Positions 1 through 36,096 of a DNA stretch of 36,096 nucleotides are shown here, one piece after another. The stretch is from Candidatus Woesearchaeota archaeon. GTDB lineage: Archaea > Nanobdellota > Nanobdellia > Pacearchaeales > GW2011-AR1. The number at the start of each line of letters is the position of its first letter. The first letter of the stretch is position 1. The stretch spans positions 1 through 36,096 of the forward strand of contig CAZZNU010000002.1 in NCBI GenBank assembly GCA_964655925.1. The letters are read 5' to 3'. The translations under genes were made by a program, and so were the position numbers. The notes below the pieces were generated by a model that was given only the letters and a program-made list of their open reading frames with translations, was not told where the DNA came from and ran no database searches.

Positions 1-26
1 TTAATAATACATCTATAATACATAAT

Positions 27-1439
27 ATGAACGAAAATTTTGAAGAATTTGTATTGAATTTTTTTAGAAAATTGAAGTGTGACATAGCAGATGATGGTGT
101 TGGATTTATCATAAAAAACATTCCAAAAAGTTTTATAGATATACTAGATATACCTGAACCATTAAAAATATCTTTTAAAAAAATAGAAGATTATAATTAC
201 TTACATCCTAATTCTTACATATTTAGGATCATTGAGAAATATCTTGACAATGCAGGTAAAACTACATTATTAAAAATAGATTTTGACATAAGCCCGGGAG
301 ATGAGATAAAAAAATTATTAAATTTTAAAAATTGTTCTATTGGCACTATTGAAAAAAAACATAAAAACAACTTCTTCACTAGATTTAGTTTTTTAAGCGT
401 ATTTAATTATTTAACTGAAAGAGAGCAACTTCTAAATGAAATATATGTATACGAGAATAGAGTAATAGAAGGGGATTTGACTGGATATAAAGTTATAGAA
501 GCTAATAATATAGAAACTGAAATAAAAAATATGCAAGAATATTACAATATAGCAAAAGAAAAGTTAAAATTATTAATAGAAGATAAGAAAAAAGATATTG
601 AAAATATTCTTGTGGATAATTTAAATGAAGAGACCAAGAGAATTAATGAATATTATGATGTGCGATTATCTGAATTAGGAGGAGACCTGTCAAAACAATT
701 AAAGAAAATTAAAGAACTAGAATTAGAACTAAGGCTTTCGGATGATAGTAAAAAAAATGAATTAAAAGAAAGAATAGAAAGACTCCAAAAAGGATTGCTA
801 AAAATTGCAGATGACGATGCCAAAAATAGAGTATTAAGAGAAAAGGAGTTTAGTGTACAAAACGCTAAACAAAAATTCAGCTTGAATATATCGAACAAAT
901 TAATTAACACTACTGCCATATACTACCCTATATATAACTTCAAATTATTATTAAATTTAGAAAGTAATAAAGGTGTATCATCGACGACTAGTAGATTAGT
1001 AGATATAACATATAACCCTCTAACAAAAAACTTCAGTGAACTACATTGTGAAAGTTGTAATGTTAATATTCGTGAAATTTTACTATGTTCCTCAGGACAT
1101 ATTGTGTGTAATAATTGTTTGCAAAAATGTGAAGAATGTGGAAAAGTTTATTGTAAAAAATGTTTAACCAAATCTTGTTCGATTTGTGCTAAAAAACTAT
1201 GTAAAAATTGCTTTAAAATTTGCAATAAATGCAACAAGTATGTGTGTTTTAATTGCTTAAGAAAGGATTGCGTAACAGGAGAAGATTTTTGTTTGGATTG
1301 TCTAAGAGCCTGTAGTAAATGCCATGGACTAACACAAGAAAAATTTTTTGGCATATCCGATAATGGAAGCAAAATTTGTCAAAAGTGCTTAGCTAGTGAA
1401 AATAGAAATAAAATTATTGAGCAAATATTTGATTCTTAG
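27..1439 (+). CDS. Hypothetical protein: N-terminal globular region, central K/E-rich coiled coil, C-terminal cluster of 11 CxxC motifs (multi zinc-ribbon)
   Basis: 470-aa ORF with ATG start. Residues ~160-270 are K/E/L-rich and coiled-coil-like. Residues ~341-455 contain CESC, CNNC, CEEC, CKKC, CSIC, CKNC, CNKC, CFNC, CLDC, CSKC and CQKC. No known family recognised by eye. Confidence 0.6.
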   Translation: MNENFEEFVLNFFRKLKCDIADDGVGFIIKNIPKSFIDILDIPEPLKISFKKIEDYNYLHPNSYIFRIIEKYLDNAGKTTLLKIDFDISPGDEIKKLLNFKNCSIGTIEKKHKNNFFTRFSFLSVFNYLTEREQLLNEIYVYENRVIEGDLTGYKVIEANNIETEIKNMQEYYNIAKEKLKLLIEDKKKDIENILVDNLNEETKRINEYYDVRLSELGGDLSKQLKKIKELELELRLSDDSKKNELKERIERLQKGLLKIADDDAKNRVLREKEFSVQNAKQKFSLNISNKLINTTAIYYPIYNFKLLLNLESNKGVSSTTSRLVDITYNPLTKNFSELHCESCNVNIREILLCSSGHIVCNNCLQKCEECGKVYCKKCLTKSCSICAKKLCKNCFKICNKCNKYVCFNCLRKDCVTGEDFCLDCLRACSKCHGLTQEKFFGISDNGSKICQKCLASENRNKIIEQIFDS

Positions 1440-2167
1440 CTATTATTTAATATTGAATACCCGAAGTTGTCTATTTTCTCTATTATATCTCTATCTCCTT
1501 CTGTTTGAATTTTACCATCCGAGACGACAAACACTCTACTTGGTGTAATTTCTTCAAATATTCTTTTATAATGAGATATAATCAAGATTATTTTATTTTT
1601 TTTATCTAACAGATTAATTGCCCTTGAAATTACTTTTAGGGCATCAATATCTAAACCTGAGTCAATTTCGTCTAAAATTATAATTTTGGGATTTAGAACT
1701 AATAATTGTAACATTTCAGATTTCTTTTTTTCTCCTCCTGAGAATCCTTGGTTTAGATATCTATAAATAAATTCTTCATCAATATCCAATAATTTACATT
1801 TTTCTTTTAGTAGTTTATCAAATTCTAATATAGATATTTTTTTATTCATAGAATTATAAGCTGTTCTCAAGAACTCATAAAATGTAACACCAGGTATTTC
1901 TGTTGGAACCTGAAAAGACATAAATATTCCTTTCTTAGCCCTTACTTCTATAGGCATCCTGGTAATATCTTCTTTGTTTAATAATATTTTACCCGATACT
2001 ATTTCATATTTTGGATTGCCCATTAATACATTTGCGAAGGTTGATTTACCAGAACCGTTTTTCCCCATTAGTGCATATATATTACCATATTCTAGTTCCA
2101 AATTAAAATCATCTAATATATCTTTACCTTCCATTCCAACTGTAAGATTTTCTATTTCTAATTTCAT
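1436..2167 (-). CDS. sufC: Fe-S cluster assembly ATPase SufC
   Basis: Walker A GKNGSGKST, ABC signature FSGGEKKK, Walker B IIILDEIDSGLD, and SufC-typical GNPKYEI..G and FQVPTEIPGV. The start is moved to the internal ATG at 2165-2167, which forms an ATGA overlap with the upstream gene's stop; the track start at 2206 is probably an over-extension. Confidence 0.92.
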   Translation of the reverse strand: MKLEIENLTVGMEGKDILDDFNLELEYGNIYALMGKNGSGKSTFANVLMGNPKYEIVSGKILLNKEDITRMPIEVRAKKGIFMSFQVPTEIPGVTFYEFLRTAYNSMNKKISILEFDKLLKEKCKLLDIDEEFIYRYLNQGFSGGEKKKSEMLQLLVLNPKIIILDEIDSGLDIDALKVISRAINLLDKKNKIILIISHYKRIFEEITPSRVFVVSDGKIQTEGDRDIIEKIDNFGYSILNNS

Positions 2168-2520
2168 TTTACCCTCTTTAATGCTTCTAATGGCAATAGT
2201 TCGCAATTTATTCTAGTTTCAATTATTTTCATTCCTAATAATTCATCAATATCTTTTTTAGTCATTTTTTTTATTTCGTCTAATGTTTTTCCTCTAATAT
2301 TTTCTAACAATATTGATGCTGAAATTGTGCTTACAAAACAAGTTTTTCCATAATATTTAGCATCAAGAACAATATTATTTTTTATCTGCAAATCTATAGT
2401 TATCTCATCGGCACAACTAATATTCTTAAGTTTTACTTGATGTGTTTTTTTATCTAGTTTACCAAAATTTGGTTTCTCTGCGTACAATTCTAGCATCTGT
2501 TTTTCGTATATTGGTTTCAT
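2164..2520 (-). CDS. IscU/SufU-like Fe-S scaffold protein
   Basis: 118 aa with three conserved Cys contexts: SCADE (C-x-D), GKTCFVSTISAS and RINCELLPLEAL. It lies between sufB and sufC with 4-nt start/stop overlaps on both sides. Confidence 0.75.
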   Translation of the reverse strand: MKPIYEKQMLELYAEKPNFGKLDKKTHQVKLKNISCADEITIDLQIKNNIVLDAKYYGKTCFVSTISASILLENIRGKTLDEIKKMTKKDIDELLGMKIIETRINCELLPLEALKRVK

Positions 2521-3845
2521 AAGACTGAATTTTCTATTTCTAATTGTATTAATTTATTTAGTTCTGCTGCATATTCTAAAGGTAGCTCTTTTACTATTGG
2601 TTCTATAAAACCTGCTACAATCATTTTCATTGCTTCTGACTCGTTTAACCCTCTAGACATTAAATAAAACAACTCTTCCTCTCCTACTTTCCCTACAACT
2701 GCTTCGTGAGAAACCTTTACATTATTTTCAGATACTTCCATTGAGGGATATGTGAATGCCTTGCTATTATCATCCATCATTAATCCATCGCATTTAACAC
2801 TTGTTATTGCATTTTTAGCTCCTTTGTCTATTTTTACTACCCCTCTATACGAACTTACTCCTCCAGAAATACTAATACCTTTACTGACGACATAAGAAGA
2901 GGTATTTTCCCCTATATGTACCACCTTACAACCTGTGTCTTGATATTGTCCGTTCCCTGCATATGCTATTCCAAGATATTCTGTTTTAGAATTGTCTCCT
3001 AACAGTATACTGCAAGGATAAAGCATTGATACTTTACTTCCTAAATTACCATTTATCCATTCTAGAGTACCTCCCTCTTCGACTATTCCCCTCTTTGTGT
3101 TTAAGTTGTAAGTGTTTTTACTCCAATTTTCTATACTTGAATATTTCACCTTAGCGTTTTTCATTACGAATATTTCTACACATCCTACATGCAATGAATT
3201 TTCATCGTATTGAGGTGCTGAACATCCCTCTATATAGTGAAGAGAAGAACCTTCATCTGCTATGATTAATGTATGTTCAAATTGACCCGCTTTTTTAGAG
3301 TTCATTCTGAAATATGCTTGTAGTGGTAAATCTACTTCAACATTTTTAGGGATATATATAAAAGTCCCTCCACTCCACACCGCTGCATGTAACGCTGAAA
3401 ATTTATGTAGTGATGGTGATACACATCTAGTCATAAAATATTCTTGCACCATTTCTGGATGTGTTTTAACAGCTTCATCCATATCCAAAAAAATTACACC
3501 TAAGTCTTCTAAATGTTTTTTCAAATTATGATATATTATTTCTGATTCATATTGGGCTCCAACTCCGCCTAGGGATTTCTTCTCTGCTTCAGGAATTCCC
3601 AACTTATCATATATCTCTCTTATGCCTGATGGAATATCTTCCCAGTTTTTACTTCTTCTATTAATACCTGTCTTAATGAAATAGTTGATTTCTTCTAAAA
3701 TTAAGTCTGATAGATTTGGGCCAAAACTTGGCATTTTCTTTTCATCGAATATTTTCAAGGCTTCTAGTCTTTTTTCCAACATCCATTCAGGTTCTTCCTT
3801 CTCTTTTGATATTTGTTCTACTATTTGTTTTAAAAAGTTCGACAT
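2517..3845 (-). CDS. sufB: Fe-S cluster assembly protein SufB
   Basis: 442 aa. The C-terminal region SHEAVVGKVGEEELFYLMSRGLNESEAMKMIVAGFIEPIVKELPLEYAAELNKLI is typical of SufB. First gene of the sufB-sufU-sufC operon. Confidence 0.92.
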   Translation of the reverse strand: MSNFLKQIVEQISKEKEEPEWMLEKRLEALKIFDEKKMPSFGPNLSDLILEEINYFIKTGINRRSKNWEDIPSGIREIYDKLGIPEAEKKSLGGVGAQYESEIIYHNLKKHLEDLGVIFLDMDEAVKTHPEMVQEYFMTRCVSPSLHKFSALHAAVWSGGTFIYIPKNVEVDLPLQAYFRMNSKKAGQFEHTLIIADEGSSLHYIEGCSAPQYDENSLHVGCVEIFVMKNAKVKYSSIENWSKNTYNLNTKRGIVEEGGTLEWINGNLGSKVSMLYPCSILLGDNSKTEYLGIAYAGNGQYQDTGCKVVHIGENTSSYVVSKGISISGGVSSYRGVVKIDKGAKNAITSVKCDGLMMDDNSKAFTYPSMEVSENNVKVSHEAVVGKVGEEELFYLMSRGLNESEAMKMIVAGFIEPIVKELPLEYAAELNKLIQLEIENSVL

Positions 3846-3866
3846 AAAAAAATGTAAGCATAAATG

Positions 3867-3897
3867 TTTATAAAGTTATATGAAATATATTTCATAT
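3867..3897. promoter_or_regulatory. Divergent sufB/iscS control region: palindromic TATA-like TTTATAAA (3867-3874) plus a perfect 20-bp palindrome ATATGAAAT-AT-ATTTCATAT (3878-3897)
   Basis: Read directly. The TATA-like box lies 22-29 nt from the sufB ATG (3845) and 35-42 nt from the iscS ATG (3909). The palindrome sits between the box and the iscS start. Confidence 0.4.
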
Positions 3898-3908
3898 GTT
3901 TAATTTCC

Positions 3909-5060
3909 ATGGAAAAAATTATTTACCTAGATAATGCTGCGACGACAAAAGTAGATGAAAGAGTAATGAAAAGTATGATACCTTATTTTTCTGATAAATA
4001 TGGAAATGCTTCTTCGACATATTTTTTCGGATTAGATTCTAAAAATGTATTAGAAAATTCAAGGAAAATAATAGCGAAATCTGTCGGAGCAAACCCTGAA
4101 GAAATTTATTTTACTTCTGGGGGGACCGAAGGAAATAATTTGGCATTAAAAGGGCTTTTCTTTTATAATATGGAAAACAATACTGGCAAAAATCATATTA
4201 TTACATCTAAAATAGAACACGACTCTATAATAAATACATGTAAGTGGTTAGAAAGACAAGGTGCAAAAGTTACATATCTAGATGTTGATGAATATGGATT
4301 TGTAGACTTGAAGCATCTAAAAAGAGAAATCAATGATAAAACAATCGTGGTTTCTATTATTCATGGTAATAATGAAATAGGAACTATACAAAGTTTAGAT
4401 AAAATCGGGAAAATTTGTAGAGAGAAAAATGTCTTGTTTCATACAGATGCTTGCCAAAGTTACACTAAAGCTTTTATTGATGTGGAGAAACAAAATATTG
4501 ACTTGATGACTTTAAATTCTCACAAGATTCATGGACCAAAAGGAATTGGTGTTTTATACATAAAAAACAATGTAAAAATTATACCTATTATTCATGGTGG
4601 GGAACACGAAATGGGAATCAGAAGCGGTACTGAAAACATCCCAGGTGTTGTGGGATTTAGTGAAGCTGTAAAATTGTCTGACAAAGAACATATTGATAAA
4701 ATGATTAAGTTGAGAAACAAATTAATTGATGCTATCCTAAATATACCTAATACCAATTTAAATGGACCTAGAGACTCTAGGTTGTGCAATAATGTCAACA
4801 TAACATTTAACAACATAGATGGGGAGTCTCTTGGGAGATTCTTGGAAATAGAAGGCATATGTACTTCAACTGGCAGTGCTTGCGCATCACATACTAAACA
4901 ATCAAGTCATGTATTAAAAGCAATAGGAAGAACACAAGAACAAATAGAAAGTTCTATTAGAATCTCTATAAGCAAATACACGAGTGATGAAGAAGTTGAT
5001 TTCACTTTGAAAAATCTAGAAATAATTACAAAAAAATTAAGAAAAAATGTCGTGGAATAA
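3909..5060 (+). CDS. iscS: Cysteine desulfurase (class I, IscS/NifS-like)
   Basis: N-terminus IYLDNAATT, PLP-lysine motif SHKIHGPKGIG, catalytic Cys loop STGSACASH. The start is set at ATG 3909 (MEKIIYLDNAATT); the track start at 3864 adds a hydrophobic non-homologous extension. Confidence 0.9.
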   Translation: MEKIIYLDNAATTKVDERVMKSMIPYFSDKYGNASSTYFFGLDSKNVLENSRKIIAKSVGANPEEIYFTSGGTEGNNLALKGLFFYNMENNTGKNHIITSKIEHDSIINTCKWLERQGAKVTYLDVDEYGFVDLKHLKREINDKTIVVSIIHGNNEIGTIQSLDKIGKICREKNVLFHTDACQSYTKAFIDVEKQNIDLMTLNSHKIHGPKGIGVLYIKNNVKIIPIIHGGEHEMGIRSGTENIPGVVGFSEAVKLSDKEHIDKMIKLRNKLIDAILNIPNTNLNGPRDSRLCNNVNITFNNIDGESLGRFLEIEGICTSTGSACASHTKQSSHVLKAIGRTQEQIESSIRISISKYTSDEEVDFTLKNLEIITKKLRKNVVE

Positions 5061-7652
5061 TTATCTATTGAGAATCTGGGATTGTGCTGCCGACAATCTT
5101 GCTATTGGAACTCTATATGGAGAGCAACTAATATAGTCTAATCCTACCTTATGAAAGAAATCTATTGATGTCGGGTCTCCTCCATGTTCTCCACATACAC
5201 CTAGTTTTAGACTAGAATTTGTTTTTTTGCCTTTCTTAGATGCTGTTTCTATTAAGAGTCCAACTCCTTCTATATCTAATGTTTGAAATGGGTCTTTTTT
5301 TAATATTCCTTTATCAATATATTCAGGCATAAACTTCGAAACATCATCACGGCTATATCCTAGAGTCATTTGGGTTAAGTCATTAGTTCCAAAACTAAAA
5401 AAGTCTGCTTGTTTTGCTATTTCATCAGCAGTTAGTGCTCCTCTTGGAATTTCTATCATCGTTCCAACTGAATATTTCTTGTAATTTGTCATTTTTGCAA
5501 CCTCATCAATTATATTTTTTTGGTTCTGAAATTCTCTAACATTACCGACAAAAGGAATCATAATCTCTACATTTGTTTTCGCTTTTTTAGCTTCTTCTAT
5601 AATAGCCTTTATTTGCATTTTTGTTATTTCAGGATATGTTATACCTATCCTACATCCTCTATGTCCTAACATTGGGTTTACTTCTCCTAGTTCTTTAATT
5701 TTATTTTTTAATTGTTTAATTGAGATATTTTGTTCTAGAGCTACTTTTTTAATTTCATTTTCATTTTTAGGTAAAAACTCATGTAATGGTGGATCTAGCA
5801 ACCTGATAGTTATTGGTTTCTTTTTGACAATTTGGAACAATTCCTTGAAATCTTTTTTCTGAAACGGTAGTAATTTAAGTAAAGCTTTTTCTCTTTCTTT
5901 GGTATTATCAGATAAAATCATTTCCTGCATTATTTTGATTCGTTCTTTGTCAAAGAACATATGCTCTGTTCTACACAGGCCGACTCCCTCTGCTCCAAAA
6001 CTCATCGCTATTTTTGCATCTTTAGGATTGTCCGCATTTGCTCTGACTTTTAGTTTTTTAATTTTGTCTACCCACTCCATTATTATTATAAAATCTTTAT
6101 TTAAATTCGCTTTTATTGTCTCTAATTTTCCCTTAAATACTTCCCCTGTTGAACCATCTAACGTAATAAAATCTCCCTCTCTAAATTCTTTGTTATTAAC
6201 AATCATTTTCTTTTTATTTTCATATATTTTTATTTCTGAGCAACCTACGATACAACATTTGCCCATGCCTCTAGCAACGACAGCAGCATGAGAAGTCATA
6301 CCACCACGACTTGTTAGAATACCTTTTGATATATTCATGCCTTCTATATCTTCTGGAGATGTTTCATCTCTAACTAATATCACTGATTCTCCTCTAGAAT
6401 AATATTTTTTTGCATCGTCTGCATTAAACACTACTCTACCAACAGCTGCGCCTGGAGAAGCAGGCAAGCCGACAGTCAATAACTCACTTTTCTTTTTAGA
6501 ATTAGAATCTAGTCTTTCGTGCAACAACTGTTCTAGAGACTCTGGATTTATTTTTAGTAATGCTTCTTCTTTTGTAAGTAACTTTTCTTTTACAAAATCT
6601 ATTGCAATTCTTAATGCTGCTTGGGATGTTCGTTTCCCACTCCTTGTTTGTAAAATATATAGTTTGCCTTCTTGAATGGTAAACTCTATATCTTGCATGT
6701 CTTTGTAGTGAGATTCTAATTTATCTTTGATTAAAATTAATTCTTTGTAAATTTTGAGGTTTTTATACTTTAGAGACTCAATTGACTTTGGAGTTCTAAT
6801 ACCAGCCACGATATCTTCACCTTGAGCATTTGTTAGATACTCTCCGTAGAATTTATTCTCTCCGGTAGAAGGGTTTCTGCTAAAACAAACACCTGTACCT
6901 GATGTTTCTCCCATATTCCCAAAAACCATCTCTTGCACATTTACAGCTGTTCCTAATAATTTATCTATATGATTTAATTTTCTATAAAAAATTGCTCTAG
7001 CGTTATTCCACGAATCAAATACTGTAGTTATAGTCATTAAAAGTTGTTGTTGCACATCTTGAGGGAATTTTTTCCCACTTGTTTTTATTATTACCCTTTT
7101 ATACTGTTCAATGATTTTTTTAAGCTCCTCAATGCTTAACTCTGTATCATTTTTTATTTGCTTTTTATTCTTGATAGAATTTAATATGCTTTTGAACTTT
7201 TCTTGTGGAACATTCATTACTACATCTCCAAATGCCTGGATAAAACGCCTATATGTATCTAAAGCAAATTTTTCATTTTTAGTTTTGGCAGCCAATGCCA
7301 AGATAGTTTTATCATTTAAACCTAAATTTAATAACGAATCCATCATTCCTGGCATTGACGCAGGAGAACCAGAACGAACAGAAACTAGTAATGGATTCTT
7401 CTCACACCCGAATCTTTTACCTGTTTCTTTTTCTAATAACTTTAGATGTTTTAGTATTTGGCTAGCAACAGCATTGTTTATTTTTCTATTTTCTTTATAG
7501 TATAAATTGCATGCTTGAGTTGTTATGGTAAAACCAGAAGGAACAGGTATTTTTATTGATGTCATCTCCGCTAAATTGGCCCCTTTGCCTCCTAACAATT
7601 CTTTCATATCTCTATTCCCCTCTTTAAAAGAATAAACAAATTTCTTCACCAC
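5061..7652 (-). CDS. ppdK: Pyruvate, phosphate dikinase
   Basis: 863 aa. Phosphohistidine motif GGMTSHAAVVARGMG, N-terminal ATP-grasp region, C-terminal PEP/pyruvate-binding GVCGEHGGDP. GTG start at 7650-7652. The stop directly abuts the iscS stop (5060/5061). Confidence 0.95.
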   Translation of the reverse strand: MVKKFVYSFKEGNRDMKELLGGKGANLAEMTSIKIPVPSGFTITTQACNLYYKENRKINNAVASQILKHLKLLEKETGKRFGCEKNPLLVSVRSGSPASMPGMMDSLLNLGLNDKTILALAAKTKNEKFALDTYRRFIQAFGDVVMNVPQEKFKSILNSIKNKKQIKNDTELSIEELKKIIEQYKRVIIKTSGKKFPQDVQQQLLMTITTVFDSWNNARAIFYRKLNHIDKLLGTAVNVQEMVFGNMGETSGTGVCFSRNPSTGENKFYGEYLTNAQGEDIVAGIRTPKSIESLKYKNLKIYKELILIKDKLESHYKDMQDIEFTIQEGKLYILQTRSGKRTSQAALRIAIDFVKEKLLTKEEALLKINPESLEQLLHERLDSNSKKKSELLTVGLPASPGAAVGRVVFNADDAKKYYSRGESVILVRDETSPEDIEGMNISKGILTSRGGMTSHAAVVARGMGKCCIVGCSEIKIYENKKKMIVNNKEFREGDFITLDGSTGEVFKGKLETIKANLNKDFIIIMEWVDKIKKLKVRANADNPKDAKIAMSFGAEGVGLCRTEHMFFDKERIKIMQEMILSDNTKEREKALLKLLPFQKKDFKELFQIVKKKPITIRLLDPPLHEFLPKNENEIKKVALEQNISIKQLKNKIKELGEVNPMLGHRGCRIGITYPEITKMQIKAIIEEAKKAKTNVEIMIPFVGNVREFQNQKNIIDEVAKMTNYKKYSVGTMIEIPRGALTADEIAKQADFFSFGTNDLTQMTLGYSRDDVSKFMPEYIDKGILKKDPFQTLDIEGVGLLIETASKKGKKTNSSLKLGVCGEHGGDPTSIDFFHKVGLDYISCSPYRVPIARLSAAQSQILNR

Positions 7653-7673
7653 TTCATATAATTGTAAATCTAA

Positions 7674-7683
7674 TTTATAAATA
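7674..7683 (-). promoter_or_regulatory. TATA-like box upstream of ppdK
   Basis: The minus strand reads TATTTATAAA, 22-31 nt upstream of the ppdK GTG start. This is a leaderless-type geometry seen repeatedly in this window. Confidence 0.35.
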
Positions 7684-7699
7684 TTTTTGAGGAAGCGAT

Positions 7700-7748
7700 G
7701 TCGACTGTCAACTGTCTACCGTAAACTGTTTACTGTCTGCCGTCAAAT
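7700..7748 (+). repeat. Heptad array 1: 7 tandem 7-bp units of consensus GTNNAC(Y)
   Basis: GTCGACT GTCAACT GTCTACC GTAAACT GTTTACT GTCTGCC GTCAAAT, read directly. Lies between the tRNA-Glu 3' end and the ppdK TATA box. Confidence 0.9.
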
Positions 7749-7758
7749 TTCCTATAAA

Positions 7759-7831
7759 TGCTCCATCCGGGATTTGAACCCGGGTCTCTGCCTTGAAAGG
7801 GCAGTATCCTTGGCCACTAGACTAATGGAGC
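7759..7831 (-). tRNA. tRNA-Glu (anticodon UUC), no encoded CCA
   Basis: 73-nt cloverleaf folded by hand: acceptor GCTCCAT/ATGGAGC, anticodon stem CTGCC/GGCAG with loop CTTTCAA, T-arm CCGGG-TTCAAAT-CCCGG, discriminator A. Confidence 0.93.
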
Positions 7832-7854
7832 ATGTTTATTATTAATTAAAATCA

Positions 7855-7863
7855 TTTTTAAAG
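7855..7863 (-). promoter_or_regulatory. TATA-like box for tRNA-Glu
   Basis: The minus strand reads CTTTAAAAA, 24-32 nt upstream of the tRNA 5' end at 7831. Confidence 0.4.
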
Positions 7864-7885
7864 TTTAGTATTAGATAGAATGTTA

Positions 7886-8050
7886 TTATTTCTTCTTTTG
7901 TGGTCTAAAATCGTTAGCTCCACATTTTCTGCACCTTGCTTTTCCTGAAAGTATTTTTAAGTTATCTAAACGCATTTTGTGTTTACACACTTTACAAATA
8001 AATGCATTCTTGAATAATCTATTTTGTGCTACTGGTAATTTTGTCGCCAT
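7886..8050 (-). CDS. rpl40e: 50S ribosomal protein L40e
   Basis: Hand-translated 54-aa ORF that is absent from the track: MATKLPVAQNRLFKNAFICKVCKHKMRLDNLKILSGKARCRKCGANDFRPQKKK. It has the L40e pattern (R.F...IC..C ... C.KCG...R) with a C4 zinc ribbon and a basic tail. Confidence 0.85.
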   Translation of the reverse strand: MATKLPVAQNRLFKNAFICKVCKHKMRLDNLKILSGKARCRKCGANDFRPQKKK

Positions 8051-8188
8051 AATAAACTATCTAATATCTCCTTTTTAAGTTTTATGTATTGTACTCACAT
8101 AATTGAGCTATGAAAATTAAATTACTCATTTTGTTTAAGAATTATCTATTACAATAATTATTTTAAATGATTTTTGTTATTTTAGTAC

Positions 8189-10729
8189 ATGGCAGTTTTA
8201 ACTCCTGGAATGAGTCAGTATATGAAAATAAAAAATGCTAATCCTGATTGTATCATTTTTTTTAGAATGGGGGACTTTTACGAGACTTTTTTTGAAGATG
8301 CTAAATTAATTTCTAAAGAATTGGAGATAACTTTGACATCTAGAGGAAAAAATGAGTCAAAGGCGCCATTAGCCGGAATCCCACATCATGCCATTGAACC
8401 ATATTTAGCTAAATTAGTTAAAAGAGGATATAAGGTTGGGATAGTTGAACAGGTAGAGGACCCTAAATTTGCAAAGGGATTAGTAAAAAGAGAACTTGTT
8501 AGAATAATTACACCTGGGACTGTTATAGAAAATACCATTTTAGAAAGAGGATTAAATAATTACATTGCTTGTATTTCTGAAGCGGACAGATATGTTGGTA
8601 TTTCTTATTGCGATGTTTCTACAGGAGAGTTTTCCAGTTGCAAAGTTAAAAGTGATGATTTTTTGGGAGAATTAAATAGAATTTCACCTGCTGAAGTGAT
8701 AATTCCTAGTTCACTAAAGAAATCAAAAATAGTTGAATTATTAGAAGAAAGAGAATTTTTGATAAACGAGTATGATAATTATTGTTTTTATTTTCAGAAT
8801 GCTAAAGATATATTGCTAAAACATTTTGAAGTATTAAATTTAGATGGATTTGGTCTTAATGATAATTTAGTTATAGAGGTTTCCGGTGCACTATTAAGTT
8901 ATATTAAAGAGAAACAAAAAAACTCTCTTAAACACTTTAAAAAAATAAATGTGTACCAAATAAGCGATTACATGTTTTTAGATAATGCTACCATAAAAAA
9001 TTTAGAGTTATTGAAAAATACTGTTTCTAAAAATGACAATGCTACATTAATTTCTGTTCTAGATAAAACACAAACATCCATGGGGAAAAGGCTACTAAAA
9101 AAATGGATAGTTTCGCCTTTAATTCAAAAAGAAAAAATTCAAGAAAGACTAGAAGCAGTAGAGGAATTAAAAGAAAATATGATTTTGAGGTATGATTTTA
9201 TGGAATTATTAAAGAATGTGTATGATATGGAAAGATTAATTGCTAGAGTAAGCTTCGGGAACGCTAATCCCAAGGATGTTATCTCTCTTGGGAACTCTCT
9301 AAAATATGTTCCTGAATTAAAAGAATTAATAGCAAAATGTGATTCAAAAATGTTTGATAAGTTCAAAAATATCCCTGAATTAAAAGAAGCTCAAAATATA
9401 ATAATTAATGCAATTAAGGATGAGCCATCTACTCTGTTAAAAGAGGGGAACATCATCCGCCCTGGATACAACAAAGAACTTGATGACTTAAGGATTTTAA
9501 GTAGAGATGCAAGAACTTATTTAGCGGAAGTCGAAGATAGAGAAAGAGAAAAAAGTGGTATCAAAAACTTAAGGATTAGATACAATAAAATCATTGGATA
9601 TTTTATAGAAGTGACTAAAGGAAACTTGGATTTGGTTCCAGAATATTTTATTAGAAAGCAATCGCAAGTAAATAGTGAGAGATTTGTAACTGAAGAACTA
9701 AAAGAGTTAGAGATAAAAATATTAGGTGCACAAGATAAAATCTATGATTTAGAATATAATTTGTTTATGGAAGTAATAGAGAATTTGAAAGTATATATTT
9801 CAGAGATACAAGAAGTCTCTTCATGTGTTGCTATTATTGATTGCATCACCTCACTTTCAATTGTTGCGCAAGAAAAAAATTATTGCAAGCCAATATTGAA
9901 CTCTGAATCCAAAATAGAATTAATTGAATCAAGACACCCCGTTGTAGAAGCTTTTAGTCAAATTGATTTCATAACCAATGACTGTTACTTAGATAATAAT
10001 AACAGAACTATGATAATAACTGGCCCAAACATGGCCGGAAAGTCTACATATTTGCGTCAAATCGCATTGATTGCTTTAATGGCTCAGGTTGGCTCTTTTG
10101 TTCCGGCAAAATATGCAAATGTCTGTGTAGTTGATAGAGTATTTTCTAGAATTGGAGCATATGATGACTTGGTAAATCATCAATCTACATTTATGGTAGA
10201 AATGAATGAAACAGCAAATATACTAAATAATGCTACAGAAAAAAGTTTGGTCATATTAGATGAAATCGGTCGAGGAACTTCTACCTTTGATGGAGTAAGT
10301 TTAGCATGGGCTATTGCTGAATTCTTAAATAATGAAATAAAGTGTAAAACTCTTTTTGCTACTCACTATCATCATTTAAACAAATTATCTGAAAAGTTCT
10401 CTGGTATAAATAATTTTAATATTGCAGTGGAAGAATATGAAGATAAAATACTATTTTTAAGAAAAATTATAAAAGGTGGAACTGATAAGAGTTATGGTAT
10501 TCAAGTAGCGAAACTAGCTGGAATACCAGACAGTGTAATTAATTGTGCCAAAAATGTTATGAATCTAATAGAGCTTGAAGACAATATCAGTGATAAAATT
10601 GACTTAGAAAAAGAAGCAGATAATTCATTAATAGAAAAAGAAATAAAAGAAAAAATCGAGAGGGAAACTAAAGAAAAACTAACTAGAAAAATAAATGAAC
10701 TACTGAGGAGAATTGAAAATGACGATTAA
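8189..10729 (+). CDS. mutS: DNA mismatch repair protein MutS (bacterial MutS1 type)
   Basis: 846 aa. N-terminal mismatch-binding motif TPGMSQYMKIK...GDFYETF, Walker A GPNMAGKST, DEIGRGTST, and a C-terminal K/E-rich coiled tail. Confidence 0.95.
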   Translation: MAVLTPGMSQYMKIKNANPDCIIFFRMGDFYETFFEDAKLISKELEITLTSRGKNESKAPLAGIPHHAIEPYLAKLVKRGYKVGIVEQVEDPKFAKGLVKRELVRIITPGTVIENTILERGLNNYIACISEADRYVGISYCDVSTGEFSSCKVKSDDFLGELNRISPAEVIIPSSLKKSKIVELLEEREFLINEYDNYCFYFQNAKDILLKHFEVLNLDGFGLNDNLVIEVSGALLSYIKEKQKNSLKHFKKINVYQISDYMFLDNATIKNLELLKNTVSKNDNATLISVLDKTQTSMGKRLLKKWIVSPLIQKEKIQERLEAVEELKENMILRYDFMELLKNVYDMERLIARVSFGNANPKDVISLGNSLKYVPELKELIAKCDSKMFDKFKNIPELKEAQNIIINAIKDEPSTLLKEGNIIRPGYNKELDDLRILSRDARTYLAEVEDREREKSGIKNLRIRYNKIIGYFIEVTKGNLDLVPEYFIRKQSQVNSERFVTEELKELEIKILGAQDKIYDLEYNLFMEVIENLKVYISEIQEVSSCVAIIDCITSLSIVAQEKNYCKPILNSESKIELIESRHPVVEAFSQIDFITNDCYLDNNNRTMIITGPNMAGKSTYLRQIALIALMAQVGSFVPAKYANVCVVDRVFSRIGAYDDLVNHQSTFMVEMNETANILNNATEKSLVILDEIGRGTSTFDGVSLAWAIAEFLNNEIKCKTLFATHYHHLNKLSEKFSGINNFNIAVEEYEDKILFLRKIIKGGTDKSYGIQVAKLAGIPDSVINCAKNVMNLIELEDNISDKIDLEKEADNSLIEKEIKEKIERETKEKLTRKINELLRRIENDD

Positions 10730-12449
10730 AACACTAGATGAATCTACAATCAATAAGATTGCAGCTGGAGAAGTAATAGAAAGACCTGCAAACATCGTAA
10801 AAGAACTATTAGAAAATAGTTTTGATGCAGGTGCTGATTACATCAAAATTGAAATTGAAAATGCAGGTCTAGATAAAATAAAAATATCTGATAATGGGCA
10901 TGGCATGGATAAAGATGATTGCTTGCTTTCAATTAAGCGTCATACAACTTCAAAGATTAATAATGAATTTGACTTATACAATATACAATCTTTAGGTTTC
11001 CGCGGAGAGGCATTAGGTTCTATCTCTGAAGTTTCTAATATAAAAATCATTACAAAAAGGGCAGAAGATGAACTAGGAACATTAATGGAAGCAGTGGGAG
11101 GTAAAGTTACAAAAGTAGAACCTACAATTAGTAAAAGCGGTACTATTATTGAGATTACTAATCTATTTTTTAATATGCCGGTCAAGAAAGAATTCCTTAA
11201 ATCTAATGAACTTGAGTTTTCTCAAATTTTAAAAATAGTTTCTAAATATGCATTAATTAAAAAAAATGCTTCTATTATTTTAGTACATAACGGAAAAGAG
11301 ATAATTAACTCTCCTAAAACTGATAATTTCCTAAATAATGTTATGTTTATTTTAGGAGTAGAAAATGGACGAAATTTAATAGAAGTTAATTATAAGGACG
11401 AAGGAATTTCTGTTTTAGGATTTATATCAAGACCTAACCTAACGAGAGCAGACAAGAATGAACAATCTATTTATGTTAATCAAAGATATGTGAAAGATAA
11501 AATCATTAGTGATGCCGTCTATGATGCATATAAGACTTTATTATTTGTTAATCGTCATCCTATTTTTGTGTTGGATGTTAGAATAAACTCTTCACTAACA
11601 GATGTTAATGTTCATCCTGCAAAAGAAATTATCAAATTTAAAAATGAGAAAGAAGTTTATAAAAGTGTTTTCACAGCTATAAAATCTACACTCTCTAAAG
11701 CCAACCTAATCGTTGACACAAGCCTAGATGGCGAAGGAAAAGACAGTCCTGCGAAAATTTACAATATGTATTCAGATAGGCAAACTAATTTGTTCAAAGA
11801 AGATATTCAATACAATATTACAAAGGAAAATCCTACTTTTATTAAAGATATGGATTTAACGCAAAACACTTTCGGTAAATTAAAAGTTTTAGGACAAATA
11901 AACAAAACTTTTATTATTTGTGAATCTTTGGATGGACTTGTTTTGTTTGATCAACACGCTGCAGAAGAAAGAATAAATTTTGAAAAATTCACAAAAGAAC
12001 TTAGAGACAATGCAATAAAGAAACAGCAACTTTTAGAAAAAAGAATATTAGAGTTAAATCCTGAACAAAAAAATATAGCCATGTACTTCAAGAATTTCTT
12101 ATATAAGATTGGTTTTGAATTCGAGGACTTTGACACCAACACTATAAAACTTTCTACTGTTCCCGAAATATTTGGACGTTTAAAATCTACACTCTTCATT
12201 GATATACTAAATGAACTTTTAAAGGATAAAGTAGAGATAATGGATGATGAAATAGAGTCTAGAATTGCCCGGTTCTCTTGCCGTGCTAGTGTAAAAGCTG
12301 GAGATGAATTAACACACGATGAAATTTTAAATTTAATTACAAGACTTGAAAAATGCGAGAACCCCTTTTCTTGCCCACATGGAAGACCCACTATAATAAA
12401 AATATCAGTTTCTGAACTAGAAAGAAAGTTTAAGAGAACTGGATGGTAA
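10719..12449 (+). CDS. mutL: DNA mismatch repair protein MutL (endonuclease-proficient type)
   Basis: GHKL ATPase N-terminus (AAGEVIERP, ELLENSFDAG, DNGHGM). C-terminal DQHAAEERINFE (DQHAxxExxxxE), SCRASVKAGD and CPHGRPT motifs. ATG 10719 is preceded by GAGGAG and overlaps the mutS stop. The track start at 10713 is a TTG. Confidence 0.93.
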   Translation: MTIKTLDESTINKIAAGEVIERPANIVKELLENSFDAGADYIKIEIENAGLDKIKISDNGHGMDKDDCLLSIKRHTTSKINNEFDLYNIQSLGFRGEALGSISEVSNIKIITKRAEDELGTLMEAVGGKVTKVEPTISKSGTIIEITNLFFNMPVKKEFLKSNELEFSQILKIVSKYALIKKNASIILVHNGKEIINSPKTDNFLNNVMFILGVENGRNLIEVNYKDEGISVLGFISRPNLTRADKNEQSIYVNQRYVKDKIISDAVYDAYKTLLFVNRHPIFVLDVRINSSLTDVNVHPAKEIIKFKNEKEVYKSVFTAIKSTLSKANLIVDTSLDGEGKDSPAKIYNMYSDRQTNLFKEDIQYNITKENPTFIKDMDLTQNTFGKLKVLGQINKTFIICESLDGLVLFDQHAAEERINFEKFTKELRDNAIKKQQLLEKRILELNPEQKNIAMYFKNFLYKIGFEFEDFDTNTIKLSTVPEIFGRLKSTLFIDILNELLKDKVEIMDDEIESRIARFSCRASVKAGDELTHDEILNLITRLEKCENPFSCPHGRPTIIKISVSELERKFKRTGW

Positions 12450-12458
12450 ATCTGCAAT

Positions 12459-15113
12459 CTATTGTTCTAAATTTAATATCTGCCTTTTATTATTTATTCT
12501 CTTAAATGTATCAAATAAAAATACAAATAGTACACTGAGTAGTGTGCATACTAGCCAATCAGTAATTGGCAAGGGTATTGTTTCAAATATTATGTTTATC
12601 GGTGTATAAATTATTAATATTGTTGCTAATATGGATACACCTGATGCAATAGCTAAATATGGATTAATGAACGGAGAACGGTTAAGGGCAGTTTTTCTAA
12701 AGCTTCTAAAGCAGAATGCACCGGCTATTTCTATTACTATCAAGGCCAAAAGTGCTGTCGTTCTAGCATCTTTTATGTCTTGTCCTAATACTGTAAATGT
12801 GACATAGAATGATAGTACTACGAATATCCCAGCAACAACTGCAGAACCTGCAATTAATTTTATTAAATCTTTATTCAATATTGAAGCGTTTTTACGAGGT
12901 TTTTCTAGCATTATATCTTTTGAAGATTTGTTTAGTCCTAATGTTATTGCTGGTAAATTATCAGTTACCATGTTCATGAAAAGAATTTGGATTGCCAATA
13001 ATATGGGTATTGGCCAACCTAAAGTGGGAGCTAATAACACTCCTAAAAACAAAACTATGAACTCGGCAACATTACATGAAAGAAGATATGTTACGAATTT
13101 TCTTATATTATTAAAAATTGTTCTCCCTTCTCGTATGGCATCCACGATTGTTACAAAATTATCATCTTTTAAAATTAAATCTGCTACTGAACGAGAAACA
13201 TCAGTACCATTTTTTCCCATCGCTACTCCAATGTGTGCTTCTTTTAATGCTGGAGCATCATTAACTCCATCTCCAGTCATAGTAACTATCTCCCCATTCT
13301 CTTTTAGTGCCTTAACTATTCTTAATTTGTGTTCTGGATTTACCCTTGCGAAAATAACTGTACTTTTAACAATCTTTATCAAATCTTTATCTGTTAATTC
13401 GTCTAATTGAAAGCCTTCTATAATTTTCCCTTTGTTTAAATTAATTTGCTTAGCTATTGCAATAGCTGTTTCTTTATCATCACCTGTAATCATCTTTATT
13501 TTTATTCCAGCTTTTTTACAATCTCTTAAAGCCTCTTTAATACCTTCTCTTGGTGCATCCTCTATCCCTACAAAACCCAAAAATATCAAATCATCTGAAC
13601 TAATTTCTTGATTTATGTCTAATGTTGAAGATTCTTTGTAAGCAAAGGCAATAGTTCTAAGTGAATTAGAAGTCATTTCGTGTTTCGTATTTAGTATTGA
13701 TTCTCTATCTCTTTCTAATAGCCTAAAAACCCCATTCTCCCTTTGTATATATTTACACTTTCTTAATATGTAATCCAATGCTCCTTTAGAGTATACTATT
13801 TTTCTATTCTCATCTTTAGACAATATATGCATTATTTTTTTTTCTGAAGAAAATGGAATTTCATCTAGCCTTTTTTCAAAATCTTCTTTATAGATATTAC
13901 CTTTTGCGGACATAATAAGCAACGATGCTTCTGTTGGTGCTCCAAAAATATTGTATTCACTTTCCTTATTACCAATTCTCTCAATTCTAGCGTCATTACA
14001 TAAAGTTGCATTTTTTAGTAATAGATTTAGTGTCTTATATTTTTTAGGATCTATTTTTGTATCGTCTAATAAAAACTCTCCTTGATTATTATACCCAACC
14101 CCACTTACTGTTATTGAATTGTGATCTGTAAATATTCGTTTTACCGTCATTTCACCTTTTGTTATTGTGCCTGTCTTGTCTGCACATATCACAGTGGTTT
14201 CGCCTAAAGTTTCAATAATGGACATTCTATTTACTATAGCATTTTTCTTTGCCATTTTATACACTCCCACAGAGAGCGTTGTCACAAAAACTACTGGGAG
14301 TGCCTCTGGAAATGACGATACAGACATAGCAATAACTAAAATTAAAATATCAATCATTATTGTTTCGCTAATTGTTCCCATCTGAAAAAGTGTTAGCATA
14401 CCTATTATAATAGAAATTGACAATCCACCTATTGCCATCCACTTTGTTATTTTGTTTACTTTCCTTTGTAATGGTAAATCTTTTTCGGCCGTAGATATAA
14501 GGCTAGCTATTTTTCCTATCTTAGATGACATTCCTGTCTTTGTCACCATTGCTATACATTTTCCCTCTACGATGAAAGAGCCAGAATAAATTAAATTTTC
14601 TTCGTCTGATGTGTTTAAATTTGTTGTAGATTTTTTTCTGATTTCGTCTGATTCTCCTGTAAGAGCAGATTCATTTACTAACAAGTTTTTTTCTGAGATC
14701 ACGACACAGTCTGCAGAAATTTTTTCACCTGTTCTTAATATTAGCATATCTCCAGGAACCACATCTTTGGTTAAAATTTCTTTTTCAACACCGTCTCTAA
14801 TAACTACTGAAACATGAGTTATCATATCTTTTAGCTTCTCTACAGACTTTTCTGCTTTATATTCCTGTATAAATGCAGTCATTATGACTATTAAAATTGT
14901 AAAAAATACTACATAGGCCGTAAGAGATTTCCCAACTATAAATGAAAGAATCATAGAAATTAATAACAAATAAACTACCACATTTTTCCTTACTTGACGG
15001 AATAATATTTTAAAAGCTGATACCTTGTTTATTTCAAGAATCTCATTAGGACCATAAAGTTCATACCTATCTTTTGCTTCTTTAGATGTTAATCCTTGTA
15101 TTTTGTTAGACAT
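12459..15113 (-). CDS. Cation-transporting P-type ATPase (P2/Ca2+-ATPase-like)
   Basis: 884 aa. TGES, phosphorylation site ICADKTGTITKG, TM4 PEALP, MITGDD and TGDGVNDAPALK. GGTGA Shine-Dalgarno 5 nt upstream of the ATG. Confidence 0.93.
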   Translation of the reverse strand: MSNKIQGLTSKEAKDRYELYGPNEILEINKVSAFKILFRQVRKNVVVYLLLISMILSFIVGKSLTAYVVFFTILIVIMTAFIQEYKAEKSVEKLKDMITHVSVVIRDGVEKEILTKDVVPGDMLILRTGEKISADCVVISEKNLLVNESALTGESDEIRKKSTTNLNTSDEENLIYSGSFIVEGKCIAMVTKTGMSSKIGKIASLISTAEKDLPLQRKVNKITKWMAIGGLSISIIIGMLTLFQMGTISETIMIDILILVIAMSVSSFPEALPVVFVTTLSVGVYKMAKKNAIVNRMSIIETLGETTVICADKTGTITKGEMTVKRIFTDHNSITVSGVGYNNQGEFLLDDTKIDPKKYKTLNLLLKNATLCNDARIERIGNKESEYNIFGAPTEASLLIMSAKGNIYKEDFEKRLDEIPFSSEKKIMHILSKDENRKIVYSKGALDYILRKCKYIQRENGVFRLLERDRESILNTKHEMTSNSLRTIAFAYKESSTLDINQEISSDDLIFLGFVGIEDAPREGIKEALRDCKKAGIKIKMITGDDKETAIAIAKQINLNKGKIIEGFQLDELTDKDLIKIVKSTVIFARVNPEHKLRIVKALKENGEIVTMTGDGVNDAPALKEAHIGVAMGKNGTDVSRSVADLILKDDNFVTIVDAIREGRTIFNNIRKFVTYLLSCNVAEFIVLFLGVLLAPTLGWPIPILLAIQILFMNMVTDNLPAITLGLNKSSKDIMLEKPRKNASILNKDLIKLIAGSAVVAGIFVVLSFYVTFTVLGQDIKDARTTALLALIVIEIAGAFCFRSFRKTALNRSPFINPYLAIASGVSILATILIIYTPINIIFETIPLPITDWLVCTLLSVLFVFLFDTFKRINNKRQILNLEQ

Positions 15114-15202
15114 ATAATCACCTTTTAATAAAGAATAAAAGAATAAAACATTTATAAGTTTTTTTGATTTTTTCGAGGATAAGATTAATTTTTATAAAAA
15201 CA

Positions 15203-15210
15203 TTTAAAAT
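15203..15210 (+). promoter_or_regulatory. TATA-like box (TTTAAAAT) upstream of map
   Basis: Lies 22-29 nt upstream of ATG 15232. A second TTTATAAAAA occurs at 15191-15200. Confidence 0.35.
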
Positions 15211-15231
15211 ATAGTTCAAATTGGTTTGTCT

Positions 15232-16134
15232 ATGGATGCATATGCAATAGAATGTTACAAAAAAGCTGGAGAAATATCTACCAGAGTAAAAAATCTTTTA
15301 GATAAGTTTGTAAAAGCTGATATGAAATTATTGGATATTGCAGAATTCATTGAACAAAAGATAATTGAATATGGTGCTATTCCTGCTTTTCCTACAAACT
15401 TAAGTATGAACGAGGTAGCTGCCCATTACACGCCCATCCCTAATGACAATAAAACTGCTAATGGACTTTTAAAAATTGATTTTGGCGTTTGTGTAGATGG
15501 TTATATTGCAGACAATGCGATTAGCTTTGACTTAACAAAAGAAAATAGATACAAAGAAATGATTGAATTAAATAATATGATTTTAGAAAAAATTAACAAA
15601 TCTATAAACTGTAGTTTTTTAGTAAAAGATATAGGAGAAATTGCAGTTAATTGTTTAAATGATTTCAATGAAAAGAACAATAGCAATTTTAAATTAATCC
15701 GTAATTTGTGTGGGCATGGACTAGATAGAGATAAAATACATACTGGACTTATAATTCCAAACTATAAAAACAATTCAAATGAAACACTTAAAGGAGTAGC
15801 ATTTGCTGTTGAACCGTTTATTACAGACGGGAACGGAGAAATATATGAAGGAGCTCCTGGAAATATTTATATATTGAATTCAGAGATAATTCCAAGAAGT
15901 AGAGAAGAGAGAAAAATTATTGATTTTGTGAAAAAGGAATATAAAACAAGACCCTTTTGTGAAAGATGGTTGGTTAATTCTGGATTTAAAATGACAAAGT
16001 ACTTTTTGAAAAATCTTGAAAATAGTAAAATAATTTACCAATATCCACTGTTAATTGAAAAAAGCAAAGGAATCGTTAGCCAGGTGGAAAATTCTTTTGT
16101 TTGTACAGATGAGGATGTATTTATACTAATATAA
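15232..16134 (+). CDS. map: Methionine aminopeptidase, type 2 (archaeal)
   Basis: About 300 aa with a pita-bread fold pattern: AAHYTP, DFGVCVDGYIADNA, CGHG, AVEPF, and a C-terminal helical insert typical of type 2. ATG at 15232; the track start at 15226 is a TTG. Confidence 0.9.
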   Translation: MDAYAIECYKKAGEISTRVKNLLDKFVKADMKLLDIAEFIEQKIIEYGAIPAFPTNLSMNEVAAHYTPIPNDNKTANGLLKIDFGVCVDGYIADNAISFDLTKENRYKEMIELNNMILEKINKSINCSFLVKDIGEIAVNCLNDFNEKNNSNFKLIRNLCGHGLDRDKIHTGLIIPNYKNNSNETLKGVAFAVEPFITDGNGEIYEGAPGNIYILNSEIIPRSREERKIIDFVKKEYKTRPFCERWLVNSGFKMTKYFLKNLENSKIIYQYPLLIEKSKGIVSQVENSFVCTDEDVFILI

Positions 16135-16173
16135 TTTCGTTATGTTTAAATATATATAATACTATTTTTTTGT

Positions 16174-16668
16174 ATGAAAAGGATGGTGTATAGTCTTGAT
16201 AGTTTATTGAGATTTAGAAGAAGGAAGATAATTATTTCTATTATTTTAGTGATTATTTTGGGGTTCATTTTGGGATATTTCTTAACACACTATAATAGAT
16301 GTAACGACTTTGATTGTTTTAAAGAAAATTTAGCAGAATGCAAGAAGACGAAATTTGCCGGAGGAGACAACATAATATATGGATATATTATAGAAGGAAC
16401 AACAAATGGGAAATGTGTAGTAAGTGTTGAATTGTTAGAAGGAAAATTAACAAATCATGATACATCTATTTTGAAGGGGAAGTCTATGGTATGTTATTTG
16501 GATTATGGTGTTGTCTCGTTACCCGAATCAGACCTATCTAAATGCCATGGGGAACTCAAAGAAGCGCTACAAGAACAAGTTATTAATAAGCTATACACTT
16601 ATCTGATACAAAATTTAGGACAAATAAATAGGAATTTAATAGATCCACTTAGTGTTATAAATGAGTAA
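16174..16668 (+). CDS. Hypothetical N-terminally anchored, Cys-containing extracytoplasmic protein
   Basis: 164-aa ORF. Basic stretch RFRRRK, then a TM helix IIISIILVIILGFILGYFL, then six Cys in the remainder. Overlaps the next gene by 8 nt. No family recognised. Confidence 0.6.
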   Translation: MKRMVYSLDSLLRFRRRKIIISIILVIILGFILGYFLTHYNRCNDFDCFKENLAECKKTKFAGGDNIIYGYIIEGTTNGKCVVSVELLEGKLTNHDTSILKGKSMVCYLDYGVVSLPESDLSKCHGELKEALQEQVINKLYTYLIQNLGQINRNLIDPLSVINE

Positions 16669-17437
16669 AATTAAAATTGGTCCTTCAGGTGTTGGGCCTG
16701 TGAAGGATATTATAAATAATTTGGAAAGGTTCTCTAGAGCTGGAATTTCTGTAGCTGAGATTACATTTACTTATAGTGTCTATATAAATAAAGATGATGC
16801 CATTAAAATTAAGGAAGCTGCCGATAAATTTGGTATAGAACTTTCAATTCATGCCCCCTATTACATAAATCTTAATTCTGATGATGAGAAAAAACTTAGT
16901 GCTTCAAAGCAAAGAATAATAAAATGTTGTGAGATTGGGCATTTAATTGGGGCGAGGCAGATAGTTATACATTCAGGGTTTTATTCTAAAAAAAGTCCTG
17001 AGGAAACTTATGAAAATATAAAAAAATCTATTATAGAATTGATGGAAATAATCAAGAAAAATAATTGGGATGTAGAGTTAGCACCTGAGGTGATGGGAAA
17101 AGTTAATGTATTTGGTTCTATTGAAGAAATATCTAAGCTTGCAAGTGAGACTGGTTGTTCTTTCACGATAGATTTTGCACACATCCTTGCTAGATACAAG
17201 AAGCCTATGCTAGAAGATGTTATATTAGCATTCCCTCAAAAAAAATGGCATTGTCATTTCTCTGGAATTGAATATAACGAAAAAGGAGAAAGAAAACACA
17301 TTAATACTGAAATATCTGAATGGAAAAATTTGTTAGATAGATTAAAAAAATTAGATAAAGAAATTAATATTATTAACGAATCTCCAAATCCGTTTGAGGA
17401 TGCTGTGATGGGAATAAAGTTACTTGGGGAGCAGTAA
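16661..17437 (+). CDS. nfo: AP endonuclease family 2 / endonuclease IV-like TIM-barrel protein
   Basis: 258 aa. Metal-ligand pattern HAPYYINL, VIHSG, APEVMGK, IDFAHI and HCHFSGIEY, as in archaeal endonuclease IV-like proteins. Confidence 0.75.
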   Translation: MSKIKIGPSGVGPVKDIINNLERFSRAGISVAEITFTYSVYINKDDAIKIKEAADKFGIELSIHAPYYINLNSDDEKKLSASKQRIIKCCEIGHLIGARQIVIHSGFYSKKSPEETYENIKKSIIELMEIIKKNNWDVELAPEVMGKVNVFGSIEEISKLASETGCSFTIDFAHILARYKKPMLEDVILAFPQKKWHCHFSGIEYNEKGERKHINTEISEWKNLLDRLKKLDKEINIINESPNPFEDAVMGIKLLGEQ

Positions 17438-17475
17438 ACTGTTTACTGTCAACTGTATACGGTCAACTGTTTACC
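17434..17475 (+). repeat. Heptad array 2: 6 tandem GTNNAC(Y) units filling a convergent gene gap
   Basis: GTAAACT GTTTACT GTCAACT GTATACG GTCAACT GTTTACC. Overlaps the nfo-like stop (17435-17437) and the giant gene stop (17471-17473). Confidence 0.9.
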
Positions 17476-20400
17476 CTAATCTTATTATTACACTTCCGCC
17501 GGTAGACGATATAGTAATATTTCCAGAAGTTGTGTTTATTACAGGATGATTTGTGCCTGTATTATCTACATCAATTAGTAATCCACCTTTTGTACCATTT
17601 ACATGGAACTTTTTTTGTGGTGTAGTTGTGCCGATTCCAACATTGCCCGTTGAACCAAGAGTTACTATCCTTGTATCTGCACCAGCACTATTAACAAGAT
17701 TAAAAGTCATAGATCCGTCTAATAGTCTTATATAAGAAGCTCCAATCGAAGTATTCTCTCTCCCCCATGAACCGGTATAACGCCAATTATTACTTATGCC
17801 TGCACCCATATAGGTCAAACCGGGTTCACTTGCCCATAAATATAAATCAGAATTTGTATTAGCATTATTTTCAGCTTTAAGATGTATTTGTGAAGTAGTA
17901 TGAGAACCTTGTATATTCAATAATTTATCAGGGTTACTTGTCCCAATTCCTACTCTATCCGTATTTGAATTAACAAATAAAGTATTCGTGTCAACAGTTA
18001 GGTTTTTAACAAAAACATTATTCTCAGCAAATGTATTCGCTTTGTTAATAAACGCTACATTAGTCATATTTCCTGTCCACCTAGGGTCTGTCTCTGTCTT
18101 TATACTAGATGAATTAACTGCTTGAAGTTGGGAATAAGTTACAGCATCGGTGGCTGAAGAACCGCTCGCTAGTCCTGTGATTTTATTGGAATTCATTGCT
18201 AAAGTTCCCCTAATATTGACTGTGCCATTTACATCTAATGTTGATGTTGGGGATATTGTTCCTATGCCTACTCGTTTGTTTTGAACTCCGCCTGAACCGT
18301 CGGATTCTGAGTAAATAGAAAGTATATTTTCGCTATCTACTCTAAACACATATCCTTCAGGGGTGCCAGTTAATGCTGCTGACGAAACTGGCATATCCAT
18401 TGCTGTTACAAGTCCTGAATCTTCTGAAAAAGATAGCGTTCCTATATTTAGTGTTCCACCAACATCAATTTCGTTATTAGGATTTACTTTAAACATATTA
18501 ATCACTCCTGTTCCTGAAGAATCGACTGCACTTATCCATTCATTATTAGCAATCTTTAATTTATCAAACGAGCCCAAGTTTGCAGAAATGTTGGTAACTG
18601 TTAGATTATCTTTGATGATAACACTACCACTAACATCTAATTTGGCAGCTGGTACTGATGTCCCAATTCCTACATTGCCAGATCCTAATAGCGTCATAGC
18701 AGTTGTTCCTTTCGGGCTTAGTGTTATCTTATTTGTATTAGAATTATATCCTGTTGAGATATCTAAAGAATTTGAACCAGATCCACTATAAGTTATTTTG
18801 GCATTTTTATTGCTTCCACCATCTTCTGTGAATGATGTAAATGTTAATACTGTAGAACTACCTGTTCTTCCTCTTATATGCAAACTGCTAGTTGGCACGG
18901 CTGTCCCAATACCGACTTGTTTATTTGTGGCATCGATAAATAAAGCATTTGTGTTAAATGATTGATTATATGCTCCAAACGAATTCGCTTTATTAACAAA
19001 AGCTACATTAGAAAAATTACCTGTCCATCTAGGATCTGTTTCAGTCTTTATGCCAGATGAATTGACAGCTTTAAGTTGAGAAAAAGTCACAGCCTCTGTG
19101 TCTGAAGAAGCATTTGCTAAGCCTGTGATTTTATTAGAGTTCATCGTTAAATTACCTTCTACTGAAACATTACCTACAATGTGTAGATTTGCATTAGGAG
19201 TAGCAGTTCCAATGCCGACCCTTCCAACATTTGTTAAATTCATAGCATTTAAATTAATACTTTTTACCGCATTTTCATAAGGAACAAAATCTCCACTGAC
19301 AATATTACTAACTGCTTGAAGCTGAGCATAGGTTACAGCATCAGTGCCAGAAGAACCATTTTTTAGACCTGTTATAACATAATTGTTCATTGTTAGATTA
19401 CCTTCTACTGAAACATTGCCTGCAACATGCAGTTTTGACTTTGGAGAGCCTGTTCCAATGCCTATATTCCCTGCATCTGTAATCCTCAACCTTTCTTGTG
19501 GTGAATTCCCTCCAGTTTTTATCAAAAAATCACCTGCACCTCCACTTCTTCTGATTCCACCAATTTCTGGGCCATATCCATCTGATGTACTTGTTCTAAA
19601 TTTAATAAAAGCGCCACCATCTTCATTAGTAGCATCGTTTGCATGCACTCCTTGCAATGTGATGTAATTTCTATGTGTTCCAGCAGTACCTGTTGCAGGA
19701 AAATTTAAAGTACTAATTGTAACGGTGCCATTAGTGGTTAGTGCCTGATTTCCTAAATTCACTGATTTTGAAGCACCTGTATAAGGTATAAAGTCACCAC
19801 TAACAGTATTGCTAACTGCTTGGAGCTGAGCATAAGTCACAGCATCATAAGGTGAAGAACCGTTAGATAAATTAGTAATTTTTTTATTGTTCATTATAAT
19901 ATTTCCAGTAATATTTAACCCTGCGAACTTTGGACTACTTGCTATTGTAACATTTTGGTCCATTGCATAAAGTTTATTTGCACCTTGCCCGGTATTTATT
20001 GTAGTAGCATTCAATGTTCCAACCGAGACCGATCCAGTTGTGGTTAGTCCTTGACCGCTTAAGTTTATTGGTTTTGTCGCACCTGTGTATGGAATAAAAT
20101 CAGACAAATCTTGGTTTGTGTACATTCTTAGTTTCCCATTTTTAAATTCAAAAATAGGATGCTCTATATTTAACCTAAAAGAAGTTGTTGCTGTATACAT
20201 CATTCCTAGCATAATATAGATGTATCCATCCTCAGTTGTAGGTAAGTTTTGAGTTAAATAATCTCCACTAGTTGTTCCTGCACCAGCTAAAACAAATAGG
20301 CCATCATTATTTATTGTACCTTTAAGATAAATTGGCTTATGCGCTGTCCATCCACTCTGAACATTTTGATTATATCTAAAATTTGTGCCCATAGAAACAG

Positions 20401-22909
20401 ATGAATAAATATAAGAAGTTGAAGTAGCGGCGTTTGCAGCAACGGTAGCAGTCGTATAATATGCTAAAATGGGACTATTAACAACAAAAGGTTGGGAGTT
20501 AACAGTCTTTGCATTAGCTGATGTACTATCTCCAATAACAATTGGATGATACCTTCCATCTGAAGCCATCATTAAAAGTTTATATCTCGTTATTTGTTCT
20601 CCTGCAATTACCCCAGAACCACTCCATCTAACTGTATATGATTCTGTTCCATCTACATAATCTGCCCATACCCAACGACCAACTCCATCTATTGTGGTGT
20701 ATGTTAAAATTGCTACTGTGTTAACAGGTAAATGTGTCGTAAAAGCTCCTGCATTTCTGTAAACTTGTATTGCACCTAAATTATTTATGTTTAAAGTGGT
20801 CGTAGAAGCTCCTGCTATTCCTATTTTATAAGCTATTGTTAATCCATTATAATAGTTTTTTATATCTGAATTTGTTCCTAACCATGTTCCTGCAGTTGTT
20901 CCAGATCCTTCAACATAATATAGGCTATCACTAACACTTGCAAAATCACTTGAGTTTAACCCATCTAATAAGTCCGCATCTAAACCACTACCACTACCAT
21001 CATTACCTTCGTGCCAAATTTTATTCCCCTCAACTGCTATTGTTCCCGCAGATATCCTAGTTATTGTAGTATCCGATGCGTGTCCTATGTTAATTCCTGT
21101 AAATTGTGGGCTACTAGATGTTGTAACATTTTGATTCATTGCATAAAGTTTATTTGCACCTTGCCCGGTATTTATTGTAGTAGCATTCAATGTGCCAACC
21201 GAAACCGATCCAGTTGTGGTTAGTCCTTGACTGCCTAAGTTTATTGGCTTTGTTGCACCTGTGTATGGAACAAAATCGCCACTAACAGTGTTACTAACTG
21301 CTTGGAGCTGAGCGTAAGTCACAGCATCGGTGGCCGAAGAACCGTTAGATAAATTAGTAATCTTTTTATTATTCATTATAATATTTCCAGTAATATTTAA
21401 CCCTGCAAACTTTGGACTACTTGCTATTGTAACATTTTGGTCCATTGCATAAAGTTTGTTTGCGCCTTGTCCAGTATTTATTGTAGTAGCATTCAATGTG
21501 CCAACCGAAACCGACCCGGTTGTACTTAACCCTTGACCGTTTAAGTTTATTGGTTTTGTTGCACCTGTGTATGGAACAAAATCGCCACTAACAGTATTAC
21601 TAACTGCTTGGAGCTGAGCGTAAGTCACGGCATCGGTGGCCGAAGAACCATTCGATAAGCCAGTGATTTTATTGGAATTCATTGCTAAAGTTCCCCTAAT
21701 ATTGACTGTACCATTTACATCTAATGTCGATGTTGGAGATATTGTTCCTATGCCTACTCGTTTATTTTGAACTCCGCCTGAACCGTCGGATTCTGAGTAA
21801 ATAGAAAGTATATTTTCGCTATCTACTCTAAACACATATCCTTCAGGGGTGCCAGTTAATGCTGCTGACGAAACTGGCATATCCATTGCTGTTACAAGTC
21901 CTGAATCTTCTGAAAAAGATAGCGTTCCTATATTTAGTGTTCCACCAACATCAATTTCGTTATTAGGATTTACTTTAAACATATTAATCACTCCTGTTCC
22001 TGAAGAATCGACTGCACTTATCCACTCATTATTAGCAATTTTTAATTTATCAAACGAGCCCAAATTTGCAGAAATATTATATATGCCTAATGTTAAATTT
22101 TTGGTTGCTCCTAAGTATGGAAGGAAATCATCTGTAATTGACGTACTAATCGATTGAAGTTGAGCATAAGTTACAGCATCAGTAGCTGAAGAACCATTCG
22201 CTAAACCAGTGATTTTATTAGAATTCATTGCTAATAACCCCGAGATGGACGCATTTCCATCAACTGTTAATTTATAAGTTGGAGAAGTTAATCCTATTCC
22301 GACATTTCCAACATTAAAATAAATGTTATTTCCGGAAGTTATCCATTGGGAGGCTCCTTCAATTCCTGACAAATTTAAGTTTATTAACTTTGAACCATCT
22401 CCTATGAAATAGGAAGCTGTTATATTCCCTGTTGTTATAAGATTTTGCCCTGATAAATTTACCTGAGAATTAAACTCTACTCCAGAAATTGTAACATTTT
22501 GGGCTCTGACGGCGTACGGCGTCGATGTTAAATTTATTCTGGGCGTCATTTCAGCATCAGAACCTACCTTTATTCCCAAAAAATATTGCGTATCTGCTTT
22601 TATCTTATCAATACCATCTAAAATTACATCATATATGCCTTCACTATCTGGTGTTATTGTTTTAAGTTTTGTATACACGGGAGTGCCACCGGTGTAAGAA
22701 TTATAAATAGAAAAATTTATGTTAGTTGCAGTTGTTATCGGAGCTCCATCAGAATTTGTAAGTTTACCATGGATATTAAATGTTTGAGGTATAGCACTAA
22801 CGACAGTAAGTAAAAATAAAAAAAGTAACACAGTAGTCAAGTGTCCGAGGTAAGATATCTGAAGTCCGACAGTTAATTTCTTCTTTATCATGTTTCCTCT
22901 TTTGTTCAT
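17471..22909 (-). CDS. Giant secreted repeat protein, tail-fibre/adhesin-like (1812 aa)
   Basis: N-terminal signal/TM (LTTVLLFLFLLTVVSA). 7 copies of NKITGL-x-GSSATDAVTYAQLQ-type motifs. 9 copies of (G)xVGIGTxxPxxxLxVxG motifs. KIWHEGNDGSGSGLDADLLDG motif as in phage tail fibres. ETDPRW motifs. No C-terminal anchor. Confidence 0.9.
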   Translation of the reverse strand: MNKRGNMIKKKLTVGLQISYLGHLTTVLLFLFLLTVVSAIPQTFNIHGKLTNSDGAPITTATNINFSIYNSYTGGTPVYTKLKTITPDSEGIYDVILDGIDKIKADTQYFLGIKVGSDAEMTPRINLTSTPYAVRAQNVTISGVEFNSQVNLSGQNLITTGNITASYFIGDGSKLINLNLSGIEGASQWITSGNNIYFNVGNVGIGLTSPTYKLTVDGNASISGLLAMNSNKITGLANGSSATDAVTYAQLQSISTSITDDFLPYLGATKNLTLGIYNISANLGSFDKLKIANNEWISAVDSSGTGVINMFKVNPNNEIDVGGTLNIGTLSFSEDSGLVTAMDMPVSSAALTGTPEGYVFRVDSENILSIYSESDGSGGVQNKRVGIGTISPTSTLDVNGTVNIRGTLAMNSNKITGLSNGSSATDAVTYAQLQAVSNTVSGDFVPYTGATKPINLNGQGLSTTGSVSVGTLNATTINTGQGANKLYAMDQNVTIASSPKFAGLNITGNIIMNNKKITNLSNGSSATDAVTYAQLQAVSNTVSGDFVPYTGATKPINLGSQGLTTTGSVSVGTLNATTINTGQGANKLYAMNQNVTTSSSPQFTGINIGHASDTTITRISAGTIAVEGNKIWHEGNDGSGSGLDADLLDGLNSSDFASVSDSLYYVEGSGTTAGTWLGTNSDIKNYYNGLTIAYKIGIAGASTTTLNINNLGAIQVYRNAGAFTTHLPVNTVAILTYTTIDGVGRWVWADYVDGTESYTVRWSGSGVIAGEQITRYKLLMMASDGRYHPIVIGDSTSANAKTVNSQPFVVNSPILAYYTTATVAANAATSTSYIYSSVSMGTNFRYNQNVQSGWTAHKPIYLKGTINNDGLFVLAGAGTTSGDYLTQNLPTTEDGYIYIMLGMMYTATTSFRLNIEHPIFEFKNGKLRMYTNQDLSDFIPYTGATKPINLSGQGLTTTGSVSVGTLNATTINTGQGANKLYAMDQNVTIASSPKFAGLNITGNIIMNNKKITNLSNGSSPYDAVTYAQLQAVSNTVSGDFIPYTGASKSVNLGNQALTTNGTVTISTLNFPATGTAGTHRNYITLQGVHANDATNEDGGAFIKFRTSTSDGYGPEIGGIRRSGGAGDFLIKTGGNSPQERLRITDAGNIGIGTGSPKSKLHVAGNVSVEGNLTMNNYVITGLKNGSSGTDAVTYAQLQAVSNIVSGDFVPYENAVKSINLNAMNLTNVGRVGIGTATPNANLHIVGNVSVEGNLTMNSNKITGLANASSDTEAVTFSQLKAVNSSGIKTETDPRWTGNFSNVAFVNKANSFGAYNQSFNTNALFIDATNKQVGIGTAVPTSSLHIRGRTGSSTVLTFTSFTEDGGSNKNAKITYSGSGSNSLDISTGYNSNTNKITLSPKGTTAMTLLGSGNVGIGTSVPAAKLDVSGSVIIKDNLTVTNISANLGSFDKLKIANNEWISAVDSSGTGVINMFKVNPNNEIDVGGTLNIGTLSFSEDSGLVTAMDMPVSSAALTGTPEGYVFRVDSENILSIYSESDGSGGVQNKRVGIGTISPTSTLDVNGTVNIRGTLAMNSNKITGLASGSSATDAVTYSQLQAVNSSSIKTETDPRWTGNMTNVAFINKANTFAENNVFVKNLTVDTNTLFVNSNTDRVGIGTSNPDKLLNIQGSHTTSQIHLKAENNANTNSDLYLWASEPGLTYMGAGISNNWRYTGSWGRENTSIGASYIRLLDGSMTFNLVNSAGADTRIVTLGSTGNVGIGTTTPQKKFHVNGTKGGLLIDVDNTGTNHPVINTTSGNITISSTGGSVIIRLG
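18177..18589. repeat. Intragenic long repeat A (copy 1 of 2)
   Basis: 413 bp aligned by eye to 21663-22075 with about 7 mismatches. The offset is exactly 3486 bp (1162 codons, in frame). Confidence 0.9.
19795..20101. repeat. Intragenic repeat C, dispersed copy (~307 bp)
   Basis: Aligns by eye to 21277-21583 (offset 1482 bp, in frame) at roughly 90-95% identity. Encodes SGDF(V/I)PYTGATKPINL..GQGL.TTGSVSVGTLNATTINTGQGANKLYAMDQNV...NKKITNLSNGSS..DAVTYAQLQAV. Confidence 0.85.
21101..21583. repeat. Intragenic repeat C, tandem copies (partial ~176 bp plus full ~307 bp)
   Basis: 21101-21276 is a partial unit. 21277-21583 is a full unit homologous to 19795-20101. Confidence 0.8.
21663..22075. repeat. 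Intragenic long repeat A (copy 2 of 2)
   Basis: See 18177-18589. The track's antisense ORFs 18363..18791 and 21849..22157 share an identical 75-aa N-terminus, which independently confirms the duplication. Confidence 0.9.
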
Positions 22910-22940
22910 TTTATCGTTACAGTTATTATATAACTACAGT

Positions 22941-22950
22941 ATTTAAAATA
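22941..22950 (-). promoter_or_regulatory. TATA-like box upstream of the giant gene
   Basis: The minus strand reads TATTTTAAAT, 32-41 nt upstream of ATG 22909 and 3 nt from heptad array 3. Confidence 0.3.
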
Positions 22951-22952
22951 TT

Positions 22953-23043
22953 GGTTGACGGTAAGCGGTAAACAGTTGACAGTAAACGGTTGACAGTTGA
23001 CAGTAAACGGTTGACAGTTGACAGTAAACCGCATGCCGTAAGC
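22953..23043 (-). repeat. Heptad array 3: 13 tandem units in the opposite orientation, with a 21-bp higher-order period
   Basis: The plus strand reads GGTTGAC GGTAAGC GGTAAAC AGTTGAC AGTAAAC GGTTGAC AGTTGAC AGTAAAC GGTTGAC AGTTGAC AGTAAAC CGCATGC CGTAAGC. The 21-bp unit AGTTGACAGTAAACGGTTGAC occurs twice perfectly, followed by a partial third copy. Confidence 0.92.
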
Positions 23044-23052
23044 TTTAAATAA
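23044..23052 (+). promoter_or_regulatory. TATA-like box (TTTAAATAA) upstream of the 23073 gene
   Basis: Lies 21-29 nt upstream of ATG 23073 and directly abuts heptad array 3. Confidence 0.35.
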
Positions 23053-23072
23053 TAATTTATACAATACTTTTT

Positions 23073-23360
23073 ATGGTTAAGAAAAAAGAGGTTAAAAAGA
23101 CAAAAAAACCTGTCAAACCATCAGCTAAAAAAAAGACGAAAAAACAAAAAGAACTTTTTGAAAAGTATTGGTTCTGGGCTATTGTATCTAGCGTTGTTGG
23201 ATTTTTCGTAGCAGCAGTTATTTTCGGTACTGCAGGAATAGTACTAGGTTCGCTGAGTTTGAAGAAAAAAGAGAATAAAAACAGAGCTATCCTTGGAATA
23301 GTTTTAGGTTCTGTAGATGTTCTACTCTGGGTAGTTTCTTTGTTTGTTTTATATCTTTAA
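23073..23360 (+). CDS. Small membrane protein with a Lys-rich N-terminal tail and two TM helices
   Basis: 95 aa. MVKKKEVKKTKKPVKPSAKKKTKKQK, followed by two hydrophobic helices (DUF4190-like topology, by eye). Confidence 0.6.
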   Translation: MVKKKEVKKTKKPVKPSAKKKTKKQKELFEKYWFWAIVSSVVGFFVAAVIFGTAGIVLGSLSLKKKENKNRAILGIVLGSVDVLLWVVSLFVLYL

Positions 23361-23396
23361 GCAAGAATTTATAAGTATTTTTTATTTGTTTATTTG

Positions 23397-24380
23397 ATGG
23401 TAATAGTATTAGGTGTAGAATCTACTGCACATACTTTTGGGGTAGCTGTGGTTAGAGATGGTAAGATTTTATCAAATGTAAAGAGTGTTTACACTACTTC
23501 TTCTGGGGGAATGATACCAATTGAGGTAAAAAAACATCACGAAGAGGTCTCTGAAAACCTGTACAGAAGGGCACTGGAAGAATCAAATATCAAAGAGAGC
23601 AATGTAGATGCTATTGCCTTTTCTAATGCTCCAGGTTTGGCACCCTGTTTAATTGTTGGTCTGAATTTTTCTAAAAAAAAATCTGAAAAATTAAAAATCC
23701 CCTTAATACCTGTTAATCATTGTATTGCCCATTTAGCTATTGGAGAAACTTTAGGTGCTAAGGACCCTGTAATGCTATACACATCTGGGGCCAACACTCA
23801 AGTGATAGCGTATGAATCTGGTAAATATAGAATATTTGGAGAGACTTTAGACATTGGTGTTGGAAACTTTATAGATAGTTTCGCAAGATTCGCAGGATTA
23901 GGATTTCCTGGTGGTCCAAAAATAGAAGAGTTAGCGAAAAAAGGAAAAAAGTTAATAGAATTACCATATTCAATAAAAGGAATGGATGTTAGTTATACGG
24001 GACTTCAAACCAAATTAAAAAAACTACTATCTGATGGAGAGAAAATAGAAGATTTGAGTTACTCATTACAAGAATATATTTTTTCAATACTTACCGAGGC
24101 TAGCGAAAGAGCATTAGCGCATACTGGGAAAAAAGAATTGTTATTAGGAGGCGGTGTTGCTTGTAATTCTAGACTTCAAGAGATGTGTAAAATAATGTGC
24201 TTAGAAAGAGGCGTGGATTTTTTCTGCCCTGATAAGAGCTTACTTGTGGATAACGCAGGGATGATTGCTTACTTGGGATGGAAGATGCTCAAATCAAAAA
24301 AATATGATTATAAAGACAATATTTTCCTAGACATTAACCCAAAAGAAAGAACAGATATGGTAGAAGTAACTTGGAAATAG
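23397..24380 (+). CDS. kae1: tRNA N6-adenosine threonylcarbamoyltransferase Kae1 (archaeal type, not fused to Bud32)
   Basis: VLGVESTAHTFGVAVV N-terminus, metal-binding NHCIAHL (HxxxH), LYTSGANTQV, GGGVACNSRL. ATG at 23397; the track start at 23394 is a TTG. Confidence 0.9.
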   Translation: MVIVLGVESTAHTFGVAVVRDGKILSNVKSVYTTSSGGMIPIEVKKHHEEVSENLYRRALEESNIKESNVDAIAFSNAPGLAPCLIVGLNFSKKKSEKLKIPLIPVNHCIAHLAIGETLGAKDPVMLYTSGANTQVIAYESGKYRIFGETLDIGVGNFIDSFARFAGLGFPGGPKIEELAKKGKKLIELPYSIKGMDVSYTGLQTKLKKLLSDGEKIEDLSYSLQEYIFSILTEASERALAHTGKKELLLGGGVACNSRLQEMCKIMCLERGVDFFCPDKSLLVDNAGMIAYLGWKMLKSKKYDYKDNIFLDINPKERTDMVEVTWK

Positions 24381-24431
24381 TTTGAAACCTGTACACGCAA
24401 ATAATATAAATGTGTTTTAATTAATTTTTCT

Positions 24432-25238
24432 ATGAACATAATTAAAGCATCTGGTGCTATAGAGTTGTTTGATTCCAAAAAAATTTATTATACAATAAGA
24501 GAAGCTGGTGCTTCTAATAAATTAGCAAAAGAAGCAGTGAGAGCAGTTCGTTCTATTATATATGACGGTATTACCAGTGAGGAAATATTGAAATTTTTAT
24601 TAAATTTTTTAAAAAAAGAAAAAGGCGTTTCACAGAGATATAATTTAAAAAAAGCTGTGATGTCCCTTGGTCCCTCTGGGTTTCCTTTCGAAAAGTATTT
24701 TGCTAAAATATTGGATTTATATGGATACAAAACAAATGTTGGAGTACGACTGAAAGGGAAAAGAGTACTACACGAAGTAGACATTGTAGCTATTAAGAAT
24801 AAAAAAGCTATGATAGAATGTAAGTATCACAACCAATCTGGTATTTCTACTGGTTTACAACCCGCAATGTACACATATGCTCGGTTTTTAGATTTAAAGG
24901 GACACAATTTTAATTTCCCTTGGCTCGTAACAAACACAAAGTGTTCTATTGACGCCCAAAACTATGCTGAGGGGGTTGACTTGAAAATTACGAGTTGGAA
25001 CTATCCTCCTAACGAAAGTTTACTCAAACTAATAGAGAATAAAAGAATCTATCCTATTACTATTTCAAACACTTTAAAAAAATATGAACTGGAAAAGTTT
25101 TTTGACGCTAACATCATTACAGTAAAAGATTTATTAAGAATAGACATAGATAAAATTGTTAATCTTACCGGAATAAATAAAAGTAGAATTCAGAAAATTG
25201 TTCAAGAAATTAAACTTATAAATGATAATGTTTCTTAG
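24432..25238 (+). CDS. ATP-cone domain protein fused to a PD-(D/E)xK nuclease-like core and a C-terminal helix-hairpin-helix
   Basis: The N-terminal ~90 aa is ATP-cone-like (IKASGAIELFDSKKI...). The core HEVDIVAIKNKKAMIECKYH gives a D...ExK pattern. The C-terminus ITVKDLLRIDIDKIVNLTGINKSRIQKIV is HhH-like. Confidence 0.7.
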   Translation: MNIIKASGAIELFDSKKIYYTIREAGASNKLAKEAVRAVRSIIYDGITSEEILKFLLNFLKKEKGVSQRYNLKKAVMSLGPSGFPFEKYFAKILDLYGYKTNVGVRLKGKRVLHEVDIVAIKNKKAMIECKYHNQSGISTGLQPAMYTYARFLDLKGHNFNFPWLVTNTKCSIDAQNYAEGVDLKITSWNYPPNESLLKLIENKRIYPITISNTLKKYELEKFFDANIITVKDLLRIDIDKIVNLTGINKSRIQKIVQEIKLINDNVS

Positions 25239-25818
25239 ATTTTTTAGCCAATAGCAGAGGAAAAATTATATCACTTAAGCAACAGGGTATCAACACAGAT
25301 ATAAAAACTATTATAACTGATAAAATCCACAATATTAATTTGCTCAAATTTGTAAAGCTAACTAAGTAAAACAAACTTGCAAACACTGATACAAAAACAT
25401 GTAACAAATGAGGTAACTTTGTATTTTTAAACTTAAGAGATGCGATTGTGCCTACTAGTGCCGATGATAAAATTATTAATGGATTTTCTAATATTGGCAT
25501 ATGGAATTGAGGTTTTAGGCCTAAAATTAACGCTCCTAAAAATGGCAATATAACATCACTAATAGTTCCTATGAAAATAGAAGCCGCCACACCTACTAGT
25601 AGTGCATGCATAACAGAATTGTTGTGCCTTTTAAAGACTAGTGTAGATGCAAAAGCTGAGAAAATGACATGTACTATATGTAATCCCTCAAAAATGTGTT
25701 TTGAATTATCATAGTTTATGAAAAATGATAGTATCAATGATACGACTATAGCACTTACAGTAGCAAATATTGTAAATGGTATATGTTCTTTTAACTCTTG
25801 CCTTATCTCTTTTTTCAT
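25216..25818 (-). CDS. Polytopic membrane protein with internally duplicated HxxH helices (possible metal-binding or transport role)
   Basis: 200 aa with about 6 hydrophobic helices. GLHIVHVIFSAFASTLVF and LPHLLHVFVSVFASLFYL are a clear internal repeat. The 3' end overlaps the convergent gene by 23 nt. Confidence 0.65.
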   Translation of the reverse strand: MKKEIRQELKEHIPFTIFATVSAIVVSLILSFFINYDNSKHIFEGLHIVHVIFSAFASTLVFKRHNNSVMHALLVGVAASIFIGTISDVILPFLGALILGLKPQFHMPILENPLIILSSALVGTIASLKFKNTKLPHLLHVFVSVFASLFYLVSFTNLSKLILWILSVIIVFISVLIPCCLSDIIFPLLLAKKSKKHYHL

Positions 25819-25866
25819 TCTATTCTCCTTATAAAAAAAATAAAAAAATAAAAAATTTATACTTAT

Positions 25867-26199
25867 TTAATTCCTTTGATTTGTATAACAATCTCTACAA
25901 TAAATCGGTTTGTCACCTGTTGGTTTGAATGGTACTTCACAATCTATTCCACAACTAGCACATTTCGCTTTAAACATTTCTCGTGGCTTATTGTTGAAGT
26001 TACTTCTACCAAATCTGTTCTTTGCAAACCTATTGTTACTTCCAAACCTGTTTCCGCCAAACCTATTATTCCTGCTTTTTTTGAAACAGTCAGGACATCT
26101 TACTGGTTTTCCCTCTGTTGGTTCGAAAGGTACTTCACAATCTTGACCACAGTCGGAACATACAGCTTTGAACATTTTTCTTGGTTCATCTTCTGCCAT
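25867..26199 (-). CDS. CxxC-x17-CxxC zinc-ribbon protein (two ribbons flanking an NRFG low-complexity linker)
   Basis: CSDC-17aa-CPDC and CASC-17aa-CRDC, counted by hand. Linker NNRFGGNRFGSNNRFAKNRFGRSNF. GGAGGA Shine-Dalgarno about 7 nt upstream of the ATG. Confidence 0.85.
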   Translation of the reverse strand: MAEDEPRKMFKAVCSDCGQDCEVPFEPTEGKPVRCPDCFKKSRNNRFGGNRFGSNNRFAKNRFGRSNFNNKPREMFKAKCASCGIDCEVPFKPTGDKPIYCRDCYTNQRN

Positions 26200-26368
26200 A
26201 TAGTTTTCCTCCTAAATTTATATATAATCTAAAAAAATCCATTTTGTTAATTTACCATTCATCTCGACCTAACTGAGAAATAATTGTTAGTTTAAAAACC
26301 CTTTGGAACAAAAAGTACACCTTTAAAGACATAAATTAACAGTGTATTCTCCATTATTTATTATTATT

Positions 26369-28681
26369 TTAAGCTAAATAGCTAGCTGACTTTATCAAAG
26401 CCGAGTTTGCACTCCTTAGGTATTTACGCTCTATCTGTTTATATCTTTCTTCATCTGATTTACTTACACTCGGCAATACTTTGTCCATTGCCTTTTCAAA
26501 ATGTCTTTCTGTAACCTCGTTTGCTTCTATATTTTCTCTTAGTGCAAGCATACCTGCTTCTCTACATAAATTTTCTAAATCTGCTCCTGTATATCCTTCT
26601 GTTTTTTTCGCTAACTCTGTAATCACTTTTTTCTTGTTTTTTATTGGCATATTTTTTGCATGTATTTCTAAAATTTGTAATCTTCCATCTTCTGTTGGAA
26701 TATTAACATAAACTATTCTGTCAAATCTCCCTGGCCTTACTATTGCTGGGTCTAGAATATCTGGTCTATTTGTAGCTCCAATAACAACAACATTAGAAAG
26801 TGTCTCTATACCATCCATTTCTGCCAATAATTGATTTAAGACATTCTCTGTGACTCTAGAGCCACCTTCTATATTTCCTCTCTTTGAGGCTATAGCATCT
26901 ATTTCATCGAAAAACACAACACATGGAGACACCTGTCTTGCTTTTTCAAAAATCTTTCTTATTCCCTCTTCACTTTTCCCTACCCACATTGATAACAAAG
27001 AAGGACCTTTTACTTGAATAAAATTAGCGTCACTTTCTTTAGCTACTGCCTTTGCTAGAAGTGTTTTACCAGTGCCTGGAGCACCATACAATAAAACTCC
27101 CCTCGGTGGTCTAATCCCAATCTTGGAAAAGCTAGATGGATATCTTAATGGCCATTCTATTGTTTCTCTTAATTCTTGTTTAGAATTTTCTATACCTCCT
27201 ATATCTTCCCACCTAACATCTGGAGTCTCTACTAATACTTCTCTCATTGCTGATGGCCTAACAGACTTTAATGCTTCTTCAAAATCATTTTTAGTTATTT
27301 TTAAATCATCTAGCACTTCATCGGGAATTTCCTTGTCATCTTCTAAGTTAAATTTGTGAACATTTCTTCTAAGTACACACATAGCTGCTTCTTTTGTCAA
27401 AGATTCTAAGTCTGCACCCACAAAACCATAGGTTTTCTCCGCTAACTCCTCTAAATTTACACTTTTTGTTAAAGGCATATTTCTTGTATGTATCTTAAGT
27501 ATTTGCAACCTTCCATCCTTATCTGGAACTGATAGTTCTACTTCCCTATCAAATCTACCTGGCCTCCTAAGAGCTGGATCTATTGCATTTTGTCTATTAG
27601 TAGCTCCAATGACAACTACTTTACCCCTAGACTGAAGACCATCCATCATTGTTAATAACTGCGAAACCACCCTTTTTTCTACTTCTCCACTACCGTCCTC
27701 TCTTTTGGGTGCTATTGCGTCTATCTCATCTATAAAAATAATAGAAGGCGAGTTTTTCTGAGCATCCTCAAATATCTCTCTTATTTTCTTTTCACTTTCT
27801 CCATAAAATTTGCTCATGATTTCTGGACCATTTATTATTATAAAATTAGCATCACTTTCATTAGCGACTGCTCTTGCTAAAAGTGTCTTACCTGTTCCTG
27901 GAGCTCCATATAGTAAAACCCCTTTAGGCGGTTCTATTCCTAATCTTTCAAATATTTCGGGTCTCTTAAGTGGCAACTCTACCATTTCCCTGACTTTTTT
28001 AACTTCGTTTGTTAATCCACCAATATCTTCGTAAGTAATTGAAGGAATACTTTCTTCCTCAAAGTCTATTGCCTTATTCGTTAAGGTTATTTGTGTATTT
28101 TCTGTAATAATGCATGGATTATTTGGGGATGTGGAAACAACTATGAACCTTACTTGTGTAGCTCCCCCCATATTCATAGGAATACCGATTCCTCCTATAC
28201 CCATTTGATTAAACAAGTCCCCTAAGTCTCCAAATATATCATTAATATCTCCACTCATTATATCACGCCTTTTTTGAGTTCCACCAAGCACAATAACATC
28301 TCCTTTGTTTACTGGCTTTCCTAACAATGCTGATTTAAACCTATTCATATCTCCAGACACTTGCACTCCTTGTTGAGCTGGAGCTATTGTTATTTTTTTT
28401 GCTTCCACTATGTGATATTTTTTTACAATTACATTATCACCTATGCCTGTCTTTGCATTCTTCCTTGTTATCCCATCTATTCTTATTATTTGGTCTCCGC
28501 TGTCGGATGGATAGCCATAATCTACGATAGAATATGTTTCTCGCTCACCTTTAATCGAAATAATGTCCCCTCTATCCAAATCTAATTTTCTCATGAAAGA
28601 AGGGTCTATTCTAGCAATACCTTTATACGCGTCATCTTGCAAAGACTCTACTACTCTAAATTTAATTTCCTTATCTGCCAT
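26369..28681 (-). CDS. cdc48: Cdc48/VCP/VAT-type AAA+ ATPase (two AAA domains)
   Basis: N-domain ([22 protein letters not shown]). Two Walker A motifs ([11 protein letters not shown]), two Walker B motifs ([20 protein letters not shown]), and second-region-of-homology motifs. ATG at 28681; the track start at 28687 is a TTG. Confidence 0.95.
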
Positions 28682-29006
28682 CTTCAAAATATAATGATAA
28701 TCTGTTTATATCTTCTATGCACATACTTACCATTTCATTTAATTCTCTGTCACTTATAAAATCTATTATTTCCCGTGGTATACTCACTGCATAGCTGTTC
28801 CCAACGAAACGCAATTTGACTTTAAAGTTTTTTCCTTTTATTTTTTTATATTCTTCGTATCCTCTTAAATCTTCCGGATGGAATATTTTATTTGGACATT
28901 TTGGGCATTTTACTGTTCTAATTTTGAATCCATCTTTAATTATTGTCGCTGGATGCATTTTTTCGTTGCAACTTTTACACAATATTATATTATCAAATAT
29001 GTCCAT
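28671..29006 (-). CDS. Zinc-ribbon plus AbrB/SpoVT-like (swapped-hairpin) small DNA-binding protein
   Basis: 111 aa. CKSC...CPKC ribbon, followed by [20 protein letters not shown], typical of AbrB/MazE-fold domains. The stop overlaps the cdc48 ATG by 11 nt. Confidence 0.65.
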
Positions 29007-29056
29007 GTATATACAGACATGTATATACTTTATAAATATTTTTGTTATGAAATATA

Positions 29057-30064
29057 CTATACTTTTTTTATTATAAGCTCTTTATCCTCTTGTGCTAACA
29101 TTACAACGCAACTTCGTTCGTCTGACCCACCTATTTTATATTTCTTTGTAGAGCGCTTATTTAACTCCCTTAAAATTTCATCAGAATATTCTTTTATCTC
29201 TTCAAACCAAGGCTGTTTATCATATCCCATTCTTTTTCTTGAATACCCTATGCTCTTAAATCCCTTTATGTGAACAAAATCTGGGTTTGCACGCAAAATT
29301 AAATCCACATATTCTTTGACATGTTCTTCTTTCATATTAGTAAGAGAATTTAATATTGGTGTTTCATTTTTCCCTTCTTTTACTAATGTCATACGGACAA
29401 CTCGCCTAACTTTTCCCTCTAAGGAATTCAAAACATCTAATGATTCTAAAAATCTTTCCCAAGCATCTTCATTAGATGAATTATGCCATTTCTGAAATAA
29501 GGTTTTATTTGAAGCATTTGTTGACAAGGTTATTTGTGTTGGTAATTCGTCACCCCTGAAATTCTTTAAAATCTCTGGGTTTTGTCCGTTAGTAACCAAA
29601 AAACTTACTGCATTTCTTTTCCTAATTTCTTTAAACATTTCTCCTATCTTTGGATATATTGTTGGTTCCCCTGACAGAGACATTGTGTACAGCGATGGGG
29701 TTTTCGCTTCTTCATATTTTTTCTTATCCACTTTTTTATTTCCTCCAAAACCTTCTAATAATTCTATTCTTTTTTTTACAATAGCATCTAGTATTTCTTT
29801 TGGTTCATCAACATTAGTTATATTTTTACCTAAATTCATTTCTATTGGACGCCAACAGTGAACACAAGAATTCTCACACCACATAACAGCTGGAGTCATC
29901 TGACAGCATCCAGAACTTTTAACACCATAAAATTTTTCTTTCCAACAACCCTCACCCGTTGTTAGAGATTTTTTTGTCCACATACATATTTGAACAGCGG
30001 AATGATTCCCAACTATACCATAATGCATTCTTTCTAACTTTTTCTTAATATCTTTTGATAGCAT
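29057..30064 (-). CDS. taw1: 4-demethylwyosine synthase Taw1/TYW1 (radical SAM)
   Basis: 335 aa. Radical-SAM CENSCVHC (Cx3Cx2C), upstream Cys cluster (CMWT..., GCCQMTP), and TYW1-like LSGEPTIYP. Confidence 0.85.
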   Translation of the reverse strand: MLSKDIKKKLERMHYGIVGNHSAVQICMWTKKSLTTGEGCWKEKFYGVKSSGCCQMTPAVMWCENSCVHCWRPIEMNLGKNITNVDEPKEILDAIVKKRIELLEGFGGNKKVDKKKYEEAKTPSLYTMSLSGEPTIYPKIGEMFKEIRKRNAVSFLVTNGQNPEILKNFRGDELPTQITLSTNASNKTLFQKWHNSSNEDAWERFLESLDVLNSLEGKVRRVVRMTLVKEGKNETPILNSLTNMKEEHVKEYVDLILRANPDFVHIKGFKSIGYSRKRMGYDKQPWFEEIKEYSDEILRELNKRSTKKYKIGGSDERSCVVMLAQEDKELIIKKV

Positions 30065-30106
30065 TCTAAAATATGTTTTTACTTATTTAAATTAATTTCT
30101 AAAAAT

Positions 30107-31471
30107 CTATGTAATTATTCTAAAAAGCCAGATTAAAGTCATTCCTAATAAAATTAAAAATATTCCTCTACCTATTACTTTTACCGTTTTTTTAGACGTT
30201 TCTTCTTTTGTGAATTTACCGATTGCTAATTCCAAAAATCTACCACCATCTAGCATTCCCCACGGTAGCATATTAAATAGCCCAACTAATAGATTAATTA
30301 TCATTATCCACCAGAATAAATAATAAATAAACATAGCTACATCTTTGTTTATTATAGAGTCGTACTCATCTGGATTTATTGTTAACATAACCTTAGAGAG
30401 TACTCCGCTCATCCCTGATTTACCTTTGGCATAACTTGCAACACCTAAGTATGCCTTTGAAGAATTCAGGGGACTAGAGGCAAATGTAATATTGTAATTT
30501 TCATACTCACCTTCAAAATAAGTCGTTACTATTGCATTTTCTCCTGGTTTATAGCTAGACAAGTATAATGCAAGACTTTCTTGATTGTGAACACCATAAT
30601 CGTCTATATATTTTATTACACCTTTAATCTGATGCCTAAACGCAGGAGTATCTTCATATGCATAAATTAGACTTGATTCGTTTAAGAATTCTATACTTTC
30701 CTTTGGAATAAAATAATTAGATTCTTCTATTTGGATAATCCCATAATCACCTTCAACTAATATATTGTCCATTTGTGATGTATCGATAATACTTATAGTG
30801 TAAGTATCAAAAGAATATCCTGATGGAGTAAATATTAATGCAACATATCCAGTTATTATTACAAAGAATGTTAAAAATACCATCACATTAGAGAAAGCTC
30901 CTGCTCCCAAAGTAGCCATTTGATTCACCCTTTCTTTTTTTCTAAAGTCCTTATCATCTTGTTCTACAAAAAAACCGAGTATTGGACCTAAGAACATAAA
31001 TCCGGTTGATTTTATTTTTGTCTTGGAATATTTCATTAAAACACCGTGGGCAAATTCATGAAATATACTAACCACAATAATCGCTATTAAAAAATAGGTG
31101 AAATAAAATGGTGGGAAATAACTTTTCATTCCAAATAATTCAGGGAAATAAGGGATTAGTGGTGCAATTGGAGGGGCTTTGATTTGATCTGTGATTGTAG
31201 GATTTGAAATATACACCCACAAACTTTGTATCAATAGAGAAATCATTGCCAGCATCAAGATAAATCCGATAGAAATTATAACATATCTTAATACACCTAT
31301 TATCTTATGATATTTCTTATCTATTTTCTCCATTAATTTTACGCCAAACTGAGTTCTATACATAAAAATAATGCCATCTCGTTGAGTGTGTCTTTTGTTT
31401 TTTACAAGGAGGAATACAACACCTATTACAAATAATATTAAAAAACATATATCGAATATATAAAAATTCAT
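30107..31471 (-). CDS. Site-2 protease family (M50) membrane metalloprotease
   Basis: HEFAHG zinc motif inside a TM helix, a central PDZ-like insert, and C-terminal NMLPWGMLDGGR (NxxPxxxxDG). Confidence 0.88.
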   Translation of the reverse strand: MNFYIFDICFLILFVIGVVFLLVKNKRHTQRDGIIFMYRTQFGVKLMEKIDKKYHKIIGVLRYVIISIGFILMLAMISLLIQSLWVYISNPTITDQIKAPPIAPLIPYFPELFGMKSYFPPFYFTYFLIAIIVVSIFHEFAHGVLMKYSKTKIKSTGFMFLGPILGFFVEQDDKDFRKKERVNQMATLGAGAFSNVMVFLTFFVIITGYVALIFTPSGYSFDTYTISIIDTSQMDNILVEGDYGIIQIEESNYFIPKESIEFLNESSLIYAYEDTPAFRHQIKGVIKYIDDYGVHNQESLALYLSSYKPGENAIVTTYFEGEYENYNITFASSPLNSSKAYLGVASYAKGKSGMSGVLSKVMLTINPDEYDSIINKDVAMFIYYLFWWIMIINLLVGLFNMLPWGMLDGGRFLELAIGKFTKEETSKKTVKVIGRGIFLILLGMTLIWLFRIIT

Positions 31472-31535
31472 TTGGACACCTTTATTATAAAGGATTTTTT
31501 CTTTTTATAAATGTTCGCTATTCTTTTTTAAAATA

Positions 31536-33560
31536 TCATTCGTTTATTCTTTTCAAGATATCCTCTAACTTAGATTTGTTTAACTCTATGTCTCTTATTT
31601 CTGACACACTATATATATCTTGATTATTAATCTTATTTTCTTTGATGACCTTTAAATCTCTAATTAGTTTTTTTCTCACCACATCGGAGACTAATATCTT
31701 TGAACTACTTAAAGAAGCCATCTTCTTTGATAGAATGAAAATATCGCTGACGCCTGTATATTTTAAAATTCCTTTTTCTTTTCCCGCTATTATATCTCCT
31801 GTATGAACTGATATTCCATAATCTAGTTTGTGTTTATACTTTCTGTTATGATTCGCTAATTCTCTATTAAGACTAAAAGCTATCTGAACGGCCGTCATAT
31901 CATTTTTATAAGTTCTTGTGATTAGTGGGTTTAATATCATAAAATAATATTCACCATCAATATCTATTGTCAATTTCGGACTTATTTTTTTTATCATTTC
32001 TATTAGGTCAGCCTTAACATTGTCTGGTAAATCTTTATGATTCTTTATTAAAAGTGTAATAATAGATGAACTCATTTTCTCTCCATTTAGTACCAATGTT
32101 GATTCTGCAGTTATGTTTTTATCTTGTGATATGAATTCTTTTTTTCTAGATACATTATGTTTTTTATTTTTCACCCTAGAAAAATTGATATTATTTTTTA
32201 TTTTTTTGAAGAAGCCTAAATTTGACTTTTTATTTGGTTTATCTTTAATTTTTTTAAGATTTTTATTCACGAAATAAAAACCAACAACTACTATTGCCAG
32301 AAAAACAAGAGTTAACAATTTATTTAAATTGAATTTGACAGCGCCATCACCTATACTTTTCACACTTATAGCGTTACCCGTCAAAAAGGTATTCCCAGAA
32401 TATTCTTCATGCCCATCTGAGTTTATGGAAATAGAATAATCTCCATCGGGGGCTTGTAGATTAAATTGTTTAGTTGAAGACTTTGGTAGGTTTAATTGGA
32501 ACGAATAACTTTTATTTGCTATTGTTATATTCAGTTCTTTGTCATATAGGCAGTTTCCAATATTTTTTATTTCTAATAGTCCTCCTATTATTTCATATTG
32601 TAGTTTAGGTGAGCATTTCATGTCGACTTCATATTTATCTGAAATCGTACTTCCAAAAAACGCATGTATATTCCATTTTCCCATACTGTCGTTAGACTCA
32701 AACTCTATATCATAATAATCATCTGAATTTATGCTAAATGTTCGTAGTTCTCCAGAAGGGGATTCCAGATAAACTATAATATCTTCATCAATTTTTTCTC
32801 CAGCTTGATCTAGAAGAATTGGATTTATTGTTAGCTTTTGGTTTGGATTTAATTCCAAGTCTGATATTGATAAATCTATCTTAGTAGGCCTTTGTGAAAC
32901 AACAAAGTATTCTAATTCCGTATTGGAATTTAAAATATTACCTTCTGAATCTTGATTGTAAACCATTACTGATAAAATATATGTTCCTGATTTTTGAGTT
33001 TCATTTGTTTTAACCTCTATACTAGCTCTCCCTAAAATCAAGTCTCCACTTTTGTCTGAAAAATTAGACACCTCATATTTTCCTGTGAAGTTCTCTCCAT
33101 TCGCTGTTGTAGAATAAATATCTAGAAGAATTATTTCTCCTGGTGCATATGTTAGCTTATTTAATGAAGACTTTAAACTTATTTTATCTGTTATCTCAAA
33201 AGTTTTACTTTTAATACTTTCTCCACTCAACGAAGCCACAATGTTACAATTACCTACTATTTTTGTTAAATTGGAGATTTCTAAATCTTTCTGGTTTAAT
33301 GTCTTAAATGGGAGAGAGTATGACTGGGGTGAGTCTGGAGAAAATGCACTAGATGGTATATTCAATAAATTTATCGTATCATTTTTACATTTCAAATCTA
33401 CCTTCAAACTTCCTTCTCCTCCGCCTCTTATTCCACTTAAACTTATATGCATTCTTTCTCCTAAATTGTAAACACTTTTAGGTTCAGCTAACTCCATTGC
33501 AGGACTTACAAAAGTTAATAGTACGAGAAATAATAGCGTTAATGTTATAATTTTGTCCAT
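31536..33560 (-). CDS. Single-pass receptor-like protein: signal peptide, ~400-aa beta-rich ectodomain, TM, Lys-rich linker, cytoplasmic degenerate nucleotide-cyclase-like domain
   Basis: 674 aa. Signal LTLLFLVLLTFVSPA and TM LLTLVFLAIVVVGFYFV. The C-terminal YGISVHTGDIIAGKEKGILKYTGVSDIFILSKKMASLSSSKILVSD resembles the class III cyclase core (IGIHxGxVxxG...Y..G..VN.A.R......IL(V/I)S). The canonical first metal-binding Asp is not evident. Confidence 0.6.
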   Translation of the reverse strand: MDKIITLTLLFLVLLTFVSPAMELAEPKSVYNLGERMHISLSGIRGGGEGSLKVDLKCKNDTINLLNIPSSAFSPDSPQSYSLPFKTLNQKDLEISNLTKIVGNCNIVASLSGESIKSKTFEITDKISLKSSLNKLTYAPGEIILLDIYSTTANGENFTGKYEVSNFSDKSGDLILGRASIEVKTNETQKSGTYILSVMVYNQDSEGNILNSNTELEYFVVSQRPTKIDLSISDLELNPNQKLTINPILLDQAGEKIDEDIIVYLESPSGELRTFSINSDDYYDIEFESNDSMGKWNIHAFFGSTISDKYEVDMKCSPKLQYEIIGGLLEIKNIGNCLYDKELNITIANKSYSFQLNLPKSSTKQFNLQAPDGDYSISINSDGHEEYSGNTFLTGNAISVKSIGDGAVKFNLNKLLTLVFLAIVVVGFYFVNKNLKKIKDKPNKKSNLGFFKKIKNNINFSRVKNKKHNVSRKKEFISQDKNITAESTLVLNGEKMSSSIITLLIKNHKDLPDNVKADLIEMIKKISPKLTIDIDGEYYFMILNPLITRTYKNDMTAVQIAFSLNRELANHNRKYKHKLDYGISVHTGDIIAGKEKGILKYTGVSDIFILSKKMASLSSSKILVSDVVRKKLIRDLKVIKENKINNQDIYSVSEIRDIELNKSKLEDILKRINE

Positions 33561-33580
33561 AAATTACCTTACCATAATTA

Positions 33581-33590
33581 GTATTTAAAG
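33581..33590 (-). promoter_or_regulatory. TATA-like box upstream of the receptor-like gene
   Basis: The minus strand reads CTTTAAATAC, 21-30 nt upstream of ATG 33560 and 8 nt from heptad array 4. Confidence 0.35.
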
Positions 33591-33598
33591 ATTAGGCT

Positions 33599-33661
33599 GT
33601 CAACTGTCAACTGTCAACTGTCAACCGTATACTGTTAACTGTTAACTGTTCACCGCTCACC
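33599..33661 (+). repeat. Heptad array 4: 9 tandem GTNNAC(Y) units
   Basis: GTCAACT GTCAACT GTCAACT GTCAACC GTATACT GTTAACT GTTAACT GTTCACC GCTCACC. The last unit overlaps the rtcB stop (33657-33659). Confidence 0.92.
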
Positions 33662-35024
33662 CTTTTATCACAGCAATTGGTTTTAATCTTGCTATTTTTT
33701 CAGTTAATTTTAATTCGTCTGAAACATTTATTACTTCATCTATATCTTTGTAAGCTTCTGGCGCTTCTTCAATTAATCCTTTGTCACTTTTTGACATTAT
33801 GTATATGTCTTTTTGTTTTAATTCCTTCTTTATATCAACTATATTTAATTTCCTATTTGCACTCTGCCTTCCTAATGTTCGCCCTGCTCCATGGGCACTA
33901 GTTTGAAAAGATAATTCTTCAGACTTTTCACCTCCTACCAAAACATACGATGAGGTTCCCATAGAGCCTGGGATAATTAGTACTTCTCCTTGTTTTGCTC
34001 TAGTTGCCCCTTTTCTATGGATGCATACTTTTTGACTTTTGCCGTCTATTATATGTTCTTCTATTTTGGCTATATTATGGCAAACATCACTAATTAACTC
34101 ACTTTTGTTTTCTGGAAAATATTTTTTTAATATTAATCTTATTTTATGCATTATTATTTGCCTATTAGCGAATGCAAAATTTACAGCACAATTCATAGAT
34201 TTCAAATATTCTTGACCTAGTTTTGACTTTATTTTTACATAAGAAAGTTGTCTATCATCCTTATTGGGATTTGTTTCTTCCATCTTTTTTATATAATCGG
34301 AAGCTATTTGGTGTCCTAACCCTCTAGAACCTGTATGAATCATTATGTACACATTATCTTTTTTTACACCTATCTTGTTTGCTATCTCTTCATTAAATAT
34401 TTTATCCACAACTTGAAACTCTATAAAGTGATTACCAGAACCTAGGGTCCCTAATTGAGGGAGTCCTCTTGCTTTTGCTCTTTGTGATATTAGCTTTGTA
34501 TCTGTATTTGCTACCATACCGTTCTCTTCACAATTTATCAGGTCGTCTTTTGTACCATAATTGTTTTTAACAGCTTCTAATGCCCCATTAATCATATATT
34601 TGTCTAGCTGTTCTATGGTTAGTCTTTTTTTGTTTTCGAATCCTACACCTGTTGGGATTTCATTATATATTTCCTCTAACACATCCTTTCTATACTTCAA
34701 AAATTCCTCTTTTGATATCTCAGTAGACATTAATCTAACCCCACAATTTATATCAAACCCCACACCTCCAGGGCATATTACCCCTTCTTCTAAATCGAAG
34801 GCAGCTACGCCACCTATACAAAAGCCATATCCCTGATGCATATCTGGCATTGCTAATGAATGTTTTATAATTCCTGGAAGTTTTGCTACATTTACAACTT
34901 GTTTTAGGACATCGGTGTTCTTCTCGTCAAATAAATTTTCAGAAATATAAATTATTCCCGGTACTAGCATTTCGCCTTCTTTTTCAATTTGATAGATATA
35001 TCTTTTTAATTTTGTTATTTTCAT
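33657..35024 (-). CDS. rtcB: RNA-splicing ligase RtcB
   Basis: 455 aa. GGVGFDINCG, HTGSRGLGHQ, catalytic His region SAHGAGR, and AYKDIDEV near the C-terminus. No intein. Confidence 0.95.
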   Translation of the reverse strand: MKITKLKRYIYQIEKEGEMLVPGIIYISENLFDEKNTDVLKQVVNVAKLPGIIKHSLAMPDMHQGYGFCIGGVAAFDLEEGVICPGGVGFDINCGVRLMSTEISKEEFLKYRKDVLEEIYNEIPTGVGFENKKRLTIEQLDKYMINGALEAVKNNYGTKDDLINCEENGMVANTDTKLISQRAKARGLPQLGTLGSGNHFIEFQVVDKIFNEEIANKIGVKKDNVYIMIHTGSRGLGHQIASDYIKKMEETNPNKDDRQLSYVKIKSKLGQEYLKSMNCAVNFAFANRQIIMHKIRLILKKYFPENKSELISDVCHNIAKIEEHIIDGKSQKVCIHRKGATRAKQGEVLIIPGSMGTSSYVLVGGEKSEELSFQTSAHGAGRTLGRQSANRKLNIVDIKKELKQKDIYIMSKSDKGLIEEAPEAYKDIDEVINVSDELKLTEKIARLKPIAVIKG

Positions 35025-35052
35025 AATGTATGAGCAATTATCTCACGCTACT

Positions 35053-35304
35053 TTACTCGGAAAAATATTTTTTAATTACTAATATCCCTACAACCGAGAT
35101 TAGTGTTACGAAAAGCGCTGTTACTAAAGAGCCTTGGATTTTCATGTGAGATGTTATGTAATTTATAAATTCTGAAATTGCATCCCTCCAAGCTAGTGCA
35201 ATTAAAAATGCAAAAGCTGTAAGTATAGCTGCGGTTGTTTCTTTTTTGACACTATGAATATATTCTTTAGAACTATTTTTTACAACATTTTTTTTCTTCT
35301 TCAT
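35053..35304 (-). CDS. Small membrane protein (two TM helices)
   Basis: 83 aa. Basic N-terminus, then TAAILTAFAFLIALAWRDAISEFI and LVTALFVTLISVVGILVI. Family uncertain. Confidence 0.55.
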   Translation of the reverse strand: MKKKKNVVKNSSKEYIHSVKKETTAAILTAFAFLIALAWRDAISEFINYITSHMKIQGSLVTALFVTLISVVGILVIKKYFSE

Positions 35305-35336
35305 GATTATAAATATAATTACTATTATTTAAGTCT

Positions 35337-35939
35337 TCACATTCTTTCTAACAAGCTAATCCTCTTTTCAATTGGAGGATGTGTTTGAAAAAGGGCATAA
35401 CTTTTGTTTGGCTTAGAGAGAAAAAGTGGAGCCACTGAAGATGGTATCTTTGAACTGCTTAAATTATCTTTTTCTATTTTTCTCAATGCCCCAACTAAAC
35501 CTGTTGGGCTTCTAACGAACTTCACTGCAGATGAATCTGCCAAATATTCTCTTTTCCTTGATATTGCTAGTTGAACTAAAACAACTAACATTGGTGAAAC
35601 TATTGCTAAAACTAATGCTATTACAAAAAAGATAATATTTTTATTACTAGAATCATTCCTTGAGTTAAACCATAAACTCCTTAAAAACATTTCAGAAAAT
35701 ATTGAGATTAAACCTACTAATACCACAACTAACCCCATAAACCTGATATCATAGTTTGCGATATGGCTCATCTCATGAGCTACTACTCCCTCCAGTTCTT
35801 GTTTGTTTAATTTTTCTAGTGCACCTGTCGTTAGACAAATTAATGCTTCTTTAGGATTCTTCCCTGCTGCAAATGCATTTATTTGATTATCTTGCATTAT
35901 GTATAATTTCGGTTTAGGTACTCCAGAAGCTATTGACAT
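35337..35939 (-). CDS. htpX: HtpX-family (M48) membrane zinc protease; 5' boundary unresolved
   Basis: HEMSHI zinc motif, NAFAAGKNP, EYLADSSAV and QTHPPIEKRI. Homology continues upstream of the ATG at 35939 in the same frame, as far as an in-frame TAA at 36081-36083. Confidence 0.85.
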   Translation of the reverse strand: MSIASGVPKPKLYIMQDNQINAFAAGKNPKEALICLTTGALEKLNKQELEGVVAHEMSHIANYDIRFMGLVVVLVGLISIFSEMFLRSLWFNSRNDSSNKNIIFFVIALVLAIVSPMLVVLVQLAISRKREYLADSSAVKFVRSPTGLVGALRKIEKDNLSSSKIPSSVAPLFLSKPNKSYALFQTHPPIEKRISLLERM

Positions 35940-36096
35940 GCCTTCTACTAAATCATGATATTCTTTATATTTAGTTTCTGAAGCTATTTTTGCATTTACG
36001 GAACGTATAATTATCTGATTAGAACTTCTAAGAGATAAAAGAATGTATATTGTAGATATTATTATTCCTACTATTAATATTTAGAAAAAATACTCC

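Follow-up and report, generated by a model that had tools for sequence, protein, structure and literature searches.

GTNNACY heptanucleotide arrays in four intergenic gaps of a Woesearchaeota chromosome and their bacterial counterparts

Results

The window analysed here comprises positions 1 to 36,096 of contig CAZZNU010000002.1 from a Candidatus Woesearchaeota archaeon, and it carries four head-to-tail arrays of GTNNAC(Y) heptads with 7, 6, 13 and 9 units (A1 to A4, Table 1). They lie on a DPANN-like archaeal chromosome of low GC, the genome having 31% G+C. The arrays occupy the ends of transcription units, running from one stop codon to another or to the following TATA box, and three of the four end 1-13 bp from a TATA box. 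A1 lies 9 bp downstream of the tRNA-Glu 3' end and upstream of the PPDK gene, such that the tRNA sense strand reads it in the purine-spacer orientation (R-GTNNAC). Two convergent genes are separated by A2 and nothing else, and both take their stop codons from it (TAA 17435-17437, within GTAAAC, and a minus-strand TAA 17471-17473, within GTTTAC); the other convergent gene pairs in the window (n = 4) are separated by 0-9 bp or overlap. A3, inverted relative to the other arrays, separates the giant surface-protein gene from a divergent plus-strand DUF4190 ORF (start 23073) and occupies the interval between their TATA boxes (TTTAAATA), which lie at -38 and -29 relative to the ATG codons. At one end of A4 the last unit contains the RtcB stop codon, a minus-strand TGA at 33657-33659; at the other end, 11 bp separate the array from the TATA box of ORF 31536-33560. 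As context only, two arrays in inverted orientation flank the giant surface-protein gene, A2 on the 3' side and A3 on the 5' side, and the genes flanking A1, A2 and A4 include housekeeping ones (tRNA-Glu, PPDK, RtcB and an AP endonuclease).

Table 1. Heptad arrays and two neighbouring genes in the window
Feature	Position	Strand	Description
A1	7700..7748	+	7 units: GTCGACT GTCAACT GTCTACC GTAAACT GTTTACT GTCTGCC GTCAAAT
tRNA-Glu(UUC) gene	7758..7832	-	ARAGORN; Rfam RF00005, 68.9 bits
A2	17434..17475	+	6 units: GTAAACT GTTTACT GTCAACT GTATACG GTCAACT GTTTACC
Giant surface-protein gene	17471..22909	-	1812 aa; YadA stalk repeats and T7 tail-fibre N domain
A3	22953..23043	-	13 units
A4	33599..33661	+	9 units: GTCAACT x3, GTCAACC, GTATACT, GTTAACT x2, GTTCACC, GCTCACC

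All four arrays were independently recovered by Tandem Repeats Finder, with periods of 7, 14 and 21, and their positions, unit counts and orientations are as given in the original prediction, as is its ranking of the commonest units (GTCAACT 9, GTTTACT 5, GTCAACC 4). The two-unit pattern GTNNACYGTNNAC has 24 matches in the window against 0.17 expected, a count reached by none of 100 shuffles, the highest of which gave 2. A Python scan found no further in-phase GTNNAC pairs in the window outside the four arrays, as had been claimed; such pairs are likewise absent from 10 kb of upstream flank (L256), and no arrays of three or more units occur in 3.5 kb of downstream flank (L121), so that spacer-free 7-bp tandem units are present at only four loci within about 50 kb of genome. 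The arrays also form the G+C islands described earlier, at 0.38-0.47, whereas gaps without an array (18 bp or longer) have 0.10-0.24, apart from a single 28-bp one with 0.36. Their exclusion as CRISPRs (spacers are absent) and as ORFs was correct, and none of the Pfam matches in the window is to orc1/cdc6. An origin as assembly artefacts, raised as a concern at the outset, is ruled out: Logan assemblies made independently from several sequencing runs carry A1 and A4 without any difference (A1 in L256 and L257, A4 in seven Logan contigs); these assemblies are 99.99-100% identical overall and therefore essentially clonal. A3 is exactly 21 bp shorter in two Logan assemblies, with no mismatches in 3.3 kb of flanks, and its interior is the break point of two other contigs; the shorter version may have arisen by collapse of a de Bruijn loop at k=31.

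Within the units, positions 1, 2, 5 and 6 are almost invariant (G1 in 35/35, T2 in 31/35, A5 in 33/35 and C6 in 34/35) and positions 3, 4 and 7 are variable, giving 17 types among 35 units; differences between adjacent units at positions 1-7 number 0, 4, 19, 20, 4, 1 and 16 (chi-square p = 3e-9). Array interiors consist of runs of identical units and 14/21-bp higher-order repeats, and the degenerate units (GCTTACG, GCATGCG, GCTCACC, GTCTGCC, GTCAAAT) are found at array edges, the final two units of A1 among them. In A3 the higher-order repeat is 21 bp long (GTTTACT GTCAACT GTCAACC; Tandem Repeats Finder period 21, 3.6 copies, 92% matches, score 124), and this period is a recent higher-order duplication. 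With the arrays subtracted, the four gaps measure 0, 33, 72 and 100 bp, and the 0-bp and 33-bp remainders match the genome's other convergent and tandem gaps. In A1 and A2, which have no identical neighbouring units, G1 is kept in 13/13 units and C6 in 12/13, which argues for selection on those positions: at a genomic G+C of 31%, rapid loss of G and C would be expected from a neutral simple sequence repeat (SSR). Self-pairing and a binding protein would account for this retention equally well, and the position-specific conservation overall is equally well explained by GT..AC self-complementarity and by a binding site.

Because the units are quasi-palindromic, the arrays are able to fold back on themselves, and such a fold-back, mismatched at every seventh position, is predicted for all four. 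The purine-rich strand folds best as RNA, via G.U pairs, with significant hairpins predicted in A3 and A4: the A3 plus-strand RNA reaches -33.3 kcal/mol (z -3.9 vs. shuffles), and the A4 minus-strand RNA, the RtcB sense, -22.2 kcal/mol (z -3.75, with none of 200 shuffles as good) compared with -9.4 (z -0.2) for the opposite strand. The A2 plus-strand RNA gives -13.3 kcal/mol (z -2.4), A3 as DNA -14.7 (z -2.0), and for A1 no significant fold is predicted. The assertion that the arrays have no stable hairpin stands for single-stranded DNA and for A1 and fails for the RNA of A3, of the A4 minus strand and of the A2 plus strand. They are nonetheless no canonical terminators, as originally stated, because none of the hairpin-plus-T-run sites coincides with any array; no T-run follows the arrays. 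Every frame of the purine-rich strand contains stop codons, compared with 0-1 per frame on the opposite strand, and in A1 and A4 the purine-rich strand is the sense strand of the upstream gene. Only four of the six core positions of GTNNAC pair unless NN is self-complementary, and, read by eye, only two of six variant units keep 2/5 or 1/6 pairing; the fold is therefore without covariation support. A3, located between two divergent TATA boxes, is probably untranscribed.

No in-phase GTNNAC pairs were found in 87.6 kb from five relatives, whereas the array density of the window would predict about 7 arrays; in three of the five, RtcB is 62-67% identical to that of the window. Such arrays abound elsewhere, in bacterial genomes, in metagenomes and in viral contigs: four-unit patterns gave at least 120 matches each in GTDB genomes and viral contigs, and JGI metagenomes gave at least 120 for a narrower GTTTAC-GTCAAC heptad pattern. 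Among the matches listed, the genome and metagenome loci are mainly intergenic, being tandem in 92 cases, convergent in 50, divergent in 13 and coding in 33 by crude ORF calls, and the cyanobacterial ones are mostly GTTGACT, GTCAACT and GTTAACT arrays. Also among the matches listed, arrays no more than 3 nt from a stop codon favour the orientation of A1 and A4 by 35 to 6, a bias that is reversed beyond 40 nt, which suggests inverted array pairs; of 89 bacterial arrays within 40 nt of the stop, 68 fold more stably on the sense strand. Eight-unit patterns in viral contigs yield 9 loci for GTNNACY, 15 for GANNTCY and 6 for CANNTGY, and as these control heptads are about equally common there, the arrays are a general heptanucleotide SSR phenomenon and not a GTNNAC-specific system. 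At eight bacterial loci, with protein identity down to 32%, a short dyad array of these heptads overlies the promoter of a wHTH-PRTase gene. The archaeal literature, as far as searchable, holds no described element class that fits the arrays, in keeping with the original view; in bacteria, however, they match a described class, dispersed families of heptanucleotide SSRs whose heterogeneous units are conserved at particular positions and which favour intergenic sites close to gene 3' ends (PMC4692102, PMC4679880).

Discussion

We propose, with a probability of roughly 0.6, that the arrays are a genome-specific GTNNACY SSR family, the archaeal counterpart of the bacterial heptamers, driven by slippage and with a passive structural effect. 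The arrays would be add-ons sitting in otherwise minimal intergenic gaps, growing and shrinking by slipped-strand mispairing or unequal exchange in 7-, 14- or 21-bp steps, and the property kept in their units may be self-complementarity: since G1-T2 is complementary to A5-C6, any array self-pairs in any register with every seventh position mismatched, and this would hold positions 1, 2, 5 and 6 constant while 3, 4 and 7 drift. Any effect would most likely come from the fold-back capping the 3' end of the upstream transcript or serving there as a spacer or, alternatively, from a cruciform-prone spacer between promoters. Several observations weigh against this proposal: we infer slippage, with A1 and A4 identical in all of the essentially clonal assemblies, and the sole length variant is A3 minus 21 bp; the best folder is the array that is probably untranscribed, and A1 lacks a significant fold; the spread of one motif to separate loci is not accounted for, here or in bacteria; and the sample consists of only four arrays.

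The original prediction suggested cooperative binding by a DNA-binding protein, on the arithmetical argument that three units make 21 bp or two helical turns. The strong position-specific conservation is such as a binding site would produce. In its most concrete form, a small dimeric protein of the ribbon-helix-helix (RHH) type, with omega/MetJ geometry, would polymerise along the array with one dimer per palindromic GTNNAC hexamer every 7 bp, the filament acting between transcription units as a boundary, a roadblock or an upstream regulatory element. The constraint on exactly four positions of a palindromic core, contiguous units that resemble omega sites in their heptad spacing, the closeness of three arrays to TATA boxes and the retention of G and C in A1 and A2 despite AT pressure are all consistent with it, and the wHTH-PRTase promoter dyads show that such heptads can be an operator. 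However, the scanned ORFs of the window and of L121 gave no match to an RHH family, A2 has a stop codon on either side and no promoter nearby, and neither unit number (6-13) nor unit order follows a common architecture; decayed edge units and recent 21-bp duplications are moreover the behaviour of an SSR, and the absence of arrays from all five relatives sampled means that any cognate protein would be a recent, lineage-specific acquisition. ORF 28671-29006 has only a sub-threshold MazE/AbrB-like stretch, and an ArsR-type wHTH gene outside the window is also present in one array-free relative. We do not think that the arrays are operators of a dedicated regulator, and consider this reading unlikely, if the best placed of the alternatives. 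Somewhat more doubtful is a functional RNA, in which the G/U-rich strand, transcribed with the 3' end of the upstream gene, would form a long, interrupted hairpin to define or protect the transcript 3' end, as in E. coli REP elements, and insulate the next promoter. The strand asymmetry of A4, the purine-rich sense strands of A1 and A4 and, among the matches listed, both the greater sense-strand stability and the stop-proximal orientation bias of bacterial arrays are as this reading would have it, but that bias is open to another explanation, since an array at a gene end may be tolerated only if translation is terminated, and stop codons lie on the purine-rich strand. The strongest fold belongs to A3, between divergent TATA boxes, the incomplete core pairing and the lack of a significant fold for A1 apply here too, and none of the four arrays is followed by a T-run, on which archaeal transcription termination depends.

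Two further readings concern narrower roles. A3 exceeds the other arrays in length and homogeneity, lies directly beside the TATA box of the YadA-stalk protein gene and could act as a contingency switch, with heptad number altering expression of this giant adhesin-like gene by phase variation; heptanucleotide repeats upstream of the Haemophilus influenzae hmw1A adhesin gene reportedly do so and would offer a precedent by analogy. The 21-bp-shorter version with its matching flanks is what such a switch would produce, but it may be an assembly collapse, A3 being also where two other contigs are interrupted; core promoter spacing is unaffected, since the TATA box is downstream of the array, and the remaining three arrays adjoin housekeeping genes, and we regard the switch as improbable. 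Least credible by far are target-site clusters of a GTNNAC-specific restriction-modification or orphan methyltransferase system. GTNNAC is a type II recognition sequence, with MjaIV/Hpy8I specificity, and outside the arrays it occurs at 0.55 of zero-order expectation; under a Markov model, however, the depletion is slight (57 observed vs. 67.5 expected), TANNTA (0.60) and CGNNCG (0.27) are equally or more depleted, methyltransferase matches are absent from the window, where a weak Mrr_cat in ORF 24432-25238 is the only nuclease-like match, and strict 7-bp phasing and the position-7 pyrimidine are left unexplained.

Among known systems, the omega protein (ribbon-helix-helix) of pSM19035 is said to use 7-10 contiguous 7-bp heptads, WATCACW, as operator and centromere. 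The window arrays share with such sites contiguous spacer-free heptads, several arrays per replicon and positions upstream of promoters, but the omega motif is different and non-palindromic, and its cognate RHH gene is adjacent on the plasmid, whereas no RHH gene was found here; the likeness is one of geometry only. The REP/BIME elements of enterobacteria are imperfect palindromes at gene 3' ends and between convergent genes that form transcript 3' hairpins; unlike the arrays, they are single 35-40 bp palindromes spread by RAYT transposases, without phased 7-bp tandem units. Closer are the cyanobacterial STRR heptanucleotide repeats reportedly described by Mazel et al. in 1990, whose STRR3 is said to be CAACAGT, with GTTGACT on the other strand. 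Both kinds consist of spacer-free tandem 7-bp units at many dispersed intergenic loci, and GTTGACT fits GTNNACY exactly, but STRR arrays are mostly homogeneous, often far longer and housed in a bacterium with a large, repeat-rich genome, whereas those of the window are mixed-unit and lie in a compact archaeal one.

The STRR work is ref. 39 of the study by Rehm et al. 2015 (PMC4692102), in which the GGGAATC heptamers of Xanthomonas and GGGGA(C/T)T heptamers of Nostoc lie between genes in 89-93% of cases, much nearer to the 3' end of the upstream ORF (28 nt away on average), and are under-represented in divergent gaps. Their units are heterogeneous with position-specific conservation, their length varies between related species, non-B structure is possible, the Xanthomonas repeats adjoin housekeeping genes, and the authors could not identify a role (PMC4692102). 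The window arrays likewise are intergenic, can adopt a non-B structure and have heterogeneous units with fixed and free positions, but motif and structure are different, a self-complementary fold-back in place of a G-quadruplex or i-motif, and they have 6-13 units and no close inverted pairs, where the bacterial families have mostly 4 units and frequent inverted pairs. The TAACTGA direct repeats of marine Beggiatoaceae, Cyanobacteria and Bacteroidetes (MacGregor 2015, PMC4679880) are sporadic across the phylogeny and missing in some close relatives; stem-loops are predicted in that paper's table for a related heptamer, TAACTGT (= GTTAACT), and in the Beggiatoaceae genome studied most sets comprise 2-6 nearly perfect forward copies just upstream of start codons, which suggested translational control. 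One favoured heptamer per genome, intergenic and sporadic, is common to both, although the TAACTGA sets adjoin start codons and the window arrays abut stop codons and TATA boxes. The arrays would thus represent an archaeal example of the dispersed heptanucleotide SSRs long known in bacteria.

Results

Anatomy of the four arrays

Direct inspection confirms the coordinates, unit counts and orientations originally predicted for the four arrays of the 7-bp unit GTNNACY (A1 to A4; see the table), in all of which the units follow one another head to tail without spacers. Tandem Repeats Finder reports periods of 7, 14 or 21 at all four loci, the strict in-phase GTNNAC runs comprise 5, 6, 9 and 8 units, respectively, and the two-unit pattern GTNNACYGTNNAC matches 24 times in the window vs. 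0.17 times expected from dinucleotide-preserving shuffles. A separate scan of the whole window bears out the predicted absence of arrays elsewhere, with no further in-phase GTNNAC pair there or in the 10 kb upstream (Logan contig L256), and the 3.5 kb downstream (L121) hold no array of three or more units. A1 and A4 recur, identical in sequence, in independent Logan assemblies from several sequencing runs, and are therefore not the assembly or adapter artefacts against which the original prediction had cautioned.

Coordinates of the arrays, of other features of the window, and of 23S_rRNA_IVP genes near bacterial arrays
Feature	Sequence	Positions	Strand	Units
A1	window	7700-7748		7
A2	window	17434-17475		6
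A3	window	22953-23043	minus	13
A4	window	33599-33661		9
SUF Fe-S gene set	window	1436-5060
Divergent gap in SUF region	window	3846-3863
54-aa zinc-ribbon ORF	window	7886-8050	minus
MutS-MutL pair	window	8189-12449	plus
Giant 1812-aa ORF	window	17471-22909	minus
306-bp tandem repeat in giant ORF	window	21096-21683
268-aa protein	window	24432-25238	plus
23S_rRNA_IVP gene	L015	7492-7917
23S_rRNA_IVP gene	L021	2282-2632
23S_rRNA_IVP gene	L119	1565-2071
23S_rRNA_IVP gene	L097	4798-5208

Across the 35 units, G1 is invariant, C6, A5 and T2 are kept in 34, 33 and 31 units, respectively, positions 3 and 4 are variable, and at position 7 T (21 units) prevails over C (11) and G (3). Neighbouring units differ almost exclusively at positions 3, 4 and 7 (chi-square p = 3e-9). 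Decayed units mark the array edges, runs of identical units are found inside A4 and a 21-bp higher-order repeat inside A3; such edge decay and internal homogenisation are typical of simple-sequence repeats (SSRs). A1 and A2 are devoid of identical neighbouring units, and there G1 is retained in 13/13 and C6 in 12/13 units.

The assemblies are clonal and A1 and A4 have the same length in all of them, the sole and ambiguous variant being an A3 of 10 rather than 13 units in two contigs (L260 and L261, positions 959-1028; runs SRR27197526 and DRR784974). Exactly one 21-bp higher-order repeat is missing there, with 0 mismatches in 3.3 kb of flanks, and the shorter A3 could be either a genuine length allele or the product of a k-mer (k=31) loop collapse. 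Some contigs end inside arrays: two (L262 and L263) begin within A3 and one (L127) stops within A4.

Genomic setting

The window has a G+C content of 25-39% and codes for Kae1, RtcB, a Tyw1-like radical SAM enzyme, CDC48, PPDK, the SUF system, MutS/MutL and an L40e-like protein. TATA-like boxes (TTTAAATA or TTTATAAA) stand 26-30 nt ahead of many start codons, and one protein has a distant homologue labelled Candidatus Pacearchaeota; we infer that the chromosome is archaeal, of DPANN type, and that its transcripts are leaderless. All four arrays are intergenic, and A1, A2 and A4 begin 0-9 bp from a gene 3' end, with A3, in a divergent gap, as the exception. A1 stands upstream of the PPDK gene, 9 bp past the 3' end of tRNA-Glu; A2 occupies the whole gap of a convergent gene pair, with both stop codons within its terminal units; A3 fills the space separating the TATA boxes of two divergent genes; and A4 extends from the RtcB stop codon, which falls inside its last unit, up to 11 bp ahead of the next TATA box. 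Subtraction of the arrays leaves gaps of 100, 0, 72 and 33 bp for A1 to A4, the last three in line with like array-free gaps (other convergent gaps measure 0-9 bp or overlap, tandem ones 28-64 bp), and the arrays therefore look like G+C-rich additions to minimal AT-rich gaps. Their description as G+C islands likewise holds, with 0.38-0.47 in the arrays vs. 0.10-0.24 in array-free gaps of at least 18 bp, one 28-bp gap at 0.36 excepted.

Several neighbouring genes deserve mention in their own right. A2 and A3, in inverted orientation, bracket a giant 1812-aa ORF with six YadA-stalk repeats and a phage T7 tail-fibre N domain; the ORF includes a 306-bp tandem repeat (1.9 copies, 87% identical), its G+C of 0.35-0.39 exceeds that of its surroundings, and its product may serve an episymbiotic archaeon in attaching to its host. 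The MutS-MutL pair is complete, with all five MutS domains and a MutL C-terminal dimerisation domain; to our knowledge, bacterial-type mismatch repair is uncommon in DPANN archaea. The large tRNA-Glu/mutS gap contains a zinc-ribbon ORF (MATKLPVAQNRLFKNAFICKVCKHKMRLDNLKILSGKARCRKCGANDFRPQKKK) resembling ribosomal protein L40e, which at 54 aa falls under the ORF cut-off of 60 aa. Adjoining kae1, a 268-aa protein features an unusual combination of three domains: an ATP-cone, an Mrr-type restriction-endonuclease fold and an AF1548-like/HhH C-terminal domain. The SUF set comprises a SufC-like ABC ATPase, a NifU-like scaffold, SufB/D and the class-V aminotransferase SufS, and includes a divergent gap of only 18 bp, so that the promoters of this genome must be very compact.

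Self-complementarity and predicted folds

Since GT pairs with AC, each array is complementary to itself whichever 7-nt register is taken, and folding is predicted to give long hairpins in which each seventh position is mismatched. The DNA folds are weak (z from -0.25 to -2.2), whereas predicted RNA folds reach -33.3 kcal/mol for the A3 plus strand (z -3.9), -22.2 kcal/mol for the A4 minus strand (z -3.75; -9.4 for the opposite strand) and -13.3 kcal/mol for the A2 plus strand (z -2.4), A1 being not significant. The original statement that the arrays form no stable hairpin thus stands for DNA and for A1, and fails for the RNA of A3, A4 and A2. The purine-rich strand, which reads R-GTNNAC, is stable as RNA because GUUGAC self-pairs via G.U; it carries stop codons in all three frames vs. 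0-1 per frame on the other strand, and for both A1 and A4 it corresponds to the sense strand of the gene upstream.

Absence from relatives

Five related loci, 87.6 kb in total, were retrieved through the lineage-specific ORF674 next to A4, whose homologues share 44-54% identity, with no closer relatives in the protein collection. In one (L133) RtcB and ORF674 are directly adjacent and their junction is array-free, in two others (L128 and L130) they are separated by a DUF1003 gene, and the RtcB proteins of all three are 62-67% identical to that of the window. Not one in-phase GTNNAC pair or comparable period-7 array occurs in the 87.6 kb of the five relatives, where about 7 arrays would be expected at window density; the arrays are therefore specific to the window's lineage, and are not conserved at orthologous positions in these relatives. 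Assemblies GCA_964612895.1, GCA_964518625.1 and GCA_964470085.1 are among the relatives devoid of arrays.

Occurrence in bacteria, metagenomes and viruses

Scanning one GTDB genome per species for four in-phase GTNNACY units yielded at least 120 matches, vs. about 35 calculated to arise by chance across the entire collection. All 120 matches listed are bacterial (Cyanobacteriota, Acidobacteriota, Bacteroidota, Gemmatimonadota, Planctomycetota, Chloroflexota, Patescibacteria and others), and archaeal cases thus seem rare. At least 120 matches each were also returned by a metagenome scan with a more specific, mixed-unit pattern and a viral scan with the general one. Among the genome and metagenome matches listed, arrays are placed in tandem-intergenic (92), convergent (50), divergent (13) and coding (33) positions, as classified by crude ORF calls. 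Within 3 nt of a stop codon, the purine-rich strand is the sense strand by 35:6 among the matches listed, i.e., the arrays run opposite to the upstream gene, a rule that A1 and A4 follow; this bias wanes with distance and then reverses, to 17:33 at 41-100 nt and 13:29 at 101-300 nt in the same matches. The distance-dependent switch suggests an arrangement of stop codon, purine-strand array and then inverted partner array, and inverted pairs as a common layout in the bacterial and metagenome loci.

Arrays of eight units in viral contigs are found at 15 loci for GANNTCY, 9 for GTNNACY and 6 for CANNTGY, with a similar mix of homogeneous and mixed units. The control patterns being equally frequent there, a universal GTNNAC-specific system in bacteria, archaea and viruses is ruled out, and that such arrays are so widespread is therefore a matter of how abundant heptanucleotide SSRs are in general.

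All-against-all BLAST of 817 neighbouring ORFs revealed no transposase candidate for a RAYT-like spreader gene next to the arrays, the recurrent neighbours being a wHTH-PRTase family, common SDR/ABC/NusA genes and a few 23S_rRNA_IVP genes. In eight low-GC bacterial loci from metagenomes, among the matches listed (L143, L151, L155, L168, L182, L196, L219 and L234), a short dyad array, GTTTAC.GTTTAC.GTCAAC.GTAAAC.GTAAAC, lies over a sigma-70-like promoter directly upstream of a wHTH-PRTase-CE gene (~325 aa, protein identity down to 32%); it is probably an autoregulatory operator built of the same heptads. Separately, four of the five 23S_rRNA_IVP genes (PF05635, four-helix-bundle, Avd-like) in the 1.6 Mb of array-bearing bacterial loci listed are situated within 36 nt of a heptad array, the one in L119 having arrays on both flanks.

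Discussion

The original prediction rightly set the arrays apart from several described element classes. The 7-bp, contiguous, spacerless units rule out a CRISPR array with its 23-50 bp repeats and unique spacers; the arrays show interrupted fold-backs without a T-run, and no terminator-like site, i.e., a G+C-rich stem-loop followed by a T-run, coincides with any of them; and an archaeal origin with ORB/mini-ORB elements, an AT-rich unwinding element and orc1/cdc6 is incompatible with an unrelated motif at four sites in 36 kb and with the absence of orc1/cdc6 among the Pfam matches in the window. To these we add MITEs and insertion elements, which feature terminal inverted repeats, target-site duplications and a unique core: the arrays are pure tandem units and, by inspection, their flanks share nothing. 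At the arrays, the search for sigma-70 promoters returned only TTGACA-like chance matches inside GTTGACA units. The further claim that no described class accommodates the arrays has to be abandoned once the bacterial literature is considered, as they match its heptanucleotide SSR class.

We therefore favor, with a probability of about 0.6, a genome-specific family of heptanucleotide SSRs. Such a family would spread by slippage or unequal exchange, keep its GT..AC self-complementarity and be tolerated at the ends of transcription units, where its orientation would terminate translation and allow folding in the upstream transcript, with a passive structural effect at most. The main weak point lies in A1 and A2, where identical neighbours are lacking and yet G1 and C6 persist despite AT pressure, which argues for selection and is explained equally well by a binding protein.

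Protein binding as proposed in the original prediction, here with the 7-bp geometry of omega, the ribbon-helix-helix (RHH) protein of plasmid pSM19035 that places one dimer per 7 bp on its own heptads, would agree with the palindromic core, with the TATA boxes nearby and with the same heptads found over the wHTH-PRTase-CE promoter in metagenome loci, and the contiguous 7-bp sites, at least two per array, of an omega/RHH-type operator or centromere are present as far as geometry goes. We nevertheless consider it unlikely: the ORFs scanned in the window and L121 include no RHH family match, A2 has no promoter, and the edge decay is SSR-like. Two candidate binders in the window were discarded, the 54-aa ORF being L40e-like and ORF 28671-29006 showing only a sub-threshold MazE/AbrB-like stretch. 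By analogy, the arrays might serve as boundary elements on whose GTNNAC heptads a lineage-specific small protein would polymerise to form roadblocks or insulators separating tightly packed transcription units, with the number of A3 units tuning the adhesin, a scheme to which we give a rather low probability. If true, a dispersed family of heptanucleotide repeats would for the first time have an assigned function in any prokaryote, and the adhesin so tuned would be a giant protein needed for host attachment.

A functional 3' RNA hairpin would account for A4 and for the bacterial orientation statistics, but A1 and A3 do not conform and no array is followed by a T-run, leaving this reading decidedly improbable. 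SSRs that mediate phase variation, such as the heptanucleotide of H. influenzae hmw1A, occupy a promoter or 5' position at a surface-protein gene, whose expression changes with a copy number that varies within populations. Among the four arrays only A3 is so placed, at the giant adhesin-like gene, and the 21-bp-shorter A3 in two assemblies with otherwise identical flanks would suit such a switch; an assembler working at k=31 could, however, collapse the repeat loop, two other contigs break inside A3, and we hold phase variation to be very improbable. That the arrays are clustered restriction-modification targets has next to no likelihood, since all that speaks for it is a GTNNAC depletion so weak and non-specific that restriction-site avoidance was likewise set aside.

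The four arrays modestly extend a known but unexplained phenomenon and establish no new element class; a cognate protein or a transcript-end function, if demonstrated, would sharply raise their weight. A compact, AT-rich, DPANN-like genome has almost no room for neutral DNA, and the arrays are conspicuous in it as G+C-rich insertions spanning exactly the distance from stop codon to TATA box. If they bind protein or shape transcript ends, the small genome is a tractable place to learn how; if they arose by neutral slippage, even a highly streamlined genome is open to invasion by such repeats.

Families of dispersed heptanucleotide repeats have been on record in bacteria since 1990, and we know of no established function or spreading mechanism for them. 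Cyanobacterial STRR3, with the unit CAACAGT, reads GTTGACT on the other strand and so is itself a GTNNACY unit. As relayed by later papers, heptanucleotides outnumber all other classes of longer SSRs in most of the prokaryotic genomes examined, with polymerase slippage proposed as the explanation (Mrazek 2007, via PMC4679880 and PMC4692102). TAACTGA repeats occur sporadically in marine Beggiatoaceae, cyanobacteria and some Bacteroidetes, some close relatives lacking them, and stem-loops have been predicted for the related heptamer TAACTGT (GTTAACT) (PMC4679880). In Xanthomonas, ~185 GGGAATC-type arrays consist of heterogeneous units with positions 1-4 and 6 conserved, are 89-93% intergenic, lie at a mean distance of 28 nt from the ORF upstream vs. 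160 nt from the one downstream, occupy convergent gaps in 16% and divergent gaps in 7-8% of cases with many inverted pairs, and differ in length between species, the authors identifying no role (PMC4692102).

In the literature searched we found no archaeal report of such arrays. Those described here resemble the heptanucleotide SSR families (LSSR of 5-11 nt, STRR) in their spacerless 7-bp units and several loci per genome, the Xanthomonas units in combining conserved and free positions (Fig. 1A of PMC4692102), and the class at large in their intergenic bias, in their lack of conservation at orthologous sites of related species and, A3 excepted, in their proximity to the 3' end of the upstream gene. 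Of length variation between strains by unit multiples, a further trait of the class, the sole candidate here is the A3 shorter by 21 bp, possibly through k-mer collapse, with A1 and A4 invariant among clonal assemblies. Length polymorphism aside, the arrays thus fit the defining features of the class, and represent an archaeal case, possibly the first, of this known and functionally unexplained kind of heptanucleotide repeat.

Follow-up and report, generated by a model that had tools for sequence, protein, structure and literature searches.

The analysed window, a 36,096-nt stretch of contig CAZZNU010000002.1, contains a giant open reading frame (ORF) on its minus strand (Table 1). At 1812 aa it far exceeds the second-largest ORF of the window (884 aa), in agreement with the sequence-only reading, which had called it the largest gene here. 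Met7 constitutes an alternative start, picked by a gene caller, which yields an 1806-aa form (P0001). The neighbouring genes encode archaeal Kae1 (model above cutoff), TYW1, CDC48, RtcB, MutS/L, a P-type ATPase, and MetAP, and the closest relatives of the protein come from Woesearchaeota, Nanoarchaeota, and Pacearchaeota metagenome-assembled genomes (MAGs). Both observations confirm the setting of a compact archaeal genome that had been proposed from the letters of the DNA.

Several motifs recur along the protein, and their earlier counts agree exactly with a regular-expression recount. Seven units of the form N[KY]xITGLxxGSSxxDAVTYAQLQ start at aa 231, 413, 514, 1008, 1176, 1259, and 1575, and nine units of the form [VI]GIG[TL]xxPxxxLxVxG, referred to below as capping loops, start at aa 203, 385, 1149, 1231, 1332, 1413, 1547, 1653, and 1757. 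ETDPRW is present twice (aa 1290 and 1606), and the KIWHEGNDGSGSGLDADLLDG motif occurs as a single copy at aa 630. The motif units are not a product of chance, because the Pfam family YadA_stalk matches seven stretches with a score of 155 bits (E = 5e-46). The density of N-glycosylation sequons is high (2.65 per 100 aa), yet not above the expectation from the composition of the protein itself.

Table 1. Parts of the 1812-aa protein and their positions in the window
Feature	Position	Strand	Basis or remark
Whole ORF	17471..22909	-	1812 aa + stop
Probable signal peptide, aa 1-39, putative cleavage VVSA|IPQTF	22793..22909	-	sole hydrophobic stretch; A-x-A then IPQTF in relatives
N-terminal beta-sandwich domain, aa 40-165, proposed cell-proximal retention	22415..22792	-	relatives, AF2
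Module A, aa 166-275: capping loop 1 (aa 203), YadA-stalk-like neck/coil 1 (aa 231), DFLPY	22085..22414	-	motifs; BadA neck (3d9x) alignment
X module copy 1, aa 276-425, with capping loop (aa 385) and stalk unit (aa 413) at its end	21635..22084	-	repeat comparison
B repeats 1 and 2, aa 426-625 (DFVPYTGATKPINL...NKKITNLSNGSS...DAVTYAQLQ)	21035..21634	-	306-nt tandem repeat
KIWHEGNDGSGSGLDADLLDG motif, aa 626-650	20960..21034	-	Pfam PTR at the equivalent place in phage homologues
Central non-repeat all-beta domain, aa 651-935 (C1 ~650-760, C2 ~760-935)	20105..20959	-	homologues, AF2
B repeat 3 and linker, aa 936-1060	19730..20104	-	94-98% aa identity to B1
MAT/S74-type beta-helix units, aa 1061-1437: capping loops aa 1149, 1231, 1332, 1413; stalk units aa 1176, 1259; ETDPRW aa 1290	18599..19729	-	profile A4 against PDB
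X module copy 2, aa 1438-1587	18149..18598	-	repeat comparison
C-terminal region, aa 1588-1812: ETDPRW (aa 1606), capping loops aa 1653 and 1757, end ...INTTSGNITISSTGGSVIIRLG	17474..18148	-	conserved, non-S74
Segment missing from assembly L015, 3486 nt, in-frame	18548..22033	-	between X modules; boundaries approximate to within the repeat

Hydrophobicity is confined to aa 16-46; past residue 60, the maximum 19-residue Kyte-Doolittle average is 1.06. In the relatives, a classic A-x-A signal peptide is followed at once by IPQTF, and the corresponding VVSA|IPQTF in the archaeal protein probably marks the cleavage site. Both features support the earlier prediction of a signal peptide and no membrane anchor. 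The adjoining domain, a conserved beta-sandwich of ~100-125 aa, is common to 15 of the 119 relatives and nearly always lies directly after the signal peptide. Its core is modelled by AF2 with a pLDDT of 85-97 as a generic beta-sandwich. The domain family comprises 15,355 clusters, in nearly all of which the domain starts at about residue 20-35, and the search against PHROG gave no match for it. Its close genomic relatives are all from DPANN (10/10), whereas Omnitrophota, Bacteroidota, and Thiodiazotropha are reached by distant matches. The resemblance to Bacteroidetes and CPR proteins noted earlier for this module thus holds for Bacteroidota only at the level of distant matches. Compared by position, the domain lies where the N-domain of mosaic adhesive trimer (MAT) fibres does, and the MAT carriers named in PMC10769870 include Omnitrophota and Bacteroidota. 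Potentially, the domain retains the fibre on the envelope of the archaeon; as archaea have no outer membrane, the mechanism of such retention must differ from that of Bdellovibrio.

The shaft is most similar to the MAT fibres with which the predatory bacterium Bdellovibrio bacteriovorus grips its prey (Caulton et al. 2024, PMC10769870). A profile (A4) built from aa 1125-1440 and eight homologues retrieved from the PDB only five structures, all of them Bdellovibrio MAT fibres: 8ond (Bd2133, E = 8e-23), 8oml (2.9e-14), 8ojn (1.4e-13), 8on4 (8.7e-9), and 8ol4 (5e-7). The capping-loop motif aligns residue by residue with MAT structures and agrees with the published MAT capping-loop motif V-G-[IV]-[GN]-pi-x-x-P-x-x-x-L (PMC10769870, main text and Suppl. 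Fig. 18). As in the non-S74 subgroup of MAT fibres (e.g., Bd2133, PDB ID: 8ond), a signal peptide precedes a beta-rich N-terminal domain, a very long fibre is composed of beta-helix units between V-G-[IV]-[GN]-T-x-x-P-x-x-x-L capping loops, and modules are shared piecemeal between paralogues in a mosaic build. Further common traits are a constant N-terminus combined with variable tips, both S74 and non-S74, among the relatives of the archaeal protein, the presence of several paralogues in related genomes, and an organism dependent on contact with other cells. The archaeal protein differs in being nearly twice as long as the typical ~1000 aa, in the seven YadA-type neck/coil segments interspersed along it, and in the phage receptor-binding-type globular domain, which is located mid-fibre and not at the tip. 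Its carrier has no outer membrane, whereas PMC10769870 lists bacteria only; surface display and binding of the archaeal protein are predicted from sequence, and a putative link between the two N-domains is indirect, via distant Omnitrophota and Bacteroidota matches. The assignment to the phage-tail-fibre-like/MAT-like fibre class is well supported.

The interspersed segments resemble trimeric autotransporter adhesins (TAAs; YadA, BadA, and Vomp) in the neck/stalk motif ...ITGLxxGxxxTDAVTYxQL... (Pfam PF05662, seven times), which marks the transition from beta structure to coiled coil in an obligate trimer. The unit aligns with the necks of BadA (PDB ID: 3d9x) and VompD, and the motif is found in phage proteins too, such as BFVD A0A6J5PGB0 ('coiled stalk of trimeric autotransporter adhesin') and Gp44 (chain 8es4). 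YadA-stalk and S74-type elements are not known outside trimers, and by analogy the archaeal protein is expected to be a homotrimer.

Phage tail fibres constitute the other set of similar proteins. Pfam Phage_T7_tail matches aa 1248-1283 with 35 bits, the PHROG search returned several tail-fibre families, which cover the C-terminal region as well, and tail fibres of the cyanophages S-SM2, S-CBP1, and S-TIM5 share 25-35% identity with the capping-loop beta-helix units at aa ~1121-1770. Together with the seven YadA_stalk stretches and the MAT structures, these matches substantiate the view that the motifs are those of phage tail fibres and trimeric adhesins. The central domain has about 90 homologues, mostly of 170-480 aa. 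Two of their loci were inspected and both are phage tail modules (Mtd_N, Collar/Gp10_C, YomU tube, and S74 giant fibre); further homologues match tail-fibre PHROGs. In two phage homologues, the Pfam family PTR (phage tail repeat-like) lies just ahead of the segment corresponding to C1 (P0128, 133-155; P0190, 273-297). AF2 models the domain confidently as an all-beta structure (pLDDT 86), for which there are 46 tailed-phage structural matches in BFVD, no fold match in the PDB, and no match in deposited phage genomes. It is proposed to be a phage receptor-binding-type module. On the whole, the protein is homologous in sequence or fold to shaft and receptor-binding modules of tailed-phage fibres (e.g., T5 pb1 and the K1F endosialidase stalks, both of the S74 type, the T7 gp17 N-terminal region, and cyanophage fibres). 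In contrast to these, the archaeal protein starts with a signal peptide, carries an N-terminal domain of cell type instead of a baseplate/tail attachment domain, has no S74 chaperone, and is encoded amid housekeeping genes with native codon usage.

Relatives of the protein share its parts in a mosaic fashion, and each of 20 relatives has one to four copies of the X module. At least four types of tip, the S74 chaperone type among them, occur in proteins that share the N-domain. Peptidase_S74 (PF13884), one of the families for which a search had been suggested, was not found by Pfam in the 1812-aa protein, which has no SDxxxK motif, the catalytic motif of this C-terminal intramolecular chaperone, either, though several relatives end in this domain and some possess domain and motif alike. 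Its own C-terminal end is common to two relatives (P0005 and P0014) and to an ORF of L005 at 81% identity. The direct sequence relatives, 206 matches of 1000-3100 aa with X modules, capping loops, and B repeats in common, are giants from MAGs of CPR/Patescibacteria and DPANN that bear the name 'Tail fiber domain-containing protein' (e.g., P0009, P0063, and P0119). Many of them, unlike the archaeal protein, end in Peptidase_S74; their names are automatic NCBI annotations of uncharacterised proteins. One related Woesearchaeota contig encodes at least three tandem giant fibres. Within the archaeal protein, the two X copies are identical in protein sequence over aa 278-418 and share a 258-nt identical core. 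All 11 codon differences within that protein-identical block are synonymous, with no nonsynonymous change, which indicates selection on the protein.

The product of the gene is rather probably a secreted surface fibre for adhesion in a DPANN (Woesearchaeota-like) archaeon, homotrimeric and mosaic in build and MAT-like of the non-S74 type. Following cleavage at VVSA|IPQTF, the N-terminal beta-sandwich would keep the fibre attached to the envelope of the archaeon itself. The shaft might consist of intertwined beta-helix units between capping loops, alternating with the seven YadA-type neck/short coiled-coil segments, and the fibre would additionally contain the two inserted X modules, the mid-fibre domain of phage receptor-binding type, and the conserved non-S74 tip; its length is predicted to be of the order of 100 nm. 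The fibre would bind structures, probably glycans, on the surface of another cell; the most plausible such cell is the host of the archaeon, whose genome is reduced. Modules may be traded with relatives and phage fibres, and recombination between the internal repeats could add or remove whole cassettes. From this build we infer surface retention, the distal end, adhesion, and the kind of ligand. An N-proximal/C-distal polarity is not certain, because the putative binding domain is located mid-fibre and because some relatives conserve the C-terminal end. As judged from its sequence, the protein is a good candidate for the means by which the archaeon, probably a symbiont, holds other cells.

A surface fibre of the same class could instead serve a purpose other than host attachment: it might mediate self-aggregation or form a biofilm matrix, shield the envelope or act as a spacer on it, or protect from viruses as a barrier or decoy. 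The structural class would be the same, and the sequence names no ligand. The N-domain family extends to bacteria not known as episymbionts (e.g., Thiodiazotropha and Bacteroidota), so the scaffold also occurs beyond organisms that depend on a host. The characterised kin, however, namely MAT fibres and phage tail fibres, serve to recognise the surfaces of foreign cells (for MAT fibres, see PMC10769870), the central module is common to phage tail-fibre proteins, and the diversity of tips together with tandem paralogues is easier to reconcile with recognition of variable targets than with a structural role. A role apart from attachment is thus rather unlikely.

The length of the gene might partly be an assembly artefact. 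L015, in which the locus was assembled independently at low coverage and which has 99% nucleotide identity to the window, encodes a form of ~650 aa, in which exactly 3486 nt (1162 internal codons) between the X modules are missing and the one X copy is a clean hybrid of copies 1 and 2. If this were the real gene, 3.5 kb in the window would be misplaced, for example from a paralogous fibre gene, and an identical core as long as that of the X copies can lead a short-read assembler astray. A wrongly placed insert, however, requires two in-frame misjoins, proteins with two to four X modules are common among the relatives, the differences flanking the core are all synonymous, and the segment does not differ in GC3 (0.206) from the remainder of the gene. 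Since the k-mer coverage of L015 is 0.81 and many of its genes are fragmented, a collapse in that assembly is the likelier artefact. Its short form is either a real allele or such a repeat collapse, and a misassembled window is improbable. Even then, the class would be unchanged, as the short form still has the signal peptide and N-domain, contains capping loops and stalk units, and preserves the C-terminal tip.

The virion tail fibre of an integrated or degraded archaeal virus could be suggested by the numerous matches to families of phage tail fibres, as well as by a Bro-N protein and MNT/HEPN pairs at the locus of the closest homologue. Against this, no viral genes were found within 17 kb upstream or 13 kb downstream, where all neighbours are housekeeping genes; provirus remnants, for which the sequence-only reading had advised a check beyond the window, are absent from these flanks. 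The GC3 of the fibre gene (0.213) equals that of its neighbours, and fibre genes adjoin Kae1, CDC48, and MetAP in other DPANN genomes. Because of these archaeal housekeeping neighbours and the native codon usage, the gene does not appear to be part of a provirus. The protein also has a signal peptide, which virion tail fibres are not known to have. A viral structural gene is therefore very unlikely. The related idea of a domesticated viral fibre oversimplifies, as the N-domain belongs to a family that is huge, positioned behind a signal peptide, and devoid of PHROG matches. For the same reasons, the protein looks like a cellular fibre scaffold sharing and possibly exchanging modules with phage fibres.

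Finally, a type Vc trimeric autotransporter adhesin of the YadA family, which the seven YadA_stalk matches and the neck alignments with BadA and VompD might suggest, can practically be ruled out, given that Pfam finds no YadA_anchor, head, or further TAA domain, that the C-terminus is fibre-like and neither hydrophobic nor a beta-barrel, that the coiled-coil segments span only about two heptads, that the stalk motif also occurs in phage proteins, and that archaea, to which the organism belongs, have no outer membrane.

Little is known of the way in which DPANN archaea locate their hosts and keep hold of them, and few of these archaea have been cultivated. If the protein is a host-recognition fibre, as the adhesion reading holds, the MAT concept, described so far in bacteria, would reach archaea, phage-type binding modules would prove to be reused by cells, and the central domain and C-terminal tip would become expressible targets for binding assays and for host-range prediction from metagenomes. 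The existence of the family itself is unsurprising, since relatives are very common in metagenomes and already annotated automatically as 'tail fiber domain-containing'; the novelty lies in an explicit homology to MAT fibres of solved structure, an archaeal carrier, a phage-type domain at mid-fibre, and a length polymorphism of cassette size. More tentatively, DPANN archaea may possess their own branch of the MAT/phage-fibre group, in which envelope-retained trimeric fibres with phage-derived receptor-binding cassettes act as the primary host-recognition device and are re-tuned in specificity and length by in-frame recombination between near-identical internal modules. Such a branch would represent a solution for cell-cell recognition shared by phages, predatory bacteria, and archaeal episymbionts, with modules moving across domains of life. 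Re-tuning of this kind is suggested by the 1162-codon difference between the two assemblies of the locus.

The largest gene of the window encodes a protein of 1812 aa (the runner-up ORF has 884 aa), referred to below as the giant protein. Its modules, delimited by tile-by-tile self-comparison, are listed in the table. The sequence-only reading had singled out the gene for its size and its motifs, and regular expressions reproduced the motif counts exactly: seven NKITGL...DAVTYAQLQ units, nine VGIGTxxPxxxLxVxG units, one KIWHEGNDGSGSGLDADLLDG motif, and two ETDPRW motifs. The protein contains no cysteine and abounds in Thr, Gly, Ser, and Asn. An exact look-up returned no identical database record, and an NCBIfam scan gave no meaningful match. 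The density of N-glycosylation sequons is above that of the neighbours, but no higher than in shuffled sequences of the same composition.

Positions of the features in the window and in the giant protein
Feature	Window (nt)	Protein (aa)
Giant gene (minus strand)	17471-22909	1-1812
Signal peptide		1-39
N-terminal domain		40-165
Module A		166-275
X module, copy 1	21635-22084	276-425
B repeats 1 and 2		426-625
KIWHEGN... motif		626-650
Unique central domain	20105-20959	651-935
B repeat 3		936-1060
Beta-helix, capping-loop and stalk units		1061-1437
X module, copy 2	18149-18598	1438-1587
C-terminal region		1588-1812
MutS1-MutL pair	8189-12449	
ATP-cone/Mrr protein (268 aa)	24432-25238	
674-aa ORF	31536-33560	
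Heptamer array	7699-7743	
Heptamer array	17437-17474	
Heptamer array	22954-23029	
Heptamer array	33597-33649	

The only hydrophobic segment of the giant protein spans residues 16-46; beyond residue 60, the highest 19-residue Kyte-Doolittle mean is 1.06. Relatives carry a classic signal peptide with an A-x-A end, followed at once by IPQTF or VPxTF. Owing to this pattern and to the single hydrophobic segment, the proposal of a secreted protein with a signal peptide and no membrane anchor holds, with cleavage probably occurring between VVSA and IPQTF.

The giant protein can be assigned with considerable confidence to the MAT/phage-fibre-like structural class (MAT, mosaic adhesive trimer fibres of Bdellovibrio; PMC10769870). 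Matches to fibre and adhesin families, anticipated by the sequence-only reading, were found in Pfam for YadA_stalk (155 bits, seven stretches) and Phage_T7_tail (35 bits, aa 1248-1283), whereas the S74 (Peptidase_S74) chaperone domain is absent. Several tail-fibre families of PHROGs match as well. The stalk units align with the neck and the coiled-coil start of Bartonella BadA and VompD, and also with phage Gp44. Judging by their sequences, the VGIGT units are "capping loops" of S74/MAT-type trimeric beta-helices. A capping-loop consensus and a list of loops (e.g., NVGIGATAPTAKLE and LVGIGTATPAAPLH) have been given for MAT fibres (PMC10769870), and HMMER aligns loops of the giant protein residue by residue with those of Bd2133 and 8ojn. 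When a profile built from aa 1125-1440 and eight homologues was searched against the whole PDB (E ≤ 0.01), only five sequences were retrieved, all of them Bdellovibrio MAT fibres: 8ond (Bd2133, 8e-23), 8oml (2.9e-14), 8ojn (1.4e-13), 8on4 (8.7e-9), and 8ol4 (5e-7). Among deposited phages, cyanophage tail fibres are 25-35% identical to the beta-helix region.

By sequence comparison, the giant protein appears to share most of the features that define MATs, trimerization and surface display being putative. In both, a signal peptide is followed by a conserved domain (the N-terminal domains are likened by position), the capping-loop beta-helices are homologous to those of the solved MATs, and S74 as well as non-S74 variable tips occur in the MAT family and likewise among the relatives of the giant protein. 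Other identities were rejected. A trimeric autotransporter adhesin would require an anchor domain and an outer membrane, which the protein and the organism, respectively, lack; an S74 fibre would carry the chaperone domain; and a polymorphic toxin is contradicted by the lack of a toxin domain and by the fibre-like C-terminus.

The N-terminal domain is present in 15 of the 119 relatives listed, nearly always right behind the signal peptide. An exhaustive HMMER search retrieved 15,355 representative clusters at E ≤ 1e-3 (1,946 of them at E ≤ 1e-10), the domain starting at approximately residue 20-35 in nearly all of them. Named carriers are mainly DPANN, the distant bacterial ones being Omnitrophota, Bacteroidota, and Thiodiazotropha. 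In a species-representative genome collection, the close relatives all belong to DPANN (three Woesearchaeota, four Nanoarchaeota, Nanoarchaeia, Pacearchaeota, and Iainarchaeum). A beta-sandwich is confidently modelled as the core (pLDDT 85-97 across ~90 residues). The profile of the domain matched no solved structure below E = 0.3, Foldseek searches of the PDB with the model returned generic beta-sandwiches only (E ≥ 0.012), and PHROGs gave no match.

At least four types of C-terminal tips are found among the relatives sharing this domain: ...INTTSGNxTISSxGGSVIIKLG (the giant protein, its homologues P0005 and P0014, and the locus L005), VGINQTSPEA..IIEI, S74 chaperone-type ends, and Cys-rich tips. 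The family is mosaic, each module having a different subset of relatives. The closest homologues of the giant protein (P0002 and P0003) are encoded in tandem; giant fibre genes number at least three in their locus and a related 371-kb Woesearchaeota contig, which also encode other giant proteins of the LamG/fibrinogen type. In a related Woesearchaeota genome (loci L001, 1-26216, and L006, 1-16375), an island of giant secreted-type proteins comprises members of 4141, 1561, 2071, 1210, 849, and 1108 aa, the last three matching Laminin_G_3 and two of these also Fibrinogen_C; nucleotidyltransferase/HEPN pairs and a Bro-N protein lie between them. The upstream fibre differs in L006 (P0005, 2139 aa), so the fibre set varies among strains.

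Being the only large non-repeat block, the central domain was queried on its own. It has ~90 homologues, most of them proteins of 170-480 aa, and consists of a widely shared part, C1 (~650-760), and a less widely shared one, C2 (~760-935). Both inspected carriers on long contigs lie within phage tail modules, one next to Mtd_N, fn3, C1q, and Collar/Gp10_C (L002) and the other next to YomW, a YomU tail tube, and an S74 giant fibre (L003 and L004). Further carriers contain Phage_tail_C, Gp10_C, BppL_N, or PTR (phage tail repeat-like) domains and match tail-fibre and host-specificity PHROGs outside the central domain; in two carriers, the PTR match directly precedes C1, at the place of GSGLDADLLDG in the giant protein. 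The AlphaFold2 model (40-sequence alignment) is all-beta and confident (pLDDT 86.4). Foldseek searches of the PDB with this model gave nothing at E ≤ 0.001 and only a partial match to a phage Pa193 baseplate/tail-fibre chain. In BFVD, there were 46 matches, all from tailed phages; the names tail fibre, receptor-binding protein, and hyaluronidase fibre are frequent among them. Superposition was good over ~90-120 residues only, i.e., one subdomain. Given these BFVD and tail-module links, yet neither a PHROG family nor a tblastn match in 50,697 deposited phage genomes, the central domain is a phage-fibre module so far found in metagenomes only. It contains one N-x-S/T sequon in 285 residues, compared with ~3-4 per 100 elsewhere in the fibre. 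Part of another mosaic fibre is represented by the fragment P0121 (460 aa), which matches the central domain at 84% identity and then extends into modules of the ETDPKW and VGIGT types. It comes from a 2.6-kb contig labelled "Bacilli bacterium", a taxonomic assignment that is doubtful for such a short binned contig.

Combined with what is established for MAT fibres, the present results give the following as the most likely model. The giant protein would be exported and its signal peptide cleaved, the fibre being kept on the cell through the N-terminal beta-sandwich. It would assemble as an intertwined homotrimer, with short three-stranded coils, at the YadA-type necks, between successive beta-helix units capped by VGIGT loops. 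If Bd3182, a fibre ~550 Å long with 922 aa before processing (PMC10769870), is taken as the scale, the length would be on the order of 100 nm. Candidate binding sites are the phage-type domain in mid-fibre and the C-terminal tip; as ligands, surface glycans or proteins of another cell are expected, most plausibly of the host of the DPANN archaeon. A predicted role in adhesion, as put forward by the sequence-only reading, is slightly favoured.

Across 141 residues, the two X modules have the same protein sequence. Within this block, the DNA differs at 11 codons, always synonymously, and a 258-nt core is identical, which indicates that the sequence is truly coding and under selection. Each of 20 relatives, Patescibacteria proteins among them, has one to four copies of the module. 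The X module shows a weak but repeatable match to the PsbP 23-kDa protein of photosystem II (1v2b, E ~0.003-0.004). In a second, independent assembly of the locus (L015, positions 1-13793 corresponding to window 9032-26383 at 99% nucleotide identity), the gene is shorter by exactly 3486 nt (1162 codons, in frame) between the X modules. The single X copy left there is a hybrid, agreeing with copy 1 at 34 of 34 diagnostic sites up to codon 290 and with copy 2 at 26 of 26 from codon 295, as produced by a single crossover between the two modules. The short form could be a real recombinational deletion allele or a repeat collapse, the assembly being poor (k-mer coverage 0.81, many broken genes). 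An insert misplaced in the window assembly is the least likely explanation. The two to four X modules of relatives and the uniform GC3 favour the long form as real. The signal peptide, N-terminal domain, capping loops, stalk units, and C-terminal tip are retained in both forms.

The window is a segment of a cellular archaeal chromosome. On one side, the giant gene is accompanied by SufB/C, NifS/NifU, PPDK, tRNA-Glu, MutS, MutL, a P-type ATPase, MetAP, and AP endonuclease 2, and on the other, in order, by a DUF4190 protein, Kae1 (the archaeal model scored above its cutoff), an ATP-cone/Mrr protein, CDC48, TYW1, and RtcB. Nothing viral was detected within 17 kb of the gene on one side and 13 kb on the other. 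The GC content of the gene is 0.36 (~0.30 around it), the excess lying entirely in codon position 2 (0.46) as a result of amino-acid composition; GC3 is 0.213, at the level of the neighbours (0.19-0.27), and the gene therefore looks native to the genome. A provirus gene is ruled out by this context and codon usage. Some loci of relatives sharing the N-terminal domain have the same neighbourhood, with DUF4190 and Kae1 (76% identity) in L007 and, in L012, CDC48 (73%) immediately upstream of the fibre gene, together with MetAP.

The family itself is already known, with numerous giant relatives under the automatic name "tail fiber domain-containing protein". MAT carriers in PMC10769870 and its supplements are bacteria only, archaea never being mentioned, and literature searches, in full text for DPANN, found no description of fibres of this kind in DPANN or CPR. 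The "antennae" seen by cryo-ET belong to the host cell and not to the DPANN cell (PMC11329633). The giant protein is set apart by its archaeal setting, the interspersed YadA necks, and the mid-fibre domain of phage receptor-binding type; the cassette-sized length polymorphism (a real allele or a repeat collapse in L015) is also distinctive.

Four intergenic regions contain heptamer-based tandem arrays (CTGTCAA / ACTGTCAAC / GTTTACNGTCAAC; periods 7, 14, and 21), which enclose all ten exact ACTGTCAAC sites of the window. The arrays have no Rfam match, a scan of the window having returned tRNA only, and they recur in L015 but in none of the other 14 loci examined. Two of them flank the giant gene in inverted orientation; they were rejected as mobile-element ends, since the same arrays occupy two intergenic regions not adjoining the gene. 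Elsewhere in the window, a bacterial-type MutS1-MutL pair (MutS model NF003810, 1028 bits) occurs in this DPANN-like archaeal genome. In the 268-aa protein, whose gene is kept in L015, an ATP-cone occurs together with an Mrr-type restriction-endonuclease core and an AF1548-like C-terminal/HhH domain. The 674-aa ORF has no Pfam or NCBIfam match; with an N-terminal signal-like segment and a further hydrophobic segment (aa 407-437), it may encode another envelope protein.

Follow-up and report, generated by a model that had tools for sequence, protein, structure and literature searches.

Dispersed tandem heptamers, promoter tracts built of heptamers, and operators built of heptads are all already known in bacteria. 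The STRR repeats of cyanobacteria and the TAACTGA repeats are tandem 7-bp units that lie at many intergenic sites and have a patchy distribution, and hairpin or post-transcriptional roles have been proposed for them (PMC2670836, PMC4679880). TAACTGA direct repeats occur in Beggiatoaceae, Cyanobacteria, and Bacteroidetes, where they lie a few nucleotides before start codons. In Haemophilus influenzae, the hmw1A and hmw2A promoters each contain a tract of heptamers, (ATCTTTC)n, whose copy number varies (PMC8262952). Finally, the heptads of the parS sites and operators of plasmid pSM19035 work as sets, with at least four contiguous repeats needed (PMC9499535). In the literature that we searched, we found no description of dispersed tandem heptamers, of promoter heptamer tracts, or of heptad operators in DPANN archaea.

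The DNA that we analyzed is a stretch of 36,096 nucleotides (hereafter, the window). Its G+C content is about 31%, and the closest named relatives of its Kae1 are from Pacearchaeota/Nanoarchaeota. The window also encodes MetAP, CDC48, RtcB, a Suf system, MutS/MutL, pyruvate phosphate dikinase, and one tRNA-Glu. To survey its promoters, we aligned the upstream regions of 28 genes of the window: for 11 of the 28, a TATA 8-mer (TTTAAATA or TTTATAAA) begins 27 to 30 nt ahead of the start codon (or, for a tRNA, ahead of its mature 5' end). This layout is that of archaeal TATA promoters with leaderless transcripts. The TATA element thus has the fixed spacing of an archaeal core promoter, with the spacing counted from start codons and not from mapped transcription start sites. 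Judging by Kae1 and by the TATA promoters, the host is evidently a Pacearchaeota-like DPANN archaeon with a low-GC genome.

The window contains four arrays of the heptad GTNNAC+Y. All of them are intergenic and lie outside of open reading frames, which rules out a coding repeat. If we search for three GTNNAC at 7-bp spacing, with up to one mismatch, there are 24 matches in the window (versus 0.03 expected from shuffles) and all 24 fall in the four arrays. Scanning the window for isolated pairs of GTNNAC units found none outside of the arrays. Tandem Repeats Finder reports periods of 7, 14, and 21 across the four arrays, and the number of contiguous units is 5 in array 1, 6 in array 2, 10–11 in array 3, and 8–9 in array 4. 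The arrays have no spacers, so they are not CRISPR arrays, and we rejected a replication origin because there is no orc1/cdc6 gene.

Of the four arrays, which we view as a lineage-specific GTNNAC family, array 3 is the longest and apparently the sole one to have expanded recently. Its strict part (22954–23029, minus strand) consists of 11 heptads in register, with 10 exact GTNNAC and one GTAAGC. (On the plus strand, the first hexamer reads GTTGAC, at 22954.) The minus-strand units are GTCAACC, GCTTACC, GTTTACC, GTCAACT, GTTTACT, and GTCAACC for the first six and GTCAACT, GTTTACT, GTCAACC, GTCAACT, and GTTTAC for the last five. Two degenerate heptads (CGCATGC and CGTAAGC; 23030–23043, minus strand) extend the array to the right-hand TATA box. 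Inside the array, a 21-bp higher-order unit of three heptads, AGTTGACAGTAAACGGTTGAC, is present in two perfect copies (22974–22994 and 22995–23015, plus strand) and in a partial third copy of 14 nt (23016–23029), for a total of 2.7 copies of the perfect unit. Tandem Repeats Finder gives a period of 21, 3.6 copies, 92% matches, and a score of 124, and a repeat search gives start-to-start spacings of 21, 21, and 14. A preliminary description of this DNA had placed array 3 correctly to within 1 nt, and the sequence, Tandem Repeats Finder, and the repeat search all bear out its report of a 21-bp unit that is repeated perfectly twice and followed by a partial third copy. Its view that the array is not the product of random slippage of one unit is also supported, as just four of the seven heptad positions are fixed.

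The same description placed TATA-type boxes on both sides of array 3. Both boxes are indeed present, and given the spacing seen at 11 genes, they are plausible archaeal TATA boxes. The right-hand box (TTTAAATA, 23044–23051, plus strand) abuts the last degenerate heptad and lies at −29 from the ATG (23073) of a DUF4190 gene (23073–23360, plus strand), which encodes a small Lys-rich membrane protein of 95 amino acids. The spacing of −29 is typical for the leaderless genes of the window, and the proposal that this box serves the DUF4190 gene is well supported. The left-hand box (TTTAAATA on the minus strand, TATTTAAA on the plus strand; 22940–22947) is separated by 6 nt from the first hexamer of array 3 and lies 38 nt before the first ATG (22909) of a giant surface protein gene (17471–22909, minus strand; 1812 amino acids), which has array 3 upstream and array 2 downstream. 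That this box serves the giant gene is plausible, but it is at −38 instead of −29 and it is not unique, as an alternative TATA-like box (GTTATATA, 22927–22934, minus strand) lies at −25 from the same ATG. (In public gene calls, the protein starts at the second ATG and has 1806 amino acids.) The outermost heptads do occupy the BRE or upstream position that had been suggested for them, with gaps of 6 nt on the left and of 0–14 nt on the right. The giant protein has a signal peptide, YadA_stalk repeats, and a phage-tail-fibre-like segment, and the G+C content of its gene (0.35–0.39) is above that of its flanks.

The preliminary description had also suggested comparing the length of the array across strains or metagenomes, and here the outcome was positive. 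We looked up the proteins of the window in public assemblies and aligned contigs from at least 10 runs to the window. Across about 130 kb of summed alignment from these runs, the one mismatch is the last base of the window, and internally the contigs differ from the window in just one way, by a 21-bp deletion in array 3 that removes exactly one higher-order unit. This short allele is found in two runs (SRR27197526 and DRR784974), which are otherwise identical to the window and in which arrays 1, 2, and 4 are unchanged. The long allele contains seven repeated 31-mers, and these explain why the contigs of three other runs (SRR30309641, SRR11702767, and SRR11702770) break at 23000, inside array 3. 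In SRR11702770, a contig also stops exactly at the (GTCAACT)4 run of array 4. The short allele contains no repeated 31-mers, which argues that it is a real allele and not a collapsed assembly. Nor are the arrays as such assembly artefacts, since arrays 1, 2, and 4 come out the same, base for base, in independent Logan assemblies of at least 10 runs. No site that we saw in this genome changes faster than array 3. Its step is of 21 bp because neighboring heptads differ from each other and the three-unit block alone repeats perfectly. As 21 bp is about two turns of the helix, the change leaves the two TATA boxes in the same helical phase and preserves the rotational setting of both.

The other three arrays put these observations in a different light. 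Array 1 (7700–7747, plus strand) has seven heptads, no two of them alike (GTCGACT, GTCAACT, GTCTACC, GTAAACT, GTTTACT, GTCTGCC, and GTCAAA), and lies between the 3' end of the tRNA-Glu (7758) and a TATA box (7674–7681) that is at −29 of the pyruvate phosphate dikinase gene. Array 4 (33599–33660, plus strand) has nine heptads (three GTCAACT, GTCAACC, GTATACT, two GTTAACT, GTTCACC, and GCTCAC) and extends from the stop codon of RtcB (33657, within the last unit) towards a TATA box at 33582–33589. This box is at −29 of the gene for a 674-amino-acid protein with a signal peptide and a membrane anchor. So, three of the four arrays end 0–18 nt upstream of a TATA box, and array 3 does so on both sides. 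The GTCAAC-T orientation is on the plus strand in arrays 1, 2, and 4 and on the minus strand in array 3. Array 2 (17434–17474, plus strand) has six heptads (GTAAACT, GTTTACT, GTCAACT, GTATACG, GTCAACT, and GTTTAC) and fills all of the 33 nt that separate the giant gene from an endonuclease IV-like gene, the two genes being convergent; both stop codons lie inside its terminal heptads, and there is no TATA-like box on either side of it. As array 2 has no promoter, adjacency to promoters cannot be the defining trait of the element. The preliminary description had taken a shared promoter platform to be the role of array 3, but array 3 is one of four and array 2 lies between stop codons.

What the four arrays do have in common is the core of the unit. 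When the 34 units of the four arrays are set in register, G1 is present in 34 of 34, T2 in 31, A5 in 33, and C6 in 33, although the apparent invariance of the core is inflated because GTNNAC was used to delimit the arrays, and arrays 3 and 4 contain duplicated units, which are not independent samples. Position 3 may be C, T, or A, position 4 may be A or T, and the spacer is T or C (G twice and A never), for a consensus of GT[C/T][A/T]AC[T/C]. Positions 3, 4, and 7 account for 46 of the 51 letters that differ from the majority in their column. The 13 units of arrays 1 and 2 include 9 distinct ones, and these two arrays share no repeat longer than 7 nt, so they are not products of recent slippage. 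Even in these two arrays alone, variation is concentrated at positions 3, 4, and 7 (P = 3 × 10−5, or about 10−3 after correcting for the post hoc choice of positions). The arrays are also richer in G+C than the rest of this 31% G+C genome, with G and C being kept. A fixed GT..AC dyad every 7 bp, with the inner bases free to vary, is what we would expect a reiterated site for a symmetric DNA-binding protein to look like. We also considered the avoidance of a restriction site, as GTNNAC is the site of MjaIV/Hpy166II. Outside of the arrays, GTNNAC occurs 57 times versus 72 expected (z = −1.8), which is similar to other dyad patterns, and we rejected this explanation.

We propose that the arrays are a reiterated site for a candidate dimeric DNA-binding protein and that the site can be expanded by slippage; we would put the probability of this at roughly 40%. 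A protein with two-fold symmetry would bind side by side along the GTNNAC heptads. Both omega/ParB of pSM19035, on its contiguous heptads, and MetJ, on tandem 8-bp boxes, are good precedents for such binding. At array 3, occupancy would cover the BRE-proximal DNA of both divergent promoters and could help or hinder the recruitment of TFB/TBP, so that the giant gene and the DUF4190 gene would be affected together. At array 2, occupancy could act solely as a boundary or roadblock between the convergent transcripts. If the perfect 21-bp repeat underwent slippage or unequal exchange, the number of sites would change by three, and the outcome would be a heritable shift in dose and not an on/off frameshift.

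This proposal would account for all four arrays at once, along with the fixed dyad, the strict register, and the minimum of five units. On the other hand, there are just four arrays, and in so compact a genome, any intergenic element will adjoin a TATA box. Array 2, moreover, offers such a protein no promoter on which to act. Among the proteins of the window and of the flanking contigs (Pfam and precomputed domains), we did not find an obvious candidate for the binding domain beside an array. A stronger version of the proposal is that one DNA-binding protein of this archaeon reads the GTNNAC arrays and jointly controls a small set of envelope and surface genes, with array 3 giving a heritable, slippage-driven control of the dose of the giant gene. 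We consider this stronger version unlikely, but if it is true, then to our knowledge array 3 would be the first promoter repeat contingency locus to be described in an archaeon.

A possible precedent for a GTNNAC operator comes from metagenomes. Using a pattern built from arrays 2 and 3, we found about 45 low-GC metagenome contigs that contain a 27-nt element, GTTKAC-N-GTTTAC-T-GTCAAC-N-GTMAAC, whose central heptads match those of the arrays by construction. The element mostly lies a few tens of nucleotides or less upstream of a gene for a protein of about 325 amino acids, which has a winged helix at its N terminus and a phosphoribosyltransferase-like motif at its C terminus. The element hardly varies, while the flanking DNA diverges and the 29 complete proteins average 58% identity. 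It looks like an autoregulatory operator of four heptads. As in the window, GTTTAC, GTCAAC, GTAAAC, and GTTGAC are found at 7-bp spacing beside a promoter. Unlike in the window, the element has a fixed length of 27 nt, occurs once per contig, and is tied to one gene family, probably in Patescibacteria. No homolog of the winged-helix regulator was found in the archaeal DNA that we searched. Because of this, and because the central heptads were fixed by the search, we view the metagenome element as an analogy to the arrays and not as a link to them.

The arrays have a patchy distribution and are quickly gained or lost. We found no arrays in relatives at 70–80% identity in Kae1 (with 12.6–21 kb sampled per locus), and these relatives are not syntenic with the window; we therefore rejected conservation at orthologous sites. 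(The contig of a relative at 91% stops short of the site.) There are also no arrays in the flanking genome, of which we covered 10 kb on the left side of the window and 3 kb on its right. The nearest homologs of the giant protein are encoded in an island of very large surface protein genes that lacks heptad arrays, and we rejected the idea that the arrays accompany homologous giant genes, as there are none at those loci (L503–L505). This absence from relatives and from the homologous giant-gene loci implies that the arrays are dispensable, and it weakens the idea of a shared regulatory platform, as close relatives and the homologous loci manage without arrays. Across databases, and counting one genome per species, the matches listed for GTNNAC arrays include cyanobacteria, Bacteroidota, Acidobacteriota, Gemmatimonadota, Chloroflexota, Patescibacteria, and one archaeon. 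As a control, we counted five-unit arrays in viral contigs: there are 71 for ACNNGT, 87 for CTNNAG, and 78 for GTNNAC, with a similar share of heterogeneous arrays for each. So, GTNNAC heptads are not a special class database-wide, and the matches across databases are explained by how abundant tandem heptamers are in general, with no shared system behind them. The notable point is that the same core recurs at four sites of one genome.

These results bear on the first of the rival explanations, which is that the heptads are a neutral or selfish satellite, similar to STRR repeats. In this case, the heptads would have spread by slippage or recombination, the placement of array 3 would be due to chance, and its change in copy number would be minisatellite instability. 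Tandem heptamer arrays are common in many bacteria (PMC2670836; PMC4679880), and a satellite would explain why the viral-contig controls match GTNNAC in number and in heterogeneity; why relatives, 13 kb of flanking genome, and the homologous giant-gene loci lack the arrays; and why the sole array that varies is the one with a long perfect repeat. However, neutral decay should strike all seven positions of the heptad to the same degree, whereas arrays 1 and 2 hold GT..AC in register without repeats of more than 7 nt. A satellite would also not be expected to retain its G and C in a genome with 31% G+C, or to show the same core at four separate loci. Thus, the satellite model fits the patchiness and the instability of the arrays, but it does not fit heterogeneous units with a fixed core, and we regard it as possible but on the whole unlikely.

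Second, the arrays could form hairpins or cruciforms, like REP/BIME elements or STRR repeats, so that the stem would end or stabilize the upstream transcript. The core is a dyad, and with G-U pairs counted, GUUGAC, GUUAAC, and GUAUAC can each pair with themselves, so a transcribed array can form a long stem with interruptions. The predicted folds are much more stable than those of shuffled sequences for array 2 on the plus strand (z = −4.0), array 3 on the plus and minus strands (z = −4.6 and −3.1), and array 4 on the minus strand (z = −3.9), but not for the minus strands of array 1 (z = −1.2) or array 2 (z = −1.5). Arrays 1, 2, and 4 directly follow a gene or tRNA and would be transcribed as 3' trailers, arrays 2 and 4 have a stop codon within a terminal heptad, and hairpins have been proposed for STRR repeats (PMC2670836). 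In contrast, array 3 lies upstream of both of its TATA boxes and is not expected to be transcribed. Also, between units that would have to pair, the inner NN lack complementarity in array 1 and have it only in part in array 2. The arrays had no match in Rfam, and a known RNA family can be set aside, as searching the window against Rfam matched tRNA-Glu alone. A hairpin suits some copies but not the whole family, and we find this explanation rather improbable.

Third, array 3 could be a dedicated contingency locus of the giant adhesin-like gene, with the copy number of the repeat setting the promoter output and being under selection for that effect, and with no need for a specific binder. Array 3 is directly upstream of the gene for this 1812-amino-acid surface protein, and its copy number is the lone internal difference between otherwise identical populations. 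In the known case, the hmw1A transcript falls as the number of heptamers rises (PMC8262952). The window encodes MutS and MutL, and given the limits on the loop size that MutS handles, loops of 7 or 21 nt are expected to evade this repair system. Against a dedicated switch, only two alleles have been seen, and as they are 21 bp apart, both the phase of the spacing and the reading frame are kept. Furthermore, arrays 1, 2, and 4 are of the same kind yet are invariant and are away from adhesin genes, and the homologous giant genes elsewhere have no such tract. This explanation seems to us improbable. Such a switch and a reiterated binding site are mutually compatible.

A metagenome contig (L181) has promoters of the TTTAAATA type, a G+C content of 29%, and four to five heterogeneous arrays, which bracket two genes for LamG surface proteins. 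The 5' arrays on this contig reach into the first 20–30 codons, and at one of the two LamG genes, the stop codon is within the terminal heptad. This arrangement, along with the elevated G+C of the giant gene and the opposite orientation of arrays 2 and 3 (which bracket the giant gene as inverted copies and have a 16-nt inverted match in common), could suggest that the arrays are recombination substrates at the borders of exchangeable surface-gene cassettes, but this is very improbable: with four arrays in about 28 gaps, an adjacent pair is expected nearly half of the time, inversion between arrays 2 and 3 would take along the giant gene's own TATA box and change nothing, there is no recombinase nearby, and no rearranged contigs were found among the runs.

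DPANN archaea need to attach to host cells, and the regulation of their very large surface proteins is poorly understood. A repeat tract abutting the promoters of a giant gene would give a concrete, testable handle on this regulation, and on variation within populations, in an uncultured archaeal lineage. If the arrays are a reiterated binding site, as we propose, then the fixed dyad core is a defined bait for the putative protein that reads it. If they are instead inert satellites, they can still serve as strain markers. The arrays are also a known cause of assembly breaks in these genomes.

How, then, do the arrays compare to the systems that have already been described? The heptads of the inc18 plasmid pSM19035, whose parS sites are bound by the ribbon-helix-helix protein omega/ParB, are contiguous 7-bp units without gaps, as are the heptads here, and all four arrays have the four or more gapless sites that an omega/ParB-type array needs. 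In both cases, the units of one array can be in either orientation, and arrays are found directly upstream of promoters (PMC9499535 for pSM19035). Unlike those arrays, which are plasmid-borne, bacterial, and encoded alongside their binder and its partner ATPase, array 2 has no promoter, and the consensus here is GTNNACY instead of WATCACW. Scanning the proteins of the window with Pfam, and checking precomputed domains for the flanking genes, identified neither a ribbon-helix-helix protein nor a ParA.

The arrays resemble STRR repeats in having a 7-bp unit, arranged head to tail, at multiple separate intergenic sites in one genome. They differ in their host, which is not a heterocystous cyanobacterium but an archaeon with TATA promoters, and GTNNACY is presumably not among the canonical STRR heptamers. 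Also, STRR and TAACTGA arrays are mostly made of uniform copies of a heptamer, whereas the units in the window differ within an array and only the dyad core is fixed.

Of the described systems, it is the hmw1A promoter that shares a setting with array 3. In both cases, a tract of heptads lies between promoter elements in the promoter region of a very large adhesin or adhesin-like surface gene, and its copy number varies between closely related populations. However, the hmw tract is uniform, changes in steps of a single unit, and is in the 5' UTR of an active promoter, while array 3 changes in a step of 21 bp and is upstream of both TATA boxes. What is new here, then, is the combination of heterogeneous units with a dyad core that abut archaeal TATA boxes and, beside a giant gene, one array that varies by 21 bp.

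Contigs retrieved from public data (L001-L006, L132-L143 and L495-L502) match the window (1-36096) with 100% identity, except for the indel in array 3, the GTNNAC heptad array between two divergent TATA boxes. (One 21-bp unit is missing in runs SRR27197526 and DRR784974.) At least 10 sequencing runs, spread over several accession series, contributed these contigs (SRR117027xx, SRR27197526, SRR303096xx, SRR8925807, DRR5203xx, and DRR784974), and clonality across those runs is uncommonly high for an environmental archaeon.

Array 4, which lies between the RtcB stop codon and the TATA box of a 674-aa membrane protein, may also vary. A contig from SRR11702770 (L143) stops precisely at the border of this array's perfect (GTCAACT)4 run (33596-33630), as expected if that sample also has an array 4 allele with extra copies. 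This DPANN genome has adjacent genes for MutS and MutL of bacterial type (8189-12449). Loops of 7 or 21 nt are expected to escape mismatch repair, which fits with the heptad arrays being the sites that vary. Between tRNA-Glu and mutS is a 54-aa zinc-ribbon ORF that is similar to ribosomal protein L40e (7886-8050, minus strand).

The giant surface-protein gene contains a 306-bp tandem duplication (21096-21683; 1.9 copies, 87% matches) as well as long internal repeats (18509-18589 and 21601-22075), and its repeats are the break points of several public contigs. At 0.35-0.39, its G+C content exceeds that of the flanking DNA. The giant protein has its closest homologues (L503-L505) in an island of at least six very large surface protein genes with YadA-stalk, LamG, and fibrinogen-C domains, among which Bro-N, Fic, and HEPN/nucleotidyltransferase genes are scattered. 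In a 268-aa protein encoded two genes downstream of array 3 (24432-25238), an ATP-cone is joined to an Mrr-type restriction endonuclease fold, and the C-terminus is helix-hairpin-helix/AF1548-like; this is possibly a nucleotide-sensing DNA-binding protein.

A second contig with archaeal-type promoters, the metagenome contig L181, has four to five heterogeneous heptad arrays (466-492, 2566-2599, 7426-7466, 9875-9930, and about 12190-12240) on either side of two LamG surface protein genes. Because its 5' arrays are within the first 20-30 codons of the LamG genes, a 7-bp slip there would change the reading frame. One of the two genes has its stop codon in a terminal heptad.

Finally, about 45 low-GC metagenome contigs (within L146-L256) share a 27-nt element that is built of four GTNNAC heptads and hardly varies. 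In most of these contigs, a gene for a winged-helix plus phosphoribosyltransferase-like protein of about 325 aa begins at most a few tens of nucleotides downstream (for example, the element at L179:197-223 and the gene at L179:241-1224, plus strand; another such gene is at L176:3911-4885, plus strand). TTGACA within a heptad would be the -35 box of a predicted TTGACA-N18-TATAAT promoter. The four-heptad element looks like an autoregulated operator belonging to an uncharacterised family of regulators.
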